DNA from: Minisyncoccia bacterium
GTDB taxonomy: Bacteria; Patescibacteriota; Minisyncoccia; Phycocordibacterales; Phycocordibacteraceae
NCBI GenBank assembly: GCA_050011835.1
Contig: JBEKII010000003.1
Span: forward strand, 39,842-103,841
Length of the DNA: 64,000 nucleotides
Direction of reading: 5' to 3'
Shown here: piece by piece, positions 1 to 64,000 of the stretch
How positions within the stretch are numbered: the stretch's first letter is position 1
How the letters are laid out: every line of letters starts with the position of its first letter
Program-made: the position numbers and the translations under genes
Notes under the pieces: model-generated
Database searches by the model: none
Seen by the model: only the letters and a program-made list of their open reading frames with translations
Told to the model about the DNA's origin: nothing

Positions 1-1091
1 ATGTCGTGGTGTACAGCGATGCGGTGCCCGAAGATAATCTGGAGCGCGCGCAAGTGCGCGAATTCGGCATCCCACAATTCTCTTATTTTGCGATGCTCGG
101 GAAAGTATCGGAAGGGAAGAAAACAATTGCGGTTGCGGGCACAAAAGGAAAGACGACAACAGTCAGTATGCTTACGAAAATTCTCAAGGATGCGGATGTG
201 TCGCCGACGGCGGTTATCGGTTCTCTGGTGAAGGACTTTGGCTCTAATTATGTACACGGGAACTCGGATTTATTTATCGTTGAAGCATGCGAATATCGCA
301 ATCATCTGCTCGAACTCTCTCCGCATGTGCTCGTAATAACGAATCTTGAATGGGACCATACGGATTGGTTTCCCTCGCTCGTGGCGGTTCAAGAAACATT
401 CAGAAAGGCGGTTATGTGCGTGCCTAAAAACGGCGCCGTCATTACCGACCCGAATAATAAAAATATCGCGCCGCTTCTGTCGGTCGCAAAGGCGCATGTC
501 ATTGACTACACGAAGGAACCCGCCTACACGTTGCGAATGCTGGGCGAATTTAATCAGAGCAATGCGCGTGCGGCTATAGCGGCCGCGCGTGCCGTTCTTC
601 CCTCAATTTCTGATTCTGTAATTTCTAAATCACTCGCAACCTTCCACGGCATCTGGCGTCGATTCGAGTACAAAGGGAAGTCGGGAAACGGCGCTGACGT
701 CTATGACGACTACGCGCATAATCCGATGTCGGTGCGGGCGATACTGAAAGCGCTCCGCGCACAGGTGAAAGGAAAAGTTTTTGTAGCATTCCACCCGCAT
801 CTCTACAGCCGCACGCGTGACCTTCTTGATGAATTCGCGACTGCATTTGTTGATGCCGATAAAGTATTTGTCGCTCCTATCTATGCCGCGCGCGAGAGCG
901 ATGACGGCACGATATCAAGCGAGATGCTCGCCGAGCGCATACGGGCAACCGGTGTTGATGCGACTGCGCTTGATTCATTTGATGCCATTGAGCGTGCGCT
1001 CGGCGCTGTTGAGCGTGGTGATGTCATCATGACCATGGGCGCGGGCGATATTTATAAAGTCGCCGACGCGCTCGTGAGGAGAGGCAAATAA
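1..1091 (+). CDS. murC: UDP-N-acetylmuramate--L-alanine ligase MurC, 5'-truncated at the window edge (frame of the ORF starting at 6)
   Basis: Mur ligase P-loop AVAGTKGKTTT is preceded by a MurC-like segment VYSDAVPEDNLERAQVREFGIP. A DDYAHNP motif is present and the C-terminal Mur ligase domain is complete. The N-terminal Rossmann region lies upstream of the window. Confidence 0.85.
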   Translation, partial: VVVYSDAVPEDNLERAQVREFGIPQFSYFAMLGKVSEGKKTIAVAGTKGKTTTVSMLTKILKDADVSPTAVIGSLVKDFGSNYVHGNSDLFIVEACEYRNHLLELSPHVLVITNLEWDHTDWFPSLVAVQETFRKAVMCVPKNGAVITDPNNKNIAPLLSVAKAHVIDYTKEPAYTLRMLGEFNQSNARAAIAAARAVLPSISDSVISKSLATFHGIWRRFEYKGKSGNGADVYDDYAHNPMSVRAILKALRAQVKGKVFVAFHPHLYSRTRDLLDEFATAFVDADKVFVAPIYAARESDDGTISSEMLAERIRATGVDATALDSFDAIERALGAVERGDVIMTMGAGDIYKVADALVRRGK

Positions 1092-1143
1092 AAACGACCG
1101 GCCCTGCAGAGTGATCCTGCAGAGTCGGCCGTTACCGTAGTGG

Positions 1144-1965
1144 TCAAGAACAACGCTTGATCACGACAAGGTTCTGCTTTTTGTCGCGCATGTCCGCCAT
1201 GGCAGGGTATTTGTCTAGCGGGTATTTTGACCGTACTTTCTCGATGCCGGCTTCATAAGCTTGCTCCTTGAACAAGCTTTCCAAGTCGAGGAACATACTG
1301 CTCTTCCCTCGAGTGATTACCCCGCTTGGCCATTGTTGCTTGATAAATTTATGGAGTGTCTGATTATACATCCCCATTCCCTTCTCATCGAATCGATATT
1401 CGAGTGTCTCAGCCGGTGTTGAGAACATCATACACATCTCGATATCTCTAATGCCTCGTTTTAAGAATTCCTCGATAATTGAATGGATAATGGTCACGTG
1501 TTGCCGACGGGTCTGTCCACTCACAACCATGTTGTAATCAATTAAGCTGTGTAATCCAGCACCGGCGATGACTACACATCCACCGCCAGCCGCGATGATG
1601 ACAGGGTCGGTTCCACTTATTGCGCACGCATCGCCGTTCGGAATAATTATTCCATCCGCCAGAACGGAATTGTCTCGGTAAAGAAAAGCATTCTCACCGA
1701 GCCGAATTCGTTTTTTCAGAGCTTCTGCCTCTGTGATGTTTGTACTGGATGCCGCGACATTTGGTGCGTATGCTTTACGTACTTTCATGCGATGGAGCGC
1801 GGTATACAGGCCTGCAATGAGAGGACCTTGGCCGCAAGCATCTTTTTGTTCCTGAAGCATCCACAAAGACCAGCTCAAAAGTCCGAAACCTCGAGCATCG
1901 TTCGGACACATTACCCCAACGGCAATATTATGTTCCCCAACAGAAACTTTGTCCAATCGGTACAT
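1144..1965 (-). CDS. Hypothetical protein, 273 aa. Weak resemblance to YfiH/PgeF (Cu-oxidase_4, DUF152) family.
   Basis: Long minus-strand ORF with no competing plus-strand ORF. A Gly-rich core GDACAISGTDPVIIAAGGGCVVIAGAG and C-terminal D-L-x-x-L motifs loosely resemble YfiH, but the HAGWRG signature is not conserved. Confidence 0.3.
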   Translation of the reverse strand: MYRLDKVSVGEHNIAVGVMCPNDARGFGLLSWSLWMLQEQKDACGQGPLIAGLYTALHRMKVRKAYAPNVAASSTNITEAEALKKRIRLGENAFLYRDNSVLADGIIIPNGDACAISGTDPVIIAAGGGCVVIAGAGLHSLIDYNMVVSGQTRRQHVTIIHSIIEEFLKRGIRDIEMCMMFSTPAETLEYRFDEKGMGMYNQTLHKFIKQQWPSGVITRGKSSMFLDLESLFKEQAYEAGIEKVRSKYPLDKYPAMADMRDKKQNLVVIKRCS

Positions 1966-2069
1966 TCTTTCTCCTTTCTTGTCTTTGATTTGTACAACTA
2001 GTCCGCTAACGATTCTAGCGTATTAGCAAAACAAGTCAACATGGTGTGAAAAGGTAAGTGCGATAAAGT

Positions 2070-2747
2070 GTGGATATGGGAAAACTTTCAATCGTCGCGA
2101 CGCCGATAGGGAATCTGGAGGATATAACGTTGCGCGCGTTACGCACGCTAAAAGAATGCGGTGTCATCTATGCCGAGGATACACGTGTCATTTCTAAATT
2201 GCTTGCGCGATATGACATAAAGAAATCACTGCAACGGATTGACGCAGTAACAGAATTGAAAAAAGCAGATGAGATAGCCGCTCGGCTTGAAACGGGAGAA
2301 CATGTCGCGTTTGTGAGCGATGCAGGTACGCCTGGTATTTCCGACCCCGGTGCGCGGCTCGTGGCGCGTGTGCGCGAGCGATTGCCCAATGTAAAAATTG
2401 AAGCGATACCCGGGCCTTCTGCACTTGCCGCGGCGCTTTCTATTGCAGGCATAACCGCCGATGCATTTACTTTTGTTGGATTTCTACCGCACAAAAAGGG
2501 AAGACAAACGGCGTTGAAAAGGGTCTTGGAAAGCGAAATCCCCGTCATACTCTACGAATCGCCGCATCGCATAGTGAAATTACTCAAAGAACTTGAAGCG
2601 CTTCAAGTACCGCGTGTTGTTGTTGCGCGCGAGCTCACGAAAATCCATGAAGAAGTGGTTTCGGGAAGCGCGAAAGAAATGCAGGCATATTTCGCCATGC
2701 ATCCCGAGGCGGTGCGCGGCGAATTTGTTGTCATTGTTGCGCCCTGA
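2070..2747 (+). CDS. rsmI: 16S rRNA (cytidine1402-2'-O)-methyltransferase RsmI
   Basis: N-terminal LSIVATPIGNLEDITLRALRTL and overall tetrapyrrole-methylase fold motifs typical of RsmI. Length 225 aa. Confidence 0.85.
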   Translation: MDMGKLSIVATPIGNLEDITLRALRTLKECGVIYAEDTRVISKLLARYDIKKSLQRIDAVTELKKADEIAARLETGEHVAFVSDAGTPGISDPGARLVARVRERLPNVKIEAIPGPSALAAALSIAGITADAFTFVGFLPHKKGRQTALKRVLESEIPVILYESPHRIVKLLKELEALQVPRVVVARELTKIHEEVVSGSAKEMQAYFAMHPEAVRGEFVVIVAP

Positions 2748-2759
2748 TATACTTGACCC

Positions 2760-2915
2760 ATGTCTCGCGCCAGCTCTCTTATTCTTTTAGGCATTTTAGT
2801 CATTCTTGCGCCTTTCTCCGGCCTTCCAATAGCGTTACGCTCATTACTTGCAGTCATTTTTGGCGCATGTGTGCTTGGCCTTGGTCTTTCCATGCGCGCT
2901 CATCATAAAGAGTAA
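2760..2915 (+). CDS. Small predicted membrane protein, 51 aa with two hydrophobic segments. It is below the ORF-track size cutoff.
   Basis: Hand translation gives MSRASSLILLGILVILAPFSGLPIALRSLLAVIFGACVLGLGLSMRAHHKE. There are two hydrophobic helices and it fills the rsmI-to-ATPase gap. Confidence 0.35.
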   Translation: MSRASSLILLGILVILAPFSGLPIALRSLLAVIFGACVLGLGLSMRAHHKE

Positions 2916-2934
2916 GATTTTGTTATACTAAAGC

Positions 2935-4674
2935 GTGATGGAAAATCCCGAGCGCGTGACGTACTTCGCGGCAACTGACAGCCGCGGGAAGTTTGTTCCT
3001 TTCGGCATCAAAGCGAAGGATCGCGACCGCCATATGTACGTTATCGGCAAAACCGGTATGGGCAAGTCAACCTTGCTGGAGAACATGGCGATTCAAGACC
3101 TTCGCAATGGTGAAGGATTCGCCTTCATTGATCCGCACGGAGGAACGGTTGACCGATTACTTGATTATATTCCCGAAAATCGCGTGAAGGATGTCGTCTA
3201 CTTCGCACCGTTTGATATGGAACATCCCATCGCGTTTAACGTGATGGAAGATGTTGGCTATGACAGGCGTCATCTCGTGGTGAGCGGTCTCATGGCGACT
3301 TTCAAGAAGATATGGGAGGACGCATGGAGCGCACGTATGGAATACATCCTCACGAATACGCTTCTCGCGCTCCTGGAATATCCGGATGCGACTTTGCTCG
3401 GTGTGAATCGCATGTATACCGATAAAGAATACCGGCGAAAGGTTGTTGATAATGTGAAAGATCCAGTTGTAAGAGATTTTTGGACAAAAGAATTCGCCAT
3501 TTATACCGACCGCTATACCCAGGAAGCGACTCCCGCCATTCAGAACAAGGTCGGCCAATTTACCGGCAATCCGCTTATCAGGAATATCATCGGTCAATCG
3601 AAATCTTCGTTTGATATTCGCACGATGATGGACGAAAAAAAAATTCTCATCATTAATCTTTCTAAAGGTCTCGTGGGAGAAACCAACATGCGTCTTTTAG
3701 GTTCTATGCTTACCACACGCATTTTCCTTTCTGCGATGAGTCGCGCGAACGTGCCCGCAGAAGGACTCGCGAAGCTTCCTAACTTTTATTTCTATGTTGA
3801 TGAATTCCAGAATTTTGCGAACGAGACGTTCGCAGAAATTCTTTCCGAGGCGCGCAAATACAAATTGAATCTAGTTATTGCGCATCAGTACATAGAGCAA
3901 ATGGAAGAAGAAGTGCGTGATGCTGTTTTCGGCAATGTCGGTACGACCGTTGTCTTCCGCGTTGGACCTTTTGATGCCGAAGTATTGGAAACTATCTTTA
4001 TGCCGAAATTTACAAAGGAGGATTTGGTAACACTTGATCGCCGGCAGGTCTATCTCACGCTCATGATAGACGGAGTCGGGTCAGCGCCATTTTCCGCGAT
4101 TACTATCCCGCCAATAGAAGCGCCGCCGACATCCTATCGCGGGCAAGTTGTCACTTCTTCGCGTGCGCAATTTACCGCGCCGCGTGCGGAAATAGAGAAC
4201 GCCATTATGAAAGAATTCGCGGCAAGTCTCGCGTCCGCTGTTCCTTCGGACGCGCGTGCGAAGCGTCGTCCAATGGCCATCCCGCAAGATAAAAATACGC
4301 AGCCACCGAACGTCTCGCAAAGATCTTCGAACCTACCTGCCTCTAACGGAGCCAGGCCATTCGTTCATCGTTCACCGACTGCGCCTCCAGTTACGTCAGC
4401 TAAAAGTGCAGATGATTTGAAGTCAATCTTGCGCACTGTGGTCACAAAGACTGGAGCAGAAAAAGAAGAGAAACAATTGCAGAACAAGCAGTCGCTCAAA
4501 GAAACTCTCGCGAACGTGTTAGCACGAAGCGGACAACCAATAATAAACAATGAATTGCCAAAGCAGCCGGAGCGCTCTGCAGCAACGACTCCACCGCAGG
4601 AACCACCGCAGAAAAAGCAACCCTTTGAAGTTCCTGAAAATGCGCTCCAGAAGGTACTGAAGGGCGAAACCTAA
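2935..4674 (+). CDS. FtsK/HerA/TraD-VirD4-like P-loop ATPase (type IV secretion coupling-protein-like DNA-binding ATPase domain) with a Pro/Gln-rich disordered C-terminal tail
   Basis: Walker A VIGKTGMGKST. Walker B-like DEFQNF followed by LVIAHQ, as in TraD/TraG/VirD4-like ATPases. The last ~170 aa are low-complexity P/Q/S/A-rich. Confidence 0.6.
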   Translation: MMENPERVTYFAATDSRGKFVPFGIKAKDRDRHMYVIGKTGMGKSTLLENMAIQDLRNGEGFAFIDPHGGTVDRLLDYIPENRVKDVVYFAPFDMEHPIAFNVMEDVGYDRRHLVVSGLMATFKKIWEDAWSARMEYILTNTLLALLEYPDATLLGVNRMYTDKEYRRKVVDNVKDPVVRDFWTKEFAIYTDRYTQEATPAIQNKVGQFTGNPLIRNIIGQSKSSFDIRTMMDEKKILIINLSKGLVGETNMRLLGSMLTTRIFLSAMSRANVPAEGLAKLPNFYFYVDEFQNFANETFAEILSEARKYKLNLVIAHQYIEQMEEEVRDAVFGNVGTTVVFRVGPFDAEVLETIFMPKFTKEDLVTLDRRQVYLTLMIDGVGSAPFSAITIPPIEAPPTSYRGQVVTSSRAQFTAPRAEIENAIMKEFAASLASAVPSDARAKRRPMAIPQDKNTQPPNVSQRSSNLPASNGARPFVHRSPTAPPVTSAKSADDLKSILRTVVTKTGAEKEEKQLQNKQSLKETLANVLARSGQPIINNELPKQPERSAATTPPQEPPQKKQPFEVPENALQKVLKGET

Positions 4675-4695
4675 TATTATTTAACTACACCTTAT

Positions 4696-5052
4696 ATGCA
4701 CATGCGCCAGCGCTTCTGTTTTTGTACGCTCGCGCTGTTGGAAGCGGATACGGAGATCCTCGCCGGTCACACCTTTCCTTTCCCTTCGCAAGTGATTGAA
4801 CTCCCTATCGCGAGTTCTGCGCCTCTTCTTTATTCAGTAGGAGAAATGACCGCAGCATATCAACCTGTCTCCGACGCGAAACTTTCTACGTCTGGTATGA
4901 GTACTAATGCAGTGCAGGTGGTCGAACCGATTATCAACTCAACGACAAATCCGCACACCAATGAAGAAGCAGTAAGCGCCCCCGCAGCGACGATAGGACT
5001 CGCCGCTGCGGGGGCGGCATTGCCTCCTTTGTCGCTTGTTAAATCTCCATGA
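4696..5052 (+). CDS. Hypothetical protein, 118 aa
   Basis: Only an ORF in the gap before the glycosyltransferase operon. The composition is Ala/Ser/Thr-rich and no family was recognised. Confidence 0.25.
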   Translation: MHMRQRFCFCTLALLEADTEILAGHTFPFPSQVIELPIASSAPLLYSVGEMTAAYQPVSDAKLSTSGMSTNAVQVVEPIINSTTNPHTNEEAVSAPAATIGLAAAGAALPPLSLVKSP

Positions 5053-5119
5053 ACTCTCGATTTTCTCGATGTCGTGCTCCTCTCGGGTGGGGCATTCATT
5101 CTTCTCTAATACTGATGGC

Positions 5120-6265
5120 ATGACGAAGCGTATCCTTATATTTTCGCTCGCTTATTATCCGCATGTTGGCGGCGCGGAAGTTGCGCTGAAAGAAATCACT
5201 GACCGTATTCGGGATATTGAGTTCCATATGCTTACGCTGAATTTCGGCGGTGAAGCGATGGAAGAAAAAATTGGAAATGTTTTTGTACATCGAATAGGAA
5301 ACGGCTCGTCCTATGTCCAAAAGATACTCTTCATACCGCGCGCCGCTTTTGAAGCGGCGCGCCTGCACCACACGCGTCCTTTTGATGCGTTCTGGGCAAT
5401 GATGTCGTATATGATGTTCCCCATTGTGCTACTTCGGGCACATGGGATTCGCGTACCTTATCTACTTACATTACAGGAAGGCGATCCATGGGAACATATG
5501 TTTAATCGTTGGTTCATTCTTCCATTTCGTCCGCTCCTTGTCGCGGGATTCAAACACGCCGCGGCAGTGCAGGCGATTTCGCATCATCTTCTTTTATGGA
5601 CAAGACGTATGGGTTTTCAAGGTATGGGAATCGTTATTCCCAACGGCGTTAACACAAAACATTTTGCGAATGCCAATGCAATTATTCTTGGTAAAGGAGA
5701 AGACGAGACATTGCTCATTCACACTGGCCGACTGGTGCATAAAAACGCGCTTGACACCGTTATTCGCGCATTAGCGCTTCTTCCCGAACGTGTGCATTTT
5801 TTCATGATTGGCGAAGGTCCCGACAAAAATGCGCTCGCAGAGCTTTCGCGCATACTTAATGTTTCGAAACGCGTCCATTTTCATTCATTCGTGCCGAACG
5901 AAGATCTGCCGAATTATTTAAAAGCATGTGAAATCTTTATTCGTCCTTCGCGGTCCGAAGGTATGGGCAATTCCTTTATTGAAGCGATGGCGGCAGGGTT
6001 ACCTGTCATCGCGACACAAGAAGGCGGCATCGCGGATTTCCTCTTTGACGCGAAGAGAAATCCTGATAAGGAAACGACGGGCTGGGCGGTTGACAAGGAT
6101 TCACCCAAGCAAATTGCCGAAGCGGTAAACAATATTCTCGCGCATCCTGAACAGGTCGTGCGCGTAACGGCGACGGCAAAAAAGATGGTTGTTGAGAATT
6201 ATGACTGGGACGGCATCGCCGACAAGATGAAAATGCTCTTCGACCGATTGTTCGAGAACCGTTAG
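5120..6265 (+). CDS. Glycosyltransferase family 4 (GT-B fold)
   Basis: Start taken as the internal ATG (MTKRILIF); the track ORF begins at a TTG at 5036. N-terminal YYPHVGGAE and C-terminal EGMGNSFIEAMAAGLPVIAT (GT4 E-x7-E region). Confidence 0.8.
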   Translation: MTKRILIFSLAYYPHVGGAEVALKEITDRIRDIEFHMLTLNFGGEAMEEKIGNVFVHRIGNGSSYVQKILFIPRAAFEAARLHHTRPFDAFWAMMSYMMFPIVLLRAHGIRVPYLLTLQEGDPWEHMFNRWFILPFRPLLVAGFKHAAAVQAISHHLLLWTRRMGFQGMGIVIPNGVNTKHFANANAIILGKGEDETLLIHTGRLVHKNALDTVIRALALLPERVHFFMIGEGPDKNALAELSRILNVSKRVHFHSFVPNEDLPNYLKACEIFIRPSRSEGMGNSFIEAMAAGLPVIATQEGGIADFLFDAKRNPDKETTGWAVDKDSPKQIAEAVNNILAHPEQVVRVTATAKKMVVENYDWDGIADKMKMLFDRLFENR

Positions 6266-6274
6266 AATATACCC

Positions 6275-7393
6275 ATGAGAATCGTTGTCGCGACGCCCTT
6301 GTATCCGCCGGAAATCGGTGGTCCGGCGACGTATGCAAAAATTCTTTTTGAGGGATTGTCGGGGAAGGCCATAGAAGTTGAGTTGGTGAAGTTTGGCGAT
6401 ATTCGGCATCTACCGAAATTCATACGGCATATTGCTTATGCCCGGCGTGTATATCGTGCCTTGCATAACGCTGACCTCGTGCTTGCGCTTGACCCGGTAT
6501 CTGTTGGCTTGCCGGCTTGTTTTGCCGCATGGCTGGCTAAAAAACCATTTGTCGTGAAGATTGTGGGTGACTATGCATGGGAACAGGGGCGCCAGCGATT
6601 CGGCATTACGCAGAATCTTGATGAGTTCGTGAAAATAAAAAATGTGCCATTTTTTGTGCGCGTATTTCGGCACATCCAAACACGCGTGGCACTTCGCGCC
6701 GCGCGCGTTATCGTTCCGAGTAATTATCTGAAAAGTATTGTTGTTACATGGGGCGTCCCTGCCGACAAAATTCAAGTTATCTATAACGCCGTGCCTATTG
6801 AAGAACTCGGGAATGTTCCCGAATCCGTTAAGAAATTATCGCGGCCGCTGATTGTTACGGCGGGGCGGTTGGTGCCGTGGAAAAATATGGAGGGTGTAAT
6901 TGATGCTGTCGCGATGCTTCGCAAAAAAGGAAACGCCGCGACACTCGTGCTCATTGGCGAAGGCCCGCTCTATGGAAAACTTTCTGCGCGTGCATCTGAA
7001 AATCTAAAAGAAGCATGTGTCATGACGGGTATACTCACGCATCCGGACATGCTCGCAACGGTGAAAGTCGGGGATGTATTTGTGCTCAATTCTTCGTACG
7101 AAGGTCTTTCTCATCACTTGATTGAGGCGCTTGCGCTTGGCAAGCCGATTATTGCGACACGTGTTGGCGGAAATCCCGAAGTCATTGCCGACGGTGAAAA
7201 TGGTCTTCTGATACCCGTTGGCGATATGCCCGCGCTTGTGGACGCGCTCGCGCGCCTGCTCGATGGCGGGGAGTTCCGCGCGCGCCTGCAGACGGCGGCA
7301 GGTGAATCTTCCAAGCGCTTTTCAGCTGAAACAATGCTTTTGCGGACATCCGATTTCCTCAAGGCATTGGACATCCGATGTCCTAACCCATGA
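6275..7393 (+). CDS. Glycosyltransferase family 4
   Basis: PLYPPEIGGPATYA N-terminal motif and EGLSHHLIEALALGKPIIATRVGGNPEVI C-terminal motif. Confidence 0.8.
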   Translation: MRIVVATPLYPPEIGGPATYAKILFEGLSGKAIEVELVKFGDIRHLPKFIRHIAYARRVYRALHNADLVLALDPVSVGLPACFAAWLAKKPFVVKIVGDYAWEQGRQRFGITQNLDEFVKIKNVPFFVRVFRHIQTRVALRAARVIVPSNYLKSIVVTWGVPADKIQVIYNAVPIEELGNVPESVKKLSRPLIVTAGRLVPWKNMEGVIDAVAMLRKKGNAATLVLIGEGPLYGKLSARASENLKEACVMTGILTHPDMLATVKVGDVFVLNSSYEGLSHHLIEALALGKPIIATRVGGNPEVIADGENGLLIPVGDMPALVDALARLLDGGEFRARLQTAAGESSKRFSAETMLLRTSDFLKALDIRCPNP

Positions 7394-8508
7394 AAGTCCT
7401 TTTCATATCCAATGACCCGAATATCTTTGACGCGGCGAGCGCCGTACGCATGCGTATGCGCACGTATGCCGCAGCGCTGAGGGAATTGCACATTCTTTCT
7501 CATGCGAATCGGGACGCGCATGAAGAAAAAGAAGAAAACCTCTTTCTGCATCCCGTGCACACGTCAAAATTATTCAGAACGCGCGCGCTCTCCGCGCGTG
7601 CGCATGCACTTGTCCTCGAGAACGCCATAGACATTGTCTCCGCGCAGGACCCTTTTGAGCATGGGCTCGCCGCTTTGCGCGCGATACGCGGCACGCCTGC
7701 GAAACTGCATGTGCAGGTGCATACCGACTTCCTTTCTCCATGGTTCGTGAACTGCGGCGTACGCATGTCTCTTCTGAATCGCTATCGTCGTCGCCTCGCT
7801 GACCGCGTTTTGCCCGCGGCGGCGGGGATTCGTGTCGTCTCGCAGCGGATAAAGGACTCGCTGATTGCGCGATACCATTTGCGCATTCCCAAACCGTCGG
7901 TCATCCCGATAGCCGTGAGCGGGACGCTGCCTTCTCCCGTGCCTTTGCCCGCGCATTCGTTCACGTTCACGCTTATCGCGGTCGGCCGATTGGAACCCGA
8001 GAAACGCGTTGAAGATATTTTTATCGCGCTCAAGCATATCGCCAAACAATATTCGATGGTCGGCCTTTTCGTCGTCGGAGAAGGTCGTTCGGGTGCGCGG
8101 CTCAAGCAAACGGCGCATTCCCTCGGGCTCGCGGATAGAATTATATTTCTCGGCGACCGCTCTGACGCGTGGGGATTGATGCGAAGCGCGCAGGCATTTA
8201 TTCAAGCGAGCGCGTATGAGGGCTACGGCCGCACGCTTGTTGAAGCGGCGCTCGCCCGCGTGCCGATTATCACCACCGATGTCGGTATTGTCGGCGATGT
8301 GTTCAAGAGTTATGAAGATGTCCTCTCCTCGCCCGTTGGCGACCCGATGGCGCTTGCGCGCAACATCACCAAATGCATTGAGGATGCCATGATGCGGTAT
8401 AAACTGCCGATGCATGCCGAGACCGTGGCGCGCGCACATCTCGCATCACAAGGGAATTTTGCAGAGCGCATACGGGACGATCTTATGCGTACATTTCAGA
8501 GCGTATGA
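7390..8508 (+). CDS. Glycosyltransferase family 4-like
   Basis: EGYGRTLVEAALARVPIITTDVGIVGDVF GT4-type motif. 4-nt ATGA overlap with the upstream gene. Confidence 0.7.
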   Translation: MKVLFISNDPNIFDAASAVRMRMRTYAAALRELHILSHANRDAHEEKEENLFLHPVHTSKLFRTRALSARAHALVLENAIDIVSAQDPFEHGLAALRAIRGTPAKLHVQVHTDFLSPWFVNCGVRMSLLNRYRRRLADRVLPAAAGIRVVSQRIKDSLIARYHLRIPKPSVIPIAVSGTLPSPVPLPAHSFTFTLIAVGRLEPEKRVEDIFIALKHIAKQYSMVGLFVVGEGRSGARLKQTAHSLGLADRIIFLGDRSDAWGLMRSAQAFIQASAYEGYGRTLVEAALARVPIITTDVGIVGDVFKSYEDVLSSPVGDPMALARNITKCIEDAMMRYKLPMHAETVARAHLASQGNFAERIRDDLMRTFQSV

Positions 8509-9590
8509 CAAAACAAGTTATCGTTTGCTTTTTTGGATACGACGAACGTGATGAGAGCGGGCGGACGTGGGCGATACGGACTGGATTGGCGGAAAATGAC
8601 GTTACGGTAAAGCCCTGCCGAACGCTCGTCGACGGATTTTTTGCGAAATATCATGACTTGTACCAAAAATGGAAAGGTATCACCGGAAATATTGATGCAC
8701 TCTATGTGATTTTTATGGGCTATTATCTCATGCCGCTTGCGTGGTGTCTCGCGCGCCGGCGGGGAATTCCCGTAATCCTCGACACGCTCATATCGCAATA
8801 CGATACCGAAGTCACTGACCGAAAACGTATATCTCGTTTCAGTCCGCATGCGTGGTTTTTATGGGGAGTCGACTGGGTATCCTGTGCCGTAGCCGATGCG
8901 ATAGTTGTCGACACGCACGAACATAAAAAATTTTTTACTGAAAAATTTTTCGTTAATGCGAAAAAAATACTCGTTGTTCCCGTCGGATGCCGTTCCGATC
9001 TTTTTATACCGCTTCCTCATTTGAGGGAATCGGAAGGTTATTTTATTGTTGAATTTCATGGGTCGTTTATTCCGTTGCATGGCATCGAGTACATCATGGA
9101 AGCGGCAAAAATCCTGCAGGAGAAGCACGAAAAGGTTCATTTCAAGATCGTCGGCATGGGGCAATTGTTCGTTGCAATTACATCAATGGCCCAGAAGCTT
9201 CGACTATTCAATGTTGAATTTCTCGGCAGGGAACCGCTCAAAGAGCTCCCTTATTCCATTGCTCGCGGCGATGTGAGCCTCGGCATATTCGGGGCGACTC
9301 CCAAAGCCCTGCGCGTTATTCCGAATAAAGTCTATGAGTCTCTCAGTTGTGGAAAACCGGTGATTACCGAGCGATCGCCGGCGGCGCTTGAAGTACTGCA
9401 CGATTACGAAGGGGTATGTATGGTGGAGCCGGGTAATGGCGTTGCTCTCGCGGAAAAAATTCTTGAACTGAAATGCGATGTAGTCCTACGCACCCAGCTT
9501 AGTGAACGCGCCCGCGCAATTTCATTGAATCAGTTTTCTCCACGCGCGATCGCGAAGCCTCTGGTAGACTGGCTCAAATCACACGCATGA
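8505..9590 (+). CDS. Glycosyltransferase, GT-B fold (GT4-like)
   Basis: SLSCGKPVITERSPAALEVL C-terminal GT-B motif. ATGA overlap with neighbours on both sides. Confidence 0.55.
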   Translation: MTKQVIVCFFGYDERDESGRTWAIRTGLAENDVTVKPCRTLVDGFFAKYHDLYQKWKGITGNIDALYVIFMGYYLMPLAWCLARRRGIPVILDTLISQYDTEVTDRKRISRFSPHAWFLWGVDWVSCAVADAIVVDTHEHKKFFTEKFFVNAKKILVVPVGCRSDLFIPLPHLRESEGYFIVEFHGSFIPLHGIEYIMEAAKILQEKHEKVHFKIVGMGQLFVAITSMAQKLRLFNVEFLGREPLKELPYSIARGDVSLGIFGATPKALRVIPNKVYESLSCGKPVITERSPAALEVLHDYEGVCMVEPGNGVALAEKILELKCDVVLRTQLSERARAISLNQFSPRAIAKPLVDWLKSHA

Positions 9591-10612
9591 AATTACTAAT
9601 TGTCACGCAGGTAGTTGATCAAACCCATTCTAATATGGCGCTCATACACCGGTGGATAGGGGAATTCGCCAAACACTGCGAGCAGGTCTCGGTCATATGT
9701 CTCTACGAAGGTGAACATTCCTTACCCAAAAACGTACACGTCTATTCACTTGGTAAGGAGCGCGGTCGTCTTCCGCGATTTCGCTACGCATTACGTTTTT
9801 GGAACTATCTTTGGAAACTCAGACATGAATACGATACGGTGTTTGTGCACATGAATCCTGAGTATATTCTACTTGGAGGTTTCATATGGCGAATGTCTGG
9901 CAGAAAAATTGCACTCTGGTACACGCACAAGAGCGTCGATCTAAAATTGCGTATCGGAACTTTCTTGGCGAATGTTATTTTTTCCGCTTCACGCGAGAGT
10001 TTCAGACTCCCCACGAAAAAACTCCGCATTATGGGACACGGGATTGATACCGAACTATTTGCTCCCCAGGCACTTCATATAGAGGATCTCAATATCATAA
10101 CGGTGAGCCGCATCACCAAATCAAAACGTCTTATTGAAATGCTCTTCGCGCTCGATGTGCTATATACCCGAGGTATCCCATTTCAGTTCTCTATCATTGG
10201 CGCGCCGATTTTCGAACATGATAAAGCATATGAAAAGGAGATACAGCGCGAAATTGCTCGCAGACCATATGCAAGCGATGTTCATTTCATTGGCATGGTG
10301 CCGTACCGGGAATTGCCGAATGCTCTTGGTCGCGGGTCTGTTTTCATCAATCTGAGTAAAACAGGCAGTATTGACCGCGCGGTCCTTGAAGCGATGTCCA
10401 TTGGCCTTGCGCCGGTAACCTCGAATGAAGCATTTCGCGAGATGCTCACACCTTTTGGATTGTATGTGAAGGAGGACAGTCCTAAGTGTATTGCCGATAC
10501 GCTGGTGCATGCTAAAAACGTTGATCGCGCGGAACTTTCTCGGTATGTTAGAGAATACCATTCGCTTCAGCGTCTTATTCCCGCGATGTTTGATATCATG
10601 CGAGCACCATGA
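9587..10612 (+). CDS. Glycosyltransferase, GT-B fold (GT4-like)
   Basis: EAMSIGLAPVTSNEAFREML motif. ATGA overlaps. Confidence 0.55.
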   Translation: MKLLIVTQVVDQTHSNMALIHRWIGEFAKHCEQVSVICLYEGEHSLPKNVHVYSLGKERGRLPRFRYALRFWNYLWKLRHEYDTVFVHMNPEYILLGGFIWRMSGRKIALWYTHKSVDLKLRIGTFLANVIFSASRESFRLPTKKLRIMGHGIDTELFAPQALHIEDLNIITVSRITKSKRLIEMLFALDVLYTRGIPFQFSIIGAPIFEHDKAYEKEIQREIARRPYASDVHFIGMVPYRELPNALGRGSVFINLSKTGSIDRAVLEAMSIGLAPVTSNEAFREMLTPFGLYVKEDSPKCIADTLVHAKNVDRAELSRYVREYHSLQRLIPAMFDIMRAP

Positions 10613-11643
10613 GTCGGGTGGTATTTCTTTTCCCCAGTTCTCGAGACGAGATTGTGTCTAGAGTGCAGGCAGGACAGGACGCGGATACTGCACTACGCGG
10701 TTTAAACTATATTCCTGACGCCACATACTCCACCGCTCCCTCAAGATTTTTACAATCTTTGCCGTTTGTATCACGTCTTCTTCAGTATGATTTTATCGTT
10801 GCTCAAGACAACTTACTTCTTGGATATGCGGTGTCCGTTTGCGCCCGTTTATTTCAGTTGAAGACACGATGGATATACGTGGCAATGAATTCATCGGTGC
10901 TCATGCGGCGCCATGCTGTTCATCCGGTTCGTCTACTTCTCCTTAAAAAGTTTTGGGCAAGTTACTCCCGCATCATCTGTCTTTCTTCCGAACAGCGTGA
11001 AGATTTTATACGGCTTGGCATTGCGCGCGAGCGTCTCGCGTTTATACCGTTCGGTGTGGATGCACATTTCTTTCAACCAACTGATGTATCTCATGAAGAA
11101 AATCTCATTGTAAGCGTTGGCCGTGATGCGGGTCGCGATTACCGAACGCTTTTTCAGGCAGCGGAGCGCACCGACCACCCATTTGTTGTCGTCGCTACGC
11201 ACAAAAACATTCCGCCTGGTCTGTCGGTTCCTGCAAATGTCTCGGTACTCTATGACCGAAGTTTTACTGAAATTCGGGATTTATATCAGCGCGCACGGTT
11301 GGTCGTTATCGCGTCAAAAGATGTTTATTTGTTAGAAGGGTCGGATTGCTCGGGTCAGACCGTAATCTTGGACGCTCTCGCGGCACGCAAGGCAGTTATT
11401 GCAACATACCGTTCGTGGATCGCTGATTATTTTATTCCCGGCGAAGACCTTGTGGTTGTTGAACCGGGCGATCCTGAATCTCTCGCACAGGCAATCAATT
11501 CGCTTTGGAATGACGTTGAAAAACGTAAATGCTTAGCGGCGTCTGGTCACGCGAAGGTGGTCGCGCGCTACACAACAAAAAACTTCGCCGAAGCTCTGCT
11601 TAAATTAATGGATTCTGTTGTCGCACAAAATCGAATTTCATAA
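10609..11643 (+). CDS. Glycosyltransferase, GT-B fold (GT4-like)
   Basis: GSDCSGQTVILDALAARKAVIATYRSW motif. Last gene of a six-gene glycosyltransferase run. Confidence 0.5.
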   Translation: MSRVVFLFPSSRDEIVSRVQAGQDADTALRGLNYIPDATYSTAPSRFLQSLPFVSRLLQYDFIVAQDNLLLGYAVSVCARLFQLKTRWIYVAMNSSVLMRRHAVHPVRLLLLKKFWASYSRIICLSSEQREDFIRLGIARERLAFIPFGVDAHFFQPTDVSHEENLIVSVGRDAGRDYRTLFQAAERTDHPFVVVATHKNIPPGLSVPANVSVLYDRSFTEIRDLYQRARLVVIASKDVYLLEGSDCSGQTVILDALAARKAVIATYRSWIADYFIPGEDLVVVEPGDPESLAQAINSLWNDVEKRKCLAASGHAKVVARYTTKNFAEALLKLMDSVVAQNRIS

Positions 11644-11770
11644 GTTACGGGGTTCTCCTCGCAGGTATCCCTAACGAGTTGGCACAAGCGTTAACGATTT
11701 TAATAAGTAACTGCGCGGGTTTCCGAACAATTCTGGCGAGGAAAATCTGAAGCAGAATTCCCTCACATAG

Positions 11771-11960
11771 TGACCTGGACCCCGTATCTTAGACACATGG
11801 TCGAAATTAATAGCACACTAACCACATGAACAACAAAGGACACAAAGTCTCAGCGGACGTGAAGTCGGATATCATCCGCAGAATCAGAGAGGAGGGAGTA
11901 CCTGTGGCACAGGCGGCCAAGGAGCACGGCCTGCACGAGTCCACCATATACCTATGGCTC
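11771..11960 (+). mobile_element. IS3-family (IS2-like) insertion sequence remnant: left inverted repeat plus 5' fragment of orfA
   Basis: TGACCTGGACCCCGTATCTTAGACAC at 11771 resembles the IS2 left IR (..GACTGGCCCCCTGAATCTCCAGACA..). The downstream ORF N-terminus matches IS3-family OrfA HTH. No orfB or right IR follows. Confidence 0.5.
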
Positions 11961-12038
11961 GGTACCGGAGCGCAGGGAGCACCAACCTTCTCAGAGTTCG
12001 CTCGCATCCGCTTTCGGTATTCTCAAGAATTGAAGTGA
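11826..12038 (+). pseudogene. Truncated IS3-family transposase OrfA (HTH domain only, 70 codons)
   Basis: KVSADVKSDIIRRIREEGVPVAQAAKEHGLHESTIYLWL parallels IS2/IS150 OrfA (..[34 protein letters not shown]..). Similarity is lost after ~45 aa. Confidence 0.5.
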
Positions 12039-12051
12039 ATTCGAATGTCAG

Positions 12052-12090
12052 GGCCGTTAGCCGATCAATCGGCTAACGGCCTTGTTTTTT
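12052..12090 (+). terminator. Rho-independent terminator
   Basis: GC-rich hairpin GCCGTTAGCCGA-tcaa-TCGGCTAACGGC followed by CTTGTTTTTT. Confidence 0.7.
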
Positions 12091-12110
12091 CTGTTGCACC
12101 AAATTGGAGA

Positions 12111-12857
12111 TTAACGAGGCATTTTCTTGAAATCTCCGCGACTAAAATATCGCTCAATAAGGCAATATAAAAGTATAAACAAATATCGGCTACCCATTTC
12201 CTTGATTTTGAGTTTTGAGGCCCCGCTCTTGCGATTGCGCCACGAATTGGGAAGCACGGTATACGTATACCCGCGTACGATGGTCTTCAGCGGCAGTTCG
12301 AGCGTGAGGTTGAAGTGGGGTGCGAGAAACGGGCGCAACCCATCAAGCGCCTCTCGTTTATAAAGTTTGAACGCATTTGTGCAATCGTTATAGCGGATTT
12401 GAAAGAGCAGACGTACGAGCGTGTTAGCAAAACGGTTGAGTAGTAATTTGTGTCGGGGATATCCATACGTTGTGCCTCCTGGTATGAAACGGCTACCGAA
12501 CACGCAATCAACTCCGGTCTCCTGTGCTACGCGATAATATCGCACAAGATCCTCCGGGTCGTCTGAAAGGTCGGCCATCATCATAGCGATATACATTCCA
12601 TGTGCCGCGTTGATACCGCTCACAATTGTTCTGCCGTATCCGGGCGGCTGTTCGTTATGTACGATGCGCAATTGCGGTATACATTGCGCGAGTCCCGTTA
12701 GTATCGTCGCCGTAGTATCTGCTGAATGGTCATTTACTACAATGACTTCAAATGAAATATGTTCTCGTACAAGCACGGTCGCTACCGATTCTACGGTCTC
12801 GCGGATGGACCCTTCTTCGTTATGGGCAGGGATGACGACGCTAAGCGCTGTTTGCAT
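12111..12857 (-). CDS. GT2 polyprenol-phosphate glycosyltransferase (GtrB / dolichol-phosphate mannosyltransferase-like)
   Basis: VVIPAHNEEGSI, VVNDHSAD, D-x-D region and a C-terminal TM helix. 248 aa. Confidence 0.8.
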   Translation of the reverse strand: MQTALSVVIPAHNEEGSIRETVESVATVLVREHISFEVIVVNDHSADTTATILTGLAQCIPQLRIVHNEQPPGYGRTIVSGINAAHGMYIAMMMADLSDDPEDLVRYYRVAQETGVDCVFGSRFIPGGTTYGYPRHKLLLNRFANTLVRLLFQIRYNDCTNAFKLYKREALDGLRPFLAPHFNLTLELPLKTIVRGYTYTVLPNSWRNRKSGASKLKIKEMGSRYLFILLYCLIERYFSRGDFKKMPR

Positions 12858-12903
12858 GCTAGGACTCTAGTATAAACCTGTGTTAGCATAATCGCGACAT
12901 GGT

Positions 12904-13956
12904 ATGGCGAAAGTAGTCCTGATTACGGGTTCTGCGGGACTGATCGGCTCGGAATCGGCCCGTTTTTTTGCTGGGAAAAGGTACCAAATAGTTGGCGTGG
13001 ACAATGACATGCGCAAGTATTATTTTGGCGAAGGCGCAAGCACACAGTGGAACCGAAAACAGCTCGCGAAAGAACTTGGAGCACGGTACCGACACTATGC
13101 TGCGGATATACGAGATCGCGAGCGAATTGAAAGGATCGTTAAAAAATATTCGCCCGATATCGTCATCCACACAGCTGCCCAACCGAGTCACGATTGGGCC
13201 GCGAAAGAGCCGCACACGGATTTTACTGTTAATGCTCTCGGTACGCTCGTGTTGCTTGAAAGCGTCCGGCAATTCGCACCGAGAGCAACGTTCATTTTCA
13301 CCTCAACAAATAAAGTGTACGGCGACCAACCGAACCACCTGCCGCTCATCGAAACCGACACAAGGTGGGAGATCGAACCAAGCCATGCTTTTTACCAAGG
13401 CATCGATGAGTCGATGAGCATCGACCAAACGCTTCACAGTGTTTTTGGAGCTTCCAAAGTTGCCGCCGATGTGATGGTGCAGGAATATGGAAAATATTTC
13501 GGACTAAAGACAGGTGTATTTCGAGGCGGATGTCTTACCGGCCCGAACCACAGTGGCGCGCAACTCCACGGTTTTCTTTCTTATCTGGTGAAGTGTATTG
13601 CTACGGGAGCTCCTTATACTATTTTGGGCTATAAGGGGAAACAGGTACGGGATAATATCCACGCGAGCGATCTTGTGAATATGTTTTGGCATTTCCACCA
13701 AAATCCGCGATCGGGCGAGGTGTATAACGCCGGCGGAGGGCGGCAAGCGAACATCTCTATGCTTGAGGCGATCGCAAAGGTAGAAAAACTCACCGGCAAA
13801 AAAGCGGACATCGTGTATAACGATACACCGCGCGTTGGAGATCATATCTGGTATATTTCCGATCTTAGAAAGTTCAAATCGCACTATCCGAAATGGAATA
13901 TTGTCTACGATATAGATGCGACATTGCGGGACCTGTGCGCACACGTGCGTTCCTAG
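12904..13956 (+). CDS. NAD-dependent epimerase/dehydratase (extended SDR; CDP-paratose 2-epimerase-like)
   Basis: [11 protein letters not shown] Rossmann motif and [15 protein letters not shown] (YxxxK). Confidence 0.75.
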
Positions 13957-13967
13957 CCATATTCTCC

Positions 13968-15044
13968 ATGAAATATCAACATATACTTGTAACAGGCGGA
14001 TGCGGATTCGTCGGTTCTTCTCTCGCATTGCGGCTAAAAGAAAAATTTCCCCAAAGTAGTATTACCGTTGTCGATAATCTTGTACGCAAAGGTTCCGAAC
14101 TTAATAAAGTTCGTTTGCTTAGGGCAGGTGTCGAGTGTCGAGATGGTGACGTGCGATATGCCGAAACGTTCAAACCTCTCGGTTCGGTTGATTTGATTAT
14201 CGATTGTGCCGCAGAGCCGTCGGTGTTGGCGGGGAAAGACGGCTCGCCTCTTTATGTACTTGAAACAAACTTGTGGGGAACGATACATATGCTCGAACTT
14301 GCTCGGCGCACCAATGCGGCTGTGATGTTTCTTTCAACGAGCCGGGTGTATCCGATTCGCGAATTGAATGCGATTAACGTGATCGAAACCGATACGCGAT
14401 TTAGAATAGCTCCTGATCAAATAATGTCGGGCATCACAGAGCGTGGCATAAACGAAGCATTTCCGATGGGTACGGAGCGGACGCTGTATGGCGCTACCAA
14501 ACTTGCTTCAGAAATGTTTATCACGGAATACGCGCTTCTCTATGGCATACGCGCCATCATTAACAGATGTGGAGTTATTGCGGGGCCGTGGCAGTTCGGT
14601 AAGGTTGACCAAGGTATCGCGGTACTTTGGATGGCGCGGCATATATTCCCAAACAAAAAGCTCGCATATGTCGGATGGGGGGGAAAGGGGAAACAGGTAC
14701 GGGATTTTCTTCATCCCGACGACCTATTTAATGCGCTTGCCTATCAGTTGGAGCATTTTGGTGTTCTCGCAGGAAGCGTGTTTAATCTCGGCGGCGGAAC
14801 AGAACGAAGCGTATCGCTTCTTGAACTTACGCGGATATGCGAAAAGATAAGTGGCCGGAGCATCGGCATCGGCTCGATGTCGGAGACCCGCTGGGGAGAT
14901 GTAAAACTCTACATTTCCGACAATGTGCGCTTCGAAAAACTTTCAGGTTGGAGGCCGAAGCGCGACATTGAAACCATCATGGGCGATATTCACGAATGGC
15001 TCATCACTAATAAGGACATGCTGGCGCCCATCTTCGCTACATAA
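13968..15044 (+). CDS. NAD-dependent epimerase/dehydratase (paralog of the upstream gene; CDP-paratose 2-epimerase-like)
   Basis: Start taken at the internal ATG (MKYQHILVTGGCGFVGSSLA). YGATKLASEMFITEY (YxxxK). Overall colinear with the preceding gene. Confidence 0.75.
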   Translation: MKYQHILVTGGCGFVGSSLALRLKEKFPQSSITVVDNLVRKGSELNKVRLLRAGVECRDGDVRYAETFKPLGSVDLIIDCAAEPSVLAGKDGSPLYVLETNLWGTIHMLELARRTNAAVMFLSTSRVYPIRELNAINVIETDTRFRIAPDQIMSGITERGINEAFPMGTERTLYGATKLASEMFITEYALLYGIRAIINRCGVIAGPWQFGKVDQGIAVLWMARHIFPNKKLAYVGWGGKGKQVRDFLHPDDLFNALAYQLEHFGVLAGSVFNLGGGTERSVSLLELTRICEKISGRSIGIGSMSETRWGDVKLYISDNVRFEKLSGWRPKRDIETIMGDIHEWLITNKDMLAPIFAT

Positions 15045-15048
15045 TAAT

Positions 15049-16833
15049 ATGAGTATGACTAAAGCAAAAAGATTTTTTCAGCAGCATCGTCCCGCTGTCG
15101 TGCTCATGGTCATTATTCTCGTGCTCACTACGATTCCGGTTATTGATACGTTTCTCGTTCTCGGAAATGCCTGGCAAGGATTTCCCCCGTCCTTCGGTGA
15201 CGAGACCATGTATTTCGCGCACATGCATACCATAGCGGAAGGATATGTGAACGACGGGAATCCCTATTTTTTGGAACACCGCAATGACCCTCCGCTAGTC
15301 ATTTTCGGAGGAGCCTGGTTGAACGCAGTGCCACTTCTTGCCGGCATCCCGTTTGATGCGGCGCTGATGTTCAATTTCATCATCTGGAGTTTGGCGTTCG
15401 CCGCACTTTTCTATTGGCTGTTTCGAGAATGGAGGGTACCGCGGTGGATCGCCGTAGCCAGCACGGTGTTTCTATATCTGCAATCGTATGAGCACGTGTG
15501 GCGGGCAGTGAATCTTCAGACGGTATATCCGTTCTTTTTCTTGTTTCTCATCGCACTTACCCGTTTTCTCCGTGAACGAAGTCGCAAGAACATAGGACTG
15601 CTCGCGGCGGCGACAGCTCTTTCGTTTTACTTTTTCTCATATTTATGGCAGACGGTCGTCATCACACTCGGGATTCTGGCACTTTATGCTCTGGTAAGAA
15701 AAAATTGGAAATTGCTGAAAGCGACGCTCCTTTCGTCAATCATCGGGGGTATTATCGGTCTACCTGTACCGCTCCTCATGCTCTGGCTTTCCCGTTCTTC
15801 GCCGTATTTTTGGGAAAGTATCGGTCGTCTCGGGCTCGTGAATACGCATCTACCCATGGCCGAAGTTGTGTATTCTGGCGGATGGATCGGCGTCGCGCTC
15901 GCTTTTCTCGCACTGCTCTATTGGCGCATGCGAACACTGCGAAAGGATACGGAATTCATGTCGCTATTTCTATTCCTCGGTATAAGCGGTTTAGGCATCT
16001 GGATTATGCAAGGCAGCAACCTCATCACCGGCAAATTGCTCGAGACGGGAGAGCATATGCGGGCATTTATCGCTCCGTGGCTCGTATTCGCCACCGTGCT
16101 TCTGGGAATATATCTCTACAAGCGGCGCGCGCAGCTTACGCGAAAATGGCGATGGTTTTCGGTGATTGTCATTGCGGCGTGTTCAATTGCGAGCATTCTT
16201 TTCTTCAATCTCTACGGTCCTTTTATTAATCCAGAAACAAATAGTGAGTTCTGGTACACCGAGCAGTTATATGTCAAACCTCTCGCATGGCTTGACAAAA
16301 CAGAAAAAAATCCAGTTGTCGTGTGGAGCGACCCGGTCAACGATGAGATTACGGGCGTCCTTCCTGTGTTTACCAAACACTTTACGCTTTTTACGACCGC
16401 CGCGACATGGGAATTGGTGTCTGAAAGCGAAATTCGCGAGCGGTATCTTATTTCGCAATATTTTAACAATCCGACCGTTGACTCTCTTAAAGCCAATATG
16501 TCGGTCTATCTTGGGCGACAGGATGCGTATCATCGCGCCGCGACAATTGACCGTAGCGTAAAGATTTGTCGCACAATGTACTTTTGGGACAAAAATAAGA
16601 ATTGCGGCATACTTCTTACTCCGGCGGAATTGCTCGGCGATAAATTTTTTGCCAATCTTGAGCAAGAATTTCAAACCGATATCAAGCCAAACATAAAAAT
16701 GTATTTGAAAAAATATCACGTCTCCTACATCCTTAAAGACGATATCCTTGATCCGCAGTATCATCCTGAAAAATTGGGCGCCATGCGTGTCTACAACGAC
16801 GGCCGCTTTGAGATTTATCGGGTGCAGTATTAA
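15049..16833 (+). CDS. Polytopic membrane protein with C-terminal soluble domain; putative GT-C-type membrane glycosyltransferase
   Basis: Start at the internal ATG (MSMTKAKRFF). About 10 predicted hydrophobic segments over the first ~430 aa are followed by a ~160 aa hydrophilic tail. Sits among GtrA/GtrB-like genes. Confidence 0.4.
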   Translation: MSMTKAKRFFQQHRPAVVLMVIILVLTTIPVIDTFLVLGNAWQGFPPSFGDETMYFAHMHTIAEGYVNDGNPYFLEHRNDPPLVIFGGAWLNAVPLLAGIPFDAALMFNFIIWSLAFAALFYWLFREWRVPRWIAVASTVFLYLQSYEHVWRAVNLQTVYPFFFLFLIALTRFLRERSRKNIGLLAAATALSFYFFSYLWQTVVITLGILALYALVRKNWKLLKATLLSSIIGGIIGLPVPLLMLWLSRSSPYFWESIGRLGLVNTHLPMAEVVYSGGWIGVALAFLALLYWRMRTLRKDTEFMSLFLFLGISGLGIWIMQGSNLITGKLLETGEHMRAFIAPWLVFATVLLGIYLYKRRAQLTRKWRWFSVIVIAACSIASILFFNLYGPFINPETNSEFWYTEQLYVKPLAWLDKTEKNPVVVWSDPVNDEITGVLPVFTKHFTLFTTAATWELVSESEIRERYLISQYFNNPTVDSLKANMSVYLGRQDAYHRAATIDRSVKICRTMYFWDKNKNCGILLTPAELLGDKFFANLEQEFQTDIKPNIKMYLKKYHVSYILKDDILDPQYHPEKLGAMRVYNDGRFEIYRVQY

Positions 16834-17306
16834 TTTTCGCGCGCGGGTAAAGAAGGGGGGATGTGTCGCCAAACGAAAAGAAGATAGAACGTATAATTCC
16901 ACGCGAATCCAAGGATGATGCCAGCTGCATAGGCAACATGGATGATGAGAACATTGCTTGTCTGATGTTCAGCTATAAATACGAATAGCCATTGCAGGAA
17001 GACGGAACCGCTCACGACGAGGTGGAAACGTATGAGGCGCGAAAGAAGCGAAAGATTATGTCGCCGATCATGGAAGACAAAACGGTTGCTGATATAGAAA
17101 TTAGTTAAGATGGCACACTCCGCGCCAATCACGACCGCAGTGCTGGGGGAAAACACATGCAGATAGATACCGAGGATTTCAAATATCGTGGTCTGCACGA
17201 TAACCGCAATGACTCCTGTCGCGAGAGAGCGCACGAGGCGCGAATTCGCTATTGTCTTACAAAACTGTGCTATCGCTTTTTGCATGAATTGCACATATCT
17301 TATCAT
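16830..17306 (-). CDS. GtrA-family polysaccharide biosynthesis/translocation protein
   Basis: RLVRSLATGVIAVIVQTTIFEILGIYL and YISNRFVFHD match the GtrA family (F-x-x-V-G...NR-x-W-x-F type motifs). Four predicted TM helices, 158 aa. Confidence 0.7.
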   Translation of the reverse strand: MIRYVQFMQKAIAQFCKTIANSRLVRSLATGVIAVIVQTTIFEILGIYLHVFSPSTAVVIGAECAILTNFYISNRFVFHDRRHNLSLLSRLIRFHLVVSGSVFLQWLFVFIAEHQTSNVLIIHVAYAAGIILGFAWNYTFYLLFVWRHIPPSLPAREN

Positions 17307-17323
17307 GACGTAGAATTTAACCC

Positions 17324-18706
17324 ATGTCTTTTATACGGGCGCATAAAATAGAAATCGGGATTTTCATACTGGCTCTTGTACTTCGTTTTTTGTATCTTGA
17401 TGCGAGCATTGCGCACTATGGCGGCGTATTGACTGATGCGATACACGGAGCAGATGGATATTTCGAAGTGAGTCACAACCTCATCATTGGGCACGGGTTT
17501 ACGCAATCTCAAAGTCCACCATACATCCCGTACTCATTTCGTCCGCCTCTCTTTTTCTATTTTATCTATTGGTTCCACACTCTTTTCAATGGTTACTGGG
17601 GCGTCATTATTCTTCAAATGATACTGGGAAGCGCTCTGCCCATTATAGGGATGAAGCTTGCGTCGTATGCACTGAACTCTCGCAAACTCATCATAACCAT
17701 CGGACTGCTCCTTGCTCTTGACCCGCAAGGGATTTTATACTCAACATTTTTTTACAGCGAGATTTTGTTTATATTCCTCTTCTTTCTCTCGCTCCTCTAC
17801 CTGTTTCGGTATAGTAAAAAGAAAAATTTCTATGACCTTATTATTTCCGGAGGCGTGCTCGGGCTTGCATGCCTGACCAGACCGGCAATTGAATATCTGC
17901 CCATCATTATTGCCGCGTGTCTTCTGTGGGATGCCCGGGAATACCTGTCAAAAAAGTTTTTCTTGCACGTTGGCACATACCTTCTGGTGTTTGCCGCGGT
18001 GATTTCGCCGTGGATATATCGAAATTATGTGACATTTGGCGTTGCGGACTTGAGCCCGCAATTAGGAGTGAATTTATATGCGGTGCTTTTACCGTCGGTA
18101 CTTGCTGTTGAGCATGGCACGAGCTGGCAACAAGAATTCGCCATCTTAACGCGCGCAGGAGTACAGGGTCCCAACGTGGCCGATATCACGAAAGGTGGTG
18201 AATATACCAAACTCGCACTACCGCTTCTCTTGGCGCATCCCAAAGCGCTCGCGATTGTAGAGGCCGATACCGCCGTGAGTTTTTTCACGAGCGACGGCGT
18301 ACTTGATACGTTACGGCATATCGGGGCCTCAACGAATCTTCGCTTGGGTGAGCCGGCCCTCTTCATGCTTCTTTCTTCTCCACGCACTCTCTTTTGGTTT
18401 ATCGCGCAGGTAGCGATGACTCCGACGATTTTCGTTCTGTTCGGGCGAATATTCTGGTTCCTCGCGACGGGGATGTTTTTATATGGGGCATGGAGATATT
18501 TGCGGCGGGAACCCCGCAATCTTTCCGCGCTTATCATGATTGCGGTTGTTTTATATTTTGCCTTGACCACGACGCTTGTTTCTGGCTTTGGCATAACGTC
18601 ACGATATCGCCTGCCCGTGAATGTATTCATTCTCGTCTTCGCGGCGTATGCGGTTTCCGTGCTCATCTCCGCTCTGCGCAGGAAGCGACGGGGGGAAAAT
18701 GCGTAA
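17324..18706 (+). CDS. GT-C fold membrane glycosyltransferase (ArnT/PMT-like, GT39/GT83-type)
   Basis: 11-13 predicted TM helices. The N-terminal loop has the Asp-containing motif LYLDASIAHYGGVLTDAIHGADGYFE typical of ArnT/PMT family. Confidence 0.6.
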   Translation: MSFIRAHKIEIGIFILALVLRFLYLDASIAHYGGVLTDAIHGADGYFEVSHNLIIGHGFTQSQSPPYIPYSFRPPLFFYFIYWFHTLFNGYWGVIILQMILGSALPIIGMKLASYALNSRKLIITIGLLLALDPQGILYSTFFYSEILFIFLFFLSLLYLFRYSKKKNFYDLIISGGVLGLACLTRPAIEYLPIIIAACLLWDAREYLSKKFFLHVGTYLLVFAAVISPWIYRNYVTFGVADLSPQLGVNLYAVLLPSVLAVEHGTSWQQEFAILTRAGVQGPNVADITKGGEYTKLALPLLLAHPKALAIVEADTAVSFFTSDGVLDTLRHIGASTNLRLGEPALFMLLSSPRTLFWFIAQVAMTPTIFVLFGRIFWFLATGMFLYGAWRYLRREPRNLSALIMIAVVLYFALTTTLVSGFGITSRYRLPVNVFILVFAAYAVSVLISALRRKRRGENA

Positions 18707-19385
18707 ACTTTCCATCATCATCCCGTGCTATAACGAATCGCGCACAATTGAGGAAATAGTGCGGCGCGTTATTGGTGCGCCCCTGCGGGGCTGGGAACGA
18801 GAAATAATTGTCGTTGATGACGGCTCAACAGATGGCACTCGGAAAATTCTTCAGGTCTTTGGTGCGCCCATAACGTGTATCTTTCAAGAAAAAAATGGTG
18901 GGAAGGGAACTGCGGTACATACCGGTCTCAAGCAGGTGCGCGGGGACTATGTACTCATTCAAGACGCTGACCTCGAATACGATCCAAACGAAATACAGAA
19001 GCTCCTCGCTGTCATCGATAAAGGCGAGGCAGATGTCGTTCATGGTTCGCGTACGCTCATTCGCCAAAAGAAAGAAGGACCGGTAACCTTGCGTCTGGGC
19101 GTATGGTTCCTCACACAAATGGTTAATATACTTTATGGCCTTACGCTGACCGACATATGCACATGCTATAAGCTCTTCCCGCGCGAAGCGGGAGAGGCAT
19201 TTGCCCCCGGAGGATTTGTGTCGGACATACTATTCACCCCCGCTCTGGCTCGCCGCGGGTATCGTTTCGCAGAGGTTCCTATTTCCCATCATCCGCGTTC
19301 GGTCGCGGAAGGGAAAAAGGTTCGTTACCGAGATGGATTTCGTGCGATCGTGGCCGTTGCTACAGACTGGTTCCGCAATCTATGA
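18699..19385 (+). CDS. GT2 polyprenol-phosphate glycosyltransferase (Ppm/DPM1/GtrB-like)
   Basis: Start at the internal ATG (MRKLSIIIPCYNE), overlapping the upstream GT-C gene by 8 nt. IIVVDDGSTDGT and QDADLEYD motifs. Confidence 0.8.
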   Translation: MRKLSIIIPCYNESRTIEEIVRRVIGAPLRGWEREIIVVDDGSTDGTRKILQVFGAPITCIFQEKNGGKGTAVHTGLKQVRGDYVLIQDADLEYDPNEIQKLLAVIDKGEADVVHGSRTLIRQKKEGPVTLRLGVWFLTQMVNILYGLTLTDICTCYKLFPREAGEAFAPGGFVSDILFTPALARRGYRFAEVPISHHPRSVAEGKKVRYRDGFRAIVAVATDWFRNL

Positions 19386-20518
19386 AAATTTATTATATTG
19401 CCAATGCACGAATGCCGACCGAAAAAGCGCATGGCATCCAAATAGCAGAAATGTGTGAGGCCTTCATTGAGGCCGGTGTTGATGTGACACTTATCGTTCC
19501 TCGCCGTACGGCCGATCCTCGTTCGGTGCGTGAGTATTACGGATTGCGTACTGACGTACCGGTACGACGACTTCCCGTGTTGCCGTTTTATAATGGAGAA
19601 CGCGCTGGTTTTTCTATTGCATCACTGTCATTTATGTGTTCGGCGGCAGTGTTTCTGCTCCTACGGCGAGTTAAAAGTAGCAGTGATGTTATCTATACCG
19701 TGGACATGGACACGTTTTCCTTTACGCCCTTGCCATTATTCGGTATGCCCTGTTTTATTGAAATTCATGGGCAGAAACCCTCAACATCCGTGACGCGCTA
19801 CTTCTTCCGCCATGCGCGCGGAGTCATTGTTACCAATACGGAAATAGAACGTGCGATATCGGGCACGTTTAATCTCCCAACACAAAAACTTCTGGTTGAA
19901 CCAAACGGCGCTGACTTGTCGGCATATAAAAATCTGCCGTCAAAAGAAGAAGCGCGCCGGCAATTAGGACTACCATTACATGAACGCACCGCGTTATATA
20001 TTGGTAGATTTTATGAATGGAAAGGCCTTGAGATTCTGCCCGCGGCGGCGCGCCTGCAGCCGGATGTCGCTTGGTACGCAGTCGGCGGCGATGCAAAAGA
20101 ATTTGCCAAAATCTCTGGGGTTTCCGATATTCCCGCGAACATGCATTGTACAGGTTCACGGCCGGCCCAGGAAATTCCTTTGTGGCTCGCGGCAGCGGAT
20201 GTACTGCTTATCCTCGGCACAAAAAATAATATAGATTCGTATCGCTATACTTCACCAATGAAAATATTTGAGTACATGGCGTCATGCCGGCCGGTTGTCG
20301 CGAGCAGGACACCGGCGCTTGCGAGCATCATTCCCGAGAGTGATGTTGTGTGGTATGAACCGGACGACGCGCACGACCTTGCGCGCGTCGTAAACGATGC
20401 GCTCCACGCGCCGAATGACGTTCGTCTCATGCACGCACGGAATATGGCTGAAGCTCACTCATGGGGAAATCGCGCCGCTCGCATTTTGGCTTTTATTGAA
20501 GCGAATTTTTCTCTTTAG
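19382..20518 (+). CDS. Glycosyltransferase family 4-like
   Basis: GT-B fold. C-terminal SPMKIFEYMASCRPVVASRTPALASII motif. ATGA overlap upstream. Confidence 0.6.
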   Translation: MKIYYIANARMPTEKAHGIQIAEMCEAFIEAGVDVTLIVPRRTADPRSVREYYGLRTDVPVRRLPVLPFYNGERAGFSIASLSFMCSAAVFLLLRRVKSSSDVIYTVDMDTFSFTPLPLFGMPCFIEIHGQKPSTSVTRYFFRHARGVIVTNTEIERAISGTFNLPTQKLLVEPNGADLSAYKNLPSKEEARRQLGLPLHERTALYIGRFYEWKGLEILPAAARLQPDVAWYAVGGDAKEFAKISGVSDIPANMHCTGSRPAQEIPLWLAAADVLLILGTKNNIDSYRYTSPMKIFEYMASCRPVVASRTPALASIIPESDVVWYEPDDAHDLARVVNDALHAPNDVRLMHARNMAEAHSWGNRAARILAFIEANFSL

Positions 20519-21065
20519 GTTTTATCGTCACATTCGGGGGAATGCCGTACATAACGCTCTGCGGCGGGACATCTTTGTTGCACAATGAAAGGGCTCCAAT
20601 TTCGGAGTTGTCGCCAATGTGCACCGGCTTAATCACCTTTGCCCCCGTGTAGACGATAACGTTATCGCCGAGCCGCGGTAGACCCCTGCCCTCGATGCCT
20701 ATGAGCGTAACGCCATTATAAATAATCGCGTTTCTGCCTATTTTGACGCTCGCGCCTATCGTCACGTCAACCGGATGCGGCAGATATAATCCTGGGCCGA
20801 TGTCTGCATAGGGCGATATATCATTGGCGAACCGATACTGTCGCCACATTCTGATACGGAATTGTCCGCGCCATTTCTTGCGGATAAACAATTGGTTTAC
20901 GCGCAGCCAAAACACGCACGCGAAGCCCGGTTTGTGCCTCATTGCTCGGCGGACTTGCCAAACGCGGGAGATGAACGATGCGTGGGGATCAACTTTAAAC
21001 CCGACGGCGGCGGCATCTTGAGAAACCGTGTCCCAAAAAGAAGGAAGCCGCGTATCAGTAGCCAT
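20493..21065 (-). CDS. Hexapeptide-repeat acetyltransferase (serine O-acetyltransferase / WcaB-like)
   Basis: Left-handed beta-helix hexapeptide repeats (IGRNAIIYNGVTLIG..GDNVIVYTGAKVI..IGDNSEIGALS). Confidence 0.7.
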   Translation of the reverse strand: MATDTRLPSFWDTVSQDAAAVGFKVDPHASFISRVWQVRRAMRHKPGFACVFWLRVNQLFIRKKWRGQFRIRMWRQYRFANDISPYADIGPGLYLPHPVDVTIGASVKIGRNAIIYNGVTLIGIEGRGLPRLGDNVIVYTGAKVIKPVHIGDNSEIGALSLCNKDVPPQSVMYGIPPNVTIKPKEKNSLQ

Positions 21066-21095
21066 GAGGTGGAATATATCATACGGTAGCGTAAA

Positions 21096-21719
21096 ATGGC
21101 TTTTATGCGACAGAACGACCTCTGGACCCCAGCTCTCTATACGTTTCGAGGGTTTGTGCAGGAAAATATTCTCAATTCCGCACAGGCGCTTGATATCGGA
21201 TGCGGAAACCGCAAACTTCCCGGGGCGGTAGGCATTGATAAGCTCGCGCTTTCGTTAGTGGATGTCGTGCATGATTTGTCTGTATTCCCATGGCCGTTCG
21301 CGGATAATAGCTTTGACCTAGTGTTTGCGAATCATTTTTTAGAGCACGCGGACGATGTCCTTCGCACGATGGAAGAAATCAACCGCGTTCTTGCTCCTGG
21401 TGGGCGCGTGGTAATCCAAGTGCCATATTTTCGCTGTGTCGATGCATACACTGACCCCACGCACAAACATTTTTTCGCTTCACAAACGCTCGATTATTGC
21501 ATTGCCGATACGCGAATATCCGCGTATGCCTATACGCCTGCGCGTTTTATCAAGCGGGGTTTCTGGTTCGGCTGGCCGCACTCTTCCCGCAATCCGCTCA
21601 AACAACTCCTTAAATCGTTTATCACTTCGCACGCGTCCTTCTATGACCAATATCTTTCCCTTCTTTTTCCTGTTAAGTGTCTTACCTGGGAGTTGGAATC
21701 AATAAAAAAGCGTATATGA
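21096..21719 (+). CDS. Class I SAM-dependent methyltransferase
   Basis: Motif I ALDIGCGN and motif post-I/II, Methyltransf_11/23-like. 207 aa. Confidence 0.75.
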   Translation: MAFMRQNDLWTPALYTFRGFVQENILNSAQALDIGCGNRKLPGAVGIDKLALSLVDVVHDLSVFPWPFADNSFDLVFANHFLEHADDVLRTMEEINRVLAPGGRVVIQVPYFRCVDAYTDPTHKHFFASQTLDYCIADTRISAYAYTPARFIKRGFWFGWPHSSRNPLKQLLKSFITSHASFYDQYLSLLFPVKCLTWELESIKKRI

Positions 21720-22762
21720 TCGTACGCAAGGCGCTTACATTTCGCGCTTCTTCCATCGGTGACTGCCTGATGGGGAAGTATCTTCTGGAAAATATTCATG
21801 CGCAATTCCCCGAGGCGCGCCTCGGGCTCGTGGTGGCAAACCGTGCAGGAATGATTCGCGATCTTCTCGCGGCATACCCATGGCTAGAAATTATTGAAGC
21901 GAATCGCCGTAGTCCGAAAGCGCTTCTTTCATTGTGGAAAAATTTTCACGGGAGCGATCTCGTGGTGACGCAATATGCTGGCAAGCAAGGCGGAAGTTTT
22001 GGTTTCGCGAGCAAGCTTGCTGCTCGGATGCTCGCTAAACGCGGAGGCCTCGTCGGATTTACTGATGCATCAAAGTGGAATGGGATACTTTACGATCAGC
22101 TGTTGTCCGCGCGTTCCGATATAGCAGTTGCTGACCATGAACGCGGGGCCTTGCGTGCGGCGGGACTGCCGATGTCTCTCCCATTCCCTGCATTAGAATT
22201 TGTGCGAGATAATACGGCACGTACTAAATTCAATCTGGAAACAGGGAAATTTATTATCGTCCATCTTTTTGCAGGTAATTCGGGTCGCGGACTGCATCCG
22301 GATAAAAAACGCGAACTACTCAATATACTTGCTGAAAAACTTCCCCGCATTCGTCTGGTAATAAGTGGCGGCACGAATGATCAGGAAGAAGCACTGCGTA
22401 TAGCGGAGAGCATTCCCGCGACTGTTATTGCAGGCAAAACAACACTCCAGGAACTCATGAATTTAATTTTTGAAAGCCGCGGGGTTGTCAGTGTTGATAC
22501 CGGAGTAGCGCACATCGCTGCGCAGCTTGGCAAACCACTTATTGTCATGCGTACTTGCCTCGGACGTAGTTGGTGGCTTCCGAAACAATATGGGGAAGAA
22601 GCACCCGTCACGGTTTTTTCTCGCGACGATCTCTGTAACGCCGGCCACATTTATAAAGATTTTCCCGATTGTATCAATGCAATTTCTATTGATGAGCTTG
22701 TTTCGGTTTTGCAACTCCAGCGAATTGCAAGTGGCGTGCATCTGAAAGCAGGCCAAGAGTGA
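21716..22762 (+). CDS. Glycosyltransferase family 9 (ADP-heptose:LPS heptosyltransferase family)
   Basis: Start at the internal ATG (MIVRKALTF) with ATGA overlap. GT9 signature VDTGVAHIAAQLGKPLIVM and N-terminal SSIGDCLM. Confidence 0.7.
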   Translation: MIVRKALTFRASSIGDCLMGKYLLENIHAQFPEARLGLVVANRAGMIRDLLAAYPWLEIIEANRRSPKALLSLWKNFHGSDLVVTQYAGKQGGSFGFASKLAARMLAKRGGLVGFTDASKWNGILYDQLLSARSDIAVADHERGALRAAGLPMSLPFPALEFVRDNTARTKFNLETGKFIIVHLFAGNSGRGLHPDKKRELLNILAEKLPRIRLVISGGTNDQEEALRIAESIPATVIAGKTTLQELMNLIFESRGVVSVDTGVAHIAAQLGKPLIVMRTCLGRSWWLPKQYGEEAPVTVFSRDDLCNAGHIYKDFPDCINAISIDELVSVLQLQRIASGVHLKAGQE

Positions 22763-23333
22763 ATATGTTAAATAAAATGAATTTCAACGAGCGTATCGGA
22801 TTCATACCCCGCAGTGTGATGAGTTCGAAGCCAAGATCGTCGAACATTCTCCGGATACTTTTTTCAGTAAAAAAGCGAAGATGTGTTGCATCAAGAATCC
22901 CCGCATCCCGGTACTGCCAATCTTTCTTTACCAAGAGATTCTTCAGGTTCCCCAGATGGCGGACGTTGGGAAGGGAAAATACCACGACACCGTTATCGCT
23001 CAATTTTTCTTTTAGCGCAAATAATACCGAATAAGGATCGGCGAGATGTTCAAGCACATCATTGCAGATAACGCAGTCAAAATACGCTTCAGGCAATTTC
23101 CCTAAAAGATTAGTTATATCTCCGACAAGAACCACATCTATTTTCCCCTGTGCGCGTGTTGCTACCGTTTCATTTATTTCAATACCCCACACTTCCGCCT
23201 CGCGCTGCTTTTTTACCAATGCACTAAAAACCCCCTCGGCACAGCCGATATCAAGTATTTTTTTTGCATCACGAGGAATAAACTCGAGCATCTCCGCACG
23301 AGTTTTTTTATAGTATCCGTTTTTTCTTTCCAC
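22686..23333 (-). CDS. Class I SAM-dependent methyltransferase
   Basis: ILDIGCAEGVF motif I. Methyltransf_11/23-like. 215 aa. Confidence 0.75.
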   Translation of the reverse strand: MERKNGYYKKTRAEMLEFIPRDAKKILDIGCAEGVFSALVKKQREAEVWGIEINETVATRAQGKIDVVLVGDITNLLGKLPEAYFDCVICNDVLEHLADPYSVLFALKEKLSDNGVVVFSLPNVRHLGNLKNLLVKKDWQYRDAGILDATHLRFFTEKSIRRMFDDLGFELITLRGMNPIRSLKFILFNIFTLGLLSDARHLQFAGVAKPKQAHQ

Positions 23334-23386
23334 AGATGATAGAATATCTTGAAATGAAAATGAAGCAAGGGAATAGTGAATAAGAT

Positions 23387-24445
23387 ATGACCATTCACTT
23401 CTTTACGAAAGGGGATGAACGGCTCGGTGATTCTCGCCAAAGGGCGTTTCGCATCGCGGACGAGCTGAATGCTCGCGGGATTACGTCGGTTGTGCACTGG
23501 CCGCCCGTGATGTTCATGTCAACCACTCCTTGGCCGAAAAAGTTCCTGCTCATTGCGGCGGTTATCCGTTCGCTATTTTCTATAAAAAAAGGCGACATCG
23601 TCTTTCTTCAAAGGACCATCGGAAATAAGTATTTTTTCGTTATTATGATCGCGTATCTTAAATTCTTTCGGAGGAAAATGGTTTTTGATTTTGATGATGC
23701 GATTTATATGCACGATTTCTATAAGACAAAAACATTTACGCATATGGCGAATGCCGTTATCGTGTGCAGTCAGGCGCTCGCCGCGTGGGTGAGACGGTAT
23801 AACAACACGATTCACATCGTTCACACTTCTCTTAAATTTTCTGCATATGCTAAGTTCACTAAGAATTATTCAGTCGAGTCAGAACCTATGGTCATCGGGT
23901 GGGTTGGGAGGGCGACAGATCATTGCAAAAATTTAGAATTCCTCGCGACCATTCTTGAGGAACTTCTTAAAAAAACAACCATTCCATTCACATTTAAACT
24001 TGTCGGTGCGATGCAAGACAAAAAAGTGTACGCTCTTTTTGAGCGGATTTCCGGATTGCAGGTTGAGTTTGTAGATAATCTGGATTGGAATAATCCCGAA
24101 GTCGTTCCGCGTGTCATTCAGACATTTGATATCGGCGTGATGCCCCTCGTCGAGAAAGGCGAATGGAATCTCGCGCGATCATCATTCAAACCATTAGAAT
24201 ATATGGCGTGCGGCGTTGCCGCTGTTTGCAGTGCCGTTGGCGAAATCACACATGTGATACAAGACGGGGTAAACGGATATCTTGCTAACGATAAAGTTGA
24301 ATGGGTGGGGAAGTTAGAAGAACTTCTTTCTGATAGGGAATTACGAGCACGGTTCGGCCGTGTCGGGCAGGCGTATGTGCGAGACAACGATTGCTACGAA
24401 GTGATCATTCCCAAAATGATAAAGATTTTTCAGGCACTAAATTGA
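23387..24445 (+). CDS. Glycosyltransferase family 4-like
   Basis: GT-B fold with FKPLEYMACGVAAVCSAVGEITHVIQDGVNGYL (E-x7-E region). Confidence 0.65.
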   Translation: MTIHFFTKGDERLGDSRQRAFRIADELNARGITSVVHWPPVMFMSTTPWPKKFLLIAAVIRSLFSIKKGDIVFLQRTIGNKYFFVIMIAYLKFFRRKMVFDFDDAIYMHDFYKTKTFTHMANAVIVCSQALAAWVRRYNNTIHIVHTSLKFSAYAKFTKNYSVESEPMVIGWVGRATDHCKNLEFLATILEELLKKTTIPFTFKLVGAMQDKKVYALFERISGLQVEFVDNLDWNNPEVVPRVIQTFDIGVMPLVEKGEWNLARSSFKPLEYMACGVAAVCSAVGEITHVIQDGVNGYLANDKVEWVGKLEELLSDRELRARFGRVGQAYVRDNDCYEVIIPKMIKIFQALN

Positions 24446-25068
24446 GACGAGCAACGTTTCCACGCTTCTGCAACACGTTTCAAGAAAAGCGAAATATCTT
24501 TTTGATAAAAAGCATCATCGAGCGCGGCAATTTCCGTGTCAGGGAGGTCCCACCACCGTGAAGCAAGCATTTGGTCGACATACTTGGGGAATCGTGTGCG
24601 GATAATTTGTTGAGGATTTCCGATAACCACCGAATAAGGCGGAACGGCATCTCTTATGACGGCGCCGGCTCCGATAACGGCACCGGTCCCGATAACGCTG
24701 CCGGACAATATGATCGCGCTCTCGCCGACCCACACGTCATGCCCAATATCAATGGGCCCTTTCGTCGTGGCGTCAAAATTGTAGCCATCATTCACTGGCG
24801 GTTTTATAAGTCGGCGGGTCAGCAAGGAACGGAAAGGAAAACTAGAAGGTAAATCGGTCGGGTGATTCGCATGGCACAGGATACGTACATTCTTCGCGAA
24901 CGAACAGAAATTACCGATGTGCACGGGTGATTTGGCAGTGGGATAAAGAAACGTATTTTTTGTGACGCCATAGGTATGGCGTCCCACCGTTACATATTGC
25001 GGTAGGATAGGTGCTTCGGGGAGAGAAGCCTGACTATATAGATTGGACAAATACGCAAAAGGTCTCAT
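24430..25068 (-). CDS. Hexapeptide-repeat O-acetyltransferase (CatB/Vat xenobiotic acetyltransferase-like)
   Basis: IGHDVWVGESAIILSGSVIGTGAVIGAGAVIRDAVPPYSVVIGNP is a classic LbH acetyltransferase core. Confidence 0.75.
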   Translation of the reverse strand: MRPFAYLSNLYSQASLPEAPILPQYVTVGRHTYGVTKNTFLYPTAKSPVHIGNFCSFAKNVRILCHANHPTDLPSSFPFRSLLTRRLIKPPVNDGYNFDATTKGPIDIGHDVWVGESAIILSGSVIGTGAVIGAGAVIRDAVPPYSVVIGNPQQIIRTRFPKYVDQMLASRWWDLPDTEIAALDDAFYQKDISLFLKRVAEAWKRCSSQFSA

Positions 25069-25147
25069 ATATAATTTTTTACCCGATAGATTTCATGAAG
25101 TATAACCCAGGAAGTGTCGAATTCAAATTTACGATATACTGAGGCAA

Positions 25148-27058
25148 ATGCAGGACAAGAATCCTTATACTATAATCCTCCTCTACGAATTGGGGCACGC
25201 CAAGGAGCTTGAACGTTTTTGGCGCGAGCGACCTGAGGAGGGGAAAGCCGTTTCGCTCGTGGTGGCGCTTACTCCGGATGTGGAAAAGGAGTTGAGAGAA
25301 CGAGGCGTCACTTTTTCTTCGGGGCGCGATTATCGTCCGCTTGATGCGAGCCGTTTTATGTTGGCAGAAAAATGGACGTCCGAGATGTTTGAGAGTTCGG
25401 AGTGGAAATGGTTTCGGTATCGTAATCTGCATCTCTCGCAGATGTTTTCCGTCCCCATTCAATTTTATTTCGTCCAGTTACTCTATTATGGAGCAATTGT
25501 AGAGAATTTGTTTGTAAAACACCAAAGTATACGCCGGTTGGTGGTGTTTCCTTCGCTCCAATCCGTTCCTCGTAGAGGCAGAGCTCTTGAACGCGAACGA
25601 ATCGCCGCGGTAGTCGCCTGTGCAAAGCTCATAGGAGCACGCCATGGAGTTGACGTTATTATACCGCGAACGATTGCATCTGCGAAACGTGTCCGTACGG
25701 GATCATTATTCTTTTCGTTCAAGCGAGCATTTTTGGAGTGTGGAGTAAATATCTGGAACATATGCGTTGGCATGCTTCGTCCACGCGGCGCTCCGCGTAT
25801 TCTCGCGTCCGATTACTGGCGGAATATCGCGCCGATCATGTCACGTCTGCCACGAGGGGAACTTATGTTATTTGACCGCGGGGAAGCGCTTAAAGCCGGT
25901 TTAGAGAATATGTGGCGATTCAGAATACGCCTTTTTAACTTCAGCTCTTTCTCTCTGCATCGCAGGAGGGCGGAGCGCGCAGAGACGCAAAAATTGTTTG
26001 AGGAACGATGGCGCTTTCTTCGTCGTGACGGGCTTCCGGACTATTCCTCAGGCGGATTCTCATTGCGCCCGCTTCTTACTGAAGCGTTAGACGGCATATT
26101 TTTGCGCGAAGTGCCCAAAACACTTCGTGATATTGATGGCGCGTATGAGATGTTGAAAACACTCGCGCCTAACATGGTATTTTTGCGTGCGAGCGTGAGC
26201 GCGCAGACGCACTTTTATATTCTCGCGACGGTTGCTCGTATGTGCGGCATTCCCTCATTGGAACTCCAGCATGGGCTAGAATATCTCGGCTCCGGTTCCG
26301 TAAGCAAACAGCACGGTGCCGAATATATCGCTGTGTACGGGCGGGTAACACAGGATGAATTTGCTGCTCTCGGGTTCCCTCGCGAGAGATTCCCCATCGT
26401 GGGTTCTCCAAGATTTGATGCCTATAAAAGAGAAGCTGTCCTCGCGCATCGAGTTCGCCGCGAGGGCGAAGGAATATCCGTTCTGTGTATCGGATTTGCC
26501 GTAAGCGTGGAATGGTTCTATGACGACTACGACCTGGAGGAATATTACTCTGCGGTCGCTCAAGCTCTTGAGAAGATTCCCAACAGTTCTGCGATTATCA
26601 AGCTGCGTCCCGGTTCGTTCCGCGAGAGCTCGTGCCGTTCTACGATTGATACCATATTCGCTCGAGTATCGCATACTATCGCCCACGACGAGCCATTTTC
26701 AGAACTTTTTGCTTCCGCGGATATCGTTGTTTCTTATTTTTCCACGGTTGTTTTGGAAGCGCTTCAATTTAATAAGCCCACTATTGTCTTCAGCGCTCAA
26801 GCAATGGAAAGAGAGTGCATCCGTTTTCATCTCACACAGTACGCGGACGCGGGCGGACTCATCGTCACCTATACGCAGGAAGAACTCGAGATCGCATGCC
26901 GTTCGCTCGCGAACGACGAAGCTTTACGCAAGCGCCTGGCACGAGGCGCAGAGAAAGTGCTTACGCAACTCTACTCATTTGATGGCAAGGCCTCAGAGCG
27001 TATAGTGGCTCTTATTGAGCGGCTTGCGCAGAAACAAAATGAACATGGAAGCGATTGA
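25148..27058 (+). CDS. Large polysaccharide-biosynthesis protein with C-terminal TagB/TagF-like (CDP-glycerol glycerophosphotransferase family) domain, putative
   Basis: The C-terminal region AIIKLRPGS...ADIVVSYFSTVVLEALQFNKPTIVF parallels Glyphos_transf motifs (K-x-H-P...aDvLITDYSSv.fDf...kPiif). The N-terminal half was not recognised. Confidence 0.4.
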   Translation: MQDKNPYTIILLYELGHAKELERFWRERPEEGKAVSLVVALTPDVEKELRERGVTFSSGRDYRPLDASRFMLAEKWTSEMFESSEWKWFRYRNLHLSQMFSVPIQFYFVQLLYYGAIVENLFVKHQSIRRLVVFPSLQSVPRRGRALERERIAAVVACAKLIGARHGVDVIIPRTIASAKRVRTGSLFFSFKRAFLECGVNIWNICVGMLRPRGAPRILASDYWRNIAPIMSRLPRGELMLFDRGEALKAGLENMWRFRIRLFNFSSFSLHRRRAERAETQKLFEERWRFLRRDGLPDYSSGGFSLRPLLTEALDGIFLREVPKTLRDIDGAYEMLKTLAPNMVFLRASVSAQTHFYILATVARMCGIPSLELQHGLEYLGSGSVSKQHGAEYIAVYGRVTQDEFAALGFPRERFPIVGSPRFDAYKREAVLAHRVRREGEGISVLCIGFAVSVEWFYDDYDLEEYYSAVAQALEKIPNSSAIIKLRPGSFRESSCRSTIDTIFARVSHTIAHDEPFSELFASADIVVSYFSTVVLEALQFNKPTIVFSAQAMERECIRFHLTQYADAGGLIVTYTQEELEIACRSLANDEALRKRLARGAEKVLTQLYSFDGKASERIVALIERLAQKQNEHGSD

Positions 27059-28109
27059 TATAACAAAAGTGACCGAAGCACCTAAACTCTGGCAAGATAT
27101 AGTGGATGCGTCTAACGACGGATGGATTTGGCATACATGGTTAGCGCACGAATTTAATCTCTGCGCAAGAGAGAAATTCAAAGCCGAGGACAACTCTTTT
27201 TTTATTTATGAAAACGAGGAAGCGGTGGGAGTTGTCTCGCTTATCATTCAAGAAGGAAGCATCGGTAACTTTAAAGAATGCGAAGTGCCATAGCCTTGTT
27301 TCCGCGCCGGTCTTAAGCCGGAGCGTGCATCGGCACTTGAGACCTTTGCATTTACAGAACTCGAACAGCGTGCTCGACGTGCAAGGACCGGCCGAGCATC
27401 CGTTTTAATGATTCCACCGATGAACCAAGGTAATGAAAGAGAACGAGTAGCGCGCGTAGCTTCAGAACATAATTATCTTTATTTCCCTTTGAGTTTCCAT
27501 GAGGTTAACGTGAGTCCCAATGCTCTCGAGGCGGCGCGTACACATTATGACTATAAGCATTTCTCATCATTCTTTACAATTACTGTTACGACAGGTTCCG
27601 AAGTGACAGACGTTCTTGAGGAGACATACTTTAAACTTCACACAAAAGATGCCGGGGGCCAGTTCCGTTCACGTCTGAGCTATAAAAAGCAAGCGGATAT
27701 CGCGAGGCAAGGAATGGGTTTTTATGTTGTCGCTCGGCACAATGAAAGTAGCAACGTTGCAGGGATGGCTCTCATAAACTGTTATAAGGGTGCGGCGTAC
27801 TATAATTCAGTAGCCGTTGACCCTGTATTCCAGAAACTGTGTGTGGGATATCAGTTGCAGTGCCGCGCTATTGAGGAATTGTTGCGCCGCGGCATCCTGC
27901 TCTACGACCTCGGATCAAGAGAAGACATTTCAACATGGCATGCGCTCACGTCGGAGAAAAAGCGTGGCATTGCTCGTTTCAAGGATAAATTTTCCCACCA
28001 TCAATCGCGTGACATCTACTATATAGAAAAATTTTTAGATATGGAATTTTTTCATGCATATCTGGAATCACGGGAGGCTTCACTCAAAGAGTATTTTGGG
28101 CTATCCTGA
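27015..28109 (+). pseudogene. FemAB-family (GNAT-fold, peptidyl/aminoacyl transferase-like) gene interrupted by one in-frame TAG (27291-27293)
   Basis: Track ORFs 27015-27293 and 27408-28109 are in the same frame. The intervening 114 nt translate without further stops (PCFRAGLKPERASALETFAFTELEQRARRARTGRASVLMIPP). The 3' part has the FemAB-like GMALINCYKGAAYYNSVAVDP motif. Combined length ~365 aa, typical for the family. Confidence 0.55.
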
Positions 28110-28120
28110 ACATATGCACC

Positions 28121-28996
28121 ATGAATGAACGAAAGGGAAAACAAAAAGCGAAGAAGCTTTACGATCAGGAAGCTGGGGGTTATATCAAGCAGTACCAAGA
28201 AAATTATGAAGAGTATCCTGCCAACCTCATACGAATACAGTTTGTTATTGAAAGGCTAAAAAAGAATAATGTCAAAACAATTTTGGACGTTGGTTGCGGT
28301 ACCTGCGGACCAATGATCAAACTTCTTACAAACGGCTTTGTCGTTAAGGGTTTTGATTTTTCAAAAAAGATGATTGAGCAGGGCAGAGAAGAACTCCAGA
28401 AAGCTGGCTACGACCCTGAATTAATTCAAGTTGGTGATTTAGAGGATAAATCGGCTTTTTCAAATGAAAAATTTGACGCGATAATTGCTTTGGGCGTTTT
28501 CCCTCATATCGTGGATGAGCAGAGGGCACTATCCCATATGCGGAAGTTGTTGAATCCTGGCGGCCTGGTCTTTATTGAGTTCAGGAACGAATTGTTTGCT
28601 GTATATACTTTCAACAAATATTCTCTTGAATTTTTCACACAGAAGCTCATTAATGTACATTCCTTACCTCGAGATATCAGTACTGATGTAATGAATTTTT
28701 ATTCAAAAAAGTTTAAAGCCGGTACTATTGCCAAGAAAAAAGATGGCAAAATAGCTTATGCAGATACGCTGGCTAAGTTCCGCAACCCATTAAGCATAGG
28801 AAACGAATTATTCAATCCATGCGGTTTTTCTATTGCTAATCTGCATTTTTATCATTATCATGCACTCCCGCCCGTTTTTGAAAATAGATATCCAAAAATA
28901 TTCAGGGAATTAAGTCTAAAGTTGGAGAAAACCAATGACTGGAAGGGATATCTGATGGCCTCGGCTTTTGTTGTTGAGGCGAGAAGAACAGATTAG
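28121..28996 (+). CDS. Class I SAM-dependent methyltransferase
   Basis: ILDVGCGTCG motif I. 291 aa. Noticeably lower GC than flanking genes. Confidence 0.75.
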   Translation: MNERKGKQKAKKLYDQEAGGYIKQYQENYEEYPANLIRIQFVIERLKKNNVKTILDVGCGTCGPMIKLLTNGFVVKGFDFSKKMIEQGREELQKAGYDPELIQVGDLEDKSAFSNEKFDAIIALGVFPHIVDEQRALSHMRKLLNPGGLVFIEFRNELFAVYTFNKYSLEFFTQKLINVHSLPRDISTDVMNFYSKKFKAGTIAKKKDGKIAYADTLAKFRNPLSIGNELFNPCGFSIANLHFYHYHALPPVFENRYPKIFRELSLKLEKTNDWKGYLMASAFVVEARRTD

Positions 28997-29011
28997 ATTG
29001 AAATATAAAAT

Positions 29012-30289
29012 ATGGAAAAAGGAATAGGCAAAGGAATGTACGAACTCATAGAACGACTGTTTCCTCTCTGTAGAAGCATCACAGGACCCGGCACAAGGGA
29101 AACATTAAGAATAATTCAAAAGTCCATCCCGATTCAGATATATGAGGTGCCGACAGGGACAAAAGTGTTCGATTGGACCGTTCCTAAAGAATGGAATATA
29201 AGGGATGCATATATAATGGATGCAGAAGGGAAAAAAATTGTTGACTTCAAGAAAAACAATCTTCATATTGTCGGGTATTCTGTCCCGGTCAACAAACGTA
29301 TTTCTCTTTCAGAACTGCAAGAGCACTTATATTCGCTCCCGGACCAGCCAGAGGCCATTCCTTATGTTACTTCGTATTATGAAGAAAGATGGGGCTTTTG
29401 TATTTCGCAGATAGTCAGAGAAAAGCTTAAAGAAGGGGAATATACCGTTTTTATTGACAGCGAATTAAAAGACGGCTCATTGACGTACGGTGAACTTATC
29501 ATTCGCGGGGAATCTAAAAAAGAAATTTTCATCTCAACGTATGTATGCCATCCCTCAATGGCGAATAATGAACTCTCTGGCCCCGCGGTGACGACATTTT
29601 TAGCGAAATGGATTTTGAGCAAACCAAGGCGGTTTACGTATCGCATCATATTTATACCTGAAACCATTGGTTCGATAACCTATTTAAGAAAAAATATAAA
29701 AGTGATGAAAAGGAATACAATCGCCGGTTTTAACGTAACATGTGTCGGCGATAATAGAGCATACAGTTATCTTCCAACGAGAGCCGGCGACACCTATACC
29801 GATAGAGTTGCCTTAAATGTACTGTTATTTAAACAACCAGATTTTATTACATACTCTTTTCTTGATAGAGGAAGTGATGAACGACAATACAATGCGCCGG
29901 GAATTGATCTCCCCGTTTGTTCTGTGATGAGAAGCAAATACGGAACATATCCGGAATACCATACGTCATTGGATAATCTAAATGTGGTGAACCCGGAAGG
30001 ATTGTCAGGAGCGTATGAAATATTGAGAGAATGCCTCACGCTTATTGAAGAAAACCGCACATATAAAATAAACTGTTTGGGAGAACCGCAACTGGGGAAA
30101 AGAGGGTTATATCCCACCATCAGCACAAAATCTTCCGGGAATGAAGTAACAAACATCATGAATTTTATCGCTTATGCTGATGGGGAAAATGATCTACTAG
30201 ATATCAGCAATGAAACGAAAACCCCGGTGTGGGAGTTATATCCAATTATTGGAAAATTAATGAAAGCGGGTTTATTGACAATAGTTTGA
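29012..30289 (+). CDS. DUF4910 / M28 aminopeptidase-like domain protein (polysaccharide-cluster associated), putative
   Basis: 425 aa. Resembles aminopeptidase-like domain proteins common in O-antigen/nonulosonate clusters. Assignment is from memory of family-level features only. Low GC. Confidence 0.35.
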   Translation: MEKGIGKGMYELIERLFPLCRSITGPGTRETLRIIQKSIPIQIYEVPTGTKVFDWTVPKEWNIRDAYIMDAEGKKIVDFKKNNLHIVGYSVPVNKRISLSELQEHLYSLPDQPEAIPYVTSYYEERWGFCISQIVREKLKEGEYTVFIDSELKDGSLTYGELIIRGESKKEIFISTYVCHPSMANNELSGPAVTTFLAKWILSKPRRFTYRIIFIPETIGSITYLRKNIKVMKRNTIAGFNVTCVGDNRAYSYLPTRAGDTYTDRVALNVLLFKQPDFITYSFLDRGSDERQYNAPGIDLPVCSVMRSKYGTYPEYHTSLDNLNVVNPEGLSGAYEILRECLTLIEENRTYKINCLGEPQLGKRGLYPTISTKSSGNEVTNIMNFIAYADGENDLLDISNETKTPVWELYPIIGKLMKAGLLTIV

Positions 30290-30350
30290 TTATTATCAAA
30301 AAATTATCACGTACTTGCTATAACAAAATATTTGTGTAATATTATTCTTT

Positions 30351-31364
30351 ATGAATCTTGAGCAGCTCAAGGGTAAAACGGTGTTGATTACCGGCGGCAC
30401 CGGTTCTTTTGGTAAGAATTTTGCCAAACACATTCTCGCCGGTTCAAAACTGAAAAAACTCATTATATTTTCTCGTGACGAATTGAAACAGTCGCAAATG
30501 GAAGCGGAGATACGCGACGAGCGCATTCGTTTTTTTATCGGCGATGTGCGCGACCTTTCGCGATTGGAACGGGCTTTCCACGGCGTCGATATCGTTATAC
30601 ATGCCGCAGCGCTCAAGCAGGTACCTGCGCTTGAATACAATCCATTTGAAGCGGTGAAAACGAACATTCTCGGCAGTCAGAACGTCATTGAAGCGGCGCT
30701 CGACCAAAATGTGAAGAAAGCCATACTTGTATCAACCGATAAGGCAGTGATGCCAATTAATCTTTACGGGTCTACCAAATTATGTGCCGAGAAGCTTTTC
30801 ATCGCGGGCAATGCATACAGTGCAGGGAAGACGCATTTCAGCGTCGTCCGATACGGAAATGTTGTCGGTAGTCGCGGTAGTGTCATTGAAAAGTTGATGC
30901 TGAATAAAGATGCGCGCACCGTGCAAATAACCGACGAACGCATGACGCGTTTTTGGATAGACCTGAAGCAGGCGTTTCGCATTGTCCTATTCGCTCTGGA
31001 ACATATGGAGGGAGGAGAAATATTTATACCAAAAGCGCTATCAATGAAATTAACGGATCTTTTTGGTGTCCTTGCACCAAAAGCGAAACAGGACGTCATC
31101 GGTATTCGTCCGGGAGAGAAAGTGCACGAGGTATTGCTGACGAAAGAAGAGGCGCGCCACGCAGTGGGGCTTGAGGACTATTTTGTCATTTTGCCGGAAA
31201 ATATCAGCTCACTGAAACAAAAAAAAGGACTTCAGAAATTCCTGAAGCGAGGCAAACTGCTGAAATCCGATTTCCAGTTTTCGAGTAATGAGAGCGCCAA
31301 ACGCCTGTCGCAAAAGACGCTTCTTCGTCTGGTTGAGCAAATGGAAAGAACCTTGAGTCGCTAA
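30351..31364 (+). CDS. pseB: UDP-N-acetylglucosamine 4,6-dehydratase (inverting), PseB-like
   Basis: VLITGGTGSFGKNF...IFSRDELKQ...RFFIGDVRD...VIHAAALKQVP..EYNP.E..KTNI.G.QNV is nearly colinear with Campylobacter/Helicobacter PseB. YGSTKLCAEKLF (YxxxK). Confidence 0.85.
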   Translation: MNLEQLKGKTVLITGGTGSFGKNFAKHILAGSKLKKLIIFSRDELKQSQMEAEIRDERIRFFIGDVRDLSRLERAFHGVDIVIHAAALKQVPALEYNPFEAVKTNILGSQNVIEAALDQNVKKAILVSTDKAVMPINLYGSTKLCAEKLFIAGNAYSAGKTHFSVVRYGNVVGSRGSVIEKLMLNKDARTVQITDERMTRFWIDLKQAFRIVLFALEHMEGGEIFIPKALSMKLTDLFGVLAPKAKQDVIGIRPGEKVHEVLLTKEEARHAVGLEDYFVILPENISSLKQKKGLQKFLKRGKLLKSDFQFSSNESAKRLSQKTLLRLVEQMERTLSR

Positions 31365-32506
31365 TGATTCCTTACTCCACACAAAACATTAATGAGGAGG
31401 ATATCAAAGCGGTCGTGAAAGTACTGCGTTCAGGCTGGCTGACTCAAGGTCCCGCTATTGTGAGATTTGAAAAAGCCATTGCAAAAAAAGTTGGCACAAA
31501 ATTTGCGGTCGCTTTTAACTCCGGAACCGCCGCACTCCACGCAGCATATTTCGCCGCTGGAATAGGGAAGGAAGGTGAAGTCATCGTCCCCGCGCTTACC
31601 TTTGCCGCGACTGCCAATGCCGCGCTCTATCTCGGAGCGAAACCCGTCTTTGCGGATGTTGATCCCGAGACGGGGAACATGAGCGTGAGCGATGCGCGCA
31701 AAAAGATAACAAAAAAGACAAAAGCAATTATATCGGTCGACTATGGCGGCCGGCCGGCAGATTTGCGCGAATTCCGCGCACTTACAAAAAAACACAACCT
31801 TATTTTCATTGAGGATGCCGCACAAGCGTTTGGCGCGGAATATCGGGGTAAACCGGTTGGCACGCAAGCGGACATGACGATGTTCAGCTTTCATCCGGTA
31901 AAGTCCATTACCACGGGCGAGGGAGGCAGTATCGTGACGAACAGTCCAGTGTTTGAGGCGAGGCTTAAACTATTTCGCAGTCATGGTATCAGTAAAGACC
32001 CGAAAACATTTGCGCGGAAGAATTATGACGCATGGTATCAGGAAATGCAGGCGCTTGGATTCAATTATCGCATGCCAGAAATGTCCGCGGCTCTCGGCGA
32101 AAGCCAGTTGAGGCGCCTTGATTCTTTTATTGCAAAACGCCGCACGGTCGCTAAACGATATCAAAAGATATTAGAGAAGATTCCAAATCTCATGCTCCCG
32201 CCAGCCGAACGTGTTTATGAGAAATCAGCTTGGCATCTTTATCCGGTACGGCTTGCACCGAAAATTGCACGAAAGCGCGATGAAGTTTTTGCTAAAATGC
32301 GTAAGGCGGGTATTGGCGTACAAGTACATCATGTACCGGTCTACCGGCATCTTTTTTATGAAAAAATTGGTTACAAGAAAGGTCTTTGCCCCATCACCGA
32401 GACTTTCGTCGCATCCGAAATTTCTATCCCACTTTCCCCGAATATCACGCAGAAGCAACAAAAGTTTATCGCCACGACGCTGAAACATATTTTGGAATCC
32501 CTATGA
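31364..32506 (+). CDS. pseC: UDP-4-amino-4,6-dideoxy-N-acetyl-beta-L-altrosamine transaminase (DegT/DnrJ/EryC1 family), PseC-like
   Basis: DegT-family motifs. PLP-lysine context FSFHPVKSITTGEGG. Overlaps the pseB stop by 1 nt (TAATG). Confidence 0.8.
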   Translation: MIPYSTQNINEEDIKAVVKVLRSGWLTQGPAIVRFEKAIAKKVGTKFAVAFNSGTAALHAAYFAAGIGKEGEVIVPALTFAATANAALYLGAKPVFADVDPETGNMSVSDARKKITKKTKAIISVDYGGRPADLREFRALTKKHNLIFIEDAAQAFGAEYRGKPVGTQADMTMFSFHPVKSITTGEGGSIVTNSPVFEARLKLFRSHGISKDPKTFARKNYDAWYQEMQALGFNYRMPEMSAALGESQLRRLDSFIAKRRTVAKRYQKILEKIPNLMLPPAERVYEKSAWHLYPVRLAPKIARKRDEVFAKMRKAGIGVQVHHVPVYRHLFYEKIGYKKGLCPITETFVASEISIPLSPNITQKQQKFIATTLKHILESL

Positions 32507-33591
32507 AAATTCTCGTCGTCAGCGAAACGCCATCGAGCTTCTATTTAAAATACCTCACCTTATTTGTGAGGGCGCTCGCCAGGCACCATAAAGTTTTTGT
32601 CCTCACTGGCCAACCGTACGCCGCCGCTTTCCCAAAGAGCGTGCGCAAGGTTGAATCTGCGCCGTTTGAGTATTGCGCGCGCAGCTTTGACGAACAGAGC
32701 TTTTTGGAAGTGTTCGCTCTTGCAAAAAAATTGCATGTACGGCACATCCATTTTTGCCGGTTGGTCTATCCACAACGTCTCTACGCGGCGCTCTCTACCG
32801 CGCCGGAACTTCGCGTGAAAATTTCCTTCTCCATATTTGGAATTACCGAGATTTATACTCGTCCGATATTCAAAAAGTATCTCGCGCTTCTCTCGCGACA
32901 CAAAGCGGTTGGCCGTATCCTGGTGCACTCTAATGAACCGCAAGGTACCGCGACGCGCCTCAAAAAAGAAAAAACCTTCCGCGTGAGCGTTCTCTCATGC
33001 GTGTACGATCCCATCTATGAAGACCCGCGCGCCTACCGCATCTCGCAGACGGCGGCTCGTAAGCGCCTCGGATTGCCGCGAAACAAAAAACTCGCGCTCT
33101 ACTTCGGGAATTTCTTTTTTTCTAAAGGAGCGGATATTCTTCTTAAAGCTGCACAGAAATTTCCCAATAAGAATGTCATGTTCGTATTTGCCGGTAACAC
33201 CACAAGCGCTAACTTCGCGCTTAACCGCAAGGATTTTAACCGCAAGAATATTATCCTCGACGACCGCTTTATCCCCGAAGATGAAGCTGTGTTCTATTTG
33301 CGAGCCGCCGACGTGGTAGTGCTTCCATATCGCCGATTTTACAAAGACGGGACGAGCGGGCTTCTCGTGCAGGCAGCACTCGCCGAACGCCCCGCGATGG
33401 TGCCGGACATATTTCCTTTCAATGCCGTGGTGCGCACGTACAAAACAGGAATGGTCTTTACTCTTGAATCGCCTTCTGCGCTCGCTCGCTCGATCGCCCA
33501 AGCGCTCACGAGTGAAGGAAGGGGCGGATACGCACGCTATATTCATGAGATTGAGAGTTGGAAGGAACTTGCAAAAGCGGCTCTGATGTAA
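32503..33591 (+). CDS. Glycosyltransferase-like GT-B fold protein (GT4-like)
   Basis: Start at the internal ATG (MKILVVSE) with ATGA overlap on pseC. C-terminal VVLPYRRFYKDGTSGLLVQAALAERPAMVPDIFPF. Confidence 0.5.
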   Translation: MKILVVSETPSSFYLKYLTLFVRALARHHKVFVLTGQPYAAAFPKSVRKVESAPFEYCARSFDEQSFLEVFALAKKLHVRHIHFCRLVYPQRLYAALSTAPELRVKISFSIFGITEIYTRPIFKKYLALLSRHKAVGRILVHSNEPQGTATRLKKEKTFRVSVLSCVYDPIYEDPRAYRISQTAARKRLGLPRNKKLALYFGNFFFSKGADILLKAAQKFPNKNVMFVFAGNTTSANFALNRKDFNRKNIILDDRFIPEDEAVFYLRAADVVVLPYRRFYKDGTSGLLVQAALAERPAMVPDIFPFNAVVRTYKTGMVFTLESPSALARSIAQALTSEGRGGYARYIHEIESWKELAKAALM

Positions 33592-33611
33592 TAAAGTATT
33601 TGATTATATAT

Positions 33612-34664
33612 ATGTTTGACCCCTACAATTCCGGCTTTTGGAAGGGCAAGAAAGTTCTCGTGACAGGAGGAGCTTCCTTTATTGGAAGCCACCTCTGCGA
33701 GCGCCTCGTTGACGCAGGTTCAATCGTGCGAGTCGCAGATGATTTCTCTTCCGGCAAACGCAAGAATCTTTCTTCAATCGCCAAGAAAATACGGATATAT
33801 AAAGGCGATTTGCGTGAACGCCCATTTGCGGAGAAGGTAATGAAGGGTATAGATATCGTTTTCCATCTTGCGGCGAGTCACGGCGGCCGCGGTTTTATCC
33901 ATACGCACCCGGTTGAATGCTCAACCAATTTAATTCTCGATGGCGTTGTCTTCGCTGCAGCACACAAGGCAAAAGTGGACCGTATTTGTTTCGCTTCTTC
34001 AGCATGCGTCTATCCTTCGCATCTGCAGGACTCGCGCGTGGACGGCACTAAAATATTTTTGCGGGAAGAGGACGCACATCATTTTGAACAGGGTAAGGCG
34101 AATGCTGACTTGGAATATGGCTGGGCAAAATTTATGGGCGAGATGGTGCTCAACGCCTACTACAAACAGTACGGGCAGAAAAGCGTCTCATGCCGGATTT
34201 TCACCGCGTACGGTGAGCGGGAGAACGAGACCCACGCGGTCGTTGCCTTCATCGCCCGCGCATTTATCGGTATGGACCCATACATTATCTGGGGCACGGG
34301 CGAACAAGACCGCAATTTTACCTATGTGGGCGATACGGTGGAAGGGCTCATGCGTGCGTGTGAGCGGATAACCGACGGGAGCCCCATCAACGTCGGCACC
34401 GCCGAGCACATCACCGTCAACGACGCTGTTGCTGAAGTATTTTCAATCATAGGTTTTACGCCGAAAAAAATTAAGCGCGATCTCACGAAACCTGTAGGAG
34501 TGTTTAGCCGCGCGGCGGACACCACCCGAAATCGCGCGCTCCTGAAGTGGGAACCCAAAACAAGTTTTACCGAAGGATTCCGCCGCACTATCAGCTGGTA
34601 TACCGCCACCAAAGATAAGAAATATGTTCGGGCTAACCTAGAGCGGCTTCTCAACGAGCGTTAA
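33612..34664 (+). CDS. NAD-dependent epimerase/dehydratase family protein (extended SDR)
   Basis: Start at the internal ATG (MFDPYNSGFWKGKKVLVTGGASFIGSHL). YGWAKFMGE (YxxxK). Confidence 0.75.
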   Translation: MFDPYNSGFWKGKKVLVTGGASFIGSHLCERLVDAGSIVRVADDFSSGKRKNLSSIAKKIRIYKGDLRERPFAEKVMKGIDIVFHLAASHGGRGFIHTHPVECSTNLILDGVVFAAAHKAKVDRICFASSACVYPSHLQDSRVDGTKIFLREEDAHHFEQGKANADLEYGWAKFMGEMVLNAYYKQYGQKSVSCRIFTAYGERENETHAVVAFIARAFIGMDPYIIWGTGEQDRNFTYVGDTVEGLMRACERITDGSPINVGTAEHITVNDAVAEVFSIIGFTPKKIKRDLTKPVGVFSRAADTTRNRALLKWEPKTSFTEGFRRTISWYTATKDKKYVRANLERLLNER

Positions 34665-34669
34665 CGCGC

Positions 34670-34698
34670 TTGACAAAACATGGCTATCTGCTATGCTG
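34670..34698 (+). promoter_or_regulatory. Sigma70-like promoter (TTGACA-17 bp-TATGCT) upstream of the NUDIX gene
   Basis: TTGACA at 34670-34675 and TATGCT at 34693-34698 with a 17-bp spacer. GAGGAGGA Shine-Dalgarno sits ~8 nt before the ATG at 34748. Confidence 0.5.
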
Positions 34699-34747
34699 AA
34701 TAGCAGAGTTTTCTGGTCATTAAATTAAGCGAAGAGGAGGAAATGTC

Positions 34748-35227
34748 ATGAGAATGACAAATAGTCAGTATGCAGAGGTTTTTGACAGGACCTCGGGATT
34801 GGGAGTTGTCCGAGCCTGTGTTGACCTTGTCGTCACAAGCCAGAAAGGGATCGCGCTCGTTAAGCGCAGCATCCCACCACAGGTCGGTGCCTGGCACTTG
34901 CCTGGTGGCAAGATCGAGAGCGGCGAAAGCTTTGAAGAGTTCGCCGCCAGAACAGCACATCACGACCTCGGCATAGAAGTCGAGATTGTCGGCGCGGTCG
35001 GCGGTATGAATTTTCCCGCCGAGAAGTCGACCATGGAAATCGATGGCGTGGAGTGCGAGATCATCGTCCACTCTATGTCAGTCGTTCTCCACTGCCGCGC
35101 GAAGTCATTGGACATTCGCGGCAGTGCGGAATGGAAGAACGTTGGGTGGTTCACCGCCGCACCAATCCCAGCGCATTCCATTCACATTCCGTGGCTTCTC
35201 GAGCACAGTTTCTTTACACCGGCTTGA
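34748..35227 (+). CDS. NUDIX hydrolase
   Basis: Nudix box GGKIESGESFEEFAARTAHHDLGIEV (G-x5-E-x7-REuxEExGu pattern). Confidence 0.8.
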   Translation: MRMTNSQYAEVFDRTSGLGVVRACVDLVVTSQKGIALVKRSIPPQVGAWHLPGGKIESGESFEEFAARTAHHDLGIEVEIVGAVGGMNFPAEKSTMEIDGVECEIIVHSMSVVLHCRAKSLDIRGSAEWKNVGWFTAAPIPAHSIHIPWLLEHSFFTPA

Positions 35228-35244
35228 TCCGGTGCTCACTGCAA

Positions 35245-35279
35245 CGCTCGCCACATTCCGGTGGCGAGCGTTTTGATTT
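35245..35279 (+). terminator. Rho-independent terminator
   Basis: CGCTCGCCAC-attccg-GTGGCGAGCG followed by TTTTGATTTG. Confidence 0.7.
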
Positions 35280-35311
35280 GCAAAAGAATATAAATCTTGT
35301 ACTATCAGCGT

Positions 35312-36634
35312 ATGAAAAAGTCCCAAGGCACCGGGCAAAAGCTGTGGGAAAAGGCAAAGAAGCTCATTCCCGGCGGGAATCAGTTGCTTTCCAAGCGTGC
35401 GGAAATGTTTTTGCCGGAGCAATGGCCCGCTTATTATTCAAGAGCGAAAGGATGCGAAGTGTGGGATCTTGACGGTAATCGTTATGTAGATATGGGCAGA
35501 ATGGCGGTGGGGAGTTGCCTACTCGGTTATGCCGATCCGGATGTCAATAGGGCAGTGAAAGATGCGGTGGACCGCGGTTCAATGTCAACGCTGAATGCAC
35601 CCGAAGAAGTAGAACTTGCGGAGCTTTTGTGCAAAATACATCCTTGGGCGCATATGGCGCGCTTCGCGCGCGGTGGAGGAGAAGCAATGGCTATCGCGGT
35701 GCGCATCGCGCGCGCCTCTACCGGTCGTGACATCATTGCTTTTTGCGGTTATCACGGTTGGGCCGATTGGTATCTGGCGACAAATCTCGGTACAACCGAT
35801 GGGCTCAAAGAACATCTGCTCGCCGGGCTTGAAGCAAAAGGCGTACCGCAAGGGTTGCGCGGCAGTATTTTCCCTTTTCGCTACAATCATTTTGAAGAGC
35901 TTGAAGCGATCGTTAAGCACGCGGGCTCGCGACTTGCGGCGATTGTCATGGAACCGCTCCATAACGAAGAACCGAGAAATGATTTTCTTAAAAAAATTCG
36001 CACAATCGCCGACAGAGCCGGCGCTGCTCTTATTTTTGATGAAGTATCAATCGGCTGGAAGCTCACTTACGGAGGTGCACATCTTATATACGGTGTCAAT
36101 CCCGATATCGCCGTTTTCAGCAAAGCGATGAGCAACGGCTTCCCGATGGCGGCGGTTATCGGCACGCGCTCCGTGATGCAGGCGGCGCAGAATACTTTTA
36201 TATCAAGTACCTACTGGACTGACCGTACCGGCCCTGTAGCGGCACTTGCAACGCTTAAGAAAATGAAGAGATTGAATGTGCCGAAACGTATCGCCGCCGC
36301 GGCCGCGCAGATGCGCGCGGGCTGGGCAAGCATAGCAGAAAAACATGGACTGAAAATCAAAATCAGTGGACCGGTCGCCTATAATACGTTCTCTTTCCTC
36401 TCTGAAGACACACAGGCGCTGAGAACGCTCTTTACGCAGGAAATGCTTGAACGCGGATTTCTCGCGTCAACCGAATTCAATCCTTCCTGTGCCCATACTT
36501 CCGCGCATATCAAACGCTACATTCGTGCGCTCGACAACGTATTCGCCGAGATTCGTAAAGCAATAGACACTAACTCCGTACATAAACGTCTCAAAGGACC
36601 AATCGCACATTCCAACTTTGAACGTCTGAACTAA
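35312..36634 (+). CDS. Class III (glutamate-1-semialdehyde aminomutase-like) PLP-dependent aminotransferase
   Basis: Start at the ATG (MKKSQGTGQKLWE). AT-III family architecture. FDEVSIGWKLTYGG...FSKAMSNGFP (Lys in the SKA context). Confidence 0.75.
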   Translation: MKKSQGTGQKLWEKAKKLIPGGNQLLSKRAEMFLPEQWPAYYSRAKGCEVWDLDGNRYVDMGRMAVGSCLLGYADPDVNRAVKDAVDRGSMSTLNAPEEVELAELLCKIHPWAHMARFARGGGEAMAIAVRIARASTGRDIIAFCGYHGWADWYLATNLGTTDGLKEHLLAGLEAKGVPQGLRGSIFPFRYNHFEELEAIVKHAGSRLAAIVMEPLHNEEPRNDFLKKIRTIADRAGAALIFDEVSIGWKLTYGGAHLIYGVNPDIAVFSKAMSNGFPMAAVIGTRSVMQAAQNTFISSTYWTDRTGPVAALATLKKMKRLNVPKRIAAAAAQMRAGWASIAEKHGLKIKISGPVAYNTFSFLSEDTQALRTLFTQEMLERGFLASTEFNPSCAHTSAHIKRYIRALDNVFAEIRKAIDTNSVHKRLKGPIAHSNFERLN

Positions 36635-36641
36635 TAAAAAA

Positions 36642-36667
36642 GTGGGCGAAGCTCGCGCTTCGCCCAC
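36642..36667. terminator. Bidirectional rho-independent terminator between convergent genes
   Basis: AAAAAA-GTGGGCGAAGC-tcgc-GCTTCGCCCAC. A T-run follows on the minus strand (TTTTTTATTA) and A/T-rich sequence on the plus strand. Confidence 0.65.
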
Positions 36668-36682
36668 TAAGGCGTTTGTTGA

Positions 36683-37219
36683 CTAATGACGCAGCCGCAG
36701 CATCGCGTCTATCTGCCCATAAGTTTTCACGAGAATGTCCTTTTGTTTACAGAACTTTAGGATTTCCTCGTGCATCTGGAGTTTCGGATCGTAATAGGGG
36801 ACAACATGCGGATGGAAGACGAGGGGGACAAATACCGTTTTCTCCACCTCATTCGCACGACGAAGCGCCTCTTCTAAGAGCTGAATGTAATATCCATTCA
36901 TTTTTGTTCCTCGAACGCTGAAGCTCTCTTCTTCCTCGTCAAAGACTAAAAGCTTTGTTGGTTGTACGAAGTGCACATCATAGGCACCGACCGCGGGAAT
37001 TTCGAGAATGTCCCCGAATCCTTCTTTGCTGTAGAAGAACGATGTCGTATTCTCGCCGGGCACGTTCCACTCTCGCTGTCCTGCCTTAAGCCATGAAGAC
37101 ACGTACCGAAGCCCATTGTTTCGTATCGCCTGAAGTATTTCGCGATTTTCGGAACCGAAGGGCTGAACATTTCCCATAGGCGTGCGCAACCCTATTGGTT
37201 GGACGCCAAGCCAGCGCAC
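36683..37219 (-). CDS. Hypothetical protein, 178 aa
   Basis: ORF only, with a terminator directly after its stop. No family recognised. Confidence 0.4.
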   Translation of the reverse strand: MRWLGVQPIGLRTPMGNVQPFGSENREILQAIRNNGLRYVSSWLKAGQREWNVPGENTTSFFYSKEGFGDILEIPAVGAYDVHFVQPTKLLVFDEEEESFSVRGTKMNGYYIQLLEEALRRANEVEKTVFVPLVFHPHVVPYYDPKLQMHEEILKFCKQKDILVKTYGQIDAMLRLRH

Positions 37220-37294
37220 GATCGTTTCATTCGCTTTCCGTAACTGTTCGTTGGCCTCGGAGCCGACAATCGTTCGCGAAAGTTTCTGTAATAC

Positions 37295-38254
37295 CTAACA
37301 TACCTCTTGAACACTTTTGAGCGGTGATTGTAACACGACCGACGAGACGTGATTTTGAAGTTTTTGCATAAGGTATTCTTTCGGCGTCTTTCCCTTAAGC
37401 GCCATGTGCGGACGTCTCTCATTGTACTCCCGCTCCCATCCTTGCAAGAGGCGTATGCAATGCTGGATTGATACGAAGCGGTTGATCCCATAGAATTCTT
37501 CTCCATCGGTGCGGTGCGACCGCTCCACCTTGCCGTTCTCTTCGGGAGAACGGATCTTAATTTTGCGATGGCTGATACCAAGGTCCTGCAAATGCCAGGA
37601 GAACTGTTCCGAAAACTCGGAGCCGTTGTCGGTCTGAATTTGTTTGATGGCGAACGGAAGTGCTTTTTGCACCTTGTCCACGAAATCAGCCGCATTCTTC
37701 ACGGTGTTGTGATCATAGATGCGGAGGACTCGGTATCTCGTGCAGTCATCGATGGCGGTGAACTGATAGTATCGCTTGCCCGCAAATGCTTCGGAATTAA
37801 GGAATTTAACGTCAACTTGTAGTCGATCACCCGGGAGTGGTTTTTCGTATCGTTGCGGATAGCGTTGCCATTTCTTCCTGTACGTCAGGCGGTTGAGACT
37901 GTGTTCTTTGTAGAGGCGCCAGATAGTGGTTTTGGAGACGAACCAGTTGTACTTCTGCTTCAGATGATACGACATGCGAACCGGACCGTACCCACGCTGA
38001 AGCCGTAGCTCGATAATCTTTTCTCGCACATCCTTTGGGAGCCATCGGTGAATTTTGTACGGTCGACACGACTTCGAGCGCAGCCCTTCTTCTCCGAGGC
38101 TCAGGTACCGGTGGTACCAGAAGTAGAAGGTGCCCCTCGCAATGCCGAAGTACCGGCATGTCGGGGCCACTTTCTTGGTGATGTTTTGATAACACTCGAT
38201 CCAGCGCAGGCGCTGTTGAGCACGAGGATCGTTAAGTACTTTTCTCGTTTCCAT
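37295..38254 (-). CDS. IS481-family DDE transposase (HTH + rve integrase core)
   Basis: N-terminal HTH (CRYFGIARGTFYFWYHRY). Catalytic DDE residues in QVDVKFL / YQFTAIDDCTR, IQTDNGSEF, and NGKVERSHRT. Confidence 0.85.
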   Translation of the reverse strand: METRKVLNDPRAQQRLRWIECYQNITKKVAPTCRYFGIARGTFYFWYHRYLSLGEEGLRSKSCRPYKIHRWLPKDVREKIIELRLQRGYGPVRMSYHLKQKYNWFVSKTTIWRLYKEHSLNRLTYRKKWQRYPQRYEKPLPGDRLQVDVKFLNSEAFAGKRYYQFTAIDDCTRYRVLRIYDHNTVKNAADFVDKVQKALPFAIKQIQTDNGSEFSEQFSWHLQDLGISHRKIKIRSPEENGKVERSHRTDGEEFYGINRFVSIQHCIRLLQGWEREYNERRPHMALKGKTPKEYLMQKLQNHVSSVVLQSPLKSVQEVC

Positions 38255-38310
38255 ACTTTGTGGGTGAAAGTTGATAATTTTCGCTCACACAAAGTGTACA
38301 GGAGGTGGTG
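37295..38310 (-). mobile_element. IS481-family insertion sequence (~1.0 kb) with imperfect terminal inverted repeats
   Basis: Left-end ..CCTCTTGAACACTTTTGAGCGGTGATTGTAACAC.. versus reverse complement of the right end ..CCTCCTGTACACTTTGTGTGAGCGAAAATTATCAAC.. . A single DDE transposase ORF lies inside. Boundaries are uncertain by ~10 bp. Confidence 0.65.
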
Positions 38311-38398
38311 GGACACTATATTCGCAACACCCAGGCATTAAAGTTGCGAAGGTATTGAACCATTACGCTTGGCTGACAGGATGGGAAAAAGATGAAAG

Positions 38399-38439
38399 AA
38401 GAGCCGGACGGTAAAGACCTCCGGCTCTTTGTATTTTTA
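38399..38439 (+). terminator. Hairpin plus T-run (terminator-like) immediately downstream of the IS, followed by a TATAAT box at 38444-38449
   Basis: AGAGCCGGA-cggtaaagacc-TCCGGCTCT then TTGTATTTTTA. TATAAT lies 39 nt before the probable pseF start. Confidence 0.45.
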
Positions 38440-38487
38440 TGTTATAATGTTAATACGATATCGACACATCATTTATTGAGCGATATG

Positions 38488-39264
38488 TATATGCAAAAAA
38501 CTGTAGCTATCATTCAAGCGCGGATGGGCTCGACTCGGTTGCCCGGCAAAATTTTGAAGCCGATTTTAGGATGGCCGATGCTTGCACAAATGCTTGAACG
38601 CGTAAAACAAGCGAAAAAGATTGACGCAATTGTTGTCGCGACAACTGATAAGACAGAAGACGATGCCATTGCACAACTTGCGCAGGAATGCAGTGTCAAT
38701 TGTTTCCGCGGAGACGAAAACGACGTGCTGGATAGATTTTATAAGGCGGCCAAAGAAGCCGGTGCGAGCATTGTGGTACGGCTCACGGGCGATTGTCCGC
38801 TCCATGATCCTGCGGTCATTGATGAAGTCATTGGGCGCTTTTTGAACAATAAGCTTGATTATGCATGCACCCCTGTGAATTATCCCGAGGGATTAGATAC
38901 CGAAGTATTTTTATTTTCAGCGCTTGAACGCGCATGGAAGAGCGCGACATTGCCGTCCGAGCGCGAACATGTGACGCGATATATCCGCAATCACCCGGAA
39001 TTATTTAATGTTGGTGAGTTATGGAAACAAGGCGACTATGATTACTCCGTTATGCATTGGTCGGTGGATACCGAACAGGATTTTGATTTTGTGACAAAAG
39101 TATTTGAGCAACTTTATCCGGTCAATCCACGTTTTAACAAAGACGATGTGTTTGAATTGCTCGCACGGCGGCCGGAACTTCTGGAGATAAATAAAGGAGG
39201 TACTGGATATGAGGGTTTAGCAAAATCTTTGAAAGAGGATATGGTTGTAAAAAGTCATCTATGA
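38488..39264 (+). CDS. pseF: Acylneuraminate/pseudaminic acid cytidylyltransferase (CTP_transf_3, SpsF/PseF-like)
   Basis: AIIQARMGSTRLPGKILKPI N-terminal nucleotide-binding motif and LTGDCPL. The start is uncertain: the track ORF begins at 38392, but that stretch overlaps the hairpin/-10 and reads as non-family sequence. Confidence 0.65.
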   Translation, partial: YMQKTVAIIQARMGSTRLPGKILKPILGWPMLAQMLERVKQAKKIDAIVVATTDKTEDDAIAQLAQECSVNCFRGDENDVLDRFYKAAKEAGASIVVRLTGDCPLHDPAVIDEVIGRFLNNKLDYACTPVNYPEGLDTEVFLFSALERAWKSATLPSEREHVTRYIRNHPELFNVGELWKQGDYDYSVMHWSVDTEQDFDFVTKVFEQLYPVNPRFNKDDVFELLARRPELLEINKGGTGYEGLAKSLKEDMVVKSHL

Positions 39265-40187
39265 CAACACAAAAAAGTAAACTCGTACTCGGCACCGTTC
39301 AGCTCGGCATGAAATACGGGCTCAACAATACTCATGGACAACCGACAAAGAAAGAATCCTTTGCGATATTGGATGCGGCGCTTGCCGTCGGCATTACCAC
39401 ATTTGATACTGCATATGCGTACGGCACCTCCGAAGACATTCTCGGCGCATGGATTCAGGAACGTTCCCTGGCGGGGAAGGTCCATATCATTTCAAAAATG
39501 AAACCGCATGTTCTGAACGATTATCCTGACGGAACGAAAGCCGCTGATATCGTACGAAGGGAATTAGTAAAATCATTACAGCGTCTTCATGTGGAGTCTC
39601 TTGACGGTTATTTATTTCACTCACCGTATTACATCTATCTGCACCATATGGTTGAAGGATTGCAAAAAGCTCGGGATGCCGGCATGGTGAAAAATATCGG
39701 CGTGTCAATCTATGACGAGCCCGAAGCCCTTCAAGCGGTTGAACTCGGCGTTGACTATGTGCAGGTGCCGTACAATGCATTTGACCAGCGGTTGGACGCC
39801 ACTGATTTTTTTGGCATAGCGAAGAAAAATAATGTAACCGTTTTTGCTCGCAGTCCTTTTCTGCAGGGATTAGTGCTAATGCGACCGAACCAGTTGCCGA
39901 AGCATCTTTCTTATATCCAGCCGTATCTAGAGCAGTTTATTGAAATTATCGGACGATATCACCTGTCTCCTGTTCAGGCCGCGCTCCTCTTTGCGAACGA
40001 ACACTGCAGGGCGGATTATATAGTTTTCGGTGTTGAAACTCTCTCTCAACTAAAAGAGAATATTGCCACCGTGAAAGATTCTGCATCTTCTCTTGGCAGT
40101 GGTTGGATCCTTGAAATAGAAAATTGCTTCAGGAATATTAATCATGGAGCCATTAATCTGAGTTTATGGAGCACGATAAAGCGATGA
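39261..40187 (+). CDS. Aldo/keto reductase family oxidoreductase
   Basis: LGTVQLGMKYGLNN, FDTAYAYGTSE (Tyr catalytic context), and AKR fold length 308 aa. ATGA overlap upstream. Confidence 0.8.
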   Translation: MTTQKSKLVLGTVQLGMKYGLNNTHGQPTKKESFAILDAALAVGITTFDTAYAYGTSEDILGAWIQERSLAGKVHIISKMKPHVLNDYPDGTKAADIVRRELVKSLQRLHVESLDGYLFHSPYYIYLHHMVEGLQKARDAGMVKNIGVSIYDEPEALQAVELGVDYVQVPYNAFDQRLDATDFFGIAKKNNVTVFARSPFLQGLVLMRPNQLPKHLSYIQPYLEQFIEIIGRYHLSPVQAALLFANEHCRADYIVFGVETLSQLKENIATVKDSASSLGSGWILEIENCFRNINHGAINLSLWSTIKR

Positions 40188-40194
40188 ATTATCT

Positions 40195-40803
40195 ATGACT
40201 CCAGATGCGATTATCATTTTATCCGCAGGCTCCATTGCGTATGAAGAAGGCGGGAGGACCCATTGGCGCGCTACAACATACGACAATAGCGATGCGTTCG
40301 GGACACTTGGCGGCCGCGATCGCCTAGAAGCCGCCGCTCTGCTTGCCGAAAAATATCCGGATGCGTATTTCGTAACGGTCTCACGCAACTTTACGGGCCT
40401 CCCAACGTTGGCGCAGATATATGCCGATGAATTGCGCGAATTGGGCGTGGCACCTGAACGCATCATACAAGAGGAACATTCGACAAACACTGAGACCGTT
40501 GTACAACAAGCAATACGGCTCGCACAGAAAAAAGGATGGAAGAAAATCCTTTTCCTTTCAAGCGATTACCATCTCCCGCGTATCATCGCGTTTTATCGCC
40601 GCCAGAAAGATGACATCTTAGGAGATTTTGTTTCTTCCGAATCGATACTTGGTGCAGTTGATTCGAAATTTGCCGCGCGATTTGCCGCGGTGCAGAAAAC
40701 TGCCGCGTACCAAACGCGGATTGCATCGGAGGCGCGCGGACTTGCAGCCCTTGAGGAAGGTGCCTATCAGAGCGCTCCCGCAGAAGACAAACACGAGCAC
40801 TAG
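40195..40803 (+). CDS. DUF218 (YdcF/ElyC/SanA-like) domain protein
   Basis: IIILSAG...FLSSDYHLPR is a typical DUF218 core. Confidence 0.6.
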   Translation: MTPDAIIILSAGSIAYEEGGRTHWRATTYDNSDAFGTLGGRDRLEAAALLAEKYPDAYFVTVSRNFTGLPTLAQIYADELRELGVAPERIIQEEHSTNTETVVQQAIRLAQKKGWKKILFLSSDYHLPRIIAFYRRQKDDILGDFVSSESILGAVDSKFAARFAAVQKTAAYQTRIASEARGLAALEEGAYQSAPAEDKHEH

Positions 40804-40823
40804 AGGTATTATCCCGTTACAAT

Positions 40824-41519
40824 ATGAACAAAAAAACCGTCATCATCACCGGCGTATCATCGGGTCTCGGAAAGGCCCTTTTTGATACCCTGCGCGGCAC
40901 GGGTGTGCGTCTCATCTGTATTTCGCGCACATTTCTTAGCTATCAAACTGCACTTTCAGACAAAAATGTGACGTTGCTCGTATGCGACCTCAGCAATGTG
41001 AAAGAAGTATTTTCTATCACCCAGAAATTGAACAAGATTTTGGAAGGTGCAAATGACATTGTTTTTATAAACAACGCCGCAACAATCGCGCCAATAGGGC
41101 TCATCGGCGAGATTGACGACGGGGCGATTGTCGCGGCTGCGAATATAAATTTTGTGAGTCCCATGCTCATCATGAATGTTTTGTGCAAGTTACAAAAAGC
41201 GAAAAAACTTACCTTTATTCATCTCACAACAGGTGCGGCACGCACGCCCATCATTGGCTGGCCGTTGTACTGTTCCACCAAAGCCGCGCTCAAAATGTTC
41301 TTTGCGATAATAAAGAGGCAATATAAGAACAACAAAAGATTTATCGTCCACGAATTTGACCCCGGCGTGATGAACACGCCCATGCAAAAACAGATACGGC
41401 AATCCTCGCGCAAGAATTTTCCGCGCGTTGAAGAGTTTAAAAAACTGCAACGGGCGCGCAAACTGTCAAACCCGTTGTTTGTCGCGCAGAAATTAGTCAA
41501 GCGCTATATACGCGTATGA
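40824..41519 (+). CDS. Short-chain dehydrogenase/reductase (SDR)
   Basis: TGVSSGLGKAL glycine motif, NNAA, and YCSTKAALKMF (YxxxK). Confidence 0.8.
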   Translation: MNKKTVIITGVSSGLGKALFDTLRGTGVRLICISRTFLSYQTALSDKNVTLLVCDLSNVKEVFSITQKLNKILEGANDIVFINNAATIAPIGLIGEIDDGAIVAAANINFVSPMLIMNVLCKLQKAKKLTFIHLTTGAARTPIIGWPLYCSTKAALKMFFAIIKRQYKNNKRFIVHEFDPGVMNTPMQKQIRQSSRKNFPRVEEFKKLQRARKLSNPLFVAQKLVKRYIRV

Positions 41520-42220
41520 AGATAGGCGTCCTCGCAGATATTCACGGCAATAATATTGCGCTTCACGCGGTACTGGAAGAAGCGTTAAAAGAGGGCATTG
41601 ACCGGCTTTTTGTGCTTGGTGATTTCGTTGGTTATTACTACAGTCCGAACGAAGTACTTGCGCAACTGGCGAATTTTAAAACGACGATGATACGCGGCAA
41701 TCACGAAACGATGATGGAGGTGGCGCAACATGATGAAGTGTTAGCAAAAAAGATACGCGCGAAATACGGAAGCGGAGCATCGCTCGCGCTGGAAAACCTT
41801 TCTAAAGAACAGATTAAGCAGTTACGAGAGCTTCCAGAAACCGCCGAAATTGCTCTTGATGGCGTAACGTTCCTATTGTGTCACGGCTCTCCGTGGGACA
41901 CGAATGAATATATATATCCGGATGCGGATGAGACGACGCTCCGTGCGTGCGCATCGCAAGGGGCGGATTTCGTATTGCTTGGACACACCCATTATCCCTT
42001 GATGTATACCTATAAAGGCAAGGTCGTACTTAACCCGGGATCGGTAGGGCAGCCGAGGGATATAGGAAATATGGCGAGTTGGGCTATTATTGATACCGCG
42101 AATCGGAGCGTTATACAAAAACGGACAATGTTCGATACCGCTCCGATTCTGCAAGAAGCGCAACGCAGAGACCCTGCGGTTCCTTATCTCGTGGACGTGC
42201 TCCGAAGAAAAAAGATATGA
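41516..42220 (+). CDS. Metallophosphoesterase (calcineurin-like, YfcE/MJ0936 type)
   Basis: GVLADIHGN, GDFVGY, GNHE, LCHGSP, GHTH metal-binding motif series. Confidence 0.8.
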   Translation: MKIGVLADIHGNNIALHAVLEEALKEGIDRLFVLGDFVGYYYSPNEVLAQLANFKTTMIRGNHETMMEVAQHDEVLAKKIRAKYGSGASLALENLSKEQIKQLRELPETAEIALDGVTFLLCHGSPWDTNEYIYPDADETTLRACASQGADFVLLGHTHYPLMYTYKGKVVLNPGSVGQPRDIGNMASWAIIDTANRSVIQKRTMFDTAPILQEAQRRDPAVPYLVDVLRRKKI

Positions 42221-43170
42221 AAAAATATAAATCAATTTTGGTAACCGGTTGCGGAGGCGACATCGGCACCGGTATCGGCCGCATCCTAAAAGAAACTGGT
42301 CTCGTGCAAACGATTATTGGCGCCGATATACGTCCGGACAATGCAGGAATATGCGTTTTTGACACCTGTGATGTGCTGCCGAGGGCGGATGACTCGCAAT
42401 ATTTTGACGTTCTTGAACAGCTCGTTAAGAAATATTCTGTGGACTTGCTGATTCCTATGTCCGAGGCCGAGATACGTTTGTGGTATCGAAACGATTATTC
42501 CGAAACGTTTGCCGGAGTGCCGGTGGTTATGCCGAATCGTGAAGTGTTCGATGTCGCTATCGACAAGCTTGTTACCGCCGAGTTTTTAAAGTCACACGGC
42601 CTGCCGTATCCCTGGACTATGCTGGTTCGCGACGGGACCCCGCGCGCGTTCCCCTGCATCATTAAAAGTCGCGGTATCGGAAGCAAAGGAGGAGTTGAAA
42701 TTGTTGATAAATTCTCGGTTTCCTATTTTAGTGCCAAGCGCCCCGACAATATCTGGCAAGAATACCTTGAAGGCGAAGAGTACACCGCCGGCGTCTACGG
42801 TTGTCAGAATGGAGAAATACGAACTATCGTTATGAAGCGGAAACTTTCCGGCGGTATGACGGGCTACACTTCGGGAGGGGAAGTTGTTGACGAACCGGAC
42901 ATAACGCGCGTGCTCATGCAACTGGCGAAGGGACTTTCGCTTAAAGGCAGTATCAACGTCCAATTACGGCTCACAAAAAAAGGGCCTGTCATATTTGAAA
43001 TAAATCCGCGTTTCTCCAGCACCGTCGTATTCCGGCATAAACTGGGATTCAAGGACGTGGTGTGGTCCTTGGAAGAAAAGTTGGGATATCCCGCCTCTTC
43101 GTATGTGCCGCCCAAAGCGGGTACGAAATTCTACAAGGGCTATACGGAATACATCACATCCACATCTTGA
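42217..43170 (+). CDS. ATP-grasp domain protein
   Basis: IIKSRGIGSKGG, EEYTAGVY, and EINPRFSS (ATP-grasp Mg/ATP site). 317 aa. Confidence 0.75.
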   Translation: MKKYKSILVTGCGGDIGTGIGRILKETGLVQTIIGADIRPDNAGICVFDTCDVLPRADDSQYFDVLEQLVKKYSVDLLIPMSEAEIRLWYRNDYSETFAGVPVVMPNREVFDVAIDKLVTAEFLKSHGLPYPWTMLVRDGTPRAFPCIIKSRGIGSKGGVEIVDKFSVSYFSAKRPDNIWQEYLEGEEYTAGVYGCQNGEIRTIVMKRKLSGGMTGYTSGGEVVDEPDITRVLMQLAKGLSLKGSINVQLRLTKKGPVIFEINPRFSSTVVFRHKLGFKDVVWSLEEKLGYPASSYVPPKAGTKFYKGYTEYITSTS

Positions 43171-43245
43171 CAACAGCGTTTTAATGAGTATTCTATTTAC
43201 AGGCGCTCATTTTGTTATTAACATTAAAAAAGAAAGGGAGGTATC

Positions 43246-44310
43246 ATGAAAAAAAATACGGTCAAAATAGGAAAGCGCACGATTGGACCAGGACAGCCGG
43301 TCTTTATGATCGCAGAGATGTCCGGTAATCACAATCACAACGTCAGGCGTGCACATGCCATCGTTGATGCCGCCGCGGATGCCGGTGCCGATGCCCTTAA
43401 GCTCCAAACCTATACCGCCGATACCATCACGCTCAATTCCGACCGACCCGAGTTTCTCGTCACGTGGCAGAACAAAAAGCGTACGCTCTATGACCTTTAC
43501 CAAGAAGCGGGAACGCCGTGGGAATGGCATGCGGAGCTTTTCGCTCATGCGCGTGAACGCGGCATGATACCGTTCTCTTCGCCCTTCGATACGACCGCGG
43601 TTGACTTTCTTGAGCGACTCAATGTTCTTCTCTATAAAGTCGCCTCGTTTGAAGTCGTAGACATTCCGCTTCTTGAAGCGATAGGGAAGACGAAGAAACC
43701 GGTCATCATGTCGCGCGGGATGTCGAGTTTTGAAGAGCTCCAGCTCGCTATTGATACCCTGCGCAACGCCGGCACCAAAGATATCGTAATTCTGCATTGT
43801 GTAAGCGCATATCCGGCGAAGCCAGAGGATATGAATCTGAAAACGATTCCGTACATTGCGGAACGCTTTGGCATTCCGGCGGGATTATCAGACCATACGC
43901 TTGGCACTGATGTCGCCGTTGCTGCGGTAGCGCTTGGTGCTCGGGCGATAGAAAAGCACATGACACTCAAGCGTGCCGAGGGCGGTGTTGATTCGGAGTT
44001 CTCGCTTGAACCGGCCGAGTTCGCGGCGCTCGTCCAGTCAGCGCACATTGTAGAAAGTGCGCTTGGGAAACCGACTGATGCGCGCGGCGCGCGCGAAGAA
44101 GGAGAAGCCCGATTTCGCAAGTCGCTATTCGCGGCGGCCGATATCAAAAAGGGCGAGATCTTTACCGAGAAGAATATCCGCTCGGTGCGACCGAGCGCGG
44201 GCTTACCGTCCAAGTATTATCATCAAGTGTTGGGTAAGCGCGCAACGCGCGATATTTCCTTCGCATCGCCGCTTAAATGGAATATGGTCCAAGGCGGGCG
44301 GCGAAAATAG
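43246..44310 (+). CDS. pseI: Pseudaminic acid synthase (NeuB-family sialic acid synthase), PseI-like
   Basis: IAEMSGNHNHNV...AIVDAAADAGADALKLQTYTADTIT is colinear with PseI/NeuB N-terminal TIM-barrel motifs. C-terminal SAF domain. Confidence 0.8.
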   Translation: MKKNTVKIGKRTIGPGQPVFMIAEMSGNHNHNVRRAHAIVDAAADAGADALKLQTYTADTITLNSDRPEFLVTWQNKKRTLYDLYQEAGTPWEWHAELFAHARERGMIPFSSPFDTTAVDFLERLNVLLYKVASFEVVDIPLLEAIGKTKKPVIMSRGMSSFEELQLAIDTLRNAGTKDIVILHCVSAYPAKPEDMNLKTIPYIAERFGIPAGLSDHTLGTDVAVAAVALGARAIEKHMTLKRAEGGVDSEFSLEPAEFAALVQSAHIVESALGKPTDARGAREEGEARFRKSLFAAADIKKGEIFTEKNIRSVRPSAGLPSKYYHQVLGKRATRDISFASPLKWNMVQGGRRK

Positions 44311-44334
44311 CTTAAATGCAGACGTTTTCGTTTT

Positions 44335-44367
44335 CTGGCTCCTCGCCGCGAGGAGCCAGTTTCTTTT
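44335..44367 (+). terminator. Rho-independent terminator after pseI
   Basis: CTGGCTCCTCG-ccgc-GAGGAGCCAG followed by TTTCTTTT. Confidence 0.7.
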
Positions 44368-44401
44368 AGCGGCTCGTACAGGTTATAGTTACCATTACCA
44401 T

Positions 44402-46162
44402 ATGAAGAATACTTTGGCGACGCTCTGGCAGGCGTTTCGCAGATATCGATGGCACATCGCGGTACTCGTGGTGTTTGGGTTCTTGAGCGCCATACTAGAA
44501 GGCATCGGCATCAACGCTGTCATTCCGCTCGTATCTTTTTTCACTGGTGCAAGTAGCGGGCCGACTGATTTCATTACTCACACCATTCAAATACTGTTCG
44601 GCTTCTTCCACATACCATTCAGTTTCCGTTATCTGCTCGGTTTCATTTTTTGTCTATTCATATTGCGAGCATTGTCCGTCGTCGTGTTCGGCTACGTTCG
44701 CGGCTGGATAAGCGCGGACTTCCTCGGCAAAGAAAGCGAGGACGTGTTGCGCCGAACGCTCCTTTCTTCGTGGTCATTTTCGCTGAAGCAGAAAATAGGC
44801 ACCATGCACAATACACTCGTGCGTGACATTCAACAGACCGGAGCGCTTCTCGGCACGGTGGCGCAGATCGTTCAATCGTTCAGCGGTTTCCTTATGTATC
44901 TCTTAGTAACCATCAATATTTCACCGACCATGACGTTGTATACGCTTGGCGGCGGCGCCATCCTCGTGTTCTTTTTGCAGCCGCTTCTTCGGCGTGCCAA
45001 GCGTATCGCGGAGCAAGCGGCAGGAGTTGAGAAGCAGTTCGCGCAATTTCTAAGCGAGCACATCATCGGATTGAAATCCGTCAAAGCCGCCGGTGCGGAG
45101 CGCTCCGCTATTGCGGATGGCAACGAGCACATACAGCTCCTGCGTTCTCTTTCAATACGACAATCACTCGTTCATTCCATTAGCACCAGTTTCTTCCAGC
45201 CGTTCAGCATCGTCCTCGTCATCGTGCTTTTTTTGCTGACGTATCACACACCCTCGTTCAACGTCATTTCATTTGCGGCTTCATTGTATCTGATACAAAA
45301 AATGTTCACGTATCTCGAGTCCGGACAAGCCGCTCTGCAGTCGGTAGGCGAGCTGGTTCCGTATACACAGAATATCGCCGCGTTCAAGCGCAAGCTTGAT
45401 CTGCATCGCGAGCTATCCTCGGGCGATGCACCCTTTGCCTTTGCAAGAGAACTTTCTTTTAAAAATATCTCATTCTCATATGATGAAGACAAACCAATTT
45501 TAAGCGGAGTCAATTTTTCGATACGAGCAGGGGAAACAACGGGACTCATTGGACCTTCGGGCGCAGGGAAAACGTCAATTGCCGACCTCATCTTGCGTCT
45601 TTTCAAACCGGACGAAGGTTCACTATTACTTGATGGAGTGCCGAGCGAATCTATTGCTCTTGAGGCATGGCGCAAACATATCGGCTACGTATCTCAAGAT
45701 GTGTTCCTGCTCAATAGCTCTATTGAAGAAAACATTCGGTTTTATAATCAGACGTTGACCACTGAAGATATCGAGAACGCCGCAAAGCAAGCGAATATCT
45801 ATGACTTCATTAAGGAATTGCCTCAAGGATTCAAGACGGTAACGGGCGACCGAGGCGTCATGCTCTCGGGCGGACAGCGCCAACGTGTCGCGCTTGCCCG
45901 TGCGCTTGCCGGCAAACCAGCGCTTCTTCTATTGGACGAAGCGACGAGCGCTCTTGATTACGAATCAGAAAAACTTATCCATGAATCTATTCGAGCGCTT
46001 CATGGGGGTGTAACGGTACTTATCATTGCGCATCGTCCATCTACTGTCGCCGAGGCCGATACTATTCTCGTATTGAATCATGGTCACATAGAAGAGCGCG
46101 GTTCGCCGCAGGAACTTCTCCGAGACAGTGAGTCGTATTTCTACAAAATGCAGGAGGCGTAA
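44402..46162 (+). CDS. Fused ABC exporter (TMD-NBD; MsbA/PglK-like lipid-linked oligosaccharide flippase family)
   Basis: Start at the internal ATG (MKNTLATLWQ), because the 5' part of the track ORF overlaps pseI. Six TM helices. Walker A GPSGAGKTS, signature LSGGQRQRVALARAL, Walker B LLLDEATSALD. Confidence 0.85.
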   Translation: MKNTLATLWQAFRRYRWHIAVLVVFGFLSAILEGIGINAVIPLVSFFTGASSGPTDFITHTIQILFGFFHIPFSFRYLLGFIFCLFILRALSVVVFGYVRGWISADFLGKESEDVLRRTLLSSWSFSLKQKIGTMHNTLVRDIQQTGALLGTVAQIVQSFSGFLMYLLVTINISPTMTLYTLGGGAILVFFLQPLLRRAKRIAEQAAGVEKQFAQFLSEHIIGLKSVKAAGAERSAIADGNEHIQLLRSLSIRQSLVHSISTSFFQPFSIVLVIVLFLLTYHTPSFNVISFAASLYLIQKMFTYLESGQAALQSVGELVPYTQNIAAFKRKLDLHRELSSGDAPFAFARELSFKNISFSYDEDKPILSGVNFSIRAGETTGLIGPSGAGKTSIADLILRLFKPDEGSLLLDGVPSESIALEAWRKHIGYVSQDVFLLNSSIEENIRFYNQTLTTEDIENAAKQANIYDFIKELPQGFKTVTGDRGVMLSGGQRQRVALARALAGKPALLLLDEATSALDYESEKLIHESIRALHGGVTVLIIAHRPSTVAEADTILVLNHGHIEERGSPQELLRDSESYFYKMQEA

Positions 46163-46187
46163 AAGCTCGCCGTGTCTGTGGTATAGT

Positions 46188-48365
46188 ATGACTATCATGC
46201 GGGATAAGGAGATAGCGAAGCAGATTGCGAGGTGGGTGGCGCTCGGAGCGCTTTTCCTCATACCGCTCGCGCCGCTTATCGTTGCGAATTCGCTCTTTTT
46301 CCCCTTTATCACCGGGAAAGCGTTTTTCTTCAGGATTCTTGTAGAAATCGCTGTGTGTGCGTGGATAGTACTCGCATTTCTTGATAAAGAATATCGTCCG
46401 CGCTTTTCTTGGATTGGAGTTGCGGTGCTCGCTTTCGTCGCGTGGATGTTCATCTCGGATCTTTTCGCAATTAATGTTGCAAAGGCTTTTTGGAGCAATT
46501 TTGAGCGCATGGAGGGTTGGGTACTACTCATTCATCTTCTTGGTTTTTTCTTTGTGGCGAGCGCGGTGCTGCGGGTGGAAAAGAAGTGGCGTGCGTGGTT
46601 TCTCGCGTCTCTCGGTGTTTCTTGTGTCGTTTCCGCATACGCATTTCTGCAACTCGCGGGCACGCTGGCTATCCATCAAGGTTCTTCCCGCATTGACGCC
46701 ACGTTCGGCAATTCTGCGTATCTCGCGATTTATCTTCTTTTTAATACCTTCATCGCGCTTTGGCTCGCGTCAACTGAGAAGCGTCCATGGCTCAAATGGT
46801 CATTGTTCGCGCTCGCTTTCATAGAGGCAGTACTCATCTTTTTTACCGAGACGCGCGGAACAATCTTAGGATTTATTGGCGCGCTCGCGCTCGCCGCGCT
46901 TATCGCCGCGTGTACCGCGGGCAAACATATTCGTCGCATCGCCATCGGCGCGCTCGCGATTATTTTGATCCTTGCGGGCGGTTTTTATTTTGCGCGCAAT
47001 TCTAATTTCATACAGAACAATCACGTACTCCAACGCGTTGCCTCCATTTCGCTCTCTGATGGCCAGACGCGTTTCACCATCTGGCATATGGCATTTGAGG
47101 GGATGCTCGAACGTCCTCTTACGGGCTGGGGACAAGAGGGCTTCAATTATGTTTTCAATAAATATTATGACCCGTCGCTATATCAACAGGAGCCGTGGTT
47201 TGACCGTGCACATAACGCCTTCATTGATTGGCTCGCCGCAGGAGGCATTCCAGCATTTCTTCTCTATCTTTCACTTTTCGGCTCCGCCATTATATTGCTC
47301 TGGAAAAGTTCAACGCTCTCACGCCCGGAGCGTATCGTGCTTACCGCGGCGCTCGTCGGCTATGCCTGCCACAATCTTTTTGTTTTTGACAACCTTTATT
47401 CATATATATATTTCTTCGCGATACTCGCACTCATTGATTCGCAGGTTGCGCGGCCGATTGCCCGTTTTGAACGCGCGCCCGAACTTGCCGCGACAGATGG
47501 GATGACGTATGCTCTTCCGATCGGTGCCGTCGCCGCTTTTGCACTCGTTTGGTATATCAATATCCCCGGAATGCAAGTCGCGGCGAAGCTCATTACGGCG
47601 CTTTCGCCTTCTGCCGCCGGAATTGAAGGGAACATCGCTGCGTTTGAAGACCTTGCCGCACATCCGGCGTTCGCGGCGCAGGAAGTTCGCGAACAAATCA
47701 TTTCCTCCGCGGCAAGTATTGTGCAAAGTCAGTCGGCGACAGATGCTGAAAAACAGCAGGCGGTCTCGCTTGCCATAACCGAAATGCAAAAACAGGTTGC
47801 TGCGTATCCGCAAGACGCGCGCGAGCGGCTCCAACTCTCATATGCGTATCGCGTTGCGGGCGACAACGCCGATGCGCTCAAGCAAGTCCAAGCCGCGATT
47901 CTTCTCTCGCCGAATAAAGAGGAATTCTTTGTTGAAGCGGGCGCGATTGAATGGGATTTGAATGACGTCAAAGCGGCACAAACAGATTTCAATAAGGCGT
48001 ATGCGCTCGGTCCCTCGTTCTCAGATCTCGCCACGTATGCGGCCGCCGGCGATATTGCCGCCGGAGACCAGTCAACGGGCAACAAAATCCTGCTTAGTAC
48101 CTTCGGCACCACGACCCTTGACAGCGATATTCTCGCAGTTGCTTATTATCAAGCGAGAGATTGGCCGCAACTTATCGCCATTTGGAAATCGCGCGCGGAG
48201 AAGCCCGGCGCAAGTGTTGAGATCTGGTTTTCTCTCGCCTCGGCATATTATGTCGCGGGTGATGCTGCAGACGCCATTGCAACGATTCATGCCGCGGTCG
48301 CACTGTATCCGGACGCATCTTCCTCCGGCGCCGCCGCCATCAAACAAATAGAAGCAGGTAAATGA
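46188..48365 (+). CDS. O-antigen ligase-family (Wzy_C) polytopic membrane protein with C-terminal TPR-like domain; candidate O-oligosaccharyltransferase (WaaL/PglL/WsaB family)
   Basis: About 12 TM helices containing the Wzy_C-type segment FIEAVLIFFTETRGTILGFIGALALAAL. ~300 aa C-terminal soluble region with TPR-like helical repeats (..SYAYRVAGDNADALKQVQAAILLSPNKEEFFVEAGAIEWDLNDVKAAQTDFNKAYALGP..). Confidence 0.6.
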   Translation: MTIMRDKEIAKQIARWVALGALFLIPLAPLIVANSLFFPFITGKAFFFRILVEIAVCAWIVLAFLDKEYRPRFSWIGVAVLAFVAWMFISDLFAINVAKAFWSNFERMEGWVLLIHLLGFFFVASAVLRVEKKWRAWFLASLGVSCVVSAYAFLQLAGTLAIHQGSSRIDATFGNSAYLAIYLLFNTFIALWLASTEKRPWLKWSLFALAFIEAVLIFFTETRGTILGFIGALALAALIAACTAGKHIRRIAIGALAIILILAGGFYFARNSNFIQNNHVLQRVASISLSDGQTRFTIWHMAFEGMLERPLTGWGQEGFNYVFNKYYDPSLYQQEPWFDRAHNAFIDWLAAGGIPAFLLYLSLFGSAIILLWKSSTLSRPERIVLTAALVGYACHNLFVFDNLYSYIYFFAILALIDSQVARPIARFERAPELAATDGMTYALPIGAVAAFALVWYINIPGMQVAAKLITALSPSAAGIEGNIAAFEDLAAHPAFAAQEVREQIISSAASIVQSQSATDAEKQQAVSLAITEMQKQVAAYPQDARERLQLSYAYRVAGDNADALKQVQAAILLSPNKEEFFVEAGAIEWDLNDVKAAQTDFNKAYALGPSFSDLATYAAAGDIAAGDQSTGNKILLSTFGTTTLDSDILAVAYYQARDWPQLIAIWKSRAEKPGASVEIWFSLASAYYVAGDAADAIATIHAAVALYPDASSSGAAAIKQIEAGK

Positions 48366-49381
48366 ATCTGCAAGAAAACATCTCTCTCGCGCCGTTCACG
48401 ACATTTCATATCGGGGGACCGGCGCGTTTTTTTATAGAAGCACGAACTGAAAAAGAAATAAAAAACGCAATTGCCCGCGCACGTAAACTTAATCTCCCGA
48501 TATATCTTCTTGGCGCCGGAAGTAATCTGCTTGTACCGGACATCGGTGTTGAAGGCATTGTGCTCAAAATAGCACTGCACGATATTGCGTTTGAAAATGA
48601 AAGTGACGCTGCGCGACTCATTGCCGGTGCCGGCACACTTTGGGAAACGGTTGTGAATGCCGCGAGCAAACGTGGTCTTTTTGGCATTGAAAATCTCGCG
48701 GGTATTCCCGGAACGATGGGCGGTGCCTCGGTGCAAAATATCGGCGCGTATGGCGCGGAACTCGCTGACACGTTTGACTATGCCGATGTCGTTGATAGTA
48801 TAACGGGCGCACAGAGGCGTATCAACCGCACCGAGGCCGCATTCGGATACCGCACCAGTTTTTTCAAAGAGCATCGTACACTTATTATCATACGTACCGC
48901 ATTGCGTTTCTCGAAACAAGCGTTTCCGAACATCACTTATCCGAATCTCATACGCGCGCAAGAGGCGGGCACGCCGCTTCAAACGCCGTCCGAGATCGCA
49001 CGCGCCGTTCGCGTCATTCGCTCCGAGATGTTTTCTCTCACGACGAAGGAGGGCACTGCGGGATCATTTTTTAAGAATCCTATTATTTCAAATGCACGCG
49101 CCGAACAGCTTTCAAAACGTTTTCCGGGACTCCCGCTGTTTCCCGAGAGAGATAACATGGTAAAAATACCGCTCGCATGGCTTCTGGACCACGCGCTTTC
49201 TCTCAAGGGATTTTCAAAGGGCCGCGTGCGGCTTTATGAAAAACAGCCGCTGGTGATTGTTGCGCGCGCCGGAGCAACCGCTGCAGACGTAGACGCGTTC
49301 GCGCGCAAAATCGCGGAGCGCGTTCTCTCTATGACGGATATTGTGATTGAGCGCGAAGTAGAGACATTCGGCACACGATAG
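48362..49381 (+). CDS. murB: UDP-N-acetylenolpyruvoylglucosamine reductase MurB
   Basis: FAD-binding domain with LLGAGSNLLV. Conserved MurB C-terminal domain. ATGA overlap upstream. Confidence 0.85.
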   Translation: MNLQENISLAPFTTFHIGGPARFFIEARTEKEIKNAIARARKLNLPIYLLGAGSNLLVPDIGVEGIVLKIALHDIAFENESDAARLIAGAGTLWETVVNAASKRGLFGIENLAGIPGTMGGASVQNIGAYGAELADTFDYADVVDSITGAQRRINRTEAAFGYRTSFFKEHRTLIIIRTALRFSKQAFPNITYPNLIRAQEAGTPLQTPSEIARAVRVIRSEMFSLTTKEGTAGSFFKNPIISNARAEQLSKRFPGLPLFPERDNMVKIPLAWLLDHALSLKGFSKGRVRLYEKQPLVIVARAGATAADVDAFARKIAERVLSMTDIVIEREVETFGTR

Positions 49382-49532
49382 TTTTTTGCAAAGTTATCCA
49401 CACATATTTTTTTTCGGCACAAAAAGGTTTTTTTATGCGCGATAATGACAAGTAGAAACGTTTGCGCAATAAAAAATTGGTTCGTGCGCAGACGGGTCGA
49501 CATATCAACCTTTATCTTAATTCGCAACCACC

Positions 49533-49586
49533 ATGGCAAAGAGACGTAAGGCCGCGAAGAAAGCGGGAAAAAAGAAGCGCGGATAG
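49533..49586 (+). CDS. Tiny ORF encoding a 17-aa Lys/Arg-rich peptide (MAKRRKAAKKAGKKKRG), speculative
   Basis: Hand translated. It is followed by its own hairpin terminator. No SD sequence seen. Confidence 0.15.
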   Translation: MAKRRKAAKKAGKKKRG

Positions 49587-49595
49587 TTTTGTTTG

Positions 49596-49640
49596 AAGAA
49601 AAATCCTTCCGTTGACTGACGGAGGGATTTTTCTTTTTGG
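49596..49640 (+). terminator. Rho-independent terminator
   Basis: AATCCTTCCGT-tgactg-ACGGAGGGATT followed by TTTCTTTTT. Confidence 0.6.
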
Positions 49641-49666
49641 CTCAAATGCAAGATAAGTGATATAAT
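49637..49666 (+). promoter_or_regulatory. Putative sigma70-like promoter for secA (TTGGCT-18-TATAAT)
   Basis: TATAAT at 49661-49666, 8 nt upstream of the secA ATG. An upstream TTGGCT sits with an 18-bp spacer. Suggests a very short leader or leaderless transcript. Confidence 0.35.
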
Positions 49667-49674
49667 GCGCCATA

Positions 49675-52209
49675 ATGTTTGATTTCTCGCACTTTTTTTC
49701 TAAAAATCAGTCTGAGGCCTTTCTGAAAACCGCGGCGCCAATTGTGGCGGCGACGAATGTCCTGTCCAAGGAACTCTCCGAACTCTCGGATGAAGCGATT
49801 CGAGCGCGCTTTGACGAAGTGCGCGCTCGAGCGAAGGAGGCGGGCGCGGCGGCCGAGCAGGACATCCCGCTTATCTTTGCGCTCGTGCGCGAGGCGGCTC
49901 GTCGCACACTCAGACAATCTCATTTTGATGTGCAACTGGCCGGCGGTCTTGCGCTTCTCCGCGGCAAAATCGCCGAGATGCGGACCGGCGAAGGGAAAAC
50001 GCTCGTTGCCACATTACCGGCGACTTTCCATGCGCTTTCGGGGAAGGGCGTGCAGATTGTCACCGTTAATGATTATCTCGCCCGCCGCGATGGCGTGTGG
50101 ATGGGACAGGTCTACGATTATGTTGGTCTCACGGTCGGTGTTGTGACGAGCGTCGGCGCGTATCGCTACGACCAATCGCATGTGGCGGAAGAAGAAGCGA
50201 AAGAATTAGACAGCGAGCGCGATGCCGCGGGCTCGTTTAAAGTTTTCTACGACTATCTGCGCCCCGCGACTAAAAAAGAGGCATATGCGTGCGATATCAC
50301 CTATGTCACCAACAATGAACTCGGATTTGATTATTTGCGTGACAATACTGCCTATGACGCGTCGCAGATCGTGCAGCGAAGTTATTATTATGCGATTATT
50401 GACGAAGTTGATTCCATTTTAATTGATGAAGCGCGCACGCCGCTCATCATCTCGGGGCCTTCCGGCGATTCGGAATCATTTTATGAGCAGTTCGCACATA
50501 TCGTGCGGGGCATGCGAGAGGGAGAGGATTATACCGTTGATGAAAAACAAAAAGCGATTCAGATTACCGAAGCGGGAATGAAGAAGGCCGAAGACGCGCT
50601 CGGTCTGGAGAATCTCTATACCGAGGGCGGAATGAAATACGCGCATCATCTGGAAACAGCCGTGCGCGCACAAGCGCTTTTCCATAAAGATAAGGAATAT
50701 GTGGTGCGCAACGGCGAAATTATCATCGTTGATGAATTTACGGGGAGAATGCAGCCGGGCCGCCGTTGGTCGGAGGGTTTGCATCAGGCGATAGAGGCGA
50801 AGGAAGGTGTTTTGGTACATGCGGAAACGCGTACGTATGCATCGGTTACCTTCCAAAATCTCTTTCGCATGTATGAGCGGCTCGCCGGCATGACGGGTAC
50901 CGCGCTTTCGTCGGAAGAAGAATTTTATACCGTCTACGCGCTTGATGTCGTCGTGGTGCCGACCAATAAACCATCACAGCGCAAGGATTATGACGACCTT
51001 ATATTCCAAACAGCGGCAGGAAAGTATCGCGCCGTTGCGCGTGCGGTGAAGGAGCGTTATGCAAAGGGCCAACCGGTCTTGGTGGGAACCGTTTCTATTG
51101 AAGATAATGAAATTGTCAGCACGTATCTGACGAACGAAGGCGTGCCGCACGAAGTGCTGAATGCGAAGAATCATGAACGCGAAGGCGAAATCATCGCCGA
51201 AGCGGGGAAGGAAGGACGTGTGACGGTCGCGACCAATCTCGCGGGCCGTGGCGTTGATATCAAGCTCGGTGGCGCGCTCGCCACGAGCGAGATGCGCGCC
51301 TCGGTCATTGAGAAGGGAGGTCTGATGGTTCTCGGTACCGAACGGCACGATGCGCGCCGCATTGACAATCAATTGCGCGGACGTTCCGGCCGTCAAGGCG
51401 ACCCGGGCGAGACGCGTTTTTATGTTTCTTTGGAGGATAAACTGATGCGTGTTTTCGCGTCCGAGACGTTGAAGAAGGTCATGGGTCGTTTCGGCATTCC
51501 CGAGGACGAACCCATTGAAAGCGCGCTGATTACCCGGTCTCTGGAAACCGCACAGGGGCGTATCGAGGGGTTTAATTTTGACTCGCGGAAACAAGTTCTT
51601 GCCTACGATGACGTGATGAACACTCAACGTCTCGCCATATATGCGCGCCGCCGCGCGGCGCTTGTAGGAAGCGATGCAGAGATTGAGGCGCTTTTCCATG
51701 AGCTTCTTTTAAATAATGATGCGGCGCGCGGCGCGTTTGAATCAAAAAAAATAGAATTCGGCGACGCGTTCACCGCCCACTTGCGCCGTCTCCTTTTGCA
51801 GGTCATTGATATATTTTGGCTTGAGCATCTTGAGACCATGGATTACCTGCGGCGTTCAGTATCGCTTCGCGCGTACGGGCAGCGGGACCCTTTAATTGAA
51901 TATCGGCGCGAAGGACTCGCGCGTTTCCGTCAGCTGGAAGCGGATATTAAGGCAGCGGTTGCTGAAGCATTGCCACGTCTTCAATCTGTGGACAATGAGC
52001 GTATTCGCGTGGAAGAAGAAAAGACGCGCGCCGCGCTCATTGCGGCAGGTCAGGAGGAAAATGGCGCACCAGTGCCGATTAAAAAAGCGGCCGGATATGG
52101 GCGCAATGATATTGTCACAATAAAAAAGGACGGCGAGACGCGGACGATTAAGTTTAAAAAAGCTGAACCGCTTTTGGCCAACGGCTGGGAAATAATGGAT
52201 GCACGTTAG
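49675..52209 (+). CDS. secA: Preprotein translocase subunit SecA
   Basis: DEAD-like motor motifs AEMRTGEGKTLVATLPA, DEVDSILIDEARTPLIISG, GTTGTALS..; 844 aa. Confidence 0.95.
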   Translation: MFDFSHFFSKNQSEAFLKTAAPIVAATNVLSKELSELSDEAIRARFDEVRARAKEAGAAAEQDIPLIFALVREAARRTLRQSHFDVQLAGGLALLRGKIAEMRTGEGKTLVATLPATFHALSGKGVQIVTVNDYLARRDGVWMGQVYDYVGLTVGVVTSVGAYRYDQSHVAEEEAKELDSERDAAGSFKVFYDYLRPATKKEAYACDITYVTNNELGFDYLRDNTAYDASQIVQRSYYYAIIDEVDSILIDEARTPLIISGPSGDSESFYEQFAHIVRGMREGEDYTVDEKQKAIQITEAGMKKAEDALGLENLYTEGGMKYAHHLETAVRAQALFHKDKEYVVRNGEIIIVDEFTGRMQPGRRWSEGLHQAIEAKEGVLVHAETRTYASVTFQNLFRMYERLAGMTGTALSSEEEFYTVYALDVVVVPTNKPSQRKDYDDLIFQTAAGKYRAVARAVKERYAKGQPVLVGTVSIEDNEIVSTYLTNEGVPHEVLNAKNHEREGEIIAEAGKEGRVTVATNLAGRGVDIKLGGALATSEMRASVIEKGGLMVLGTERHDARRIDNQLRGRSGRQGDPGETRFYVSLEDKLMRVFASETLKKVMGRFGIPEDEPIESALITRSLETAQGRIEGFNFDSRKQVLAYDDVMNTQRLAIYARRRAALVGSDAEIEALFHELLLNNDAARGAFESKKIEFGDAFTAHLRRLLLQVIDIFWLEHLETMDYLRRSVSLRAYGQRDPLIEYRREGLARFRQLEADIKAAVAEALPRLQSVDNERIRVEEEKTRAALIAAGQEENGAPVPIKKAAGYGRNDIVTIKKDGETRTIKFKKAEPLLANGWEIMDAR

Positions 52210-52210
52210 T

Positions 52211-53182
52211 ATGGCATTCGTTGATGAAGTGAAGATATATGCAGAAGCGGGACGAGGCGGAAATGGCGTCGTTCGCTGGTTGCGTACCAAGACGAATGCG
52301 CGCGGCGGGCCTTCCGGCGGTGACGGCGGCAAGGGCGGCAATGTCGTACTTCTTGGCGTGCGCGATTTGTCGGCGCTTGCGCATTTTCGTTATGAAAAAA
52401 TATTTCATGCGGAGAATGGCGTTGCCGGAAAAGGCGCTTTAAAACATGGAGCGAACGGCGCGGAATGTATTCTTAGAGTGCCGGTCGGGACGCTTTCGCG
52501 CATTGTTGCGACAGGCGAAGAATATGAGATAACGAAAGAGGATGAGCGCATCGTTATTTTTCGTGGCGGCGCGGGAGGGAGGGGCAACGCTCACTTTAAG
52601 AGTTCCACGAATCAAAATCCATTTCAACAGACCGCAGGTAAAGAAGGGGAAAGCGGGAATATTGAACTTACCTTGAAAATTATCGCAGACGCGGGTCTTA
52701 TTGGACTCCCGAATGCTGGGAAATCTTCGCTCCTCAACGCACTTACACGAGCCAAGTCAAAAGTGGGGAACTATCCCTTTACAACACTTGAACCAAATCT
52801 CGGCGATTTCTATGGACGCGTCATCGCCGATATCCCCGGTCTTATAAAGGGCGCCTCGTCCGGACGAGGGCTTGGGGTAAAATTTCTTAAGCATGTTGAA
52901 CGTACAAGAATTTTGCTGCATCTTGTCTCGGCAAACCAAGATGACCCCCTCGCGGCGTATAGGGAAGTGCGCAGGGAAATAGCATTATTCGGGCACGGGC
53001 TTCTTGAAAAGAAAGAAATAGTCGTCCTGTCTAAAACAGACCTTGTCTCAACAGGAGAATGCGAAACAAAAATACAATTACTTGCTCGAGAAACGGATAG
53101 GGAAGTGCTTGTGGTATCAATAAAGAACGCCGTAATCCTCAAGCAGTTCTCCAATCAGCTCGCTAAACTTCTTGCGAAATAG
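52211..53182 (+). CDS. obg: GTPase Obg (short form without C-terminal OCT/TGS extension)
   Basis: Obg N-terminal glycine-rich fold FVDEVKIYAEAGRGGNGVVRWLR..GGPSGGDGGKGGNV. G1 GLIGLPNAGKSSLL, G3 DIPGLI, G4 SKTD. Confidence 0.9.
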   Translation: MAFVDEVKIYAEAGRGGNGVVRWLRTKTNARGGPSGGDGGKGGNVVLLGVRDLSALAHFRYEKIFHAENGVAGKGALKHGANGAECILRVPVGTLSRIVATGEEYEITKEDERIVIFRGGAGGRGNAHFKSSTNQNPFQQTAGKEGESGNIELTLKIIADAGLIGLPNAGKSSLLNALTRAKSKVGNYPFTTLEPNLGDFYGRVIADIPGLIKGASSGRGLGVKFLKHVERTRILLHLVSANQDDPLAAYREVRREIALFGHGLLEKKEIVVLSKTDLVSTGECETKIQLLARETDREVLVVSIKNAVILKQFSNQLAKLLAK

Positions 53183-53206
53183 TTCTATTCAGCTAGTATA
53201 GCGGCA

Positions 53207-54643
53207 ATGGCTTATCGCCCGACTATTGGTCTTGAAGTTCATGCGGAACTCACCACGCGAACCAAAATGTTTTGTGATTCCGCGAATAATCCGGACGAAA
53301 CACAACCCAATGTGAACGTGTGTCCGGTCTGTATGGCAGACCCGGGCACCCTGCCTGTTATAAATCGTGAGGCAGTGCGACATGTTTTGCGTGTCGGTGC
53401 CGCTATTGGAGGTACGCTTGCCGATTTTAGTGAATTTGACCGCAAGAGTTATTTCTATCCCGATATTCCCAAGGGCTATCAAATCAGCCAATATGCGCAT
53501 CCGCTCGTTATGGGCGGTTCGCTCCTGGGCATTGCTATCACGCGAGTACATCTTGAAGAAGACACCGCGCGTTCAATTCACGTGAGCGGTCTGTCTGCTA
53601 ACGAGGCAGGCAAGAGCCTCGTAGATTTTAATCGGGCAGGCATCCCGCTTATGGAGCTTGTCACCGAACCGGTAATCCCTGACGCGAAGACGGCGGCACA
53701 CTTCGCGCGCGAGTTGCAACTTCTTTTGCGTACGCTCGGTGTAGGCGAGGCAAATTTGGAGAAGGGCGAGATGCGCATTGAAGCAAATGTATCTGTTTCA
53801 AATGAAGAGGGAGCGTTTGGTACAAAGGTAGAAGTAAAAAACCTTAATTCGTTTCATTCTGTTGAATGTGCCATCGCATTTGAAATAGAACGTCAAATCG
53901 CTCTTATCAAAAAGGACGGAAAGGTAGTACAAGAAACGCGCGGTTGGGATGAAATAAAGCAAAAGACCTTCCACCAGCGCTTCAAGGAGGAAAGCGCTGA
54001 CTATCGTTATTTCCCGGAACCGGATCTCCCTAAACTTTTTCTTTCAGAGATTCCTGAATTCTCGCAGGAAGCACTTCGTACATCGTTACCGGAACTTCCG
54101 TGGGAGCGGCGAGCACGGTATGCGCACGTCTACACACTTAAAGAAGGCGATGCGGAATATCTTTGCGCAACTCCGGAGCGCGCCGCATTTTTTGATGCCG
54201 TCGCTTCAGCCCTTGCTGCTGATGCGGATTGCATTGTACTCGCGGCAAATTACATTATTTCAGACCTCGCAGGTATTTACGCCAAACAGGGGAATGAGGC
54301 GTATGCGGCGCTTGACCCAGCGGCATTTGCGAAACTCATTCGTCTTGTAGACACCGACAGACTCTCATCGCGTGGCGCAAAAGACACCCTTCTTCTATTA
54401 GTGCAATTTGGAGGCGATCCGGAGGCAATCGCGAAAGAGCATAATCTCATTCAGATTCATGATTCCGTAGCGCTCGGTAAAGTAGTAGACACGATATTGG
54501 TTGCAGAACCGAAAGCGGTCCTTGAGTATCGTTCAGGCAAGCAAGAAGCACTTCAGTATCTTATTGGGAAAGCGATAAAAGAAAGCGGAGGAGCGGGGAA
54601 CCCGGAAATCGTGCGAAAACTCATAATAGAGAAAATTGGTTGA
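53207..54643 (+). CDS. gatB: Aspartyl/glutamyl-tRNA(Asn/Gln) amidotransferase subunit B
   Basis: IGLEVHAEL..K.FC, NVCPVCMADPGTLPV, RKSYFYPDIPKGYQISQ and GatB_Yqey C-terminal domain. Confidence 0.95.
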   Translation: MAYRPTIGLEVHAELTTRTKMFCDSANNPDETQPNVNVCPVCMADPGTLPVINREAVRHVLRVGAAIGGTLADFSEFDRKSYFYPDIPKGYQISQYAHPLVMGGSLLGIAITRVHLEEDTARSIHVSGLSANEAGKSLVDFNRAGIPLMELVTEPVIPDAKTAAHFARELQLLLRTLGVGEANLEKGEMRIEANVSVSNEEGAFGTKVEVKNLNSFHSVECAIAFEIERQIALIKKDGKVVQETRGWDEIKQKTFHQRFKEESADYRYFPEPDLPKLFLSEIPEFSQEALRTSLPELPWERRARYAHVYTLKEGDAEYLCATPERAAFFDAVASALAADADCIVLAANYIISDLAGIYAKQGNEAYAALDPAAFAKLIRLVDTDRLSSRGAKDTLLLLVQFGGDPEAIAKEHNLIQIHDSVALGKVVDTILVAEPKAVLEYRSGKQEALQYLIGKAIKESGGAGNPEIVRKLIIEKIG

Positions 54644-54692
54644 ATTGTGCATAACTCTTTCATACCAGTCGAGATATGGCTATACTGTTGGT

Positions 54693-55496
54693 ATGGATGA
54701 AATTCTTATAGAAGAGAAGAAGTATGTATCGTCAAAACGAGCCGCCAAGATGACCGGTTATGCAAAAGATTATATTGGCCAATTGTGTCGGGAGGGACGA
54801 GTGCCGGCGCGGCTTATTGGCCGAAATTGGTATGTTCTTGAAGCGGCTATCCAAGACCATAAATTCGGCAAGACTGAAATTAAGTCAAAAGAGCCTGTCA
54901 AAGCCATATCGCCTGCGCTAGCGGGAACACCGGTTCTTTCGCCCACATGGGAGTCCCCACGCTATGAAGCGTCTTCGGAAGAACTGCTTCCTTCTATGAA
55001 TCGCCTTAAGGACACAGAGAAAGATATAGTATCTGATGATACATCAGTAAATAACGAAGGAAAACAGAACATTTCAGAGCACATACAAGATTCCTGGAAG
55101 GCGTGGTTTGATCGTTTCAATCATATGGGGGATGCGGTTGAGCCCATTGTCTCTACAATGCCGGAAGTGCCAGAAAAGATAGAAGAAAAACCAGAAATAG
55201 AAGAAAGCGCGAATATAAATGTGCCCATTCATGCTCTATATCGACCGTTCTATCAGTCGCCTCCAGAAGAACTCCTGCCGCGTAACATAGTGGCAAAACC
55301 GCTAAGTAATTTGCGAGAGACACGAACGACACAAAGGGGGAGTAAGAGAGCGACAAGAATAATTCAAGTATTTGGGACATTACTTGCGGTACTGGCAGCT
55401 GCTTTCGCGGTAATTGGAAGTGGATATTTTGATAAATATGTATTATCGAGTAGCCCAACGGAAATAATAGCCGGTGTAGAATTATATAATAAGTAG
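54693..55496 (+). CDS. Excisionase/MerR-type HTH (HTH_17-like) N-terminal domain protein with C-terminal transmembrane helix, 268 aa
   Basis: Start at the internal ATG (MDEILIEEK). VSSKRAAKMTGYAKDYIGQLCREGRVPARLIGRNWYVLEAAI is HTH-like. Acidic/Pro-rich linker. C-terminal hydrophobic segment IIQVFGTLLAVLAAAFAVIGSG. A TATACT box lies 7 nt upstream of the ATG. Confidence 0.55.
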   Translation: MDEILIEEKKYVSSKRAAKMTGYAKDYIGQLCREGRVPARLIGRNWYVLEAAIQDHKFGKTEIKSKEPVKAISPALAGTPVLSPTWESPRYEASSEELLPSMNRLKDTEKDIVSDDTSVNNEGKQNISEHIQDSWKAWFDRFNHMGDAVEPIVSTMPEVPEKIEEKPEIEESANINVPIHALYRPFYQSPPEELLPRNIVAKPLSNLRETRTTQRGSKRATRIIQVFGTLLAVLAAAFAVIGSGYFDKYVLSSSPTEIIAGVELYNK

Positions 55497-56203
55497 CATA
55501 TATACAAGTTTTCTCGTCTCGTTTAGACAATCTTTTATAAAAGACACGAAATTTTATAATAAGATGATTTGATAGAATGTGTATGGTGTGTATGATCAAA
55601 ATCATCAAATTAAAGCCGTTTTGTAAAAAATGACTGTTTAGAGGTAATAAATTGTCATTAAAAAGGTCATTTAAGTGATTATAAATTTAAATAGATAAAT
55701 TATATGTATATAGTGTCGTAAAATGTTTTAATGATTGTGCGACATATCAAAAATAATTGAGTAATTAAATCTAATTATTGATTCAGTTTCGTATACGCGA
55801 CATAATTAATGAATACGCTATATATTAGTGGTATTAATTATATCGCCACCCCCAATTTTTTGTGAAGTAAATTGTACGAGGAATATAAAGCATTTACTTG
55901 AAGGTGATAAAGCGAATTTTTACAGATTAATTTTCAAGATCTCGACTCACTAGTGTTTTTCAAGAGATAAAAAGCCTATTTAACGTCTCTCACAGACCAT
56001 TTCTCTTACTTTCTTTCGTTATTCCGCATGTTTTTCGGCAATGTTAGAAGAACTTATGCGTATAAAATTTCAGCTTCCGTGTAAATTTAAGATATCTTGA
56101 AATCGCTCTTAATGTCAGGCAGAACAAAAATATCTTATCCACATATCTCCTTTAGGAAATGACGAAATGATAAGTTATTATTTAGTTAATTCGGCTATCC
56201 GAC
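55497..56203. other. About 700 bp strongly AT-rich non-coding region
   Basis: Visibly AT-rich (runs such as TTAAATAGATAAATTATATGTATATAG) against a ~55% GC background. No ORF of 60 codons or more except an implausible antisense one. Confidence 0.6.
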
Positions 56204-59200
56204 ATGGATCCAATCTTTGAAAAAAATTTGATAACGACAAAATATGCTGGAGAACTTTCTGGATATACGCCAGATTATTTGGCACGCCTTGCTCGTTCGG
56301 GGAAAATTGCTGGCAAGAGAATTGGACATAGCTGGCTCATTGATAGTGAATCACTCACGCACTTTTTAGATCAGCAGGGAGATCGCAAGGCCGATTATGC
56401 TCGCGCGCTCGCACGTGCGCGCGAAGTTGAATATCGCGAGTACCACTCGCTCCTACGCGGTGTTGGGAAGACATTATCAACTCCATTCACCGTACCTTCC
56501 TTAAATATCGGGGAAAGTTCATTACGCTCACAAATCATTTCCTTGTCAGTGGCATTTCTTGTCGTTATGTTCGGTGCATTTTTGGCACATGCAACGCCGT
56601 TATTGCAATTCGCAACAGAGACGATGACGGTTGCTCGCGAAGCCGCATCCGGATTCAACGCAACATTTGGAGATATTCCATCGCGCATCGCACTTCGGAT
56701 TAATACAGTGTCGACAGAGATGCGCATACATCCATCGTATACCGTGGCGTCTGCCGTGTTCCCATCTGCGCGCAGTGCGTCGCCGTTTCTCGCTGATCTC
56801 AACCTCTCATCATTTCAGCATGTGATAATTTCTAAAAATATATTCATACGTTCTACCGCGTTCGCATTTGTGCCGAATAATAATGTTCCGTTGAATTTGA
56901 ATATAGCTCCTGCACGGATATTGATATTTACTGTCGGGAATATACAAGCGTCCCTGTTTGCCGTATATGCATTTATTGCAACACCATCGCGTGTCGCGAA
57001 TGCATTCGCGAGTACCTATATCGCGGTTGGCAATGAAACATATGCCGCTATCATCGCATCGCTCTCTGACTATCATTTGCTCATTGAACATTCAGGAATA
57101 AAGACGCTCGCATATGCCACTGTAACACGCGATGCGTTCGCAATCGCGCCCCATTTTATTGACCAAGCGAATCTTGCATTTGGCAACCTGATCATCACGA
57201 CGACGCATGCGGCAATACGCGCTGATGTGGCGACCGCATATGGTCTCTCTGCAGCGTTACCAGCGAGTGCGCATGTCGCGCTCGCGCTTGTTGTCGATAC
57301 CGGCGATGTGCTCGCCGGCGCCACCGCGCGTTCTCCCGCACTCGCTATCGAGGCTTATCTGCGCGCAACGGGGATATTTGCGGCATGTGCACCCGCACTT
57401 GCGCAAGCGGTCTTTGCTGCGGAATATACCGGAGCATCGCATTTTGTCGCACTCATTAATGCGGCTTCTCGGCAATATCTAGAAGCACTCATGACCACCG
57501 GTCATCTTGCACTTACCCTGCGCAGCTTTAGCGAAGCAGGGTATGCCAGCACAGTAAATTCCATTACTCGTGCGCCCGCCGCCCTTGAGGACTTTTATCT
57601 TGGCGTGCTTGGCAAAAGTGCATACGCATTCAATTCCCTCTTTCATTTATCAAAAGCTACCAATGCGCTCGCTGCAGCCGCGCCGACACTTTCAGTAGGC
57701 GAGCAAATAGCGCTTATCACATATGAAACAATCCACGGCTTCTTAAATTCAACGAGCAGCATGCTAGCGACACTCTTCGGACCGCCGCCATCCATCGTGA
57801 TGCCCGCAACAGTAGCGGTGAAAGTCAGAACATCAGCTCCGGTCATCGCTTCAACGACACTGAACACCTCGCGTATCACAGTCACAAATTATCCGACCTA
57901 CACAACCGTCGTAAACGGTGCATCCGAGGACTTTGTGAATCAATCTCTCGCTTCTCTTCGCAATAATGTTCTCGCAACAGTCGCCGGCATGATTCAGCCA
58001 GTTACCGTGCAGACGGCGACTAACGAAAATGCCATTCAGCAAGTGAATATGATTCAGGATCTTTCCAATCTTATCGTGCGCAACGGCGATTTCCGCGGCG
58101 GAACACTCTCCGGTGCTGCTTCAGTGTCTGCGACAAGTGGTTCTTTTAACAATCTGACCGCGGGCGGCCTTTCTCTCGGTTCTCTCGACGGTCCACTTCA
58201 GGCGAACAGTGGAGTCGTCTCTGCCACCACTTCTATCGGCGTCCTTTATGGTGGCACCGGTCTTTCTATTGCACCTGCCTATGGCCAGCTTCTTGTCGGT
58301 GATACAAACGGCGAATATGTGCTCACTGCAACTAGCTCGCTTGGCATCAATAGCGGAATCTGGGGAAAGATCACTGGCTCACTCTCGGACCAGACAGATC
58401 TGCAGAGCGCGCTTAACGCAAAACTTTCTCTCACTGATTGGTTTGCGACAACGTCCGCGCCGCAGCTCACGACACTCGCGAATCTCATAAATGCAACGAC
58501 TACGAATCTCAATATCGGAAGTACCATCACCGGTGCCGGACTCGCCTCTTGTTCCGGTGCCACGAGCAAACTTTTATGGAATTCTTCGACCGGGCGGTTC
58601 ACCTGCGGTGTTGACGCCGGATCGAGTGGCAGTGGCATCACCGGACTTGGGGCGGAATATTCTCCATATCAAACTGATGCAACGCAGACATTCGCCACAT
58701 CAAGCGACATGAACATTGGTTTGATTATCACCTCGAATTCAGACATTCATACCTTCACGCCGATTTGGATAGGGACTCTCGCAGACAATCGCATCGCAAG
58801 TGCGTCCAATTGGAACTCGGCGTATAACAACGAGATTACCTCGGCTTCATATCCGCTCTCCATTTCCTCCAATGCCATTTCGTCAGCATTTGGCACAACA
58901 ACGACAATAGGCGTGGGGACGAACAAGCTTCTCGCCGTAGACTCCAATGGCATCATCATCGCTTCTTCAACTATCGGAAATGGTCAACTTCAGAATAATT
59001 CAATTACGGTAACCACTGCATCTCCTTTGGGTGGGGCGGGGACTATTCCCCTCGGCGGAACACTGGCTCTTACTTGCGCAGGATGTCTCACCTCACTCGC
59101 AGGTGCGGCTTCTTCTACTCTGCTTTCTGACGCAAATACTTTTTCAGGTATAAACAATTTCACCAACTCTTCAAGCAATTTTTCAGGAACATGGCAAACT

Positions 59201-62200
59201 TTCGCGCCAAGTCATTTCTCAACTTTCGCTTATCCGTTCCCGAACAGCGCGACTTCTTCCATCGTCACTTTTTCATCCGCGCCCGTTCTCGCTTCACTCT
59301 CCGGCCTCATCGCAGGAAATACAGGGACTCTGTATCAAGTTGCCACCTCTACAATCTCATTTGGCTATGCCTCTACGACACAAATCGGAAGCACGGGCTC
59401 CGCATATTTTGCAACGTCTGGCGGCAACGTCGGCGTCGGGACGACGTCTCCGTATGCTCTTCTTTCTATCGGGGGAAATGTCGTCATTGGAGCTTCCACC
59501 GCTGGCGGCACATTAGGGAATCTTACTCTTCCGGCACTCGGCACTCCTGCCGGAGCATTTCTTGCGGTGAATTCAAACGGCCAAGTCATCGCTACAACGA
59601 CTTCTTATTCAATGCTCCCGCAGATAAATGCGGGATACATTCTCGGCAACAACACAGGAAATACGGCGAACGTAACTTCGTTCGCCACTAGCACGTTATT
59701 CGGTGCAAGTTCGTACGGGAACGTGCTGATGTACGGCAGCTCTGTGCCGGCGTGGGCCGCTACCTCCACTCTCTTCTCTGGCACGACAGGGCAGTTTCCA
59801 TATTTCAGTGCCTCGGGCACGCTCTCCCCGACATCTTCCATCTTCCTCTCTGGTTCCAATATCGGCATCGGGACGACATCTCCATATGCTCAACTATCCA
59901 TCTCAAACTCTGTAACAAGTCCCGTGAACCAGACGCTTTTCTCCATCGCTTCCACGACAGCGGGCACATCAACCTCAACCTTGATGACCGTGCTGGCGAA
60001 TGGAAATGTCGGCATTGGGACGGCAACTCCAAATAACACCATTCAAGTGACAAATTTAATCAATTTCGACAATATCAATTACAATACCGCTTTAGGTTAT
60101 CAAGCGGGATTAAATGTTGTATCAGGGCCTAATCAAGGCACTTTTGTTGGGTATCAGGCCGGAATGGGCAGTTCAACTGCGAGCGATTCTGGTACCAATA
60201 ATGCAGCCGTTGGGTATCAATCTCTTTATTCCAACACTTCCGGTTCCTATAACTCCGCCGAAGGATATGGAGCCCTTTATTTCAACACTACTGGTTCCTT
60301 CAACTCTGCTCATGGAGAAGCCGCCCTCTATAATAATACCTCTGGTTCCTATAACTCCGCCGAAGGATATGAAGCTCTTTTCTACAATTCCACTGGCAAC
60401 TCCAATTCTGCTCAGGGATATAATGCTCTTTCCTTCAACACTACTGGCCTCTATAGCTCCGCACTTGGAGCCAATGCCGGCACCTACATTTCCGGTGGCT
60501 CAACTGCCAATCTTGTTTCCAACAGTTCTCTTTTTCTCGGCTACAATTCGATGGCTTTAGCGAGTGGCGATACCAATGAAATAGTTATCGGAGCCAGTGC
60601 GACAGGAATCGGATCAAATACCGTTACTTTGGGTAATAGCTCAATTCTAACCACGGCGTTGAAAGGCAAGGTCGGTATCGGAACGACGACGCCCGACCAG
60701 AAGTTATCAATCTATTCAGCGGCAACTCCTTCGCTTGAATTCTCTCTCGGTGCAGGGGCGGGAAATCAGTGGACGGAAGGAATTGACACCACGAACGGAA
60801 ACTCTTTTGAGGTCGCCTCATCTTCTGCGCTCGGAACTAATCCGAGATTTGTTGTCAATGGAAGCGGCAACATCGGCATCGGAACAACGAGTCCGTATGC
60901 TCTTCTTTCTATCGGAGGAAATGTTGTCATTGGAGCTTCTACCGCCGGCGGCACACTTGGAACTCTGACACTACCCGCACTTGGAACGGTAACGGGGACA
61001 TTCCTCGCAGTGAACGGAACGGGAACTGTTATCGCCACAACAACCCCTCTCCTCTCAAATGCCGGCAACTGGGCAGGAACGTGGCAGAGTTATTCTCCGT
61101 CTAATTTTTCAACTTTCGCTTATCCGTTCCCAAGCAACGCAACTTCAACTTTTCTAACGTTCAGTGGTGGTCTATCAACAACTTATGCCTCAACAACAGC
61201 AGTTTCAGGAACTTCACTCTGCATCGGAACAGATTGCCGTACTGTATGGCCGACAGGCGGCGGTTCGGTTGGTTCAGGTACAACAGGTCAATTTCCTTAC
61301 TACGCGGGTGCAGGTTCGACACTCACTGCGACTTCCTCTATCTTCCTCGCATCAAATGGATTTATAGGAATTGGCACAACAAGCCCACAAGGCCTCCTCG
61401 ATGTGGTCGGTAATTCAAACTCGGTCTCGACTGCATTCACGGGAGCGCGGGCCATGTCCATCATCAACACTGACACGACCAATGGAAATATGGCGGGATT
61501 TGATTTCAGGACGGATGACTTGGCCGGGACACTCACGACAGGAACAAAAATTTTGGCTATTTTTAACAGCCACACGGCAAGCCATGTGAGCGCCGACATG
61601 ACATTCCGAACGAACAATGCGGGGACGATAGGCGAGGTGATGCGATTGACGAGTACGGGGAATGTGGGTATCGGAACAACATCCCCCTCTTCGCTCTTGT
61701 CTATTTCTAACTCCGCCACTACCGCTGCCAACACACCGCTCTTCACCATCGCCTCCACGACCGGCGGCACCGCCACGACAACGTTGTTTTCAATAAGTAG
61801 TCAAGGACAGTTACAAGCGCCTTACTATGCCGTTGCCGCAGGAACTTTTCTCGCAGCAGATGCTTCAGGGCGCATCATTGCCACGACAACTCCGACGGGA
61901 GGCAGTGGCTCCGGCACTGTCGGTTCGGGCACGACAGGGCAGTTCCCGTACTACGCTGCAGGCGGTACGACGCTTACTGCGACCTCATCACTATTCCTAG
62001 CGGCGAATGGCTATGTTGGGATCGGCACGGGAAGCCCGGGTACTTTACTTGACGTGGAGGGCGGGAATATCAATATTGGCACAGGAAATGCGTATCAAAT
62101 TGGCGCCAAGAACGCAATCATAGCGTCTTCGGCAGCCAATAACTGGTTCTTCGGCAATTCCGGCAACTTAAGTACCTCAGGAACCGGCAATACGGGAGAA

Positions 62201-64000
62201 GGCGAAACCGCACTTCTCTCACTCTCATCAGGCGCCAGCAATACCGCCAATGGATATGGTGCCCTTTATAGCAATACGTCAGGAAGCAATAACACCGCCA
62301 ATGGGTTTAACGCTCTTTATAACGATGCGTTAGGAAGCAATAGTACCGCCATTGGGTATCAGGCCGGAAATGGAGCTGGCGGTACCTCAATCACGAGTAG
62401 CACATTACTTGGATACGGTTCAGGATATTCACTAGGGAATAGCACAGGGAACATTTTGCTCGGTTATCAGGCGGGTTATGACCTCGCGACCGGTTCAAAT
62501 AACATTGTTATTGGCTATAACACCGACCTGCCTTCGACGACGCAAACTTCTACTCTGGACATTGCAAATCTCATTTATGCAACTGGTTTGACTAATTTCT
62601 TATCTCCGTCATCAGCAGCAGGAAGCGGCTACGTTGGCATCGGCACTACGTCTCCTTATTCTCTGTTATCCATTTCCAACTCCGCGACCACCGCGGTCAA
62701 CACGCCTCTCTTCACCATCGCCTCTACGACCGGCGGTACGGCCACCTCCACGCTCTTCAGCGTCGGCAGTAGCGGTCTCACTACCATAGGAGATAGTTCG
62801 GGAACAGGCGACGCAAATTTCCAATTCGCCTCCGATGCCAACGCGTGGGATATTGGATACAACTCTACCGATAAATCCTTCGACATCGCATCCTCAACGA
62901 GCTTGTCGAACACGGTGGCCTTTACCATCGCTAAAGGAACTACCACTAATAATGTCGGTATCGGAACGACGAGTCCCAATACTGCGCTCGAAGTCCATGG
63001 AGAAATCAGGCAAACGCAATGTACGGCGGCAGGTGCACTTAACGCCGATGCGTCAGGAGATATCATCTGCTCGGTTTCTTCCGAGCGATTCAAGCATAAT
63101 ATCCAATCTCTCACCTCTGCAGACGGACTTGCGGAAGTAGACGCGCTCACTCCAGTCAGTTTCGTGTTTAATCCGGATATGAATATGGGAAGTTCTACGC
63201 AAGTGGGCTTCATCGCCGAGCAAGCAGATCTCGTGGACCCGCGCCTCGTTTCGGTGGATGGGACGGGACAAATTGAGGGATTCCGTTATGACAATTATAC
63301 GGCGATATTGACGGAGGCCGTGCAGGAATTAGATGCGCGGACAAATTGGATGGAGGAGGCAACGAGTACGGCGGGGATGCCCCCGGACGTTCTGACGGTC
63401 GACGGGAAGAGTGTTGACCTCTACAAACTCGCGACGTATAACCTTGCGAGCGTGCAGACGCTTGCGGCGGCAATTGATGCGCAAAATATACGCCTGACTT
63501 CGCTCGAGGCGCGCGTTACCGCGCTCGAAAACGGTGTGGTAAGTACAACGAGCGGCTCGCCGATAACACTTTCTACCTCTACGCTTGCAAGTGCCCTGAA
63601 CGGATTCGGTGCACTGATCCAAAAGGGCATCGCGCAGTTTGGTATTCTCGTTGCTGACCAATTTGTCGCAGCGACCAATTCAGCCGGTACATCCTCGGCA
63701 GGCACCGTTACTATTCTTGCAGGAAATACCGTTGCGCAAGTTAATAATGCCTATGTTCTGCCATCATCAAAAATATTTGTGACACTTACTGCGTCAACCA
63801 CGGGCTCGTGGTACATCAGCGATAAACAAAATGGTTCTTTCAGGTTCGTACTCTCCACGCCGCAACCGAACGATGTCTCGTTTGATTACTTCCTTGTCCA
63901 GACCGAAGGCCAAATCGCGACGTCAACTCCGAACGGCTCATCCGGAAGTGAAACTTCGGCGTCTTCCGATACGACTCCGCCCACCATCACACTTCTTGGT
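56204..64000 (+). CDS. Giant surface/fibre-like protein (more than 2598 codons, open at the 3' window edge). N-terminal HTH-like + TM module, Gly/Thr/Ser/Asn-rich repeat modules, peptidase S74-like intramolecular chaperone motif region.
   Basis: Hand translation from the ATG at 56204 finds no stop through 64000, which explains its absence from the ORF track. The frame is closed by a TAG at 56183-56185 just upstream. The N-terminus MDPIFEKNLITTKYAGELSGYTPDYLARLARSGKIAGKRIGHSWLIDSESL is paralogous to the 54693 gene. The motif ..SSERFKHNIQSL...VGFIAEQADLVDPRLV...GFRYDNYTAILTEAVQELDART.. lies near residue ~2300. Confidence 0.7.
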   Translation, partial: MDPIFEKNLITTKYAGELSGYTPDYLARLARSGKIAGKRIGHSWLIDSESLTHFLDQQGDRKADYARALARAREVEYREYHSLLRGVGKTLSTPFTVPSLNIGESSLRSQIISLSVAFLVVMFGAFLAHATPLLQFATETMTVAREAASGFNATFGDIPSRIALRINTVSTEMRIHPSYTVASAVFPSARSASPFLADLNLSSFQHVIISKNIFIRSTAFAFVPNNNVPLNLNIAPARILIFTVGNIQASLFAVYAFIATPSRVANAFASTYIAVGNETYAAIIASLSDYHLLIEHSGIKTLAYATVTRDAFAIAPHFIDQANLAFGNLIITTTHAAIRADVATAYGLSAALPASAHVALALVVDTGDVLAGATARSPALAIEAYLRATGIFAACAPALAQAVFAAEYTGASHFVALINAASRQYLEALMTTGHLALTLRSFSEAGYASTVNSITRAPAALEDFYLGVLGKSAYAFNSLFHLSKATNALAAAAPTLSVGEQIALITYETIHGFLNSTSSMLATLFGPPPSIVMPATVAVKVRTSAPVIASTTLNTSRITVTNYPTYTTVVNGASEDFVNQSLASLRNNVLATVAGMIQPVTVQTATNENAIQQVNMIQDLSNLIVRNGDFRGGTLSGAASVSATSGSFNNLTAGGLSLGSLDGPLQANSGVVSATTSIGVLYGGTGLSIAPAYGQLLVGDTNGEYVLTATSSLGINSGIWGKITGSLSDQTDLQSALNAKLSLTDWFATTSAPQLTTLANLINATTTNLNIGSTITGAGLASCSGATSKLLWNSSTGRFTCGVDAGSSGSGITGLGAEYSPYQTDATQTFATSSDMNIGLIITSNSDIHTFTPIWIGTLADNRIASASNWNSAYNNEITSASYPLSISSNAISSAFGTTTTIGVGTNKLLAVDSNGIIIASSTIGNGQLQNNSITVTTASPLGGAGTIPLGGTLALTCAGCLTSLAGAASSTLLSDANTFSGINNFTNSSSNFSGTWQTFAPSHFSTFAYPFPNSATSSIVTFSSAPVLASLSGLIAGNTGTLYQVATSTISFGYASTTQIGSTGSAYFATSGGNVGVGTTSPYALLSIGGNVVIGASTAGGTLGNLTLPALGTPAGAFLAVNSNGQVIATTTSYSMLPQINAGYILGNNTGNTANVTSFATSTLFGASSYGNVLMYGSSVPAWAATSTLFSGTTGQFPYFSASGTLSPTSSIFLSGSNIGIGTTSPYAQLSISNSVTSPVNQTLFSIASTTAGTSTSTLMTVLANGNVGIGTATPNNTIQVTNLINFDNINYNTALGYQAGLNVVSGPNQGTFVGYQAGMGSSTASDSGTNNAAVGYQSLYSNTSGSYNSAEGYGALYFNTTGSFNSAHGEAALYNNTSGSYNSAEGYEALFYNSTGNSNSAQGYNALSFNTTGLYSSALGANAGTYISGGSTANLVSNSSLFLGYNSMALASGDTNEIVIGASATGIGSNTVTLGNSSILTTALKGKVGIGTTTPDQKLSIYSAATPSLEFSLGAGAGNQWTEGIDTTNGNSFEVASSSALGTNPRFVVNGSGNIGIGTTSPYALLSIGGNVVIGASTAGGTLGTLTLPALGTVTGTFLAVNGTGTVIATTTPLLSNAGNWAGTWQSYSPSNFSTFAYPFPSNATSTFLTFSGGLSTTYASTTAVSGTSLCIGTDCRTVWPTGGGSVGSGTTGQFPYYAGAGSTLTATSSIFLASNGFIGIGTTSPQGLLDVVGNSNSVSTAFTGARAMSIINTDTTNGNMAGFDFRTDDLAGTLTTGTKILAIFNSHTASHVSADMTFRTNNAGTIGEVMRLTSTGNVGIGTTSPSSLLSISNSATTAANTPLFTIASTTGGTATTTLFSISSQGQLQAPYYAVAAGTFLAADASGRIIATTTPTGGSGSGTVGSGTTGQFPYYAAGGTTLTATSSLFLAANGYVGIGTGSPGTLLDVEGGNINIGTGNAYQIGAKNAIIASSAANNWFFGNSGNLSTSGTGNTGEGETALLSLSSGASNTANGYGALYSNTSGSNNTANGFNALYNDALGSNSTAIGYQAGNGAGGTSITSSTLLGYGSGYSLGNSTGNILLGYQAGYDLATGSNNIVIGYNTDLPSTTQTSTLDIANLIYATGLTNFLSPSSAAGSGYVGIGTTSPYSLLSISNSATTAVNTPLFTIASTTGGTATSTLFSVGSSGLTTIGDSSGTGDANFQFASDANAWDIGYNSTDKSFDIASSTSLSNTVAFTIAKGTTTNNVGIGTTSPNTALEVHGEIRQTQCTAAGALNADASGDIICSVSSERFKHNIQSLTSADGLAEVDALTPVSFVFNPDMNMGSSTQVGFIAEQADLVDPRLVSVDGTGQIEGFRYDNYTAILTEAVQELDARTNWMEEATSTAGMPPDVLTVDGKSVDLYKLATYNLASVQTLAAAIDAQNIRLTSLEARVTALENGVVSTTSGSPITLSTSTLASALNGFGALIQKGIAQFGILVADQFVAATNSAGTSSAGTVTILAGNTVAQVNNAYVLPSSKIFVTLTASTTGSWYISDKQNGSFRFVLSTPQPNDVSFDYFLVQTEGQIATSTPNGSSGSETSASSDTTPPTITLLG
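59440..61030 (+). repeat. Intragenic duplicated modules within the giant ORF (about 100-140 bp units at ~85% identity)
   Basis: ACGTCTCCGTATGCTCTTCTTTCTATCGGGGGAAATGTCGTCATTGGAGCTTCCACCGC.. at 59440 matches ACGAGTCCGTATGCTCTTCTTTCTATCGGAGGAAATGTTGTCATTGGAGCTTCTACCGC.. at 60880. TTCAACTTTCGCTTATCCGTTCCC occurs at ~59221 and ~61112. GGCACGACAGGGCAGTT(T/C)CC occurs at ~59790 and ~61930. A further SISNSATTA.NTPLFTIASTTGGTAT module occurs at ~61690 and ~62670. Confidence 0.6.

Follow-up and report, generated by a model that had tools for sequence, protein, structure and literature searches.

Does this stretch of DNA encode enzyme sets able to charge a membrane lipid with a sugar and hand that sugar on to a target outside the cell? 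The window, i.e. the whole stretch analysed, covers 64,000 nucleotides of a contig from a Minisyncoccia bacterium, a member of the Patescibacteria (candidate phyla radiation), and we consider it fairly probable that two such sets are encoded there. The five open reading frames described in the initial annotation are all present at the coordinates listed below, and a separate gene call on the source contig concurs. That annotation had left out two SDR genes (12904-15044), which together with the first GT2 gene make up a conserved cassette.

12049..12084, unstranded: hairpin with T-run, probable terminator (perfect 16-bp stem), closing the left edge of the module
12111..12857, minus strand: GT2_1, predicted polyprenyl-phosphate glycosyltransferase, catalytic domain only, 248 aa (Pfam PF00535, E 9e-30)
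12904..13956, plus strand: SDR1, extended SDR resembling CDP-tyvelose 2-epimerase (Pfam Epimerase, E 1e-42)
13968..15044, plus strand: SDR2, second tyvelose-epimerase-like SDR (Pfam Epimerase, E 7e-31)
15049..16833, plus strand: X594, polytopic protein of predicted GT-C fold, 594 aa (fold, fusions, synteny)
16830..17306, minus strand: GtrA-family small membrane protein (Pfam PF04138, 55.6 bits vs. cut-off 26.1)
17324..18706, plus strand: PMT2, PMT_2-family (GT39/83-like) GT-C glycosyltransferase, 460 aa (Pfam PF13231, 48.2 bits vs. cut-off 26.1)
18699..19385, plus strand: GT2_2, predicted polyprenyl-phosphate glycosyltransferase, 228 aa (Pfam PF00535, E 1e-35)
19382..20518, plus strand: GT4-family cytoplasmic glycosyltransferase, associated gene (Pfam Glycos_transf_1, Glyco_transf_4)

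In module A, GT2_1 is transcribed leftward and SDR1, SDR2 and X594 follow one another rightward. The two SDR genes are situated between GT2_1 and X594 and are operonic with X594, the SDR2 stop codon being 4 nt upstream of the X594 start. The X594 and GtrA genes are convergent, with stop codons overlapping by 4 nt. The hairpin, in which 10 of the 16 pairs are G-C and the T-run is on the plus strand, sits between the end of another GT4 gene (11643) and the 3' end of GT2_1 (12111). In module B, PMT2 precedes GT2_2 and overlaps it by 8 nt (18699-18706), as previously described. The GT4 gene that follows overlaps GT2_2 by 4 nt and is found downstream of X594 in most related loci.

Both modules appear to use one common GtrA protein, whose family assignment was borne out by Pfam. 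Its true start is more likely Met8 (17285), given the JGI gene call (a 151-aa product) and the N-termini of homologues, which align with Met8. The divergent spacer would therefore be 38 nt and not 17, and the earlier argument that a gap of about 17 bp places the promoters inside coding sequence depends on a start codon that is in doubt. The region has fewer promoter-like matches than chance predicts (7 found vs. 12.8 expected).

The nearest solved relatives of GT2_1 are the P. furiosus Dol-P-Man synthase (PfDPMS; E 1.4e-15, residues 4-222), GtrB sll0501 and ArnC; those of GT2_2 are ArnC (5e-19, residues 2-206), PfDPMS and GtrB. For both proteins the alignment spans the whole catalytic domain. 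Their description as GtrB-like holds in that they are closest to solved polyprenyl-phosphate glycosyltransferases, but they lack the two C-terminal TM helices of GtrB and CsbB: topology prediction found no TM helix in either, and no hydrophobic segment at all in GT2_1. The top NCBIfam match of GT2_2, AglJ (1e-28), is under the cut-off, as is its match to the PpgS model (2e-13). Because both GT2s score far under every NCBIfam equivalog cut-off, we infer their lipid acceptor and sugar.

Natural fusions among the relatives of X594 comprise five GtrA-X594, four GT2-X594 and one methyltransferase-X594. In 25 of the 29 related loci, X594 has a GT2 or GtrA gene no more than 1.2 kb away, and in 16 of the 29 a GT2 gene is at most 300 bp away, often with overlapping stop and start codons. 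GtrA is inside the ±8 kb flanks of X594 in only 16 of these 29 loci. The order GT2_1-SDR1-SDR2-X594-GtrA is retained in L018/L019, and L001 has the same genes but with GtrA upstream of X594. At least three GT2 groups, non-orthologous and about 25% identical to one another, are found paired with X594 orthologues, and the pairing of GT2_1 with X594 is therefore not universal. An overlapping PMT_2/GT2 pair was found again in L018/L019 and L025, in agreement with the initial proposal of a synthase feeding a transferase. Moreover, a GtrA domain is fused to a PMT_2 protein in L033.

This context bears on an alternative in which GT2_1 and GT2_2 are ordinary cytoplasmic Leloir glycosyltransferases extending a lipid-linked repeat unit, the GT-C donors coming from elsewhere and adjacency reflecting membership of one glycan island. 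The lack of TM helices, the low equivalog scores and an island full of other glycosyltransferases would fit it. However, TM-less short GT2s making polyprenyl-phosphate sugars are known (GacI, PpgS), and the closest solved structures are specifically DPMS, ArnC and GtrB. The four GT2-X594 fusions are independent, and these, the short GT2-X594 distances and the recurrent PMT2/GT2_2 type of overlap also argue against this alternative, which we judge unlikely. We retain both GT2s as predicted polyprenyl-phosphate glycosyltransferases.

X594 has more than 230 homologues and matches no Pfam or NCBIfam family, including the models that cover YfhO and the Gtr-type transferases. As judged from sequence, it is an undescribed, widespread family covered by no protein-family library. 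Of the families initially suggested for the polytopic proteins, PMT_2 applies to PMT2, whose homologues are labelled GT39 or ArnT-like in the sources, whereas X594 is by sequence none of PMT, PMT_2, ArnT or YfhO; its profile comparison with the PMT_2 protein is weak (hhalign probability 22%). X594 is predicted to have about 11 TM helices and a soluble tail of 206 aa; its C-terminal outer domain (residues ~392-594) is STT3/AglB-like. Because a cytoplasmic GT2 is joined to the N-terminus in the GT2-X594 fusions, this terminus should be inside the cell and loop 1 outside. The C-terminal domain matches the outer domains of AglB, STT3, DPY19, AftA and AftD, although the fold call comes from structure prediction, and the matched structures reach TM-scores of only 0.4-0.5 at 8-14% identity. 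Assignment of X594 to the GT-C type is supported by this modelled fold, gene fusions and synteny, so that the view of both polytopic proteins as GT-C-type stands. Neither is transporter-like: the sole such match, to LrgB, covers 60 residues at 19.8 bits, below the cut-off of 25.

A conserved Asp, the absence of which from the first outer loop had been named as grounds for rejection, is present in both proteins. In PMT2, Asp44 and Tyr46 of this loop are invariant, and across the X594 family conservation peaks in outer loop 1 (D51, Y55, G65, N71, P72, E76). Two further conserved outer loops of X594, modelled with low confidence (266-276 and 323-334), are reminiscent of the mobile catalytic loops found in GT-C enzymes. 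Conservation reaches at least 95% for E76, R260 and H336 and 87-94% for R152 and Q157; N324 and E332 are also conserved. Such polar and charged outer-loop residues would be the pattern expected of a phosphate- and sugar-binding active site. The C-terminal tail also has two conserved cysteines, Cys507 and Cys519, which would be compatible with a disulfide provided that this tail is outside the membrane. The strong conservation of the outer-loop residues argues against X594 being a non-catalytic GT-C-fold scaffold or substrate-binding subunit (cf. PIG-U/GAB1 of the GPI transamidase), or a polymerase or ligase. So does an orthologue identity of 53-68%, above that of most neighbours compared (PMT2 and the GT4 gene 19382-20518), and fusion to donor-making enzymes argues for catalysis. 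We regard a role of this kind as very improbable.

The fold matches could also be read as those of an OST-type enzyme (STT3/AglB/PglB), X594 then moving onto protein a pre-assembled pyrophosphate-linked glycan, built by the GT4 enzymes of the island and its ABC exporter, instead of a single sugar from a polyprenyl monophosphate. The whole-length Foldseek matches of X594 are headed by STT3, PglB and DPY19, its C-terminal domain is nearest to the globular domains of AglB and STT3, and many GT4s as well as an ABC exporter are encoded in the surrounding glycan island. Yet this C-terminal fold is shared by DPY19, AftA and AftD, enzymes whose donors are monophosphates. The WWDYG signature is absent from X594, the equivalent position reading VVVWSDP, where the Trp occurs in only about half of the family and the Asp position is N, D, P or S. 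Furthermore, X594 is fused to or adjoins DPMS-like GT2s and GtrA, which handle monophosphate-linked single sugars, and a Wzy_C-TPR ligase-like protein of the island (46128-48365) could already perform en-bloc transfer. The OST-type explanation has, in our view, little probability, and we keep X594 as a putative single-sugar transferase.

The top PDB match of both SDR1 (7e-46) and SDR2 (3e-36) is CDP-tyvelose 2-epimerase. In SDR1, Phe181 replaces the catalytic Tyr (FGASK aligned to the YGCSK of the enzyme), and 82 of 83 homologues carry Phe at this position, while SDR2 keeps a canonical YxxxK motif (YGATK). SDR1-SDR2-GT2_1 is a widespread, conserved three-gene cassette. In metagenome contigs it adjoins other GT-C-type or unknown polytopic proteins, and X594 was found in none of the 80 metagenome SDR1 loci.

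Two modules based on polyprenyl-phosphate-linked sugars, apparently sharing one GtrA, thus probably glycosylate targets outside the cytoplasmic membrane. In module A, one or both SDRs would tailor the sugar, either on the nucleotide sugar or on the lipid-linked sugar, for which DprE1/E2 is a precedent. GT2_1 would put the monosaccharide on polyprenyl phosphate at the inner membrane face; GtrA, the predicted flippase or membrane partner for the polyprenyl-phosphate sugar, would flip it and/or dock the soluble GT2. X594, a GT-C enzyme whose acidic active-site loop would be on the outer side of the membrane, would then pass the sugar to an extracytoplasmic acceptor, probably held by the STT3-like C-terminal domain. 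In module B, GT2_2 would make a second lipid-linked sugar and PMT2 transfer it to another site or acceptor. The modules differ in GT2 and GT-C families, and the earlier suggestion that two sets imply two sugar additions is a reasonable reading. What the analysis shows are the family or fold assignments, topology, conserved residues, gene fusions and synteny; we infer the lipid carrier, which donor goes with which acceptor, the flipping, and both the direction and the order of the SDR step. Since a DPMS-like GT2 and GtrA are used here, a hexose-type sugar is more likely. The acceptor might be a surface glycopolymer, or else a pilin or S-layer protein, made by the surrounding 5-48 kb glycan island.

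The proposed mechanism is an already known three-component scheme, shared with GtrA/GtrB/Gtr(type) O-antigen glucosylation (Shigella, Salmonella phages) and CsbB/GtcA/YfhO teichoic-acid glycosylation. In these systems, synthesis of the polyprenyl-phosphate sugar falls to a GT2, its handling across the membrane to a GtrA-family protein and the transfer outside to a polytopic GT-C protein. The GtrA found here is a bona fide PF04138 member, as in the Gtr scheme, but module A differs by its two built-in SDR genes. Compared with Ppm1/Pmt O-mannosylation (actinobacteria, yeast PMT) and DPY19 C-mannosylation, X594 lacks a MIR domain and any Pfam PMT/PMT_2 match, and its sequence identity is 8-14%.

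GT2_1 and GT2_2 are catalytic-domain-only, like GacI, PpgS or Ppm1-D2. [quoted passage not shown] The small partner, which in GacI/GacJ stimulates the short GT2 (bioRxiv 10.1101/180810), is there a DUF2304 protein (GacJ, Rv3632) and here GtrA. GacK is a Wzx-type flippase; neither a DUF2304 nor a Wzx gene was seen in the module. The type-III PfDPMS, whose catalytic domain aligns with GT2_1, has a GtrA-like TM domain proposed to flip the product, although GtrA proteins reportedly lack the polar-pocket motifs of DPMS (PMC12992685). A GT2 with a separate GtrA looks like such an enzyme split into two genes, GtrA here not adjoining GT2_1.

The GT136 pentofuranose system of C. youngae (ORF12-15) supplements the three components with an auxiliary SDR epimerase in the cytoplasm, on which the identity of the added sugar depends. 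Its GT-C protein, the family founder, was recognised by fold and not by sequence; it contains 11 TM helices and an extra C-terminal outer domain, and its catalytic Asp is located in the post-TM1 loop (PMC11127046). The X594 module is alike in its fold-recognised new GT-C family, ~11 TM helices and auxiliary SDRs, and ORF13 is a precedent for SDR action on a lipid-linked sugar. The GT136 lipid donor depends on a phosphoribosyl-type synthase and MATE flipping, against a DPMS-like GT2 and GtrA here, and its C-terminal domain is a beta-rich CBM, whereas that of X594 is STT3-like alpha/beta.

All five genes reported in the initial annotation are present, in the same order as in the JGI call of the 118.8-kb contig, and the 8-nt overlap that it described between the PMT_2 gene and the second GT2 gene is correct. 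However, it omitted two SDR genes located between the first GT2 gene and the first polytopic gene. The complete set is as follows.

Genes of the two putative modules, with coordinates in the window
12111-12857, minus strand: GT2_1, glycosyltransferase of Pfam GT2
12904-13956, plus strand: SDR1, SDR gene closest to CDP-tyvelose 2-epimerase
13968-15044, plus strand: SDR2, SDR gene closest to CDP-tyvelose 2-epimerase
15049-16833, plus strand: X594, polytopic protein of 594 aa without any Pfam family
16830-17306, minus strand: GtrA, Pfam GtrA (PF04138)
17324-18706, plus strand: PMT2, Pfam PMT_2 (PF13231), 48.2 bits against a cut-off of 26.1
18699-19385, plus strand: GT2_2, glycosyltransferase of Pfam GT2

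Since the SDR pair lies between GT2_1 and X594, transcription runs leftward for GT2_1, rightward through SDR1, SDR2 and X594, leftward for GtrA, and rightward again through PMT2, GT2_2 and a GT4 gene. The stop codon of SDR2 is 4 nt ahead of the start of X594, and the convergent X594 and GtrA genes overlap by 4 nt. From the JGI call and the N-termini of homologues, the true start of GtrA is probably Met8, at position 17285; the divergent spacer between GtrA and PMT2, first given as about 17 nt, would then be 38 nt. A promoter scan found fewer consensus matches in this region than expected by chance (7 vs. 12.8), so the idea that the promoters must lie inside coding sequence is unsupported. Rfam and tRNA scans of the window returned no match. 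Directly to the left of the GT2_1-SDR cassette, a 70-aa ORF (11826-12038, plus strand), whose only match is a transposase HTH (PF01527, E = 6e-7), is followed by a perfect hairpin with a 16-bp stem (12049-12084). The ORF and hairpin may be a leftover of the event that brought in this cassette.

HMM assignment, which had been proposed as a check for both putative GT-C proteins, separates them: PMT2 passes the gathering threshold of Pfam PMT_2 (PF13231; GT39/GT83-like), while X594 belongs to no Pfam or NCBIfam family. No Pfam match was obtained for 35 X594 members at E ≤ 1 or for 10 distant members, the NCBIfam search with X594 returned no family, and X594 did not match PMT_2 (PF13231) even at E ≤ 1. 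Its alignment with the PMT_2 protein (PMT2) by hhalign reached a probability of 22%, too weak for a claim of sequence homology, and a PDB sequence profile search returned solely a chance match to Nesprin (E = 1.1). One NCBI record labels a homologue of X594 as “DUF2029 domain-containing”, but no such Pfam match was found. The family is nevertheless large. From 1.84 billion cluster representatives (50% identity clusters), the X594 profile retrieved 835 at E ≤ 1e-3 and 207 at E ≤ 1e-30. X594 itself has a counterpart with 100% identity, annotated as hypothetical, in a metagenome-assembled genome of Minisyncoccia (Patescibacteria), its orthologues are 53-68% identical, and all the named members come from Patescibacteria (Kaiserbacteria, Paceibacterota, Parcubacteria, Yanofskybacteria). 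A related genome (L016) encodes two X594 paralogues (2167-3849 and 8001-9773) that share 47% and 60% identity with X594 of the window, and in another (L025, 10286-15940) X594 is accompanied by PMT_2/GT2 pairs at two separate places. Close lineages differ in how many such modules they carry.

By hydropathy, X594 has about 11 TM helices, which also appear in its predicted model, followed by a soluble tail of 206 aa. Four Lys/Arg residues precede TM1, and the N-terminus must be cytoplasmic because natural fusions of GT2 domains to X594 require it. X594 thus has the topology of the GT-C superfamily (8-13 TM helices, cytoplasmic N-terminus). It also has the conserved acidic residue of the first outer loop: Asp51 is invariant in 35 close relatives and kept in 87 of 109 sequences (80%) of a diverse set built on 108 representatives with a median identity of 28%. 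The first outer loop is the most conserved region of the family. In the diverse set, the best-conserved positions include Y55, G65, N71, P72 and E76 (the last at ≥95%), all in this loop, together with R260, H336 and R465. The initial annotation would have been contradicted by the lack of a conserved Asp-containing loop or by membership of a transporter family. We looked at both points and neither speaks against X594, because the loop 1 Asp is conserved and the match to the transporter family LrgB, which spans 60 residues, is below threshold; a transporter identity was rejected on this basis.

In its AlphaFold model, built from 35 sequences (mean pLDDT 80, pTM 0.82), X594 has the three-dimensional GT-C fold, with an alpha/beta C-terminal globular domain of STT3 type. 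In a Foldseek search with this model, all 12 matches at E ≤ 0.001 were STT3, DPY19, PglB or AftA. Segments 266-276 and 323-334 contain many invariant residues yet have a pLDDT below 50, a behaviour that matches the outer loops of GT-C enzymes, which are mobile. Several of these structural neighbours are OSTs. The WWDYG motif, which in OSTs (GT66) opens the C-terminal domain, is absent from X594. VVVWSDP stands in its place; of 109 sequences, 57 retain Trp426, while residue 428 varies (N in 37, D in 35, P in 11). Membership of the STT3/AglB/PglB group was therefore rejected, and an OST-type role is unlikely, because the motif is missing and the partners of X594 are monophosphate-sugar enzymes.

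These partners are visible in gene fusions and in gene neighbourhoods. Among 10 X594 members with N-terminal extensions (nine cluster representatives and P0087, a relative from the first homologue search), the extension is a GtrA domain in five, a GT2 in four and a methyltransferase in one. Likewise, a GT2 or GtrA gene occurs within 1.2 kb of X594 in 25 of 29 genome loci, with a GT2 gene within 300 bp in 16 of them. The adjoining GT2s, all without TM helices, form at least three groups that are mutually only about 25% identical, and one of these groups shares 84% identity with the GT2 that is fused in P0087. One conserved GT-C is thus combined with different donor synthases depending on the lineage. 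The GT2_1-SDR1-SDR2 set takes this place in the window and likewise in the related loci L001 and L018/L019. From fusions and synteny, we infer that the donor of X594 would be a lipid-phosphate-linked sugar.

The closest PDB relative of both SDR1 (7e-46) and SDR2 (3e-36) is CDP-tyvelose 2-epimerase. SDR1 possesses the TGxxGxxG Gly motif of extended SDRs but reads FGASK where this enzyme has the catalytic YGCSK, whereas SDR2 retains the Tyr (YGATK). Phe181, which replaces the catalytic Tyr of YxxxK, is found in 82 of 83 SDR1 homologues (including loci L001, L018 and L031-L110), although conservation of the protein itself is 63-88%. SDR1 is very abundant: all of the 8,000 candidates scored are matches at E ≤ 1e-50, so that 8,000 is a minimum. 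From 80 metagenome loci with SDR1, about 36 have an adjoining SDR2 homologue and 23 a GT2_1 homologue (52-63% identical), and none carries X594 or a close PMT2 homologue. That the SDR1 cassette always travels with X594 was therefore rejected. Its neighbours in these loci are instead a GtrA-PMT_2 fusion, PMT_2-like proteins, Wzy_C-TPR proteins and several polytopic proteins without Pfam match. Because it is found next to such varied polytopic proteins and never next to X594 in the metagenome loci, the GT2_1-SDR1-SDR2 cassette looks like a portable donor-synthesis unit serving different outer transferases.

Both GT2 proteins possess the catalytic domain of the GtrB/CsbB/ArnC type. GT2_1 aligns with the catalytic domain of the P. 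furiosus Dol-P-Man synthase (PfDPMS; E = 1.4e-15, residues 4-222) and also matches GtrB and ArnC; GT2_2 aligns with ArnC (E = 5e-19, residues 2-206) and also matches DPMS and GtrB. The C-terminal TM anchor of this type is absent from both, the maximum 19-residue hydropathy being 1.17 and 1.29. Their best NCBIfam scores are far below the equivalog cut-offs (AglJ, 100 bits vs. 325; ArnC, 69 vs. 529), and neither PpgS nor DPhHxTase is reached, so that no equivalog can be assigned and the sugar cannot be named. GtrA scores 55.6 bits against a cut-off of 26.1 for PF04138 and, with 151-158 aa and four hydrophobic stretches, corresponds to this family (about 4 TM helices, about 120-150 aa). In PMT2, Asp44 and Tyr46 are invariant in the first outer loop; a PDB sequence profile search for the PMT_2 family found nothing. 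The overlapping PMT2/GT2 pair is also present in L018/L019 and L025.

These genes form part of a much larger island for surface glycans, which spans roughly the 5-48 kb interval of the window. Its content includes nine or more GT4 genes and a single GT9-like gene, several methyltransferases and hexapeptide acetyltransferases, and a nonulosonic-acid set (PseB-like dehydratase, DegT aminotransferase, cytidylyltransferase, NeuB). Two further genes lie at its right end.

Export and candidate transfer genes of the island
44057-46162, plus strand: ABC exporter, just ahead of the Wzy_C-TPR gene
46128-48365, plus strand: O-antigen ligase-like protein (Wzy_C) that ends in TPR repeats, following the ABC exporter

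The Wzy_C-TPR protein is a candidate for en-bloc glycan transfer; such proteins also adjoin SDR1 homologues in two metagenome loci (L032 and L034). To our knowledge, the phylum Patescibacteria is generally thought to be without lipopolysaccharide. The GT9 gene of this Patescibacteria genome (LPS heptosyltransferase-like; 21677-22762, plus strand; PF01075 in the JGI annotation) is kept downstream of X594 in many related loci, with 44-68% identity. A low-GC patch (28001-30300; 0.39 vs. about 0.49) may have been acquired separately; it encodes a methyltransferase as well as a DUF4910/DUF2172/HTH_47 protein, and the nonulosonic-acid genes begin shortly downstream. Moreover, a seemingly intact integrase/transposase of the rve family, with HTH domains at its N-terminus (37295-38254, minus strand), is found inside the island, and a TraD/VirD4-like type IV coupling protein (TrwB_AAD_bind, TraG-D_C; 2935-4674, plus strand) just upstream of the island.

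The best-supported reading is that of two polyprenyl-phosphate-sugar modules. It builds on what was observed: the fold or family of each protein, membrane topology, residue conservation, gene fusions and synteny. GT2_1, with the SDRs, would supply X594, GT2_2 would supply PMT2, and the single GtrA would be common to both; the lipid carrier, these pairings and the steps of flipping and SDR action are what we infer. A broader reading, taken as a whole, seems improbable to us. X594 would found a new GT-C family, near-core in a large clade of Patescibacteria and seen so far only there; with its STT3/DPY19-like outer domain, it would add a single lipid-delivered sugar to protein (e.g. pilin or S-layer), as a bacterial counterpart of eukaryotic PMT/DPY19 mono-glycosylation. 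In this genome, the donor would come from a cassette not described before, whose Tyr-less SDR would cooperate with the canonical one in C2 epimerisation of the sugar; the two might form a DprE1/DprE2-like oxidase/reductase pair working on the lipid-linked sugar.

Patescibacteria represent a very large and mostly uncultured share of bacterial diversity, and, as far as we know, the chemistry of their cell envelope is almost unknown. With 835 clusters at 50% identity and orthologues 53-68% identical, X594 is a concrete starting point for studying surface display in this phylum, whose surface likely matters for host attachment. The GtrA-GT-C and GT2-GT-C fusions bear on the role of GtrA, as a flippase or as an adaptor handing the donor directly to the transferase. 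In addition, the occurrence of the Tyr-less SDR, SDR and GT2 cassette across many metagenome contigs points to an unstudied tailoring step of lipid-linked sugars. If the system performs ordinary side-chain glucosylation or mannosylation, its value would be mainly better annotation.

The three-component scheme itself is already known. What appears to be new is a GT-C family that has an STT3-like outer domain and is covered by neither Pfam nor NCBIfam, the natural fusion of members of this family to GtrA or GT2 domains, and the cassette associating a Tyr-less SDR, an SDR and a GT2. Our literature search on Patescibacteria with GT-C, GtrA, OST or tyvelose epimerase, whose coverage is incomplete, retrieved no earlier account, which does not prove novelty. 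An auxiliary SDR epimerase fixing the sugar in such three-component systems has a published precedent (PMC11127046). Short GT2s without TM helices that make polyprenyl-phosphate-sugars with a small membrane partner are also known, in GacI/GacJ (bioRxiv 10.1101/180810) and PpgS/Rv3632; in those systems the small partner is a DUF2304 protein, whereas here it would be GtrA. Furthermore, type-III DPMS has a GtrA-like TM domain (PMC12992685), so that the combination of GT2 and GtrA found here resembles a split DPMS.

Follow-up and report, generated by a model that had tools for sequence, protein, structure and literature searches.

A premature TAG codon, probably a young nonsense allele, in a predicted FemX-like transferase gene of a Minisyncoccia surface-glycan island

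Results

In a 64-kb stretch of DNA (hereafter the window) from a Minisyncoccia bacterium, a tiny, uncultured member of the candidate phyla radiation (CPR), two adjacent open reading frames were found to be the halves of one gene for a predicted FemX-like tandem-GNAT transferase, which is interrupted by a single TAG codon. We consider this stop to be, with a probability of roughly 80%, a young nonsense allele, that is, an ordinary loss-of-function variant segregating in the Minisyncoccia population. A preliminary description of the locus had put a very recent nonsense mutation first among its options, and this option held up, as the stop replaces an invariant Trp residue and an otherwise identical contig has TGG at the same codon. 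The locus has the marks of a young pseudogene: a disabling lesion, coding signal that is otherwise preserved, and a near-identical contig with the intact allele. The coordinates of the relevant features are given in Table 1.

Table 1. Features of the interrupted gene and its surroundings (window coordinates)
Position	Strand	Feature	Basis
25148–27058	+	Upstream partner: LIC12162-like/glycerophosphotransferase-like transferase, 636 aa	Profile matches, orthologous loci
27039–28109	+	Predicted FemX-like tandem-GNAT transferase gene with one nonsense codon	Frame, homologs, tblastn, fold
27045–27293	+	N-terminal fragment	Gene-finder call: 82 aa from ATG 27045; 84 aa from ATG 27039
27197–27203	+	T7 tract; T6 (frameshift) in L001	L001 comparison
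27285–27287	+	Junction of 21-nt in-frame deletion relative to all other homologs	Alignment, codon-level comparison
27291–27293	+	Premature TAG, from TGG (Trp) via G-to-A transition at 27292	Homolog alignment, L020, L001
27408–28109	+	Remnant C-terminal ORF of 233 aa with the second GNAT domain	Annotated separately as GNAT N-acetyltransferase
27439	+	G in window and L020; missense C in L001 (Arg to Thr)	L001 comparison
27957–27961	+	A5 tract; A4 (frameshift) in L001	L001 comparison; A5 in Logan contig L024
28121–28996	+	Downstream class I methyltransferase, TAG-terminated	Profile match, stop census
30351–32506	+	PseB (30351–31364) and PseC (31364–32506) equivalogs	TIGR03589, TIGR03588

Reading frame and conservation of the interrupted gene

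The open frame from the ATG at 27039 to the TGA ending at 28109 comprises 356 codons, and the TAG is its sole break. Translation of positions 26901–28109 likewise gave a single internal stop between the stop at 27003–27005 and the TGA at 28107–28109. The codons around the lesion read GAA GTG CCA TAG CCT TGT TTC, with a C at 27294 as previously stated, and the ORF listing confirmed that the ORFs 27015–27293 (92 aa from a TTG start) and 27408–28109 lie in a common frame. A tblastn search with the nearest intact ortholog (P0001) aligned as one segment over 27039–28103 with 69% identity, and since this segment runs unbroken across the 38 codons that separate the TAG from the ATG at 27408, these codons were judged to be real coding sequence, in agreement with the earlier impression that the 114 nt between the two ORFs look protein-like. 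The same search matched no other part of the window, and thus no compensating paralog was found there. No in-frame start codon is present between the TAG and 27408. The proposal of a ~365-aa FemAB/GNAT-type transferase split by one TAG was correct in its single gene and single stop, with the size revised to 356 codons. The ATG at 27039 (MNMEAID...) is most likely the true start, as the N-termini of the orthologs agree with it (MDIQAID... in P0001), and the gene then shares 20 nt with the 3′ end of its upstream neighbor, an arrangement also seen in the orthologous locus L003.

A protein search gave 49 matches, the best with 69% identity and 100% coverage over 362 aa, and 44 homologs were uninterrupted proteins of about 320–394 aa. 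Comparison with orthologs, by which the preliminary description had proposed to tell one gene from two, gave uninterrupted single genes throughout, both in the protein search and in the loci L002–L016; two truly separate small genes were thereby ruled out, as each homolog is one protein. The column of the TAG corresponds to W92 of P0001, and this Trp, which belongs to an LPWP motif, is invariant in 44 of 44 homologs. Directly before the motif, the 21-nt in-frame deletion removes an AxYYSGF segment of seven conserved residues; a compensating frameshift pair in its place was ruled out by the codon-level comparison. The deletion is common to all three alleles described below, including the intact one. 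The window protein also deviates at 8 of 72 columns of high conservation, compared with 0–2 for its closest relatives; together with the loss of the AxYYSGF segment, this means that alteration or impairment of the enzyme may predate the TAG, in which case the lesion would represent decay of an already dispensable gene.

Against the nearest intact ortholog, dN was 0.19 and dS about 3.1, and with dS saturated the resulting long-term dN/dS of below about 0.06 is of limited use. The dN to L002 was nearly equal for the window (0.245) and for L003 (0.230), arguing against long-term acceleration. These values indicate that the gene lineage has been under long-term purifying selection.

Alleles in near-identical contigs

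Contig L020 (5,404 bp), assembled from a sibling metagenome (JGI 3300038429), is identical to window positions 25232–30635 except at 27292, where the A of the window (TAG) is replaced by G (TGG), and encodes an intact 354-aa protein (P0053). This identity extends over the remainder of the gene plus 4.3 kb of flanking sequence. A further contig, L001 (2.3 kb), likewise keeps TGG; its differences, two frameshifts at homopolymers and a missense change, are restricted to the gene. Contigs of at least 99.8% identity thus hold three alleles, namely the intact one in L020, the nonsense one in the window and the one with a double frameshift and a missense change in L001. The 82-aa product of the TAG allele was found on two contigs, one from JGI (118,805 bp; sample 3300037993) and one from an NCBI Minisyncoccia MAG (109,891 bp; MGD0328616.1), which may be derived from the same reads. 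A metagenome-wide pattern scan around the TAG for further alleles returned L001 again and nothing else, exact-protein look-ups of both neighbors added one contig (L024), which ends short of the TAG, and a look-up of the NCBI 229-aa product matched no contig.

Based on these comparisons, we propose that the locus is one FemX-like tandem-GNAT gene whose product would tailor an amino sugar in the surface-glycan island, and that in the assembled strain a single G-to-A transition converted the TGG of the invariant Trp to TAG. As this genome uses TAG as a normal stop, translation should end after 84 residues, with the first GNAT domain left incomplete, and the N-terminal fragment is expected to be the only product of normal termination at the TAG; the strain would then be without the enzyme, with a presumable loss of activity and possibly a change in the surface glycan. 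The lesion is probably very young, given that the gene remainder and its flanks are identical to the intact allele and that the gene has been under long-term purifying selection. Young pseudogenes in bacterial surface-polysaccharide loci likewise have one disabling point mutation in a tailoring gene that is conserved otherwise, and an intact allele in near-identical strains, whereas the present case concerns an uncultured CPR bacterium known from metagenome assemblies alone. Loss-of-function variants are also common in O-antigen and capsule tailoring genes, and near-identical CPR strains appear to differ by loss of function in surface-glycan tailoring genes.

For annotation, the 82-aa hypothetical protein and the ‘GNAT N-acetyltransferase’ recorded by JGI (233 aa) and NCBI (229 aa from the ATG at 27420; MGD0328617.1; locus tags ABSB00_02815/02820 for the NCBI pair) are halves of one disrupted gene, and both ORF entries merit a flag as a pseudogene or null allele.

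Alternative explanations for the premature stop

The young nonsense allele may be refined by recurrent selected loss, where independent null alleles arise and spread beside the intact allele under some advantage, such as one related to phage or host recognition of the glycan. The two are not exclusive, and we regard such recurrence as a tentative possibility at which the three alleles hint weakly. All four differences among these near-identical contigs are confined to the 1,071-bp gene, the flanks being identical, for which the joint probability is about 0.02 by length alone; three of the four are disabling and none is synonymous, where random substitutions in the ORF are expected to be nonsense in 5% and synonymous in 22% of cases, and the presence of an IS element in the same island is also in keeping with recurrent loss. 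On the other hand, these are tiny numbers (four events on three contigs, of which L001 is short), and neutral decay of a dispensable gene leads to an identical pattern. Homopolymer tracts are hot spots for mutational indels, but such indels are also a typical form of sequencing error, and as the gene holds 8 of the 20 homopolymer runs (5 nt or longer) of the overlap, two indels within it are not unusual. That a near-clonal Minisyncoccia population would repeatedly and independently knock out this gene beside an intact allele, through a nonsense codon in one lineage and frameshifts in another, with selection by phages or by the host cells to which these episymbionts attach favoring mutational on/off switching of the aminoacyl or acyl decoration of a surface glycan, is more doubtful still; if true, contingency would here act at the population level, in an organism without known phase-variation systems.

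A sequencing or assembly error, by which the organism would have TGG and the A at 27292 would be a consensus artifact, is an unlikely source of the TAG. The A is a lone base difference from an otherwise identical contig and was judged from assemblies rather than from reads, but the 82-aa product occurs on both of the long JGI and NCBI MAG contigs, which represent two assemblies, and consensus substitution errors are rare in long, presumably well-covered contigs such as these.

Classical phase variation through a reversible slipped-strand switch at a repeat tract, another option of the preliminary description, is very improbable because the TAG is a base substitution that sits in no repeat tract. 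Although L001 differs at two in-gene homopolymers (T7/T6 and A5/A4), both tracts are short while contingency loci usually have longer ones, and the two frameshifts of L001 are 760 nt apart and do not restore the frame between them, which makes no simple toggle. A tract-length on/off switch was not found, as the tract differences occur together in L001 only.

The stop-codon census, which comprised 57 non-overlapping window ORFs with a minimum length of 100 aa, counted 25 ending in TGA, 17 in TAA and 15 in TAG, the last including 5036–6265, 12904–13956 and the next gene at 28121–28996. The view that TAG is a genuine stop elsewhere, for which the first two of these ORFs had been given as examples, was thus corroborated, and a recoded genome was ruled out. 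Programmed readthrough or recoding of the stop (by a suppressor tRNA, pyrrolysine or the C context) to give a regulated full-length enzyme is scarcely credible: C directly follows the TAG, which in Escherichia coli is a weak termination context, and the post-stop frame is intact, but the stop is unconserved, being Trp in the 44 homologs and TGG in both L020 and L001; a single transition separates it from the intact allele, and since flanks and downstream sequence of that allele are identical, the evolution of a dedicated readthrough signal is precluded; the RNA fold over 27285–27400 is no better than that of shuffled sequences (z −0.35); the 64-kb window holds zero tRNA genes and zero Rfam matches; TAG terminates the 15 ORFs counted above; and the invariant residue would stay lost even with near-cognate readthrough, which would place amino acids other than Trp at UAG. 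Low-level near-cognate readthrough of UAG-C may nevertheless take place without restoring the Trp.

Fold, gene neighborhood and predicted chemistry

The AF2 model of P0001 (pLDDT 94.3, pTM 0.91) has two GNAT-like domains in one globular enzyme, as is typical of a class of about 330–420 aa. Its best PDB match by Foldseek was Weissella FemX (1ne9; E 2.8e-15, TM 0.66/0.70), and the FemX structures 1ne9 and 4ii9 together gave E-values of about 1e-14 to 1e-15 and TM of 0.64–0.70. FemX of Weissella viridescens shares this two-GNAT-like-domain fold in about 360 aa. Much of the Foldseek top 20 consisted of aminoacyl-tRNA-dependent enzymes (Staphylococcus aureus FemA 1lrz, FemX 6snr, Sba18/Sbb17 and the C-terminal domains of aaPGS/MprF), although the sequence identity of FemX-type structures to P0001 was only 11–15%. 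Placement of the family depended on the fold search, since a PDB sequence search with the family profile yielded only a weak RimI-type GNAT match in domain 2. Among the Pfam models, PF13480 (Acetyltransf_6), which is recorded for most homologs, passed marginally (22.7 bits versus a cut-off of 22), PF00583 scored 23.4 bits (cut-off 20.7) and FemAB (PF02388) did not reach its gathering score (15.8 versus 24 bits). The fold and the marginal PF13480 match suggest that the gene product is a FemX-like tandem-GNAT transferase; to this extent the earlier FemAB label was retained, while the Pfam model of that name remained below threshold.

The sole NCBIfam match of P0053 and P0001 was TIGR04421 (FemAB_IMCC1989), a hypothetical equivalog named for a FemAB family protein of a polysaccharide cluster. 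The match (E about 2e-8) covered the C-terminal domain with 33.8 bits, so far under the cut-off of 250 that membership in the equivalog was ruled out. The L003 ortholog adjoins a PLP_IMCC1989-type aminotransferase, akin to the setting of TIGR04421.

The gene is located in a large surface-glycan island with glycosyltransferases, PseB (TIGR03589, 424.2 bits versus a cut-off of 407.75) and PseC (TIGR03588, 479 versus 423.5 bits), whose product is UDP-4-amino-4,6-dideoxy-N-acetyl-beta-L-altrosamine. None of the window ORFs that were scanned matched a PseI/NeuB-like synthase. In the orthologous loci as well, the LIC12162-like gene adjoins and overlaps the FemX-like gene, and a neighborhood of LIC12162-like transferase, PseB/PseC, Aminotran_3 and CTP_transf_3 is kept across phyla. 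This conserved context points to a putative amino-sugar acceptor, for which PseB/PseC would be the source. The PseC product in the pseudaminic acid pathway has a free amino group at position 4, and the enzyme would transfer an aminoacyl or acyl group onto this position or onto a related amino sugar, with aminoacyl-tRNA as a candidate donor by resemblance of the predicted fold to enzymes that depend on it. FemX-type enzymes act in peptidoglycan cross-bridge synthesis with UDP-MurNAc-pentapeptide or lipid II as acceptor, in contrast to the PseB/PseC glycan setting of the gene described here. PseH of the pseudaminic acid pathway fills a similar genomic niche, in that it has a GNAT fold, transfers acyl groups and is encoded close to PseB and PseC, but it is a single-domain GNAT using acetyl-CoA, whereas the present protein is predicted to be a tandem GNAT of the FemX type. 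A literature search on FemAB-type enzymes in nonulosonic-acid or polysaccharide clusters returned nothing relevant.

The intact family represents an uncharacterized FemX-fold subfamily beside PseB/PseC-type amino-sugar genes in several phyla, for which tRNA-dependent aminoacylation of a nucleotide sugar is a reasonable candidate function. Neither the interest of this subfamily nor that of the strain variation hinges on the TAG being special. Elsewhere in the window, an IS element was found within the same glycan island, and an ORF at 14923 has the same length (636 aa) as the upstream partner at 25148 and is unrelated to it.

An in-frame TAG in a single FemX-like gene

The forward strand around the stop reads GAA GTG CCA TAG CCT TGT TTC, with C as the base right after the TAG, and translation showed this TAG (27291-27293) to be the sole stop in its frame from 27006 up to the TGA at 28107-28109. 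The mechanically listed ORFs at 27015-27293 and 27408-28109 share the frame, confirming by both sequence and translation the preliminary description of a single in-frame TAG in an otherwise open gene. An intact orthologue aligned with the window in one tblastn segment across the stop (27039-28103, 69% identity), so the 114 nt separating the two ORFs, previously called protein-like, are coding sequence. Sequence comparison favours ATG 27039 (MNMEAIDITK...) as the start, because the orthologue N-termini agree (MDIQAIDISK in P0001, the nearest intact orthologue) and the upstream gene is overlapped by 20 nt as in the orthologous locus L003. The whole frame is thus one gene as proposed, with 356 codons rather than about 365.

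A search of a large protein collection found 49 homologues, the closest full-length ones being 362-363 aa long and 63-69% identical at 100% query coverage. PF13480, present in most of the 49, was matched by the window protein at 22.7 bits (cut-off 22) and PF00583 at 23.4 bits (cut-off 20.7); Pfam FemAB (PF02388) was below threshold (15.8 versus 24 bits), and the sole NCBIfam match, TIGR04421 FemAB_IMCC1989, was far sub-threshold. P0001 was modelled with AlphaFold2 from a 44-sequence alignment, and the model was confident (pLDDT 94.3, pTM 0.91). Its best solved-structure match was Weissella viridescens FemX (1ne9; E 2.8e-15, TM 0.66/0.70), followed by the aminoacyl-tRNA-dependent tandem-GNATs FemX 6snr, Sba18/Sbb17, aminoacyl-phosphatidylglycerol synthases/MprF and FemA; some tandem GNATs using acetyl-CoA were also matched. 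Judged on this model, the earlier label of a FemAB/GNAT-type transferase is correct at the fold level but does not extend to Pfam FemAB membership, and the product is best described as a predicted transferase whose likeness to FemX is one of fold.

Origin of the stop and competing explanations

In the alignment, 44 of 44 homologues have at the TAG column a Trp that belongs to an LPWP motif. The 90%-identity cluster of the gene has six members, and P0053, an intact 354-aa protein, differs from the window translation only in having Trp where the window has the stop. Its source contig, L020 (JGI 3300038429 Ga0427951_013055, 5,404 bp), shows exactly one mismatch to window 25232-30635, namely G for the window's A at 27292. 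Another near-identical metagenome contig, L001 (JGI 3300018013 Ga0187873_1035087, 2,313 bp), likewise reads G at this position and carries three further differences, all within the gene (see table). Given these two TGG alleles and the invariant Trp, TGG is ancestral and TAG was derived via one transition. Orthologues form one uninterrupted tblastn segment in almost all loci, with two segments only in the most distant, L017. These comparisons support the very recent nonsense mutation that had been the leading option, and we conclude that this is a single FemX-like gene with a young loss-of-function allele segregating beside an intact one.

Relative to the nearest intact orthologue, dN was 0.19 and dS ~3.1 (saturated), and dN to the orthologue in L002 was 0.245 for the window versus 0.230 for L003. 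By these sequence measures, the window lineage has evolved no faster than its relatives, and purifying selection acted on the gene for essentially its whole history. A clean 21-nt in-frame deletion (junction codon 27285-27287), shared by the three alleles and thus present in the intact one too, removes seven residues (AxYYSGF) immediately ahead of the LPWP motif. The segment occurs in every other homologue, with A and YY kept in at least 90%, and of 72 highly conserved columns the window protein is off consensus at 8, its closest relatives at 0-2. The deletion and these departures indicate an enzyme already atypical before the TAG, and one that may have been altered or impaired by then.

Recurrent, selected loss of function would be a refinement of the young-null reading. 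The three alleles differ at four sites, all of them in this 1,071-bp gene (~0.02 by length alone), and three of these differences are disabling, with nonsense accounting for only 5% of random substitutions in the ORF. However, the numbers are tiny, both L001 indels lie in homopolymers on a short contig, and neutral decay, whether it followed the first hit or the shared deletion, would give a very similar pattern. The hint that a surface-glycan tailoring gene is repeatedly inactivated in a CPR bacterium is a weak one; the young null allele itself is ordinary biology, its main value being an annotation correction.

An assembly error at 27292 is unlikely: two assemblies carry the TAG allele and two others the TGG allele. 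The window itself comes from JGI 3300037993 Ga0427919_0000369 (118,805 bp), and its 82-aa N-terminal product recurs in a 'Minisyncoccia bacterium' MAG at NCBI, encoded on a 109,891-bp contig beside a 229-aa 'GNAT family N-acetyltransferase'. The Logan contig SRR13021941 matches the window at every base of 27848-30615 and ends short of the TAG.

Classical phase variation was rejected for the window lesion, because it is a base substitution and does not lie in a repeat. Among 57 non-overlapping ORFs of 100 aa or more in the window, the terminator is TGA in 25, TAA in 17 and TAG in 15, this last group including both examples cited earlier for TAG as a genuine stop and the adjoining downstream methyltransferase gene. 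The genetic code is standard and TAG is a normal terminator here; no tRNA genes or Rfam families were found in the window. Programmed readthrough or recoding was rejected since the stop is not conserved, TAG terminates normally and the intact allele has identical sequence downstream; the RNA 3' of the TAG folded no better than shuffles (z -0.35).

Predicted consequence and genomic context

Read as a stop, the TAG would leave an 84-aa peptide that includes only a minor part of domain 1 and none of domain 2. Between the TAG and ATG 27408 the frame offers no start codon, and no Shine-Dalgarno-like sequence was seen on reading the sequence before that ATG. Tandem-GNAT enzymes such as FemX form a cleft between their two domains, half of which would be missing from a 233-aa domain-2 fragment. 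Given this fragment, the short product and the lack of an early restart, the TAG allele is most likely null, and the strain's glycan would be without the modification or modified sugar.

The window is chromosomal (encoding Mur ligase, MurB, SecA, Obg and GatB), and ~40 kb of it forms a surface-glycan island with many GT4, GT2 and GT9 glycosyltransferases, epimerases, dehydratases, a PMT_2 protein, an ABC exporter and a Wzy_C/O-antigen-ligase-like protein. Downstream of the FemX-like gene are a methyltransferase, a DUF4910/DUF2172 protein, PseB and PseC in this order. In the loci L002, L004, L006 and L007, the FemX-like gene lies directly 3' of a LIC12162-like gene. Genes for PseB/PseC, an aldo-keto reductase, a class III aminotransferase and a CTP_transf_3 cytidylyltransferase are found within a few kb of it in loci from MAGs of Saccharibacteria and other Patescibacteria, Bdellovibrionales, Acidobacteriota and Alphaproteobacteria. 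We infer that the enzyme adds an aminoacyl or other acyl group to the 4-amino group made by PseB/PseC, or to a related amino sugar.

The window ORFs scanned include no PseI/NeuB-type nonulosonic acid synthase; the 4-amino sugar may bypass pseudaminic acid, or the remaining genes may lie elsewhere. The Saccharibacteria MAG locus L007 has two FemX-like paralogues (6001-7011 and 7721-8716), separated by ~700 nt and sharing 49% and 42% of their residues with the window protein, with two LIC12162-like genes upstream, which indicates that the gene pair was duplicated and diversified.

Window coordinates of the FemX-like gene, its allelic differences and other features
Feature	Position	Remark
TrwB/TraG-like type IV secretion coupling protein	2935-4674	579 aa; just upstream of glycan island
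636-aa ORF	14923-16833	in glycan island
LIC12162-like/glycerophosphotransferase-like transferase	25148-27058	directly upstream; overlaps FemX-like gene start
FemX-like gene	27039-28109	+ strand
L001 difference	27197-27203	T6, window T7
L001 difference	27439	G-to-C, Arg to Thr
L001 difference	27957-27961	A4, window A5
Methyltransferase	28121-28996	
DUF4910/DUF2172/HTH_47 gene	29012-30289	
PseB + PseC equivalogues	30351-32506	NCBIfam 424.2 vs cut-off 407.75; 479 vs 423.5
Class III aminotransferase	35297-36634	
Unannotated 178-aa ORF adjoining transposase	36683-37219	
Transposase (rve/rve_3 integrase core + HTH_28/HTH_32)	37295-38254	
CTP_transf_3 cytidylyltransferase	38392-39264	
Stop-free frame	56186-64000	+ strand; 7,815 nt, runs past window end

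Other features of the window

The transposase and 178-aa ORF separate the aminotransferase and cytidylyltransferase genes, which are direct neighbours in L002 and L004, so the stretch 36683-38254 (minus strand) looks like an IS insertion within the same glycan island; a search for terminal inverted repeats at this putative IS gave no clear ones. GC content is 0.389 at 28001-30000 versus ~0.49 in the surroundings. This stretch, which may be a laterally acquired insert, covers the methyltransferase and DUF4910 genes, the latter missing from the corresponding position in L002. The 636-aa ORF had no Pfam match at E <= 1e-5 and bears no relation to the LIC12162-like protein of the same length. The stop-free frame at the window end represents a giant gene, at least 2,600 codons long; being cut by the window end, it is missing from the ORF list, which accounts for the apparent dearth of long ORFs beyond 55.6 kb.

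Follow-up and report, generated by a model that had tools for sequence, protein, structure and literature searches.

In Campylobacter jejuni, the protein Cj1295 is required for the 5-N-(2,3-di-O-methylglyceroyl) derivative of pseudaminic acid (Pse) (PMC3068675). In Bacillus subtilis, spsF is required for the transfer of legionaminic acid and not for its synthesis (PMC7439481). A fusion of SpsF with an aldo-keto reductase (AKR) is known from Vibrio (PMC7371886), and parts of the gene layout described below are already in print for Vibrio (PMC7371886) and for Legionella serogroup 6 (PMC3694923). We analyzed here a window of 64 kb from an uncultured, ultra-small Minisyncoccia bacterium (Patescibacteria/CPR), in which a Pse block belongs to a surface-glycan island; the island covers about 45 kb, running from glycosyltransferases at about 5 kb to an ABC exporter and a Wzy_C/TPR protein at 48 kb. 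We consider it probable that a Pse-type nonulosonate pathway has its biosynthetic core in this block, equipped with module enzymes as stand-ins and with tailoring and export functions.

Core pathway genes and their surroundings

A sequence-only reading had assigned a Pse-type pathway to positions 30351-44310. All the genes that it listed were found, some a few codons off, and they lie inside these limits except for the two hexapeptide acetyltransferases and the methyltransferases. The core and flanking features are the following.

20493-21065 and 24430-25068, minus strand: two hexapeptide acetyltransferases
At 21096, 22686 and 28121: methyltransferases
25148-27058, plus strand: 636-aa GT-B/Glyphos_transf-like protein, candidate nonulosonate (Pse) transferase (Glyphos_transf 6e-6, weak)
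27408-28109, plus strand: FemAB/GNAT-fold acyltransferase, candidate N-acyl/aminoacyl transferase (Acetyltransf_6 5e-5)
28121-28996, plus strand: SAM-dependent methyltransferase (Methyltransf_11/25/31, about 1e-17)
29012-30289, plus strand: aminopeptidase-like protein, 425 aa (DUF4910 1e-105, DUF2172 3e-40, HTH_47 1e-24)
30351-31364, plus strand: PseB, UDP-GlcNAc 4,6-dehydratase (inverting) (TIGR03589, 424.2 bits, cut-off 407.75)
31364-32506, plus strand: PseC aminotransferase (TIGR03588, 479 bits, cut-off 423.5)
43246-44310, plus strand: PseI, pseudaminic acid synthase (TIGR03586, 459.5 bits, cut-off 340.25)
44402-46162, plus strand: ABC exporter, MsbA/PglK/HepA-like (ABC_tran, ABC_membrane; HepA, MsbA and PglK models under cut-off)
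46188-48365, plus strand: Wzy_C (O-antigen-ligase-like) membrane protein with C-terminal TPR repeats (Wzy_C 9e-21 and TPR models)

PseB, PseC and PseI all pass the NCBIfam equivalog cut-offs and are canonical by this measure, in line with the earlier claim. Competing models stayed well behind: on the PseB ORF, LegB and FnlA reached 59.6 and 247.6 bits, each far under its own cut-off; LegC gave 238.8 against a cut-off of 420 on the PseC ORF, and NeuB_NnaB 308.7 against 399.65 on the PseI ORF. The top solved structure for PseI is the pseudaminic acid synthase 8H2C (E 3.9e-90), followed by SpsE (1e-53) and NeuB (2e-46), and an identical NCBI protein is annotated as pseudaminic acid synthase of a Minisyncoccia bacterium, the source that NCBI also gives for other identical proteins. 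A retaining dehydratase or a synthase other than PseI had been named as evidence against a Pse-type block; the dehydratase is inverting and the synthase is PseI, so that together with PseC they leave this assignment in place.

In an NCBIfam scan of 30 main island ORFs (5 to 49 kb), the models for PseG, PseH and PseF gave no match; the other ORFs were compared with Pfam only. Likewise, tblastn of the window with PseG and PseH-like queries from related loci found nothing, which agrees with the earlier statement that PseG and PseH are missing. These genes, as well as PseF, could sit beyond the window. The protein encoded at 27408-28109, a weak GNAT/FemAB-fold match, qualifies the absence of PseH, for which it could be a substitute: FemAB and GNAT models match it less well than Acetyltransf_6, the FemAB family TIGR04421 gives 35.8 bits, under cut-off, and a homologue of 52% identity lies immediately 5' of PseB in a Patescibacteria locus (L009).

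Other neighbours of the core could be concerned with the same glycan. The 636-aa GT-B protein is a candidate Pse transferase: the models for the BFO_1060 family glycosyltransferase, LIC12162 and surf_polysacc are all under cut-off, and homologues are found 5' of PseB in the Patescibacteria loci L005, L009, L013, L014, L016, L019 and L022. The methyltransferase at 28121 adjoins the tailoring genes and may act with them. The DUF4910 protein, whose homologues lie immediately 5' of PseB in L007, L008 and L015, resembles C. jejuni Cj1295 in size and description, the two traits by which they were compared; as to the ptm genes, the parallel once drawn with the Campylobacter ptm/pse islands is a loose analogy. 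Downstream, the ABC exporter, likely a flippase for a glycan or a lipid-linked glycan, is syntenic in L005, L009, L010 and L012, and the Wzy_C/TPR protein in L005 and L012.

The SpsF-type module and a proposed route to the product

Apart from the IS insertion described below, the genes between PseC and PseI are the following, all on the plus strand.

32503-33591: GT4 glycosyltransferase (Glycos_transf_1 1.5e-14)
33612-34664: extended SDR (second epimerase), most similar to GDP-mannose 3,5-epimerase
34748-35227: NUDIX hydrolase (NUDIX 8e-12; weak GDP-mannose mannosyl hydrolase match)
35312-36634: AT3, class-III (glutamate-1-semialdehyde-aminomutase-like) aminotransferase (Aminotran_3 8e-43)
38485-39264: SpsF-type cytidylyltransferase (CTP_transf_3 1e-37)
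39261-40187: AKR, aldo-keto reductase (Aldo_ket_red 3e-39; D-Y-K-H tetrad intact)
40195-40803: DUF218/YdcF-like protein, candidate PseG replacement
40824-41519: classical SDR oxidoreductase (adh_short 1e-22)
41516-42220: YfcE/PrpE-like metallophosphoesterase (Metallophos_2 2e-26; TIGR00040, 72.7 bits, cut-off 56.25)
42217-43170: PylC-like ATP-grasp carboxylate-amine ligase (ATPgrasp_Ter, ATP-grasp_3, PylC-like_N)

The cytidylyltransferase, previously called PseF/SpsF-like, is of the SpsF type; PseF is ruled out by a TIGR03584 score of 36.5 bits against a cut-off of 205.7. Since its homologues measure about 257 aa, the true start is near 38485, not 38392. Its best solved structure, 6OEW (5.5e-40), is named merely "cytidylyltransferase", and it shares 45-47% identity with SpsF of sps-like Halobacillus loci. 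Where at least 6 kb of sequence flank SpsF on either side, which is the case for 41 loci, NeuB-family genes are no more than 10 kb away in 40; PseC-like (35), PseB (34), AT3 (26) and AKR (23) genes are also frequent. AT3, on which every HemL model is under cut-off, carries both the lysine (FSKAM) and the FDEV motifs. In 38 of 51 loci, at most 300 bp separate it from the SpsF-like gene (2-4 bp in L005 and L007), and the two are fused in Achromobacter (L072) and Pseudosulfitobacter (L092). The AKR, with its DTAYAYG, ISK and LFHSP motifs, starts 4 nt before the end of the SpsF-like gene. Altogether, AT3, SpsF and AKR form a module that, by gene neighbourhood, accompanies NeuB-family genes across many phyla.

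A CMP-nonulosonate synthetase is the likely function of the SpsF-type enzyme. In the RefSeq Pse cluster L092, an SpsF domain is the sole cytidylyltransferase-type gene beside pseB, pseC, pseG::GNAT and pseI. The following route can be proposed. PseB and PseC would yield UDP-4-amino-4,6-dideoxy-L-AltNAc, whose 4-amino group would be acylated by an enzyme other than PseH, possibly the FemAB/GNAT-like protein or the ATP-grasp ligase. UDP would be removed by a hydrolase other than PseG, for which DUF218 is the best candidate and the NUDIX protein and the phosphoesterase are alternatives. PseI would then condense the sugar with PEP, and the SpsF-type enzyme would make the CMP-sugar. The nonulosonate, or its CMP form, would be tailored by AKR and AT3, the simplest way being oxidation of a hydroxyl followed by transamination. 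The ABC and Wzy_C proteins encoded downstream and the transferases encoded upstream would export and attach the product, which is likely a CMP-activated Pse derivative that carries a non-acetyl N-acyl group and may have gained an additional amino group. All the roles given here to AT3, AKR, DUF218, SDR, phosphoesterase and ATP-grasp are predicted.

One could also assume that AT3, SpsF and AKR constitute a separate small pathway building and cytidylylating a non-nonulosonate substituent of the glycan, for instance an amino-alcohol or amino-acid phosphate, the true CMP-Pse synthetase being encoded elsewhere. This is unlikely in our view, even if the failure of the PseF model to match the SpsF-like protein would fit it. 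A second SpsF paralogue stands beside a second DegT paralogue in some loci (L028, L033, L048, L077), and in L006 an APH-family kinase adjoins SpsF-AKR together with a HAD hydrolase, the usual pattern of CDP-alcohol activation; the SpsF linked to AT3 might thus activate something other than a nonulosonate. Moreover, an aminotransferase, an ATP-grasp enzyme and a phosphatase together recall the serinol-phosphate/ethanolamine-phosphate amidation of the C. jejuni capsule, an analogy that could speak for such a pathway. Against it stand the almost constant company of NeuB-family genes, the compact clusters L072, L092 and L005, which hold no other cytidylyltransferase-type gene, and the genetics of B. 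subtilis SpsF, consistent with CMP-nonulosonate activation. Enzymes of the CTP_transf_3 family such as KdsB and NeuA use 2-keto-3-deoxy sugar acids, which also argues for a nonulosonate substrate.

The IS481 insertion

The insertion sequence reported between the aminotransferase and the cytidylyltransferase is indeed located there, together with two associated features.

36641-36668, minus strand: 12-bp-stem hairpin with a T-run, intrinsic terminator of the truncated ORF
36683-37294, minus strand: 5'-truncated ORF, its frame continuing into the IS end
37294-38312, minus strand: IS481-family insertion sequence of some 1.02 kb with approximate ends (transposase NF033577)

The transposase (37295-38254, minus strand) scores 248.4 bits with NF033577 (cut-off 224), and the 16-nt sequence of its inverted repeats occurs in the window at 37302-37317 and 38291-38306 only. 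The truncated ORF has no Pfam or NCBIfam match and no homologue in any related locus. The whole insertion between AT3 and SpsF amounts to about 1.7-1.85 kb (truncated foreign ORF, terminator, IS481 and a spacer of about 170 bp), at a place where the two genes abut in relatives. It interrupts no pathway gene, and the idea of a pathway split by the IS does not hold in that sense.

A doubtful reading is that the cluster is decaying: IS481 and an adjacent deletion would have uncoupled or silenced the downstream genes, PseG, PseH and PseF would have been lost and no finished nonulosonate would be made. The IS and the truncated ORF do sit within what is a single operon in relatives, no target-site duplication is recognisable around the IS, which suggests a rearrangement, the three enzymes went undetected, and through polar effects the IS may shut down the operon's downstream half. 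However, none of the 13 pathway ORFs is truncated, their motifs are intact, and PseG and PseF are also absent from all the IS-free Patescibacteria relatives, so that their absence is older than the IS. An extended -10 element (TGnTATAAT) lies 37 nt 5' of the SpsF start, and the same arrangement, with IS481 and the ORF fragment, is present in three of three sampled environmental copies. In a functional Pse-type pathway, the IS would probably turn one operon into two transcription units while all the pathway genes are kept.

Accessory cassettes in other genomes

By their distribution, four groups of separate origin can be told apart among the accessory genes: AT3/SpsF/AKR, DUF218, SDR/phosphoesterase/ATP-grasp, and GT4/epimerase/NUDIX. 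The tie to nonulosonates proposed for them earlier holds for the genes of the first three, which are NeuB neighbours elsewhere and in some cases fused; the fourth was found in none of 79 related loci. There the extended SDR has matches of 23-30% at most. Its top solved structures are the GDP-mannose 3,5-epimerases 8SG0 and 2C59 (E about 5e-36), and the PseG model does not match the GT4 protein at 32503. These three genes are a lineage-specific insert and probably have nothing to do with Pse.

DUF218 is a Patescibacteria addition to the SpsF-type module, and SpsF::DUF218 fusions are found in some homologues. In 58 related loci, DUF218 and PseG never occur together (DUF218 only in 14, PseG only in 23, neither in 21), which makes DUF218 a candidate PseG substitute (Fisher p = 3e-4, with no correction for phylogeny). 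On the other hand, this exclusivity matches the divide between Patescibacteria and other phyla and may reflect lineage history rather than functional replacement, and several non-Patescibacteria clusters do without either gene. The DUF218 model has a YdcF/HUP-like nucleotide-binding fold, which differs from that of glycoside or UDP-sugar hydrolases.

The SDR, metallophosphoesterase and ATP-grasp genes make up a second cassette, conserved directly 5' of NeuB genes. This order, ending with NeuB, is kept in L010, L012, L089 and L090, with ATP-grasp immediately 5' of NeuB in the last two; in L088 the cassette lies inside a flagellin/Maf island. The ATP-grasp protein matches PylC (PDB 4FFL) at 8e-7, and it is fused to the phosphoesterase in P0227 and to a GNAT domain in P0136.

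That the accessory genes come by accident from unrelated operons, with no functional tie to the nonulosonate genes, is scarcely credible: it is true of GT4, the epimerase-like SDR and NUDIX, which look like a GDP-hexose cassette, but the other seven genes hold their order across phyla, adjoining genes overlap by 4 nt and five independent kinds of fusion link them (SpsF with AT3, AKR or DUF218, ATP-grasp with phosphoesterase or GNAT), so that the comparative data strongly oppose it for 35312-43170.

The layout had been regarded as undescribed. It is non-canonical, yet not peculiar to this genome. The nearest loci are MAGs of Saccharibacteria, Kaiserbacteria and Paceibacterota. Patescibacteria loci (L005-L022) share the order PseB-PseC-AT3-SpsF-AKR-DUF218-(variable)-NeuB, and other phyla the order PseB-PseC-AKR-SpsF-AT3-...-PseI. 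Sub-modules occur in dozens of species, the RefSeq-annotated genomes of L072 and L092 among them. The order SpsF-AKR-DUF218-SDR-phosphoesterase-ATP-grasp-PseI is found in two further Patescibacteria species (L010 and L012), with 52-80% identity; L010 differs from the window by an additional 0.9 kb or so between AKR and DUF218.

Core enzymes of a pseudaminic acid-type pathway

Three core proteins of the block between 30351 and 44310 exceed the curated equivalog cut-offs of NCBIfam. PseB, the inverting UDP-GlcNAc 4,6-dehydratase (30351-31364), scores 424.2 bits with TIGR03589 for a cut-off of 407.75, the PseC aminotransferase (31364-32506) 479 bits with TIGR03588 (cut-off 423.5) and the PseI synthase (43246-44310) 459.5 bits with TIGR03586 (cut-off 340.25). 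The closest solved structure to PseI is that of a pseudaminic acid synthase (8H2C), and the competing LegB, LegC and NeuB models all remain under their own cut-offs on the core proteins of the block. The sequence-only reading had assigned this block to the pseudaminic acid (Pse) type, and the assignment stands, the dehydratase being of the inverting type and the synthase being recognised by the PseI model. The accessory domains that it had named are also present, namely GT4, extended SDR, NUDIX, Aminotran_3, Aldo_ket_red, DUF218, adh_short, metallophosphoesterase, ATP-grasp and an IS481 transposase.

None of the 30 island ORFs that were compared with NCBIfam matched the models for PseG, PseH or PseF. 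Concerning PseG, TIGR03590 was unmatched and tblastn of two verified PseG sequences against the window gave a best E-value of 0.17. Concerning PseH, four PseH-like GNATs taken from related loci had no significant tblastn match in the window, where the only candidate of this type is a weak FemAB/GNAT-fold protein at 27408. PseG and PseH, already suspected from the sequence to be missing, were detected neither among these ORFs nor by tblastn in the window. As for PseF, TIGR03584 yields 36.5 bits on the cytidylyltransferase for a cut-off of 205.7. Of the mixed label "PseF/SpsF-like" given earlier to this protein, the PseF half therefore fails and the SpsF half is retained: it displays a CTP_transf_3 fold (Pfam, 1e-37), a length of about 250-260 aa and an adjoining NeuB-family synthase. 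Its homologues are about 257 aa long, which places its start near 38485.

The block thus shares with the canonical CMP-Pse pathway of Helicobacter pylori and Campylobacter jejuni (PseB-PseC-PseH-PseG-PseI-PseF) equivalog-level orthologues of PseB, PseC and PseI, as well as a common logic leading from UDP-GlcNAc to a 6-deoxy-4-amino-altrose derivative, a nine-carbon acid and finally a CMP-sugar. It differs from it by the undetected PseH, PseG and PseF, by a probable CMP activation of SpsF type and by six interleaved extra genes, which encode a class-III aminotransferase (AT3), an aldo-keto reductase (AKR), a DUF218 protein, an SDR, a phosphoesterase and an ATP-grasp protein. Since three of the six defining enzymes were looked for and not found, this Pse-type pathway lies outside the canonical six-enzyme system. 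From what is known of the pathway, PseB and PseC would yield UDP-4-amino-4,6-dideoxy-L-AltNAc, whose N4 would receive its acyl group from an alternative donor system, a non-PseG enzyme would remove UDP, PseI would join the sugar to PEP and an SpsF-type enzyme would make the CMP-sugar.

Several proteins of the block were considered for the PseG step. The GT4 protein at 32503 is not a hidden PseG: it matches generic GT4 models only, is absent from the relatives and is just 25% identical to the GT4s of other clusters. The phosphoesterase is unlikely as a general substitute, two related loci (L088 and L089) carrying it alongside a true PseG, and so is the NUDIX hydrolase, which is unique to this genome. 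Either of the latter two could act locally in this step, the NUDIX protein possibly in UDP removal.

The AT3-SpsF-AKR module and DUF218

We collected 79 loci around SpsF-like genes, with one genome per species, plus loci around exact homologues, and mapped the window proteins onto them by tblastn; four components separate in this comparison. Among species-representative genomes, the closest loci belong to MAGs of Saccharibacteria, Kaiserbacteria and Paceibacterota. Patescibacteria have the genes in the order PseB-PseC-AT3-SpsF-AKR-DUF218-(variable)-NeuB, while PseB-PseC-AKR-SpsF-AT3-...-PseI is found in Lentisphaerota, Planctomycetota, Verrucomicrobiota, Campylobacterota and Pseudomonadota. 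The layout of the window is not peculiar to this genome but one instance of a recurrent one. Of the 41 loci that extend 6 kb or more to either side of SpsF, 40 have a NeuB-family gene, located within 10 kb of it; PseC-like genes occur in 35 of the 41, PseB in 34, AT3 in 26 and AKR in 23. In 38 of 51 cases no more than 300 bp separate AT3 from SpsF, and the two form a single ORF in Achromobacter veterisilvae (679 aa) and on the Pseudosulfitobacter plasmid pSMR1-1 (677 aa). An SpsF::AKR fusion has been described in a Vibrio Pse cluster (PMC7371886), and the O-antigen locus of Legionella pneumophila serogroup 6 combines PseG, a class-III aminotransferase, an SpsF-like gene and an aryl-alcohol dehydrogenase (PMC3694923). 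In the window, the AKR retains its D-Y-K-H tetrad and AT3 its PLP lysine.

The clusters of Vibrio B9-25K2, Pseudosulfitobacter pSMR1-1, A. veterisilvae and L. pneumophila serogroup 6 associate AT3, SpsF and AKR with PseB, PseC and PseI, as does the window. Unlike the latter, they mostly keep PseG and a PseH-type GNAT (neither was found in the Achromobacter locus, L072), lack DUF218 and follow the order AKR-SpsF-AT3. A further parallel can be drawn with the sps genes of Bacillus subtilis (SpsM, C, D, G, E, F; PMC7439481), which likewise place an SpsF-type cytidylyltransferase beside genes for a DegT aminotransferase and for a synthase of the NeuB family; the window protein is 45-47% identical to SpsF of syntenic sps-like loci from Halobacillus. 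However, the Bacillus system possesses a PseG-like SpsG and a GNAT, SpsD, leads to legionaminic acid and is devoid of AT3, AKR, DUF218 and the ATP-grasp cassette. The literature searched contained no functional study of the AT3-SpsF-AKR or SDR-phosphoesterase-ATP-grasp modules, and no description of the Patescibacteria arrangement, which has DUF218 but no PseG.

We predict that SpsF is a CMP-nonulosonate synthetase, because its domain is the sole one of cytidylyltransferase type in complete RefSeq clusters such as that of pSMR1-1 (L092) and because the genetics of B. subtilis spsF are consistent with this role (PMC7439481). The fusion of AKR and AT3 to the cytidylyltransferase suggests in turn that both act on the nonulosonate or its CMP derivative. 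In L092 they are accompanied by an extra GNAT, and in L089 a GFO-type oxidoreductase (GFO_IDH_MocA) occupies the AKR position. These pairings would fit a sequence of oxidation, transamination and acylation, which is speculation on our part and not a probable outcome.

The WbpB-WbpE-WbpD triad consists of an oxidoreductase, an aminotransferase and an N-acetyltransferase and converts a sugar hydroxyl into an acetamido group. The genes considered here likewise cluster an oxidoreductase (AKR, or GFO_IDH_MocA in L089), AT3 and an acyl-transferring enzyme (a GNAT in L092, the ATP-grasp protein in the window), but they belong to other enzyme families and the substrate in the window would be a nonulosonate or CMP-nonulosonate. 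To our knowledge, no product of such a triad acting on a nonulosonate or its CMP form has been described. The aciABCD genes of Acinetobacter, which encode proteins of different families (SDRs), were discarded as an analogue of the accessory genes.

Of the 14 loci with an SpsF that shares 60% identity or more with that of the window, 13 carry DUF218, and several proteins (P0101, P0118) have it fused to the SpsF C-terminus. The window protein displays the Pfam DUF218 domain and a YdcF-like alpha/beta fold, and its subfamily is small (66 database clusters, mostly from Patescibacteria). The 58 NeuB-containing loci of 12 kb or more include none with both DUF218 and PseG, DUF218 being found alone in 14, PseG alone in 23 and neither in 21, a pattern that is confounded by phylogeny. 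The fold search returned YdcF and generic nucleotide-binding folds only, with no catalytic analogy, and the fold offers no catalytic precedent. On the basis of its mutual exclusion with PseG and of the SpsF::DUF218 fusion, we tentatively regard DUF218 as the leading candidate for the UDP-sugar hydrolysis that PseG would otherwise perform, a role that is possible though doubtful.

A wider hypothesis would be that AKR, AT3 and an acylating enzyme (ATP-grasp here, GNAT elsewhere) swap a hydroxyl of Pse or CMP-Pse for an acylated amino group, and that the DUF218/YdcF-like protein is a new nucleotide-sugar hydrolase serving the PseG step in Patescibacteria. Taken as a whole, this proposal is a long shot. 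If true, the product would be a triamino or aminoacyl-decorated nonulosonic acid, so far undescribed, and a DUF218 subfamily would acquire its first biochemical role, at the PseG step. One would also wonder whether the AT3-SpsF-AKR trio activates a different small molecule. The presence of a kinase and a HAD hydrolase in one related locus (L006) and of two SpsF paralogues in some others would fit such a role, which we nevertheless consider quite improbable. The prediction of SpsF as a CMP-nonulosonate synthetase, together with both modules, raises questions that could be addressed in carriers amenable to culture, among them Pseudosulfitobacter, Achromobacter and Azospirillum: the effect of the modules on Pse, the use of SpsF as a general alternative to PseF and that of DUF218 in place of PseG. 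The AT3-SpsF-AKR and SDR-phosphoesterase-ATP-grasp genes are conserved sets represented in thousands of database proteins.

Further arrangements were recorded among the surveyed loci. A second SpsF paralogue (about 40% identity) beside a second DegT-family paralogue, or a tandem SpsF pair, occurs in L028, L033, L048 and L077 and in the Gemmatimonadaceae loci L047, L054, L059, L061, L062 and L076; this recurrence indicates that SpsF-type proteins may have more than one role. An alternative architecture, PseB-like-(GT4)-AKR-SpsF-AT3-SDR-NeuB, is seen in Marinamargulisbacteria, Burkholderiales and Dechloromonas (L053, L057 and L024). It comprises no DegT aminotransferase and its NeuB is just 28-30% identical to PseI; AT3 may be the sole sugar aminotransferase there. 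The L092 locus of Pseudosulfitobacter pseudonitzschiae (pSMR1-1, 312591-322189), a cultivable organism, is annotated in RefSeq and reads pseB-pseC-AKR-GNAT-hypothetical-SpsF::AT3-pseG::GNAT-pseI.

The SDR-phosphoesterase-ATP-grasp cassette and genes upstream of PseB

Directly upstream of NeuB, the order SDR-phosphoesterase-ATP-grasp is also observed in two other Patescibacteria loci (L010 and L012, 52-80% identity) and, at about 50% identity, in unrelated bacteria (L089, L090); in L088 the cassette lies within a flagellin/Maf glycosylation island. All three loci from L088 to L090 also carry SpsF and AT3. Moreover, L088 and L089 possess a PseH-like GNAT and a true PseG (181 and 238 bits with TIGR03590, cut-off 154), which argues that the cassette is an add-on to a complete pathway and not a replacement of PseG. 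The ATP-grasp protein is PylC-like, of the carboxylate-amine ligase type, and P0136 and P0227 are fusions of it with a GNAT and with the phosphoesterase, respectively. A close relative with the same chromosomal context (L005) has a single GNAT where the window has the cassette. The simplest reading, to which we would give an even chance, is that the cassette installs a non-acetyl N-substituent, either aminoacyl or hydroxyacyl.

Three genes upstream of PseB have counterparts in relatives, there too on the upstream side of PseB. The first, at 25148, encodes a 636-aa protein with weak matches to the nonulosonate-associated transferase families BFO_1060, LIC12162 and surf_polysacc. For the FemAB/GNAT-like protein at 27408, the counterpart is 52% identical and immediately precedes PseB in L009; a FemAB-like protein is likewise paired with an ATP-grasp ligase in the type B flagellin modification cluster of Clostridium difficile (PMC5207246). 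The DUF4910 aminopeptidase-like protein at 29012 has its counterparts in L007, L008 and L015. This recurrence places the start of the functional unit near 25.1 kb and not at 30.35 kb, and the three genes probably belong to the pathway.

The 29012 protein matches Cj1295 from C. jejuni in its description. As in the window, methyltransferases lie beside pseB and pseC in the flagellin-glycan tailoring locus of this organism, together with an aminopeptidase-like polysaccharide-biosynthesis protein of about 430 aa; in C. jejuni such tailoring genes correlate with a non-acetyl N-acyl group (di-O-methylglyceroyl) on Pse, and Cj1295 has been linked to this derivative (PMC3068675). Unlike the window, the C. 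jejuni locus contains PseF, PseG and PseH and lacks the AT3-SpsF-AKR module.

Insertions in the block and the surrounding island

In related loci, AT3 usually comes directly after PseC. In the window the two are separated by the GT4 gene, an extended SDR gene (33612) and the NUDIX gene. By tblastn, GT4 and NUDIX have no homologues in any of the 79 related loci. The closest solved relatives of the SDR are GDP-mannose 3,5-epimerases, with best PDB matches at just 127 bits; NUDIX is weakly similar to GDP-mannose mannosyl hydrolase and GT4 to WcaI. We read this trio as a putative lineage-specific GDP-hexose cassette, which would have been inserted and would stand outside Pse synthesis.

A second interruption lies between AT3 and SpsF, whose genes are 2-4 bp apart in L005 and L007 and 1.85 kb apart in the window. 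The gap contains the following features.

Features of the AT3-SpsF gap
36641-36668, minus strand: terminator hairpin
36683-37219, minus strand: 5'-truncated ORF, its frame running on to the IS end
about 37294-38312: IS481 element with inverted repeats at 37302-37317 and 38291-38306
spacer of about 170 bp before SpsF: hairpin and T-run at 38399-38429, then an extended -10 element, TGTTATAAT, at 38440-38448, 37 nt upstream of the SpsF start

The transposase scores 248.4 bits with NF033577 (cut-off 224), and the inverted repeats have 16-nt arms, 88% complementary, found nowhere else in the window. The element thus resembles the IS481 family by its transposase, its terminal inverted repeats and its length of about 1 kb. 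No matching flanks of a target-site duplication were recognised by eye, the exact ends being uncertain, and one side of the element adjoins the truncated ORF, which suggests an associated deletion or a co-insertion. This ORF was dismissed as a conserved gene: its frame is truncated at the 5' end, and it has neither a family match nor a homologue in the relatives. The sequence-only reading was right in placing an IS between the aminotransferase and the cytidylyltransferase, but no pathway gene is interrupted; most likely, a single operon has become two units through the IS. Three samples yielded this arrangement, and one contig breaks inside the IS, suggesting that the genome holds several copies. 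At the same junction, a Kaiserbacteria MAG (L012, 8065-9868) has an EamA-like transporter, a HIT-family hydrolase and an unknown ORF; the AT3-SpsF junction is an insertion hot spot. A sigma-70-like TGTACA-16-TATATT motif (38295-38322, plus strand) spans the right inverted repeat and points outward to SpsF; it does not exceed chance expectation.

The window belongs to a metagenome contig of 118.8 kb (JGI 3300037993, Ga0427919_0000369), and NCBI lists proteins identical to its own for a MAG of a Minisyncoccia bacterium, Minisyncoccia being a class of Minisyncoccota (Patescibacteria or CPR). The block is embedded in a long, mostly plus-strand glycan island, in whose part from 5 to 24 kb seven GT4 genes are accompanied by GT2 genes, one GT9 gene and the gene of a PMT_2 protein. 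The nonulosonate genes come next and precede those of an ABC exporter and a Wzy_C/TPR protein as well as the housekeeping genes murB, secA, obg and gatB. Nonulosonic acids are found on flagella, pili, S-layers and capsules and shape host and phage recognition; here, ultra-small host-dependent Patescibacteria devote about 45 kb to such a glycan. The ORF-poor appearance of the 56-64 kb region is not due to rRNA or tRNA genes, none of which occurs in the window: the region is one giant ORF (56186-64000, plus strand) of at least 2605 aa, which runs past the window end; an HTH-like N-terminus is followed later by a part rich in Ser/Thr. This ORF may encode a surface protein on which the glycosylation island acts. 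Within the island, a 636-aa ORF (14923-16833, plus strand) has no significant Pfam or NCBIfam match, just a sub-threshold LrgB-like one. Immediately upstream of the island, a TraG/VirD4-like type IV secretion coupling protein is encoded at 2935-4674 on the plus strand.
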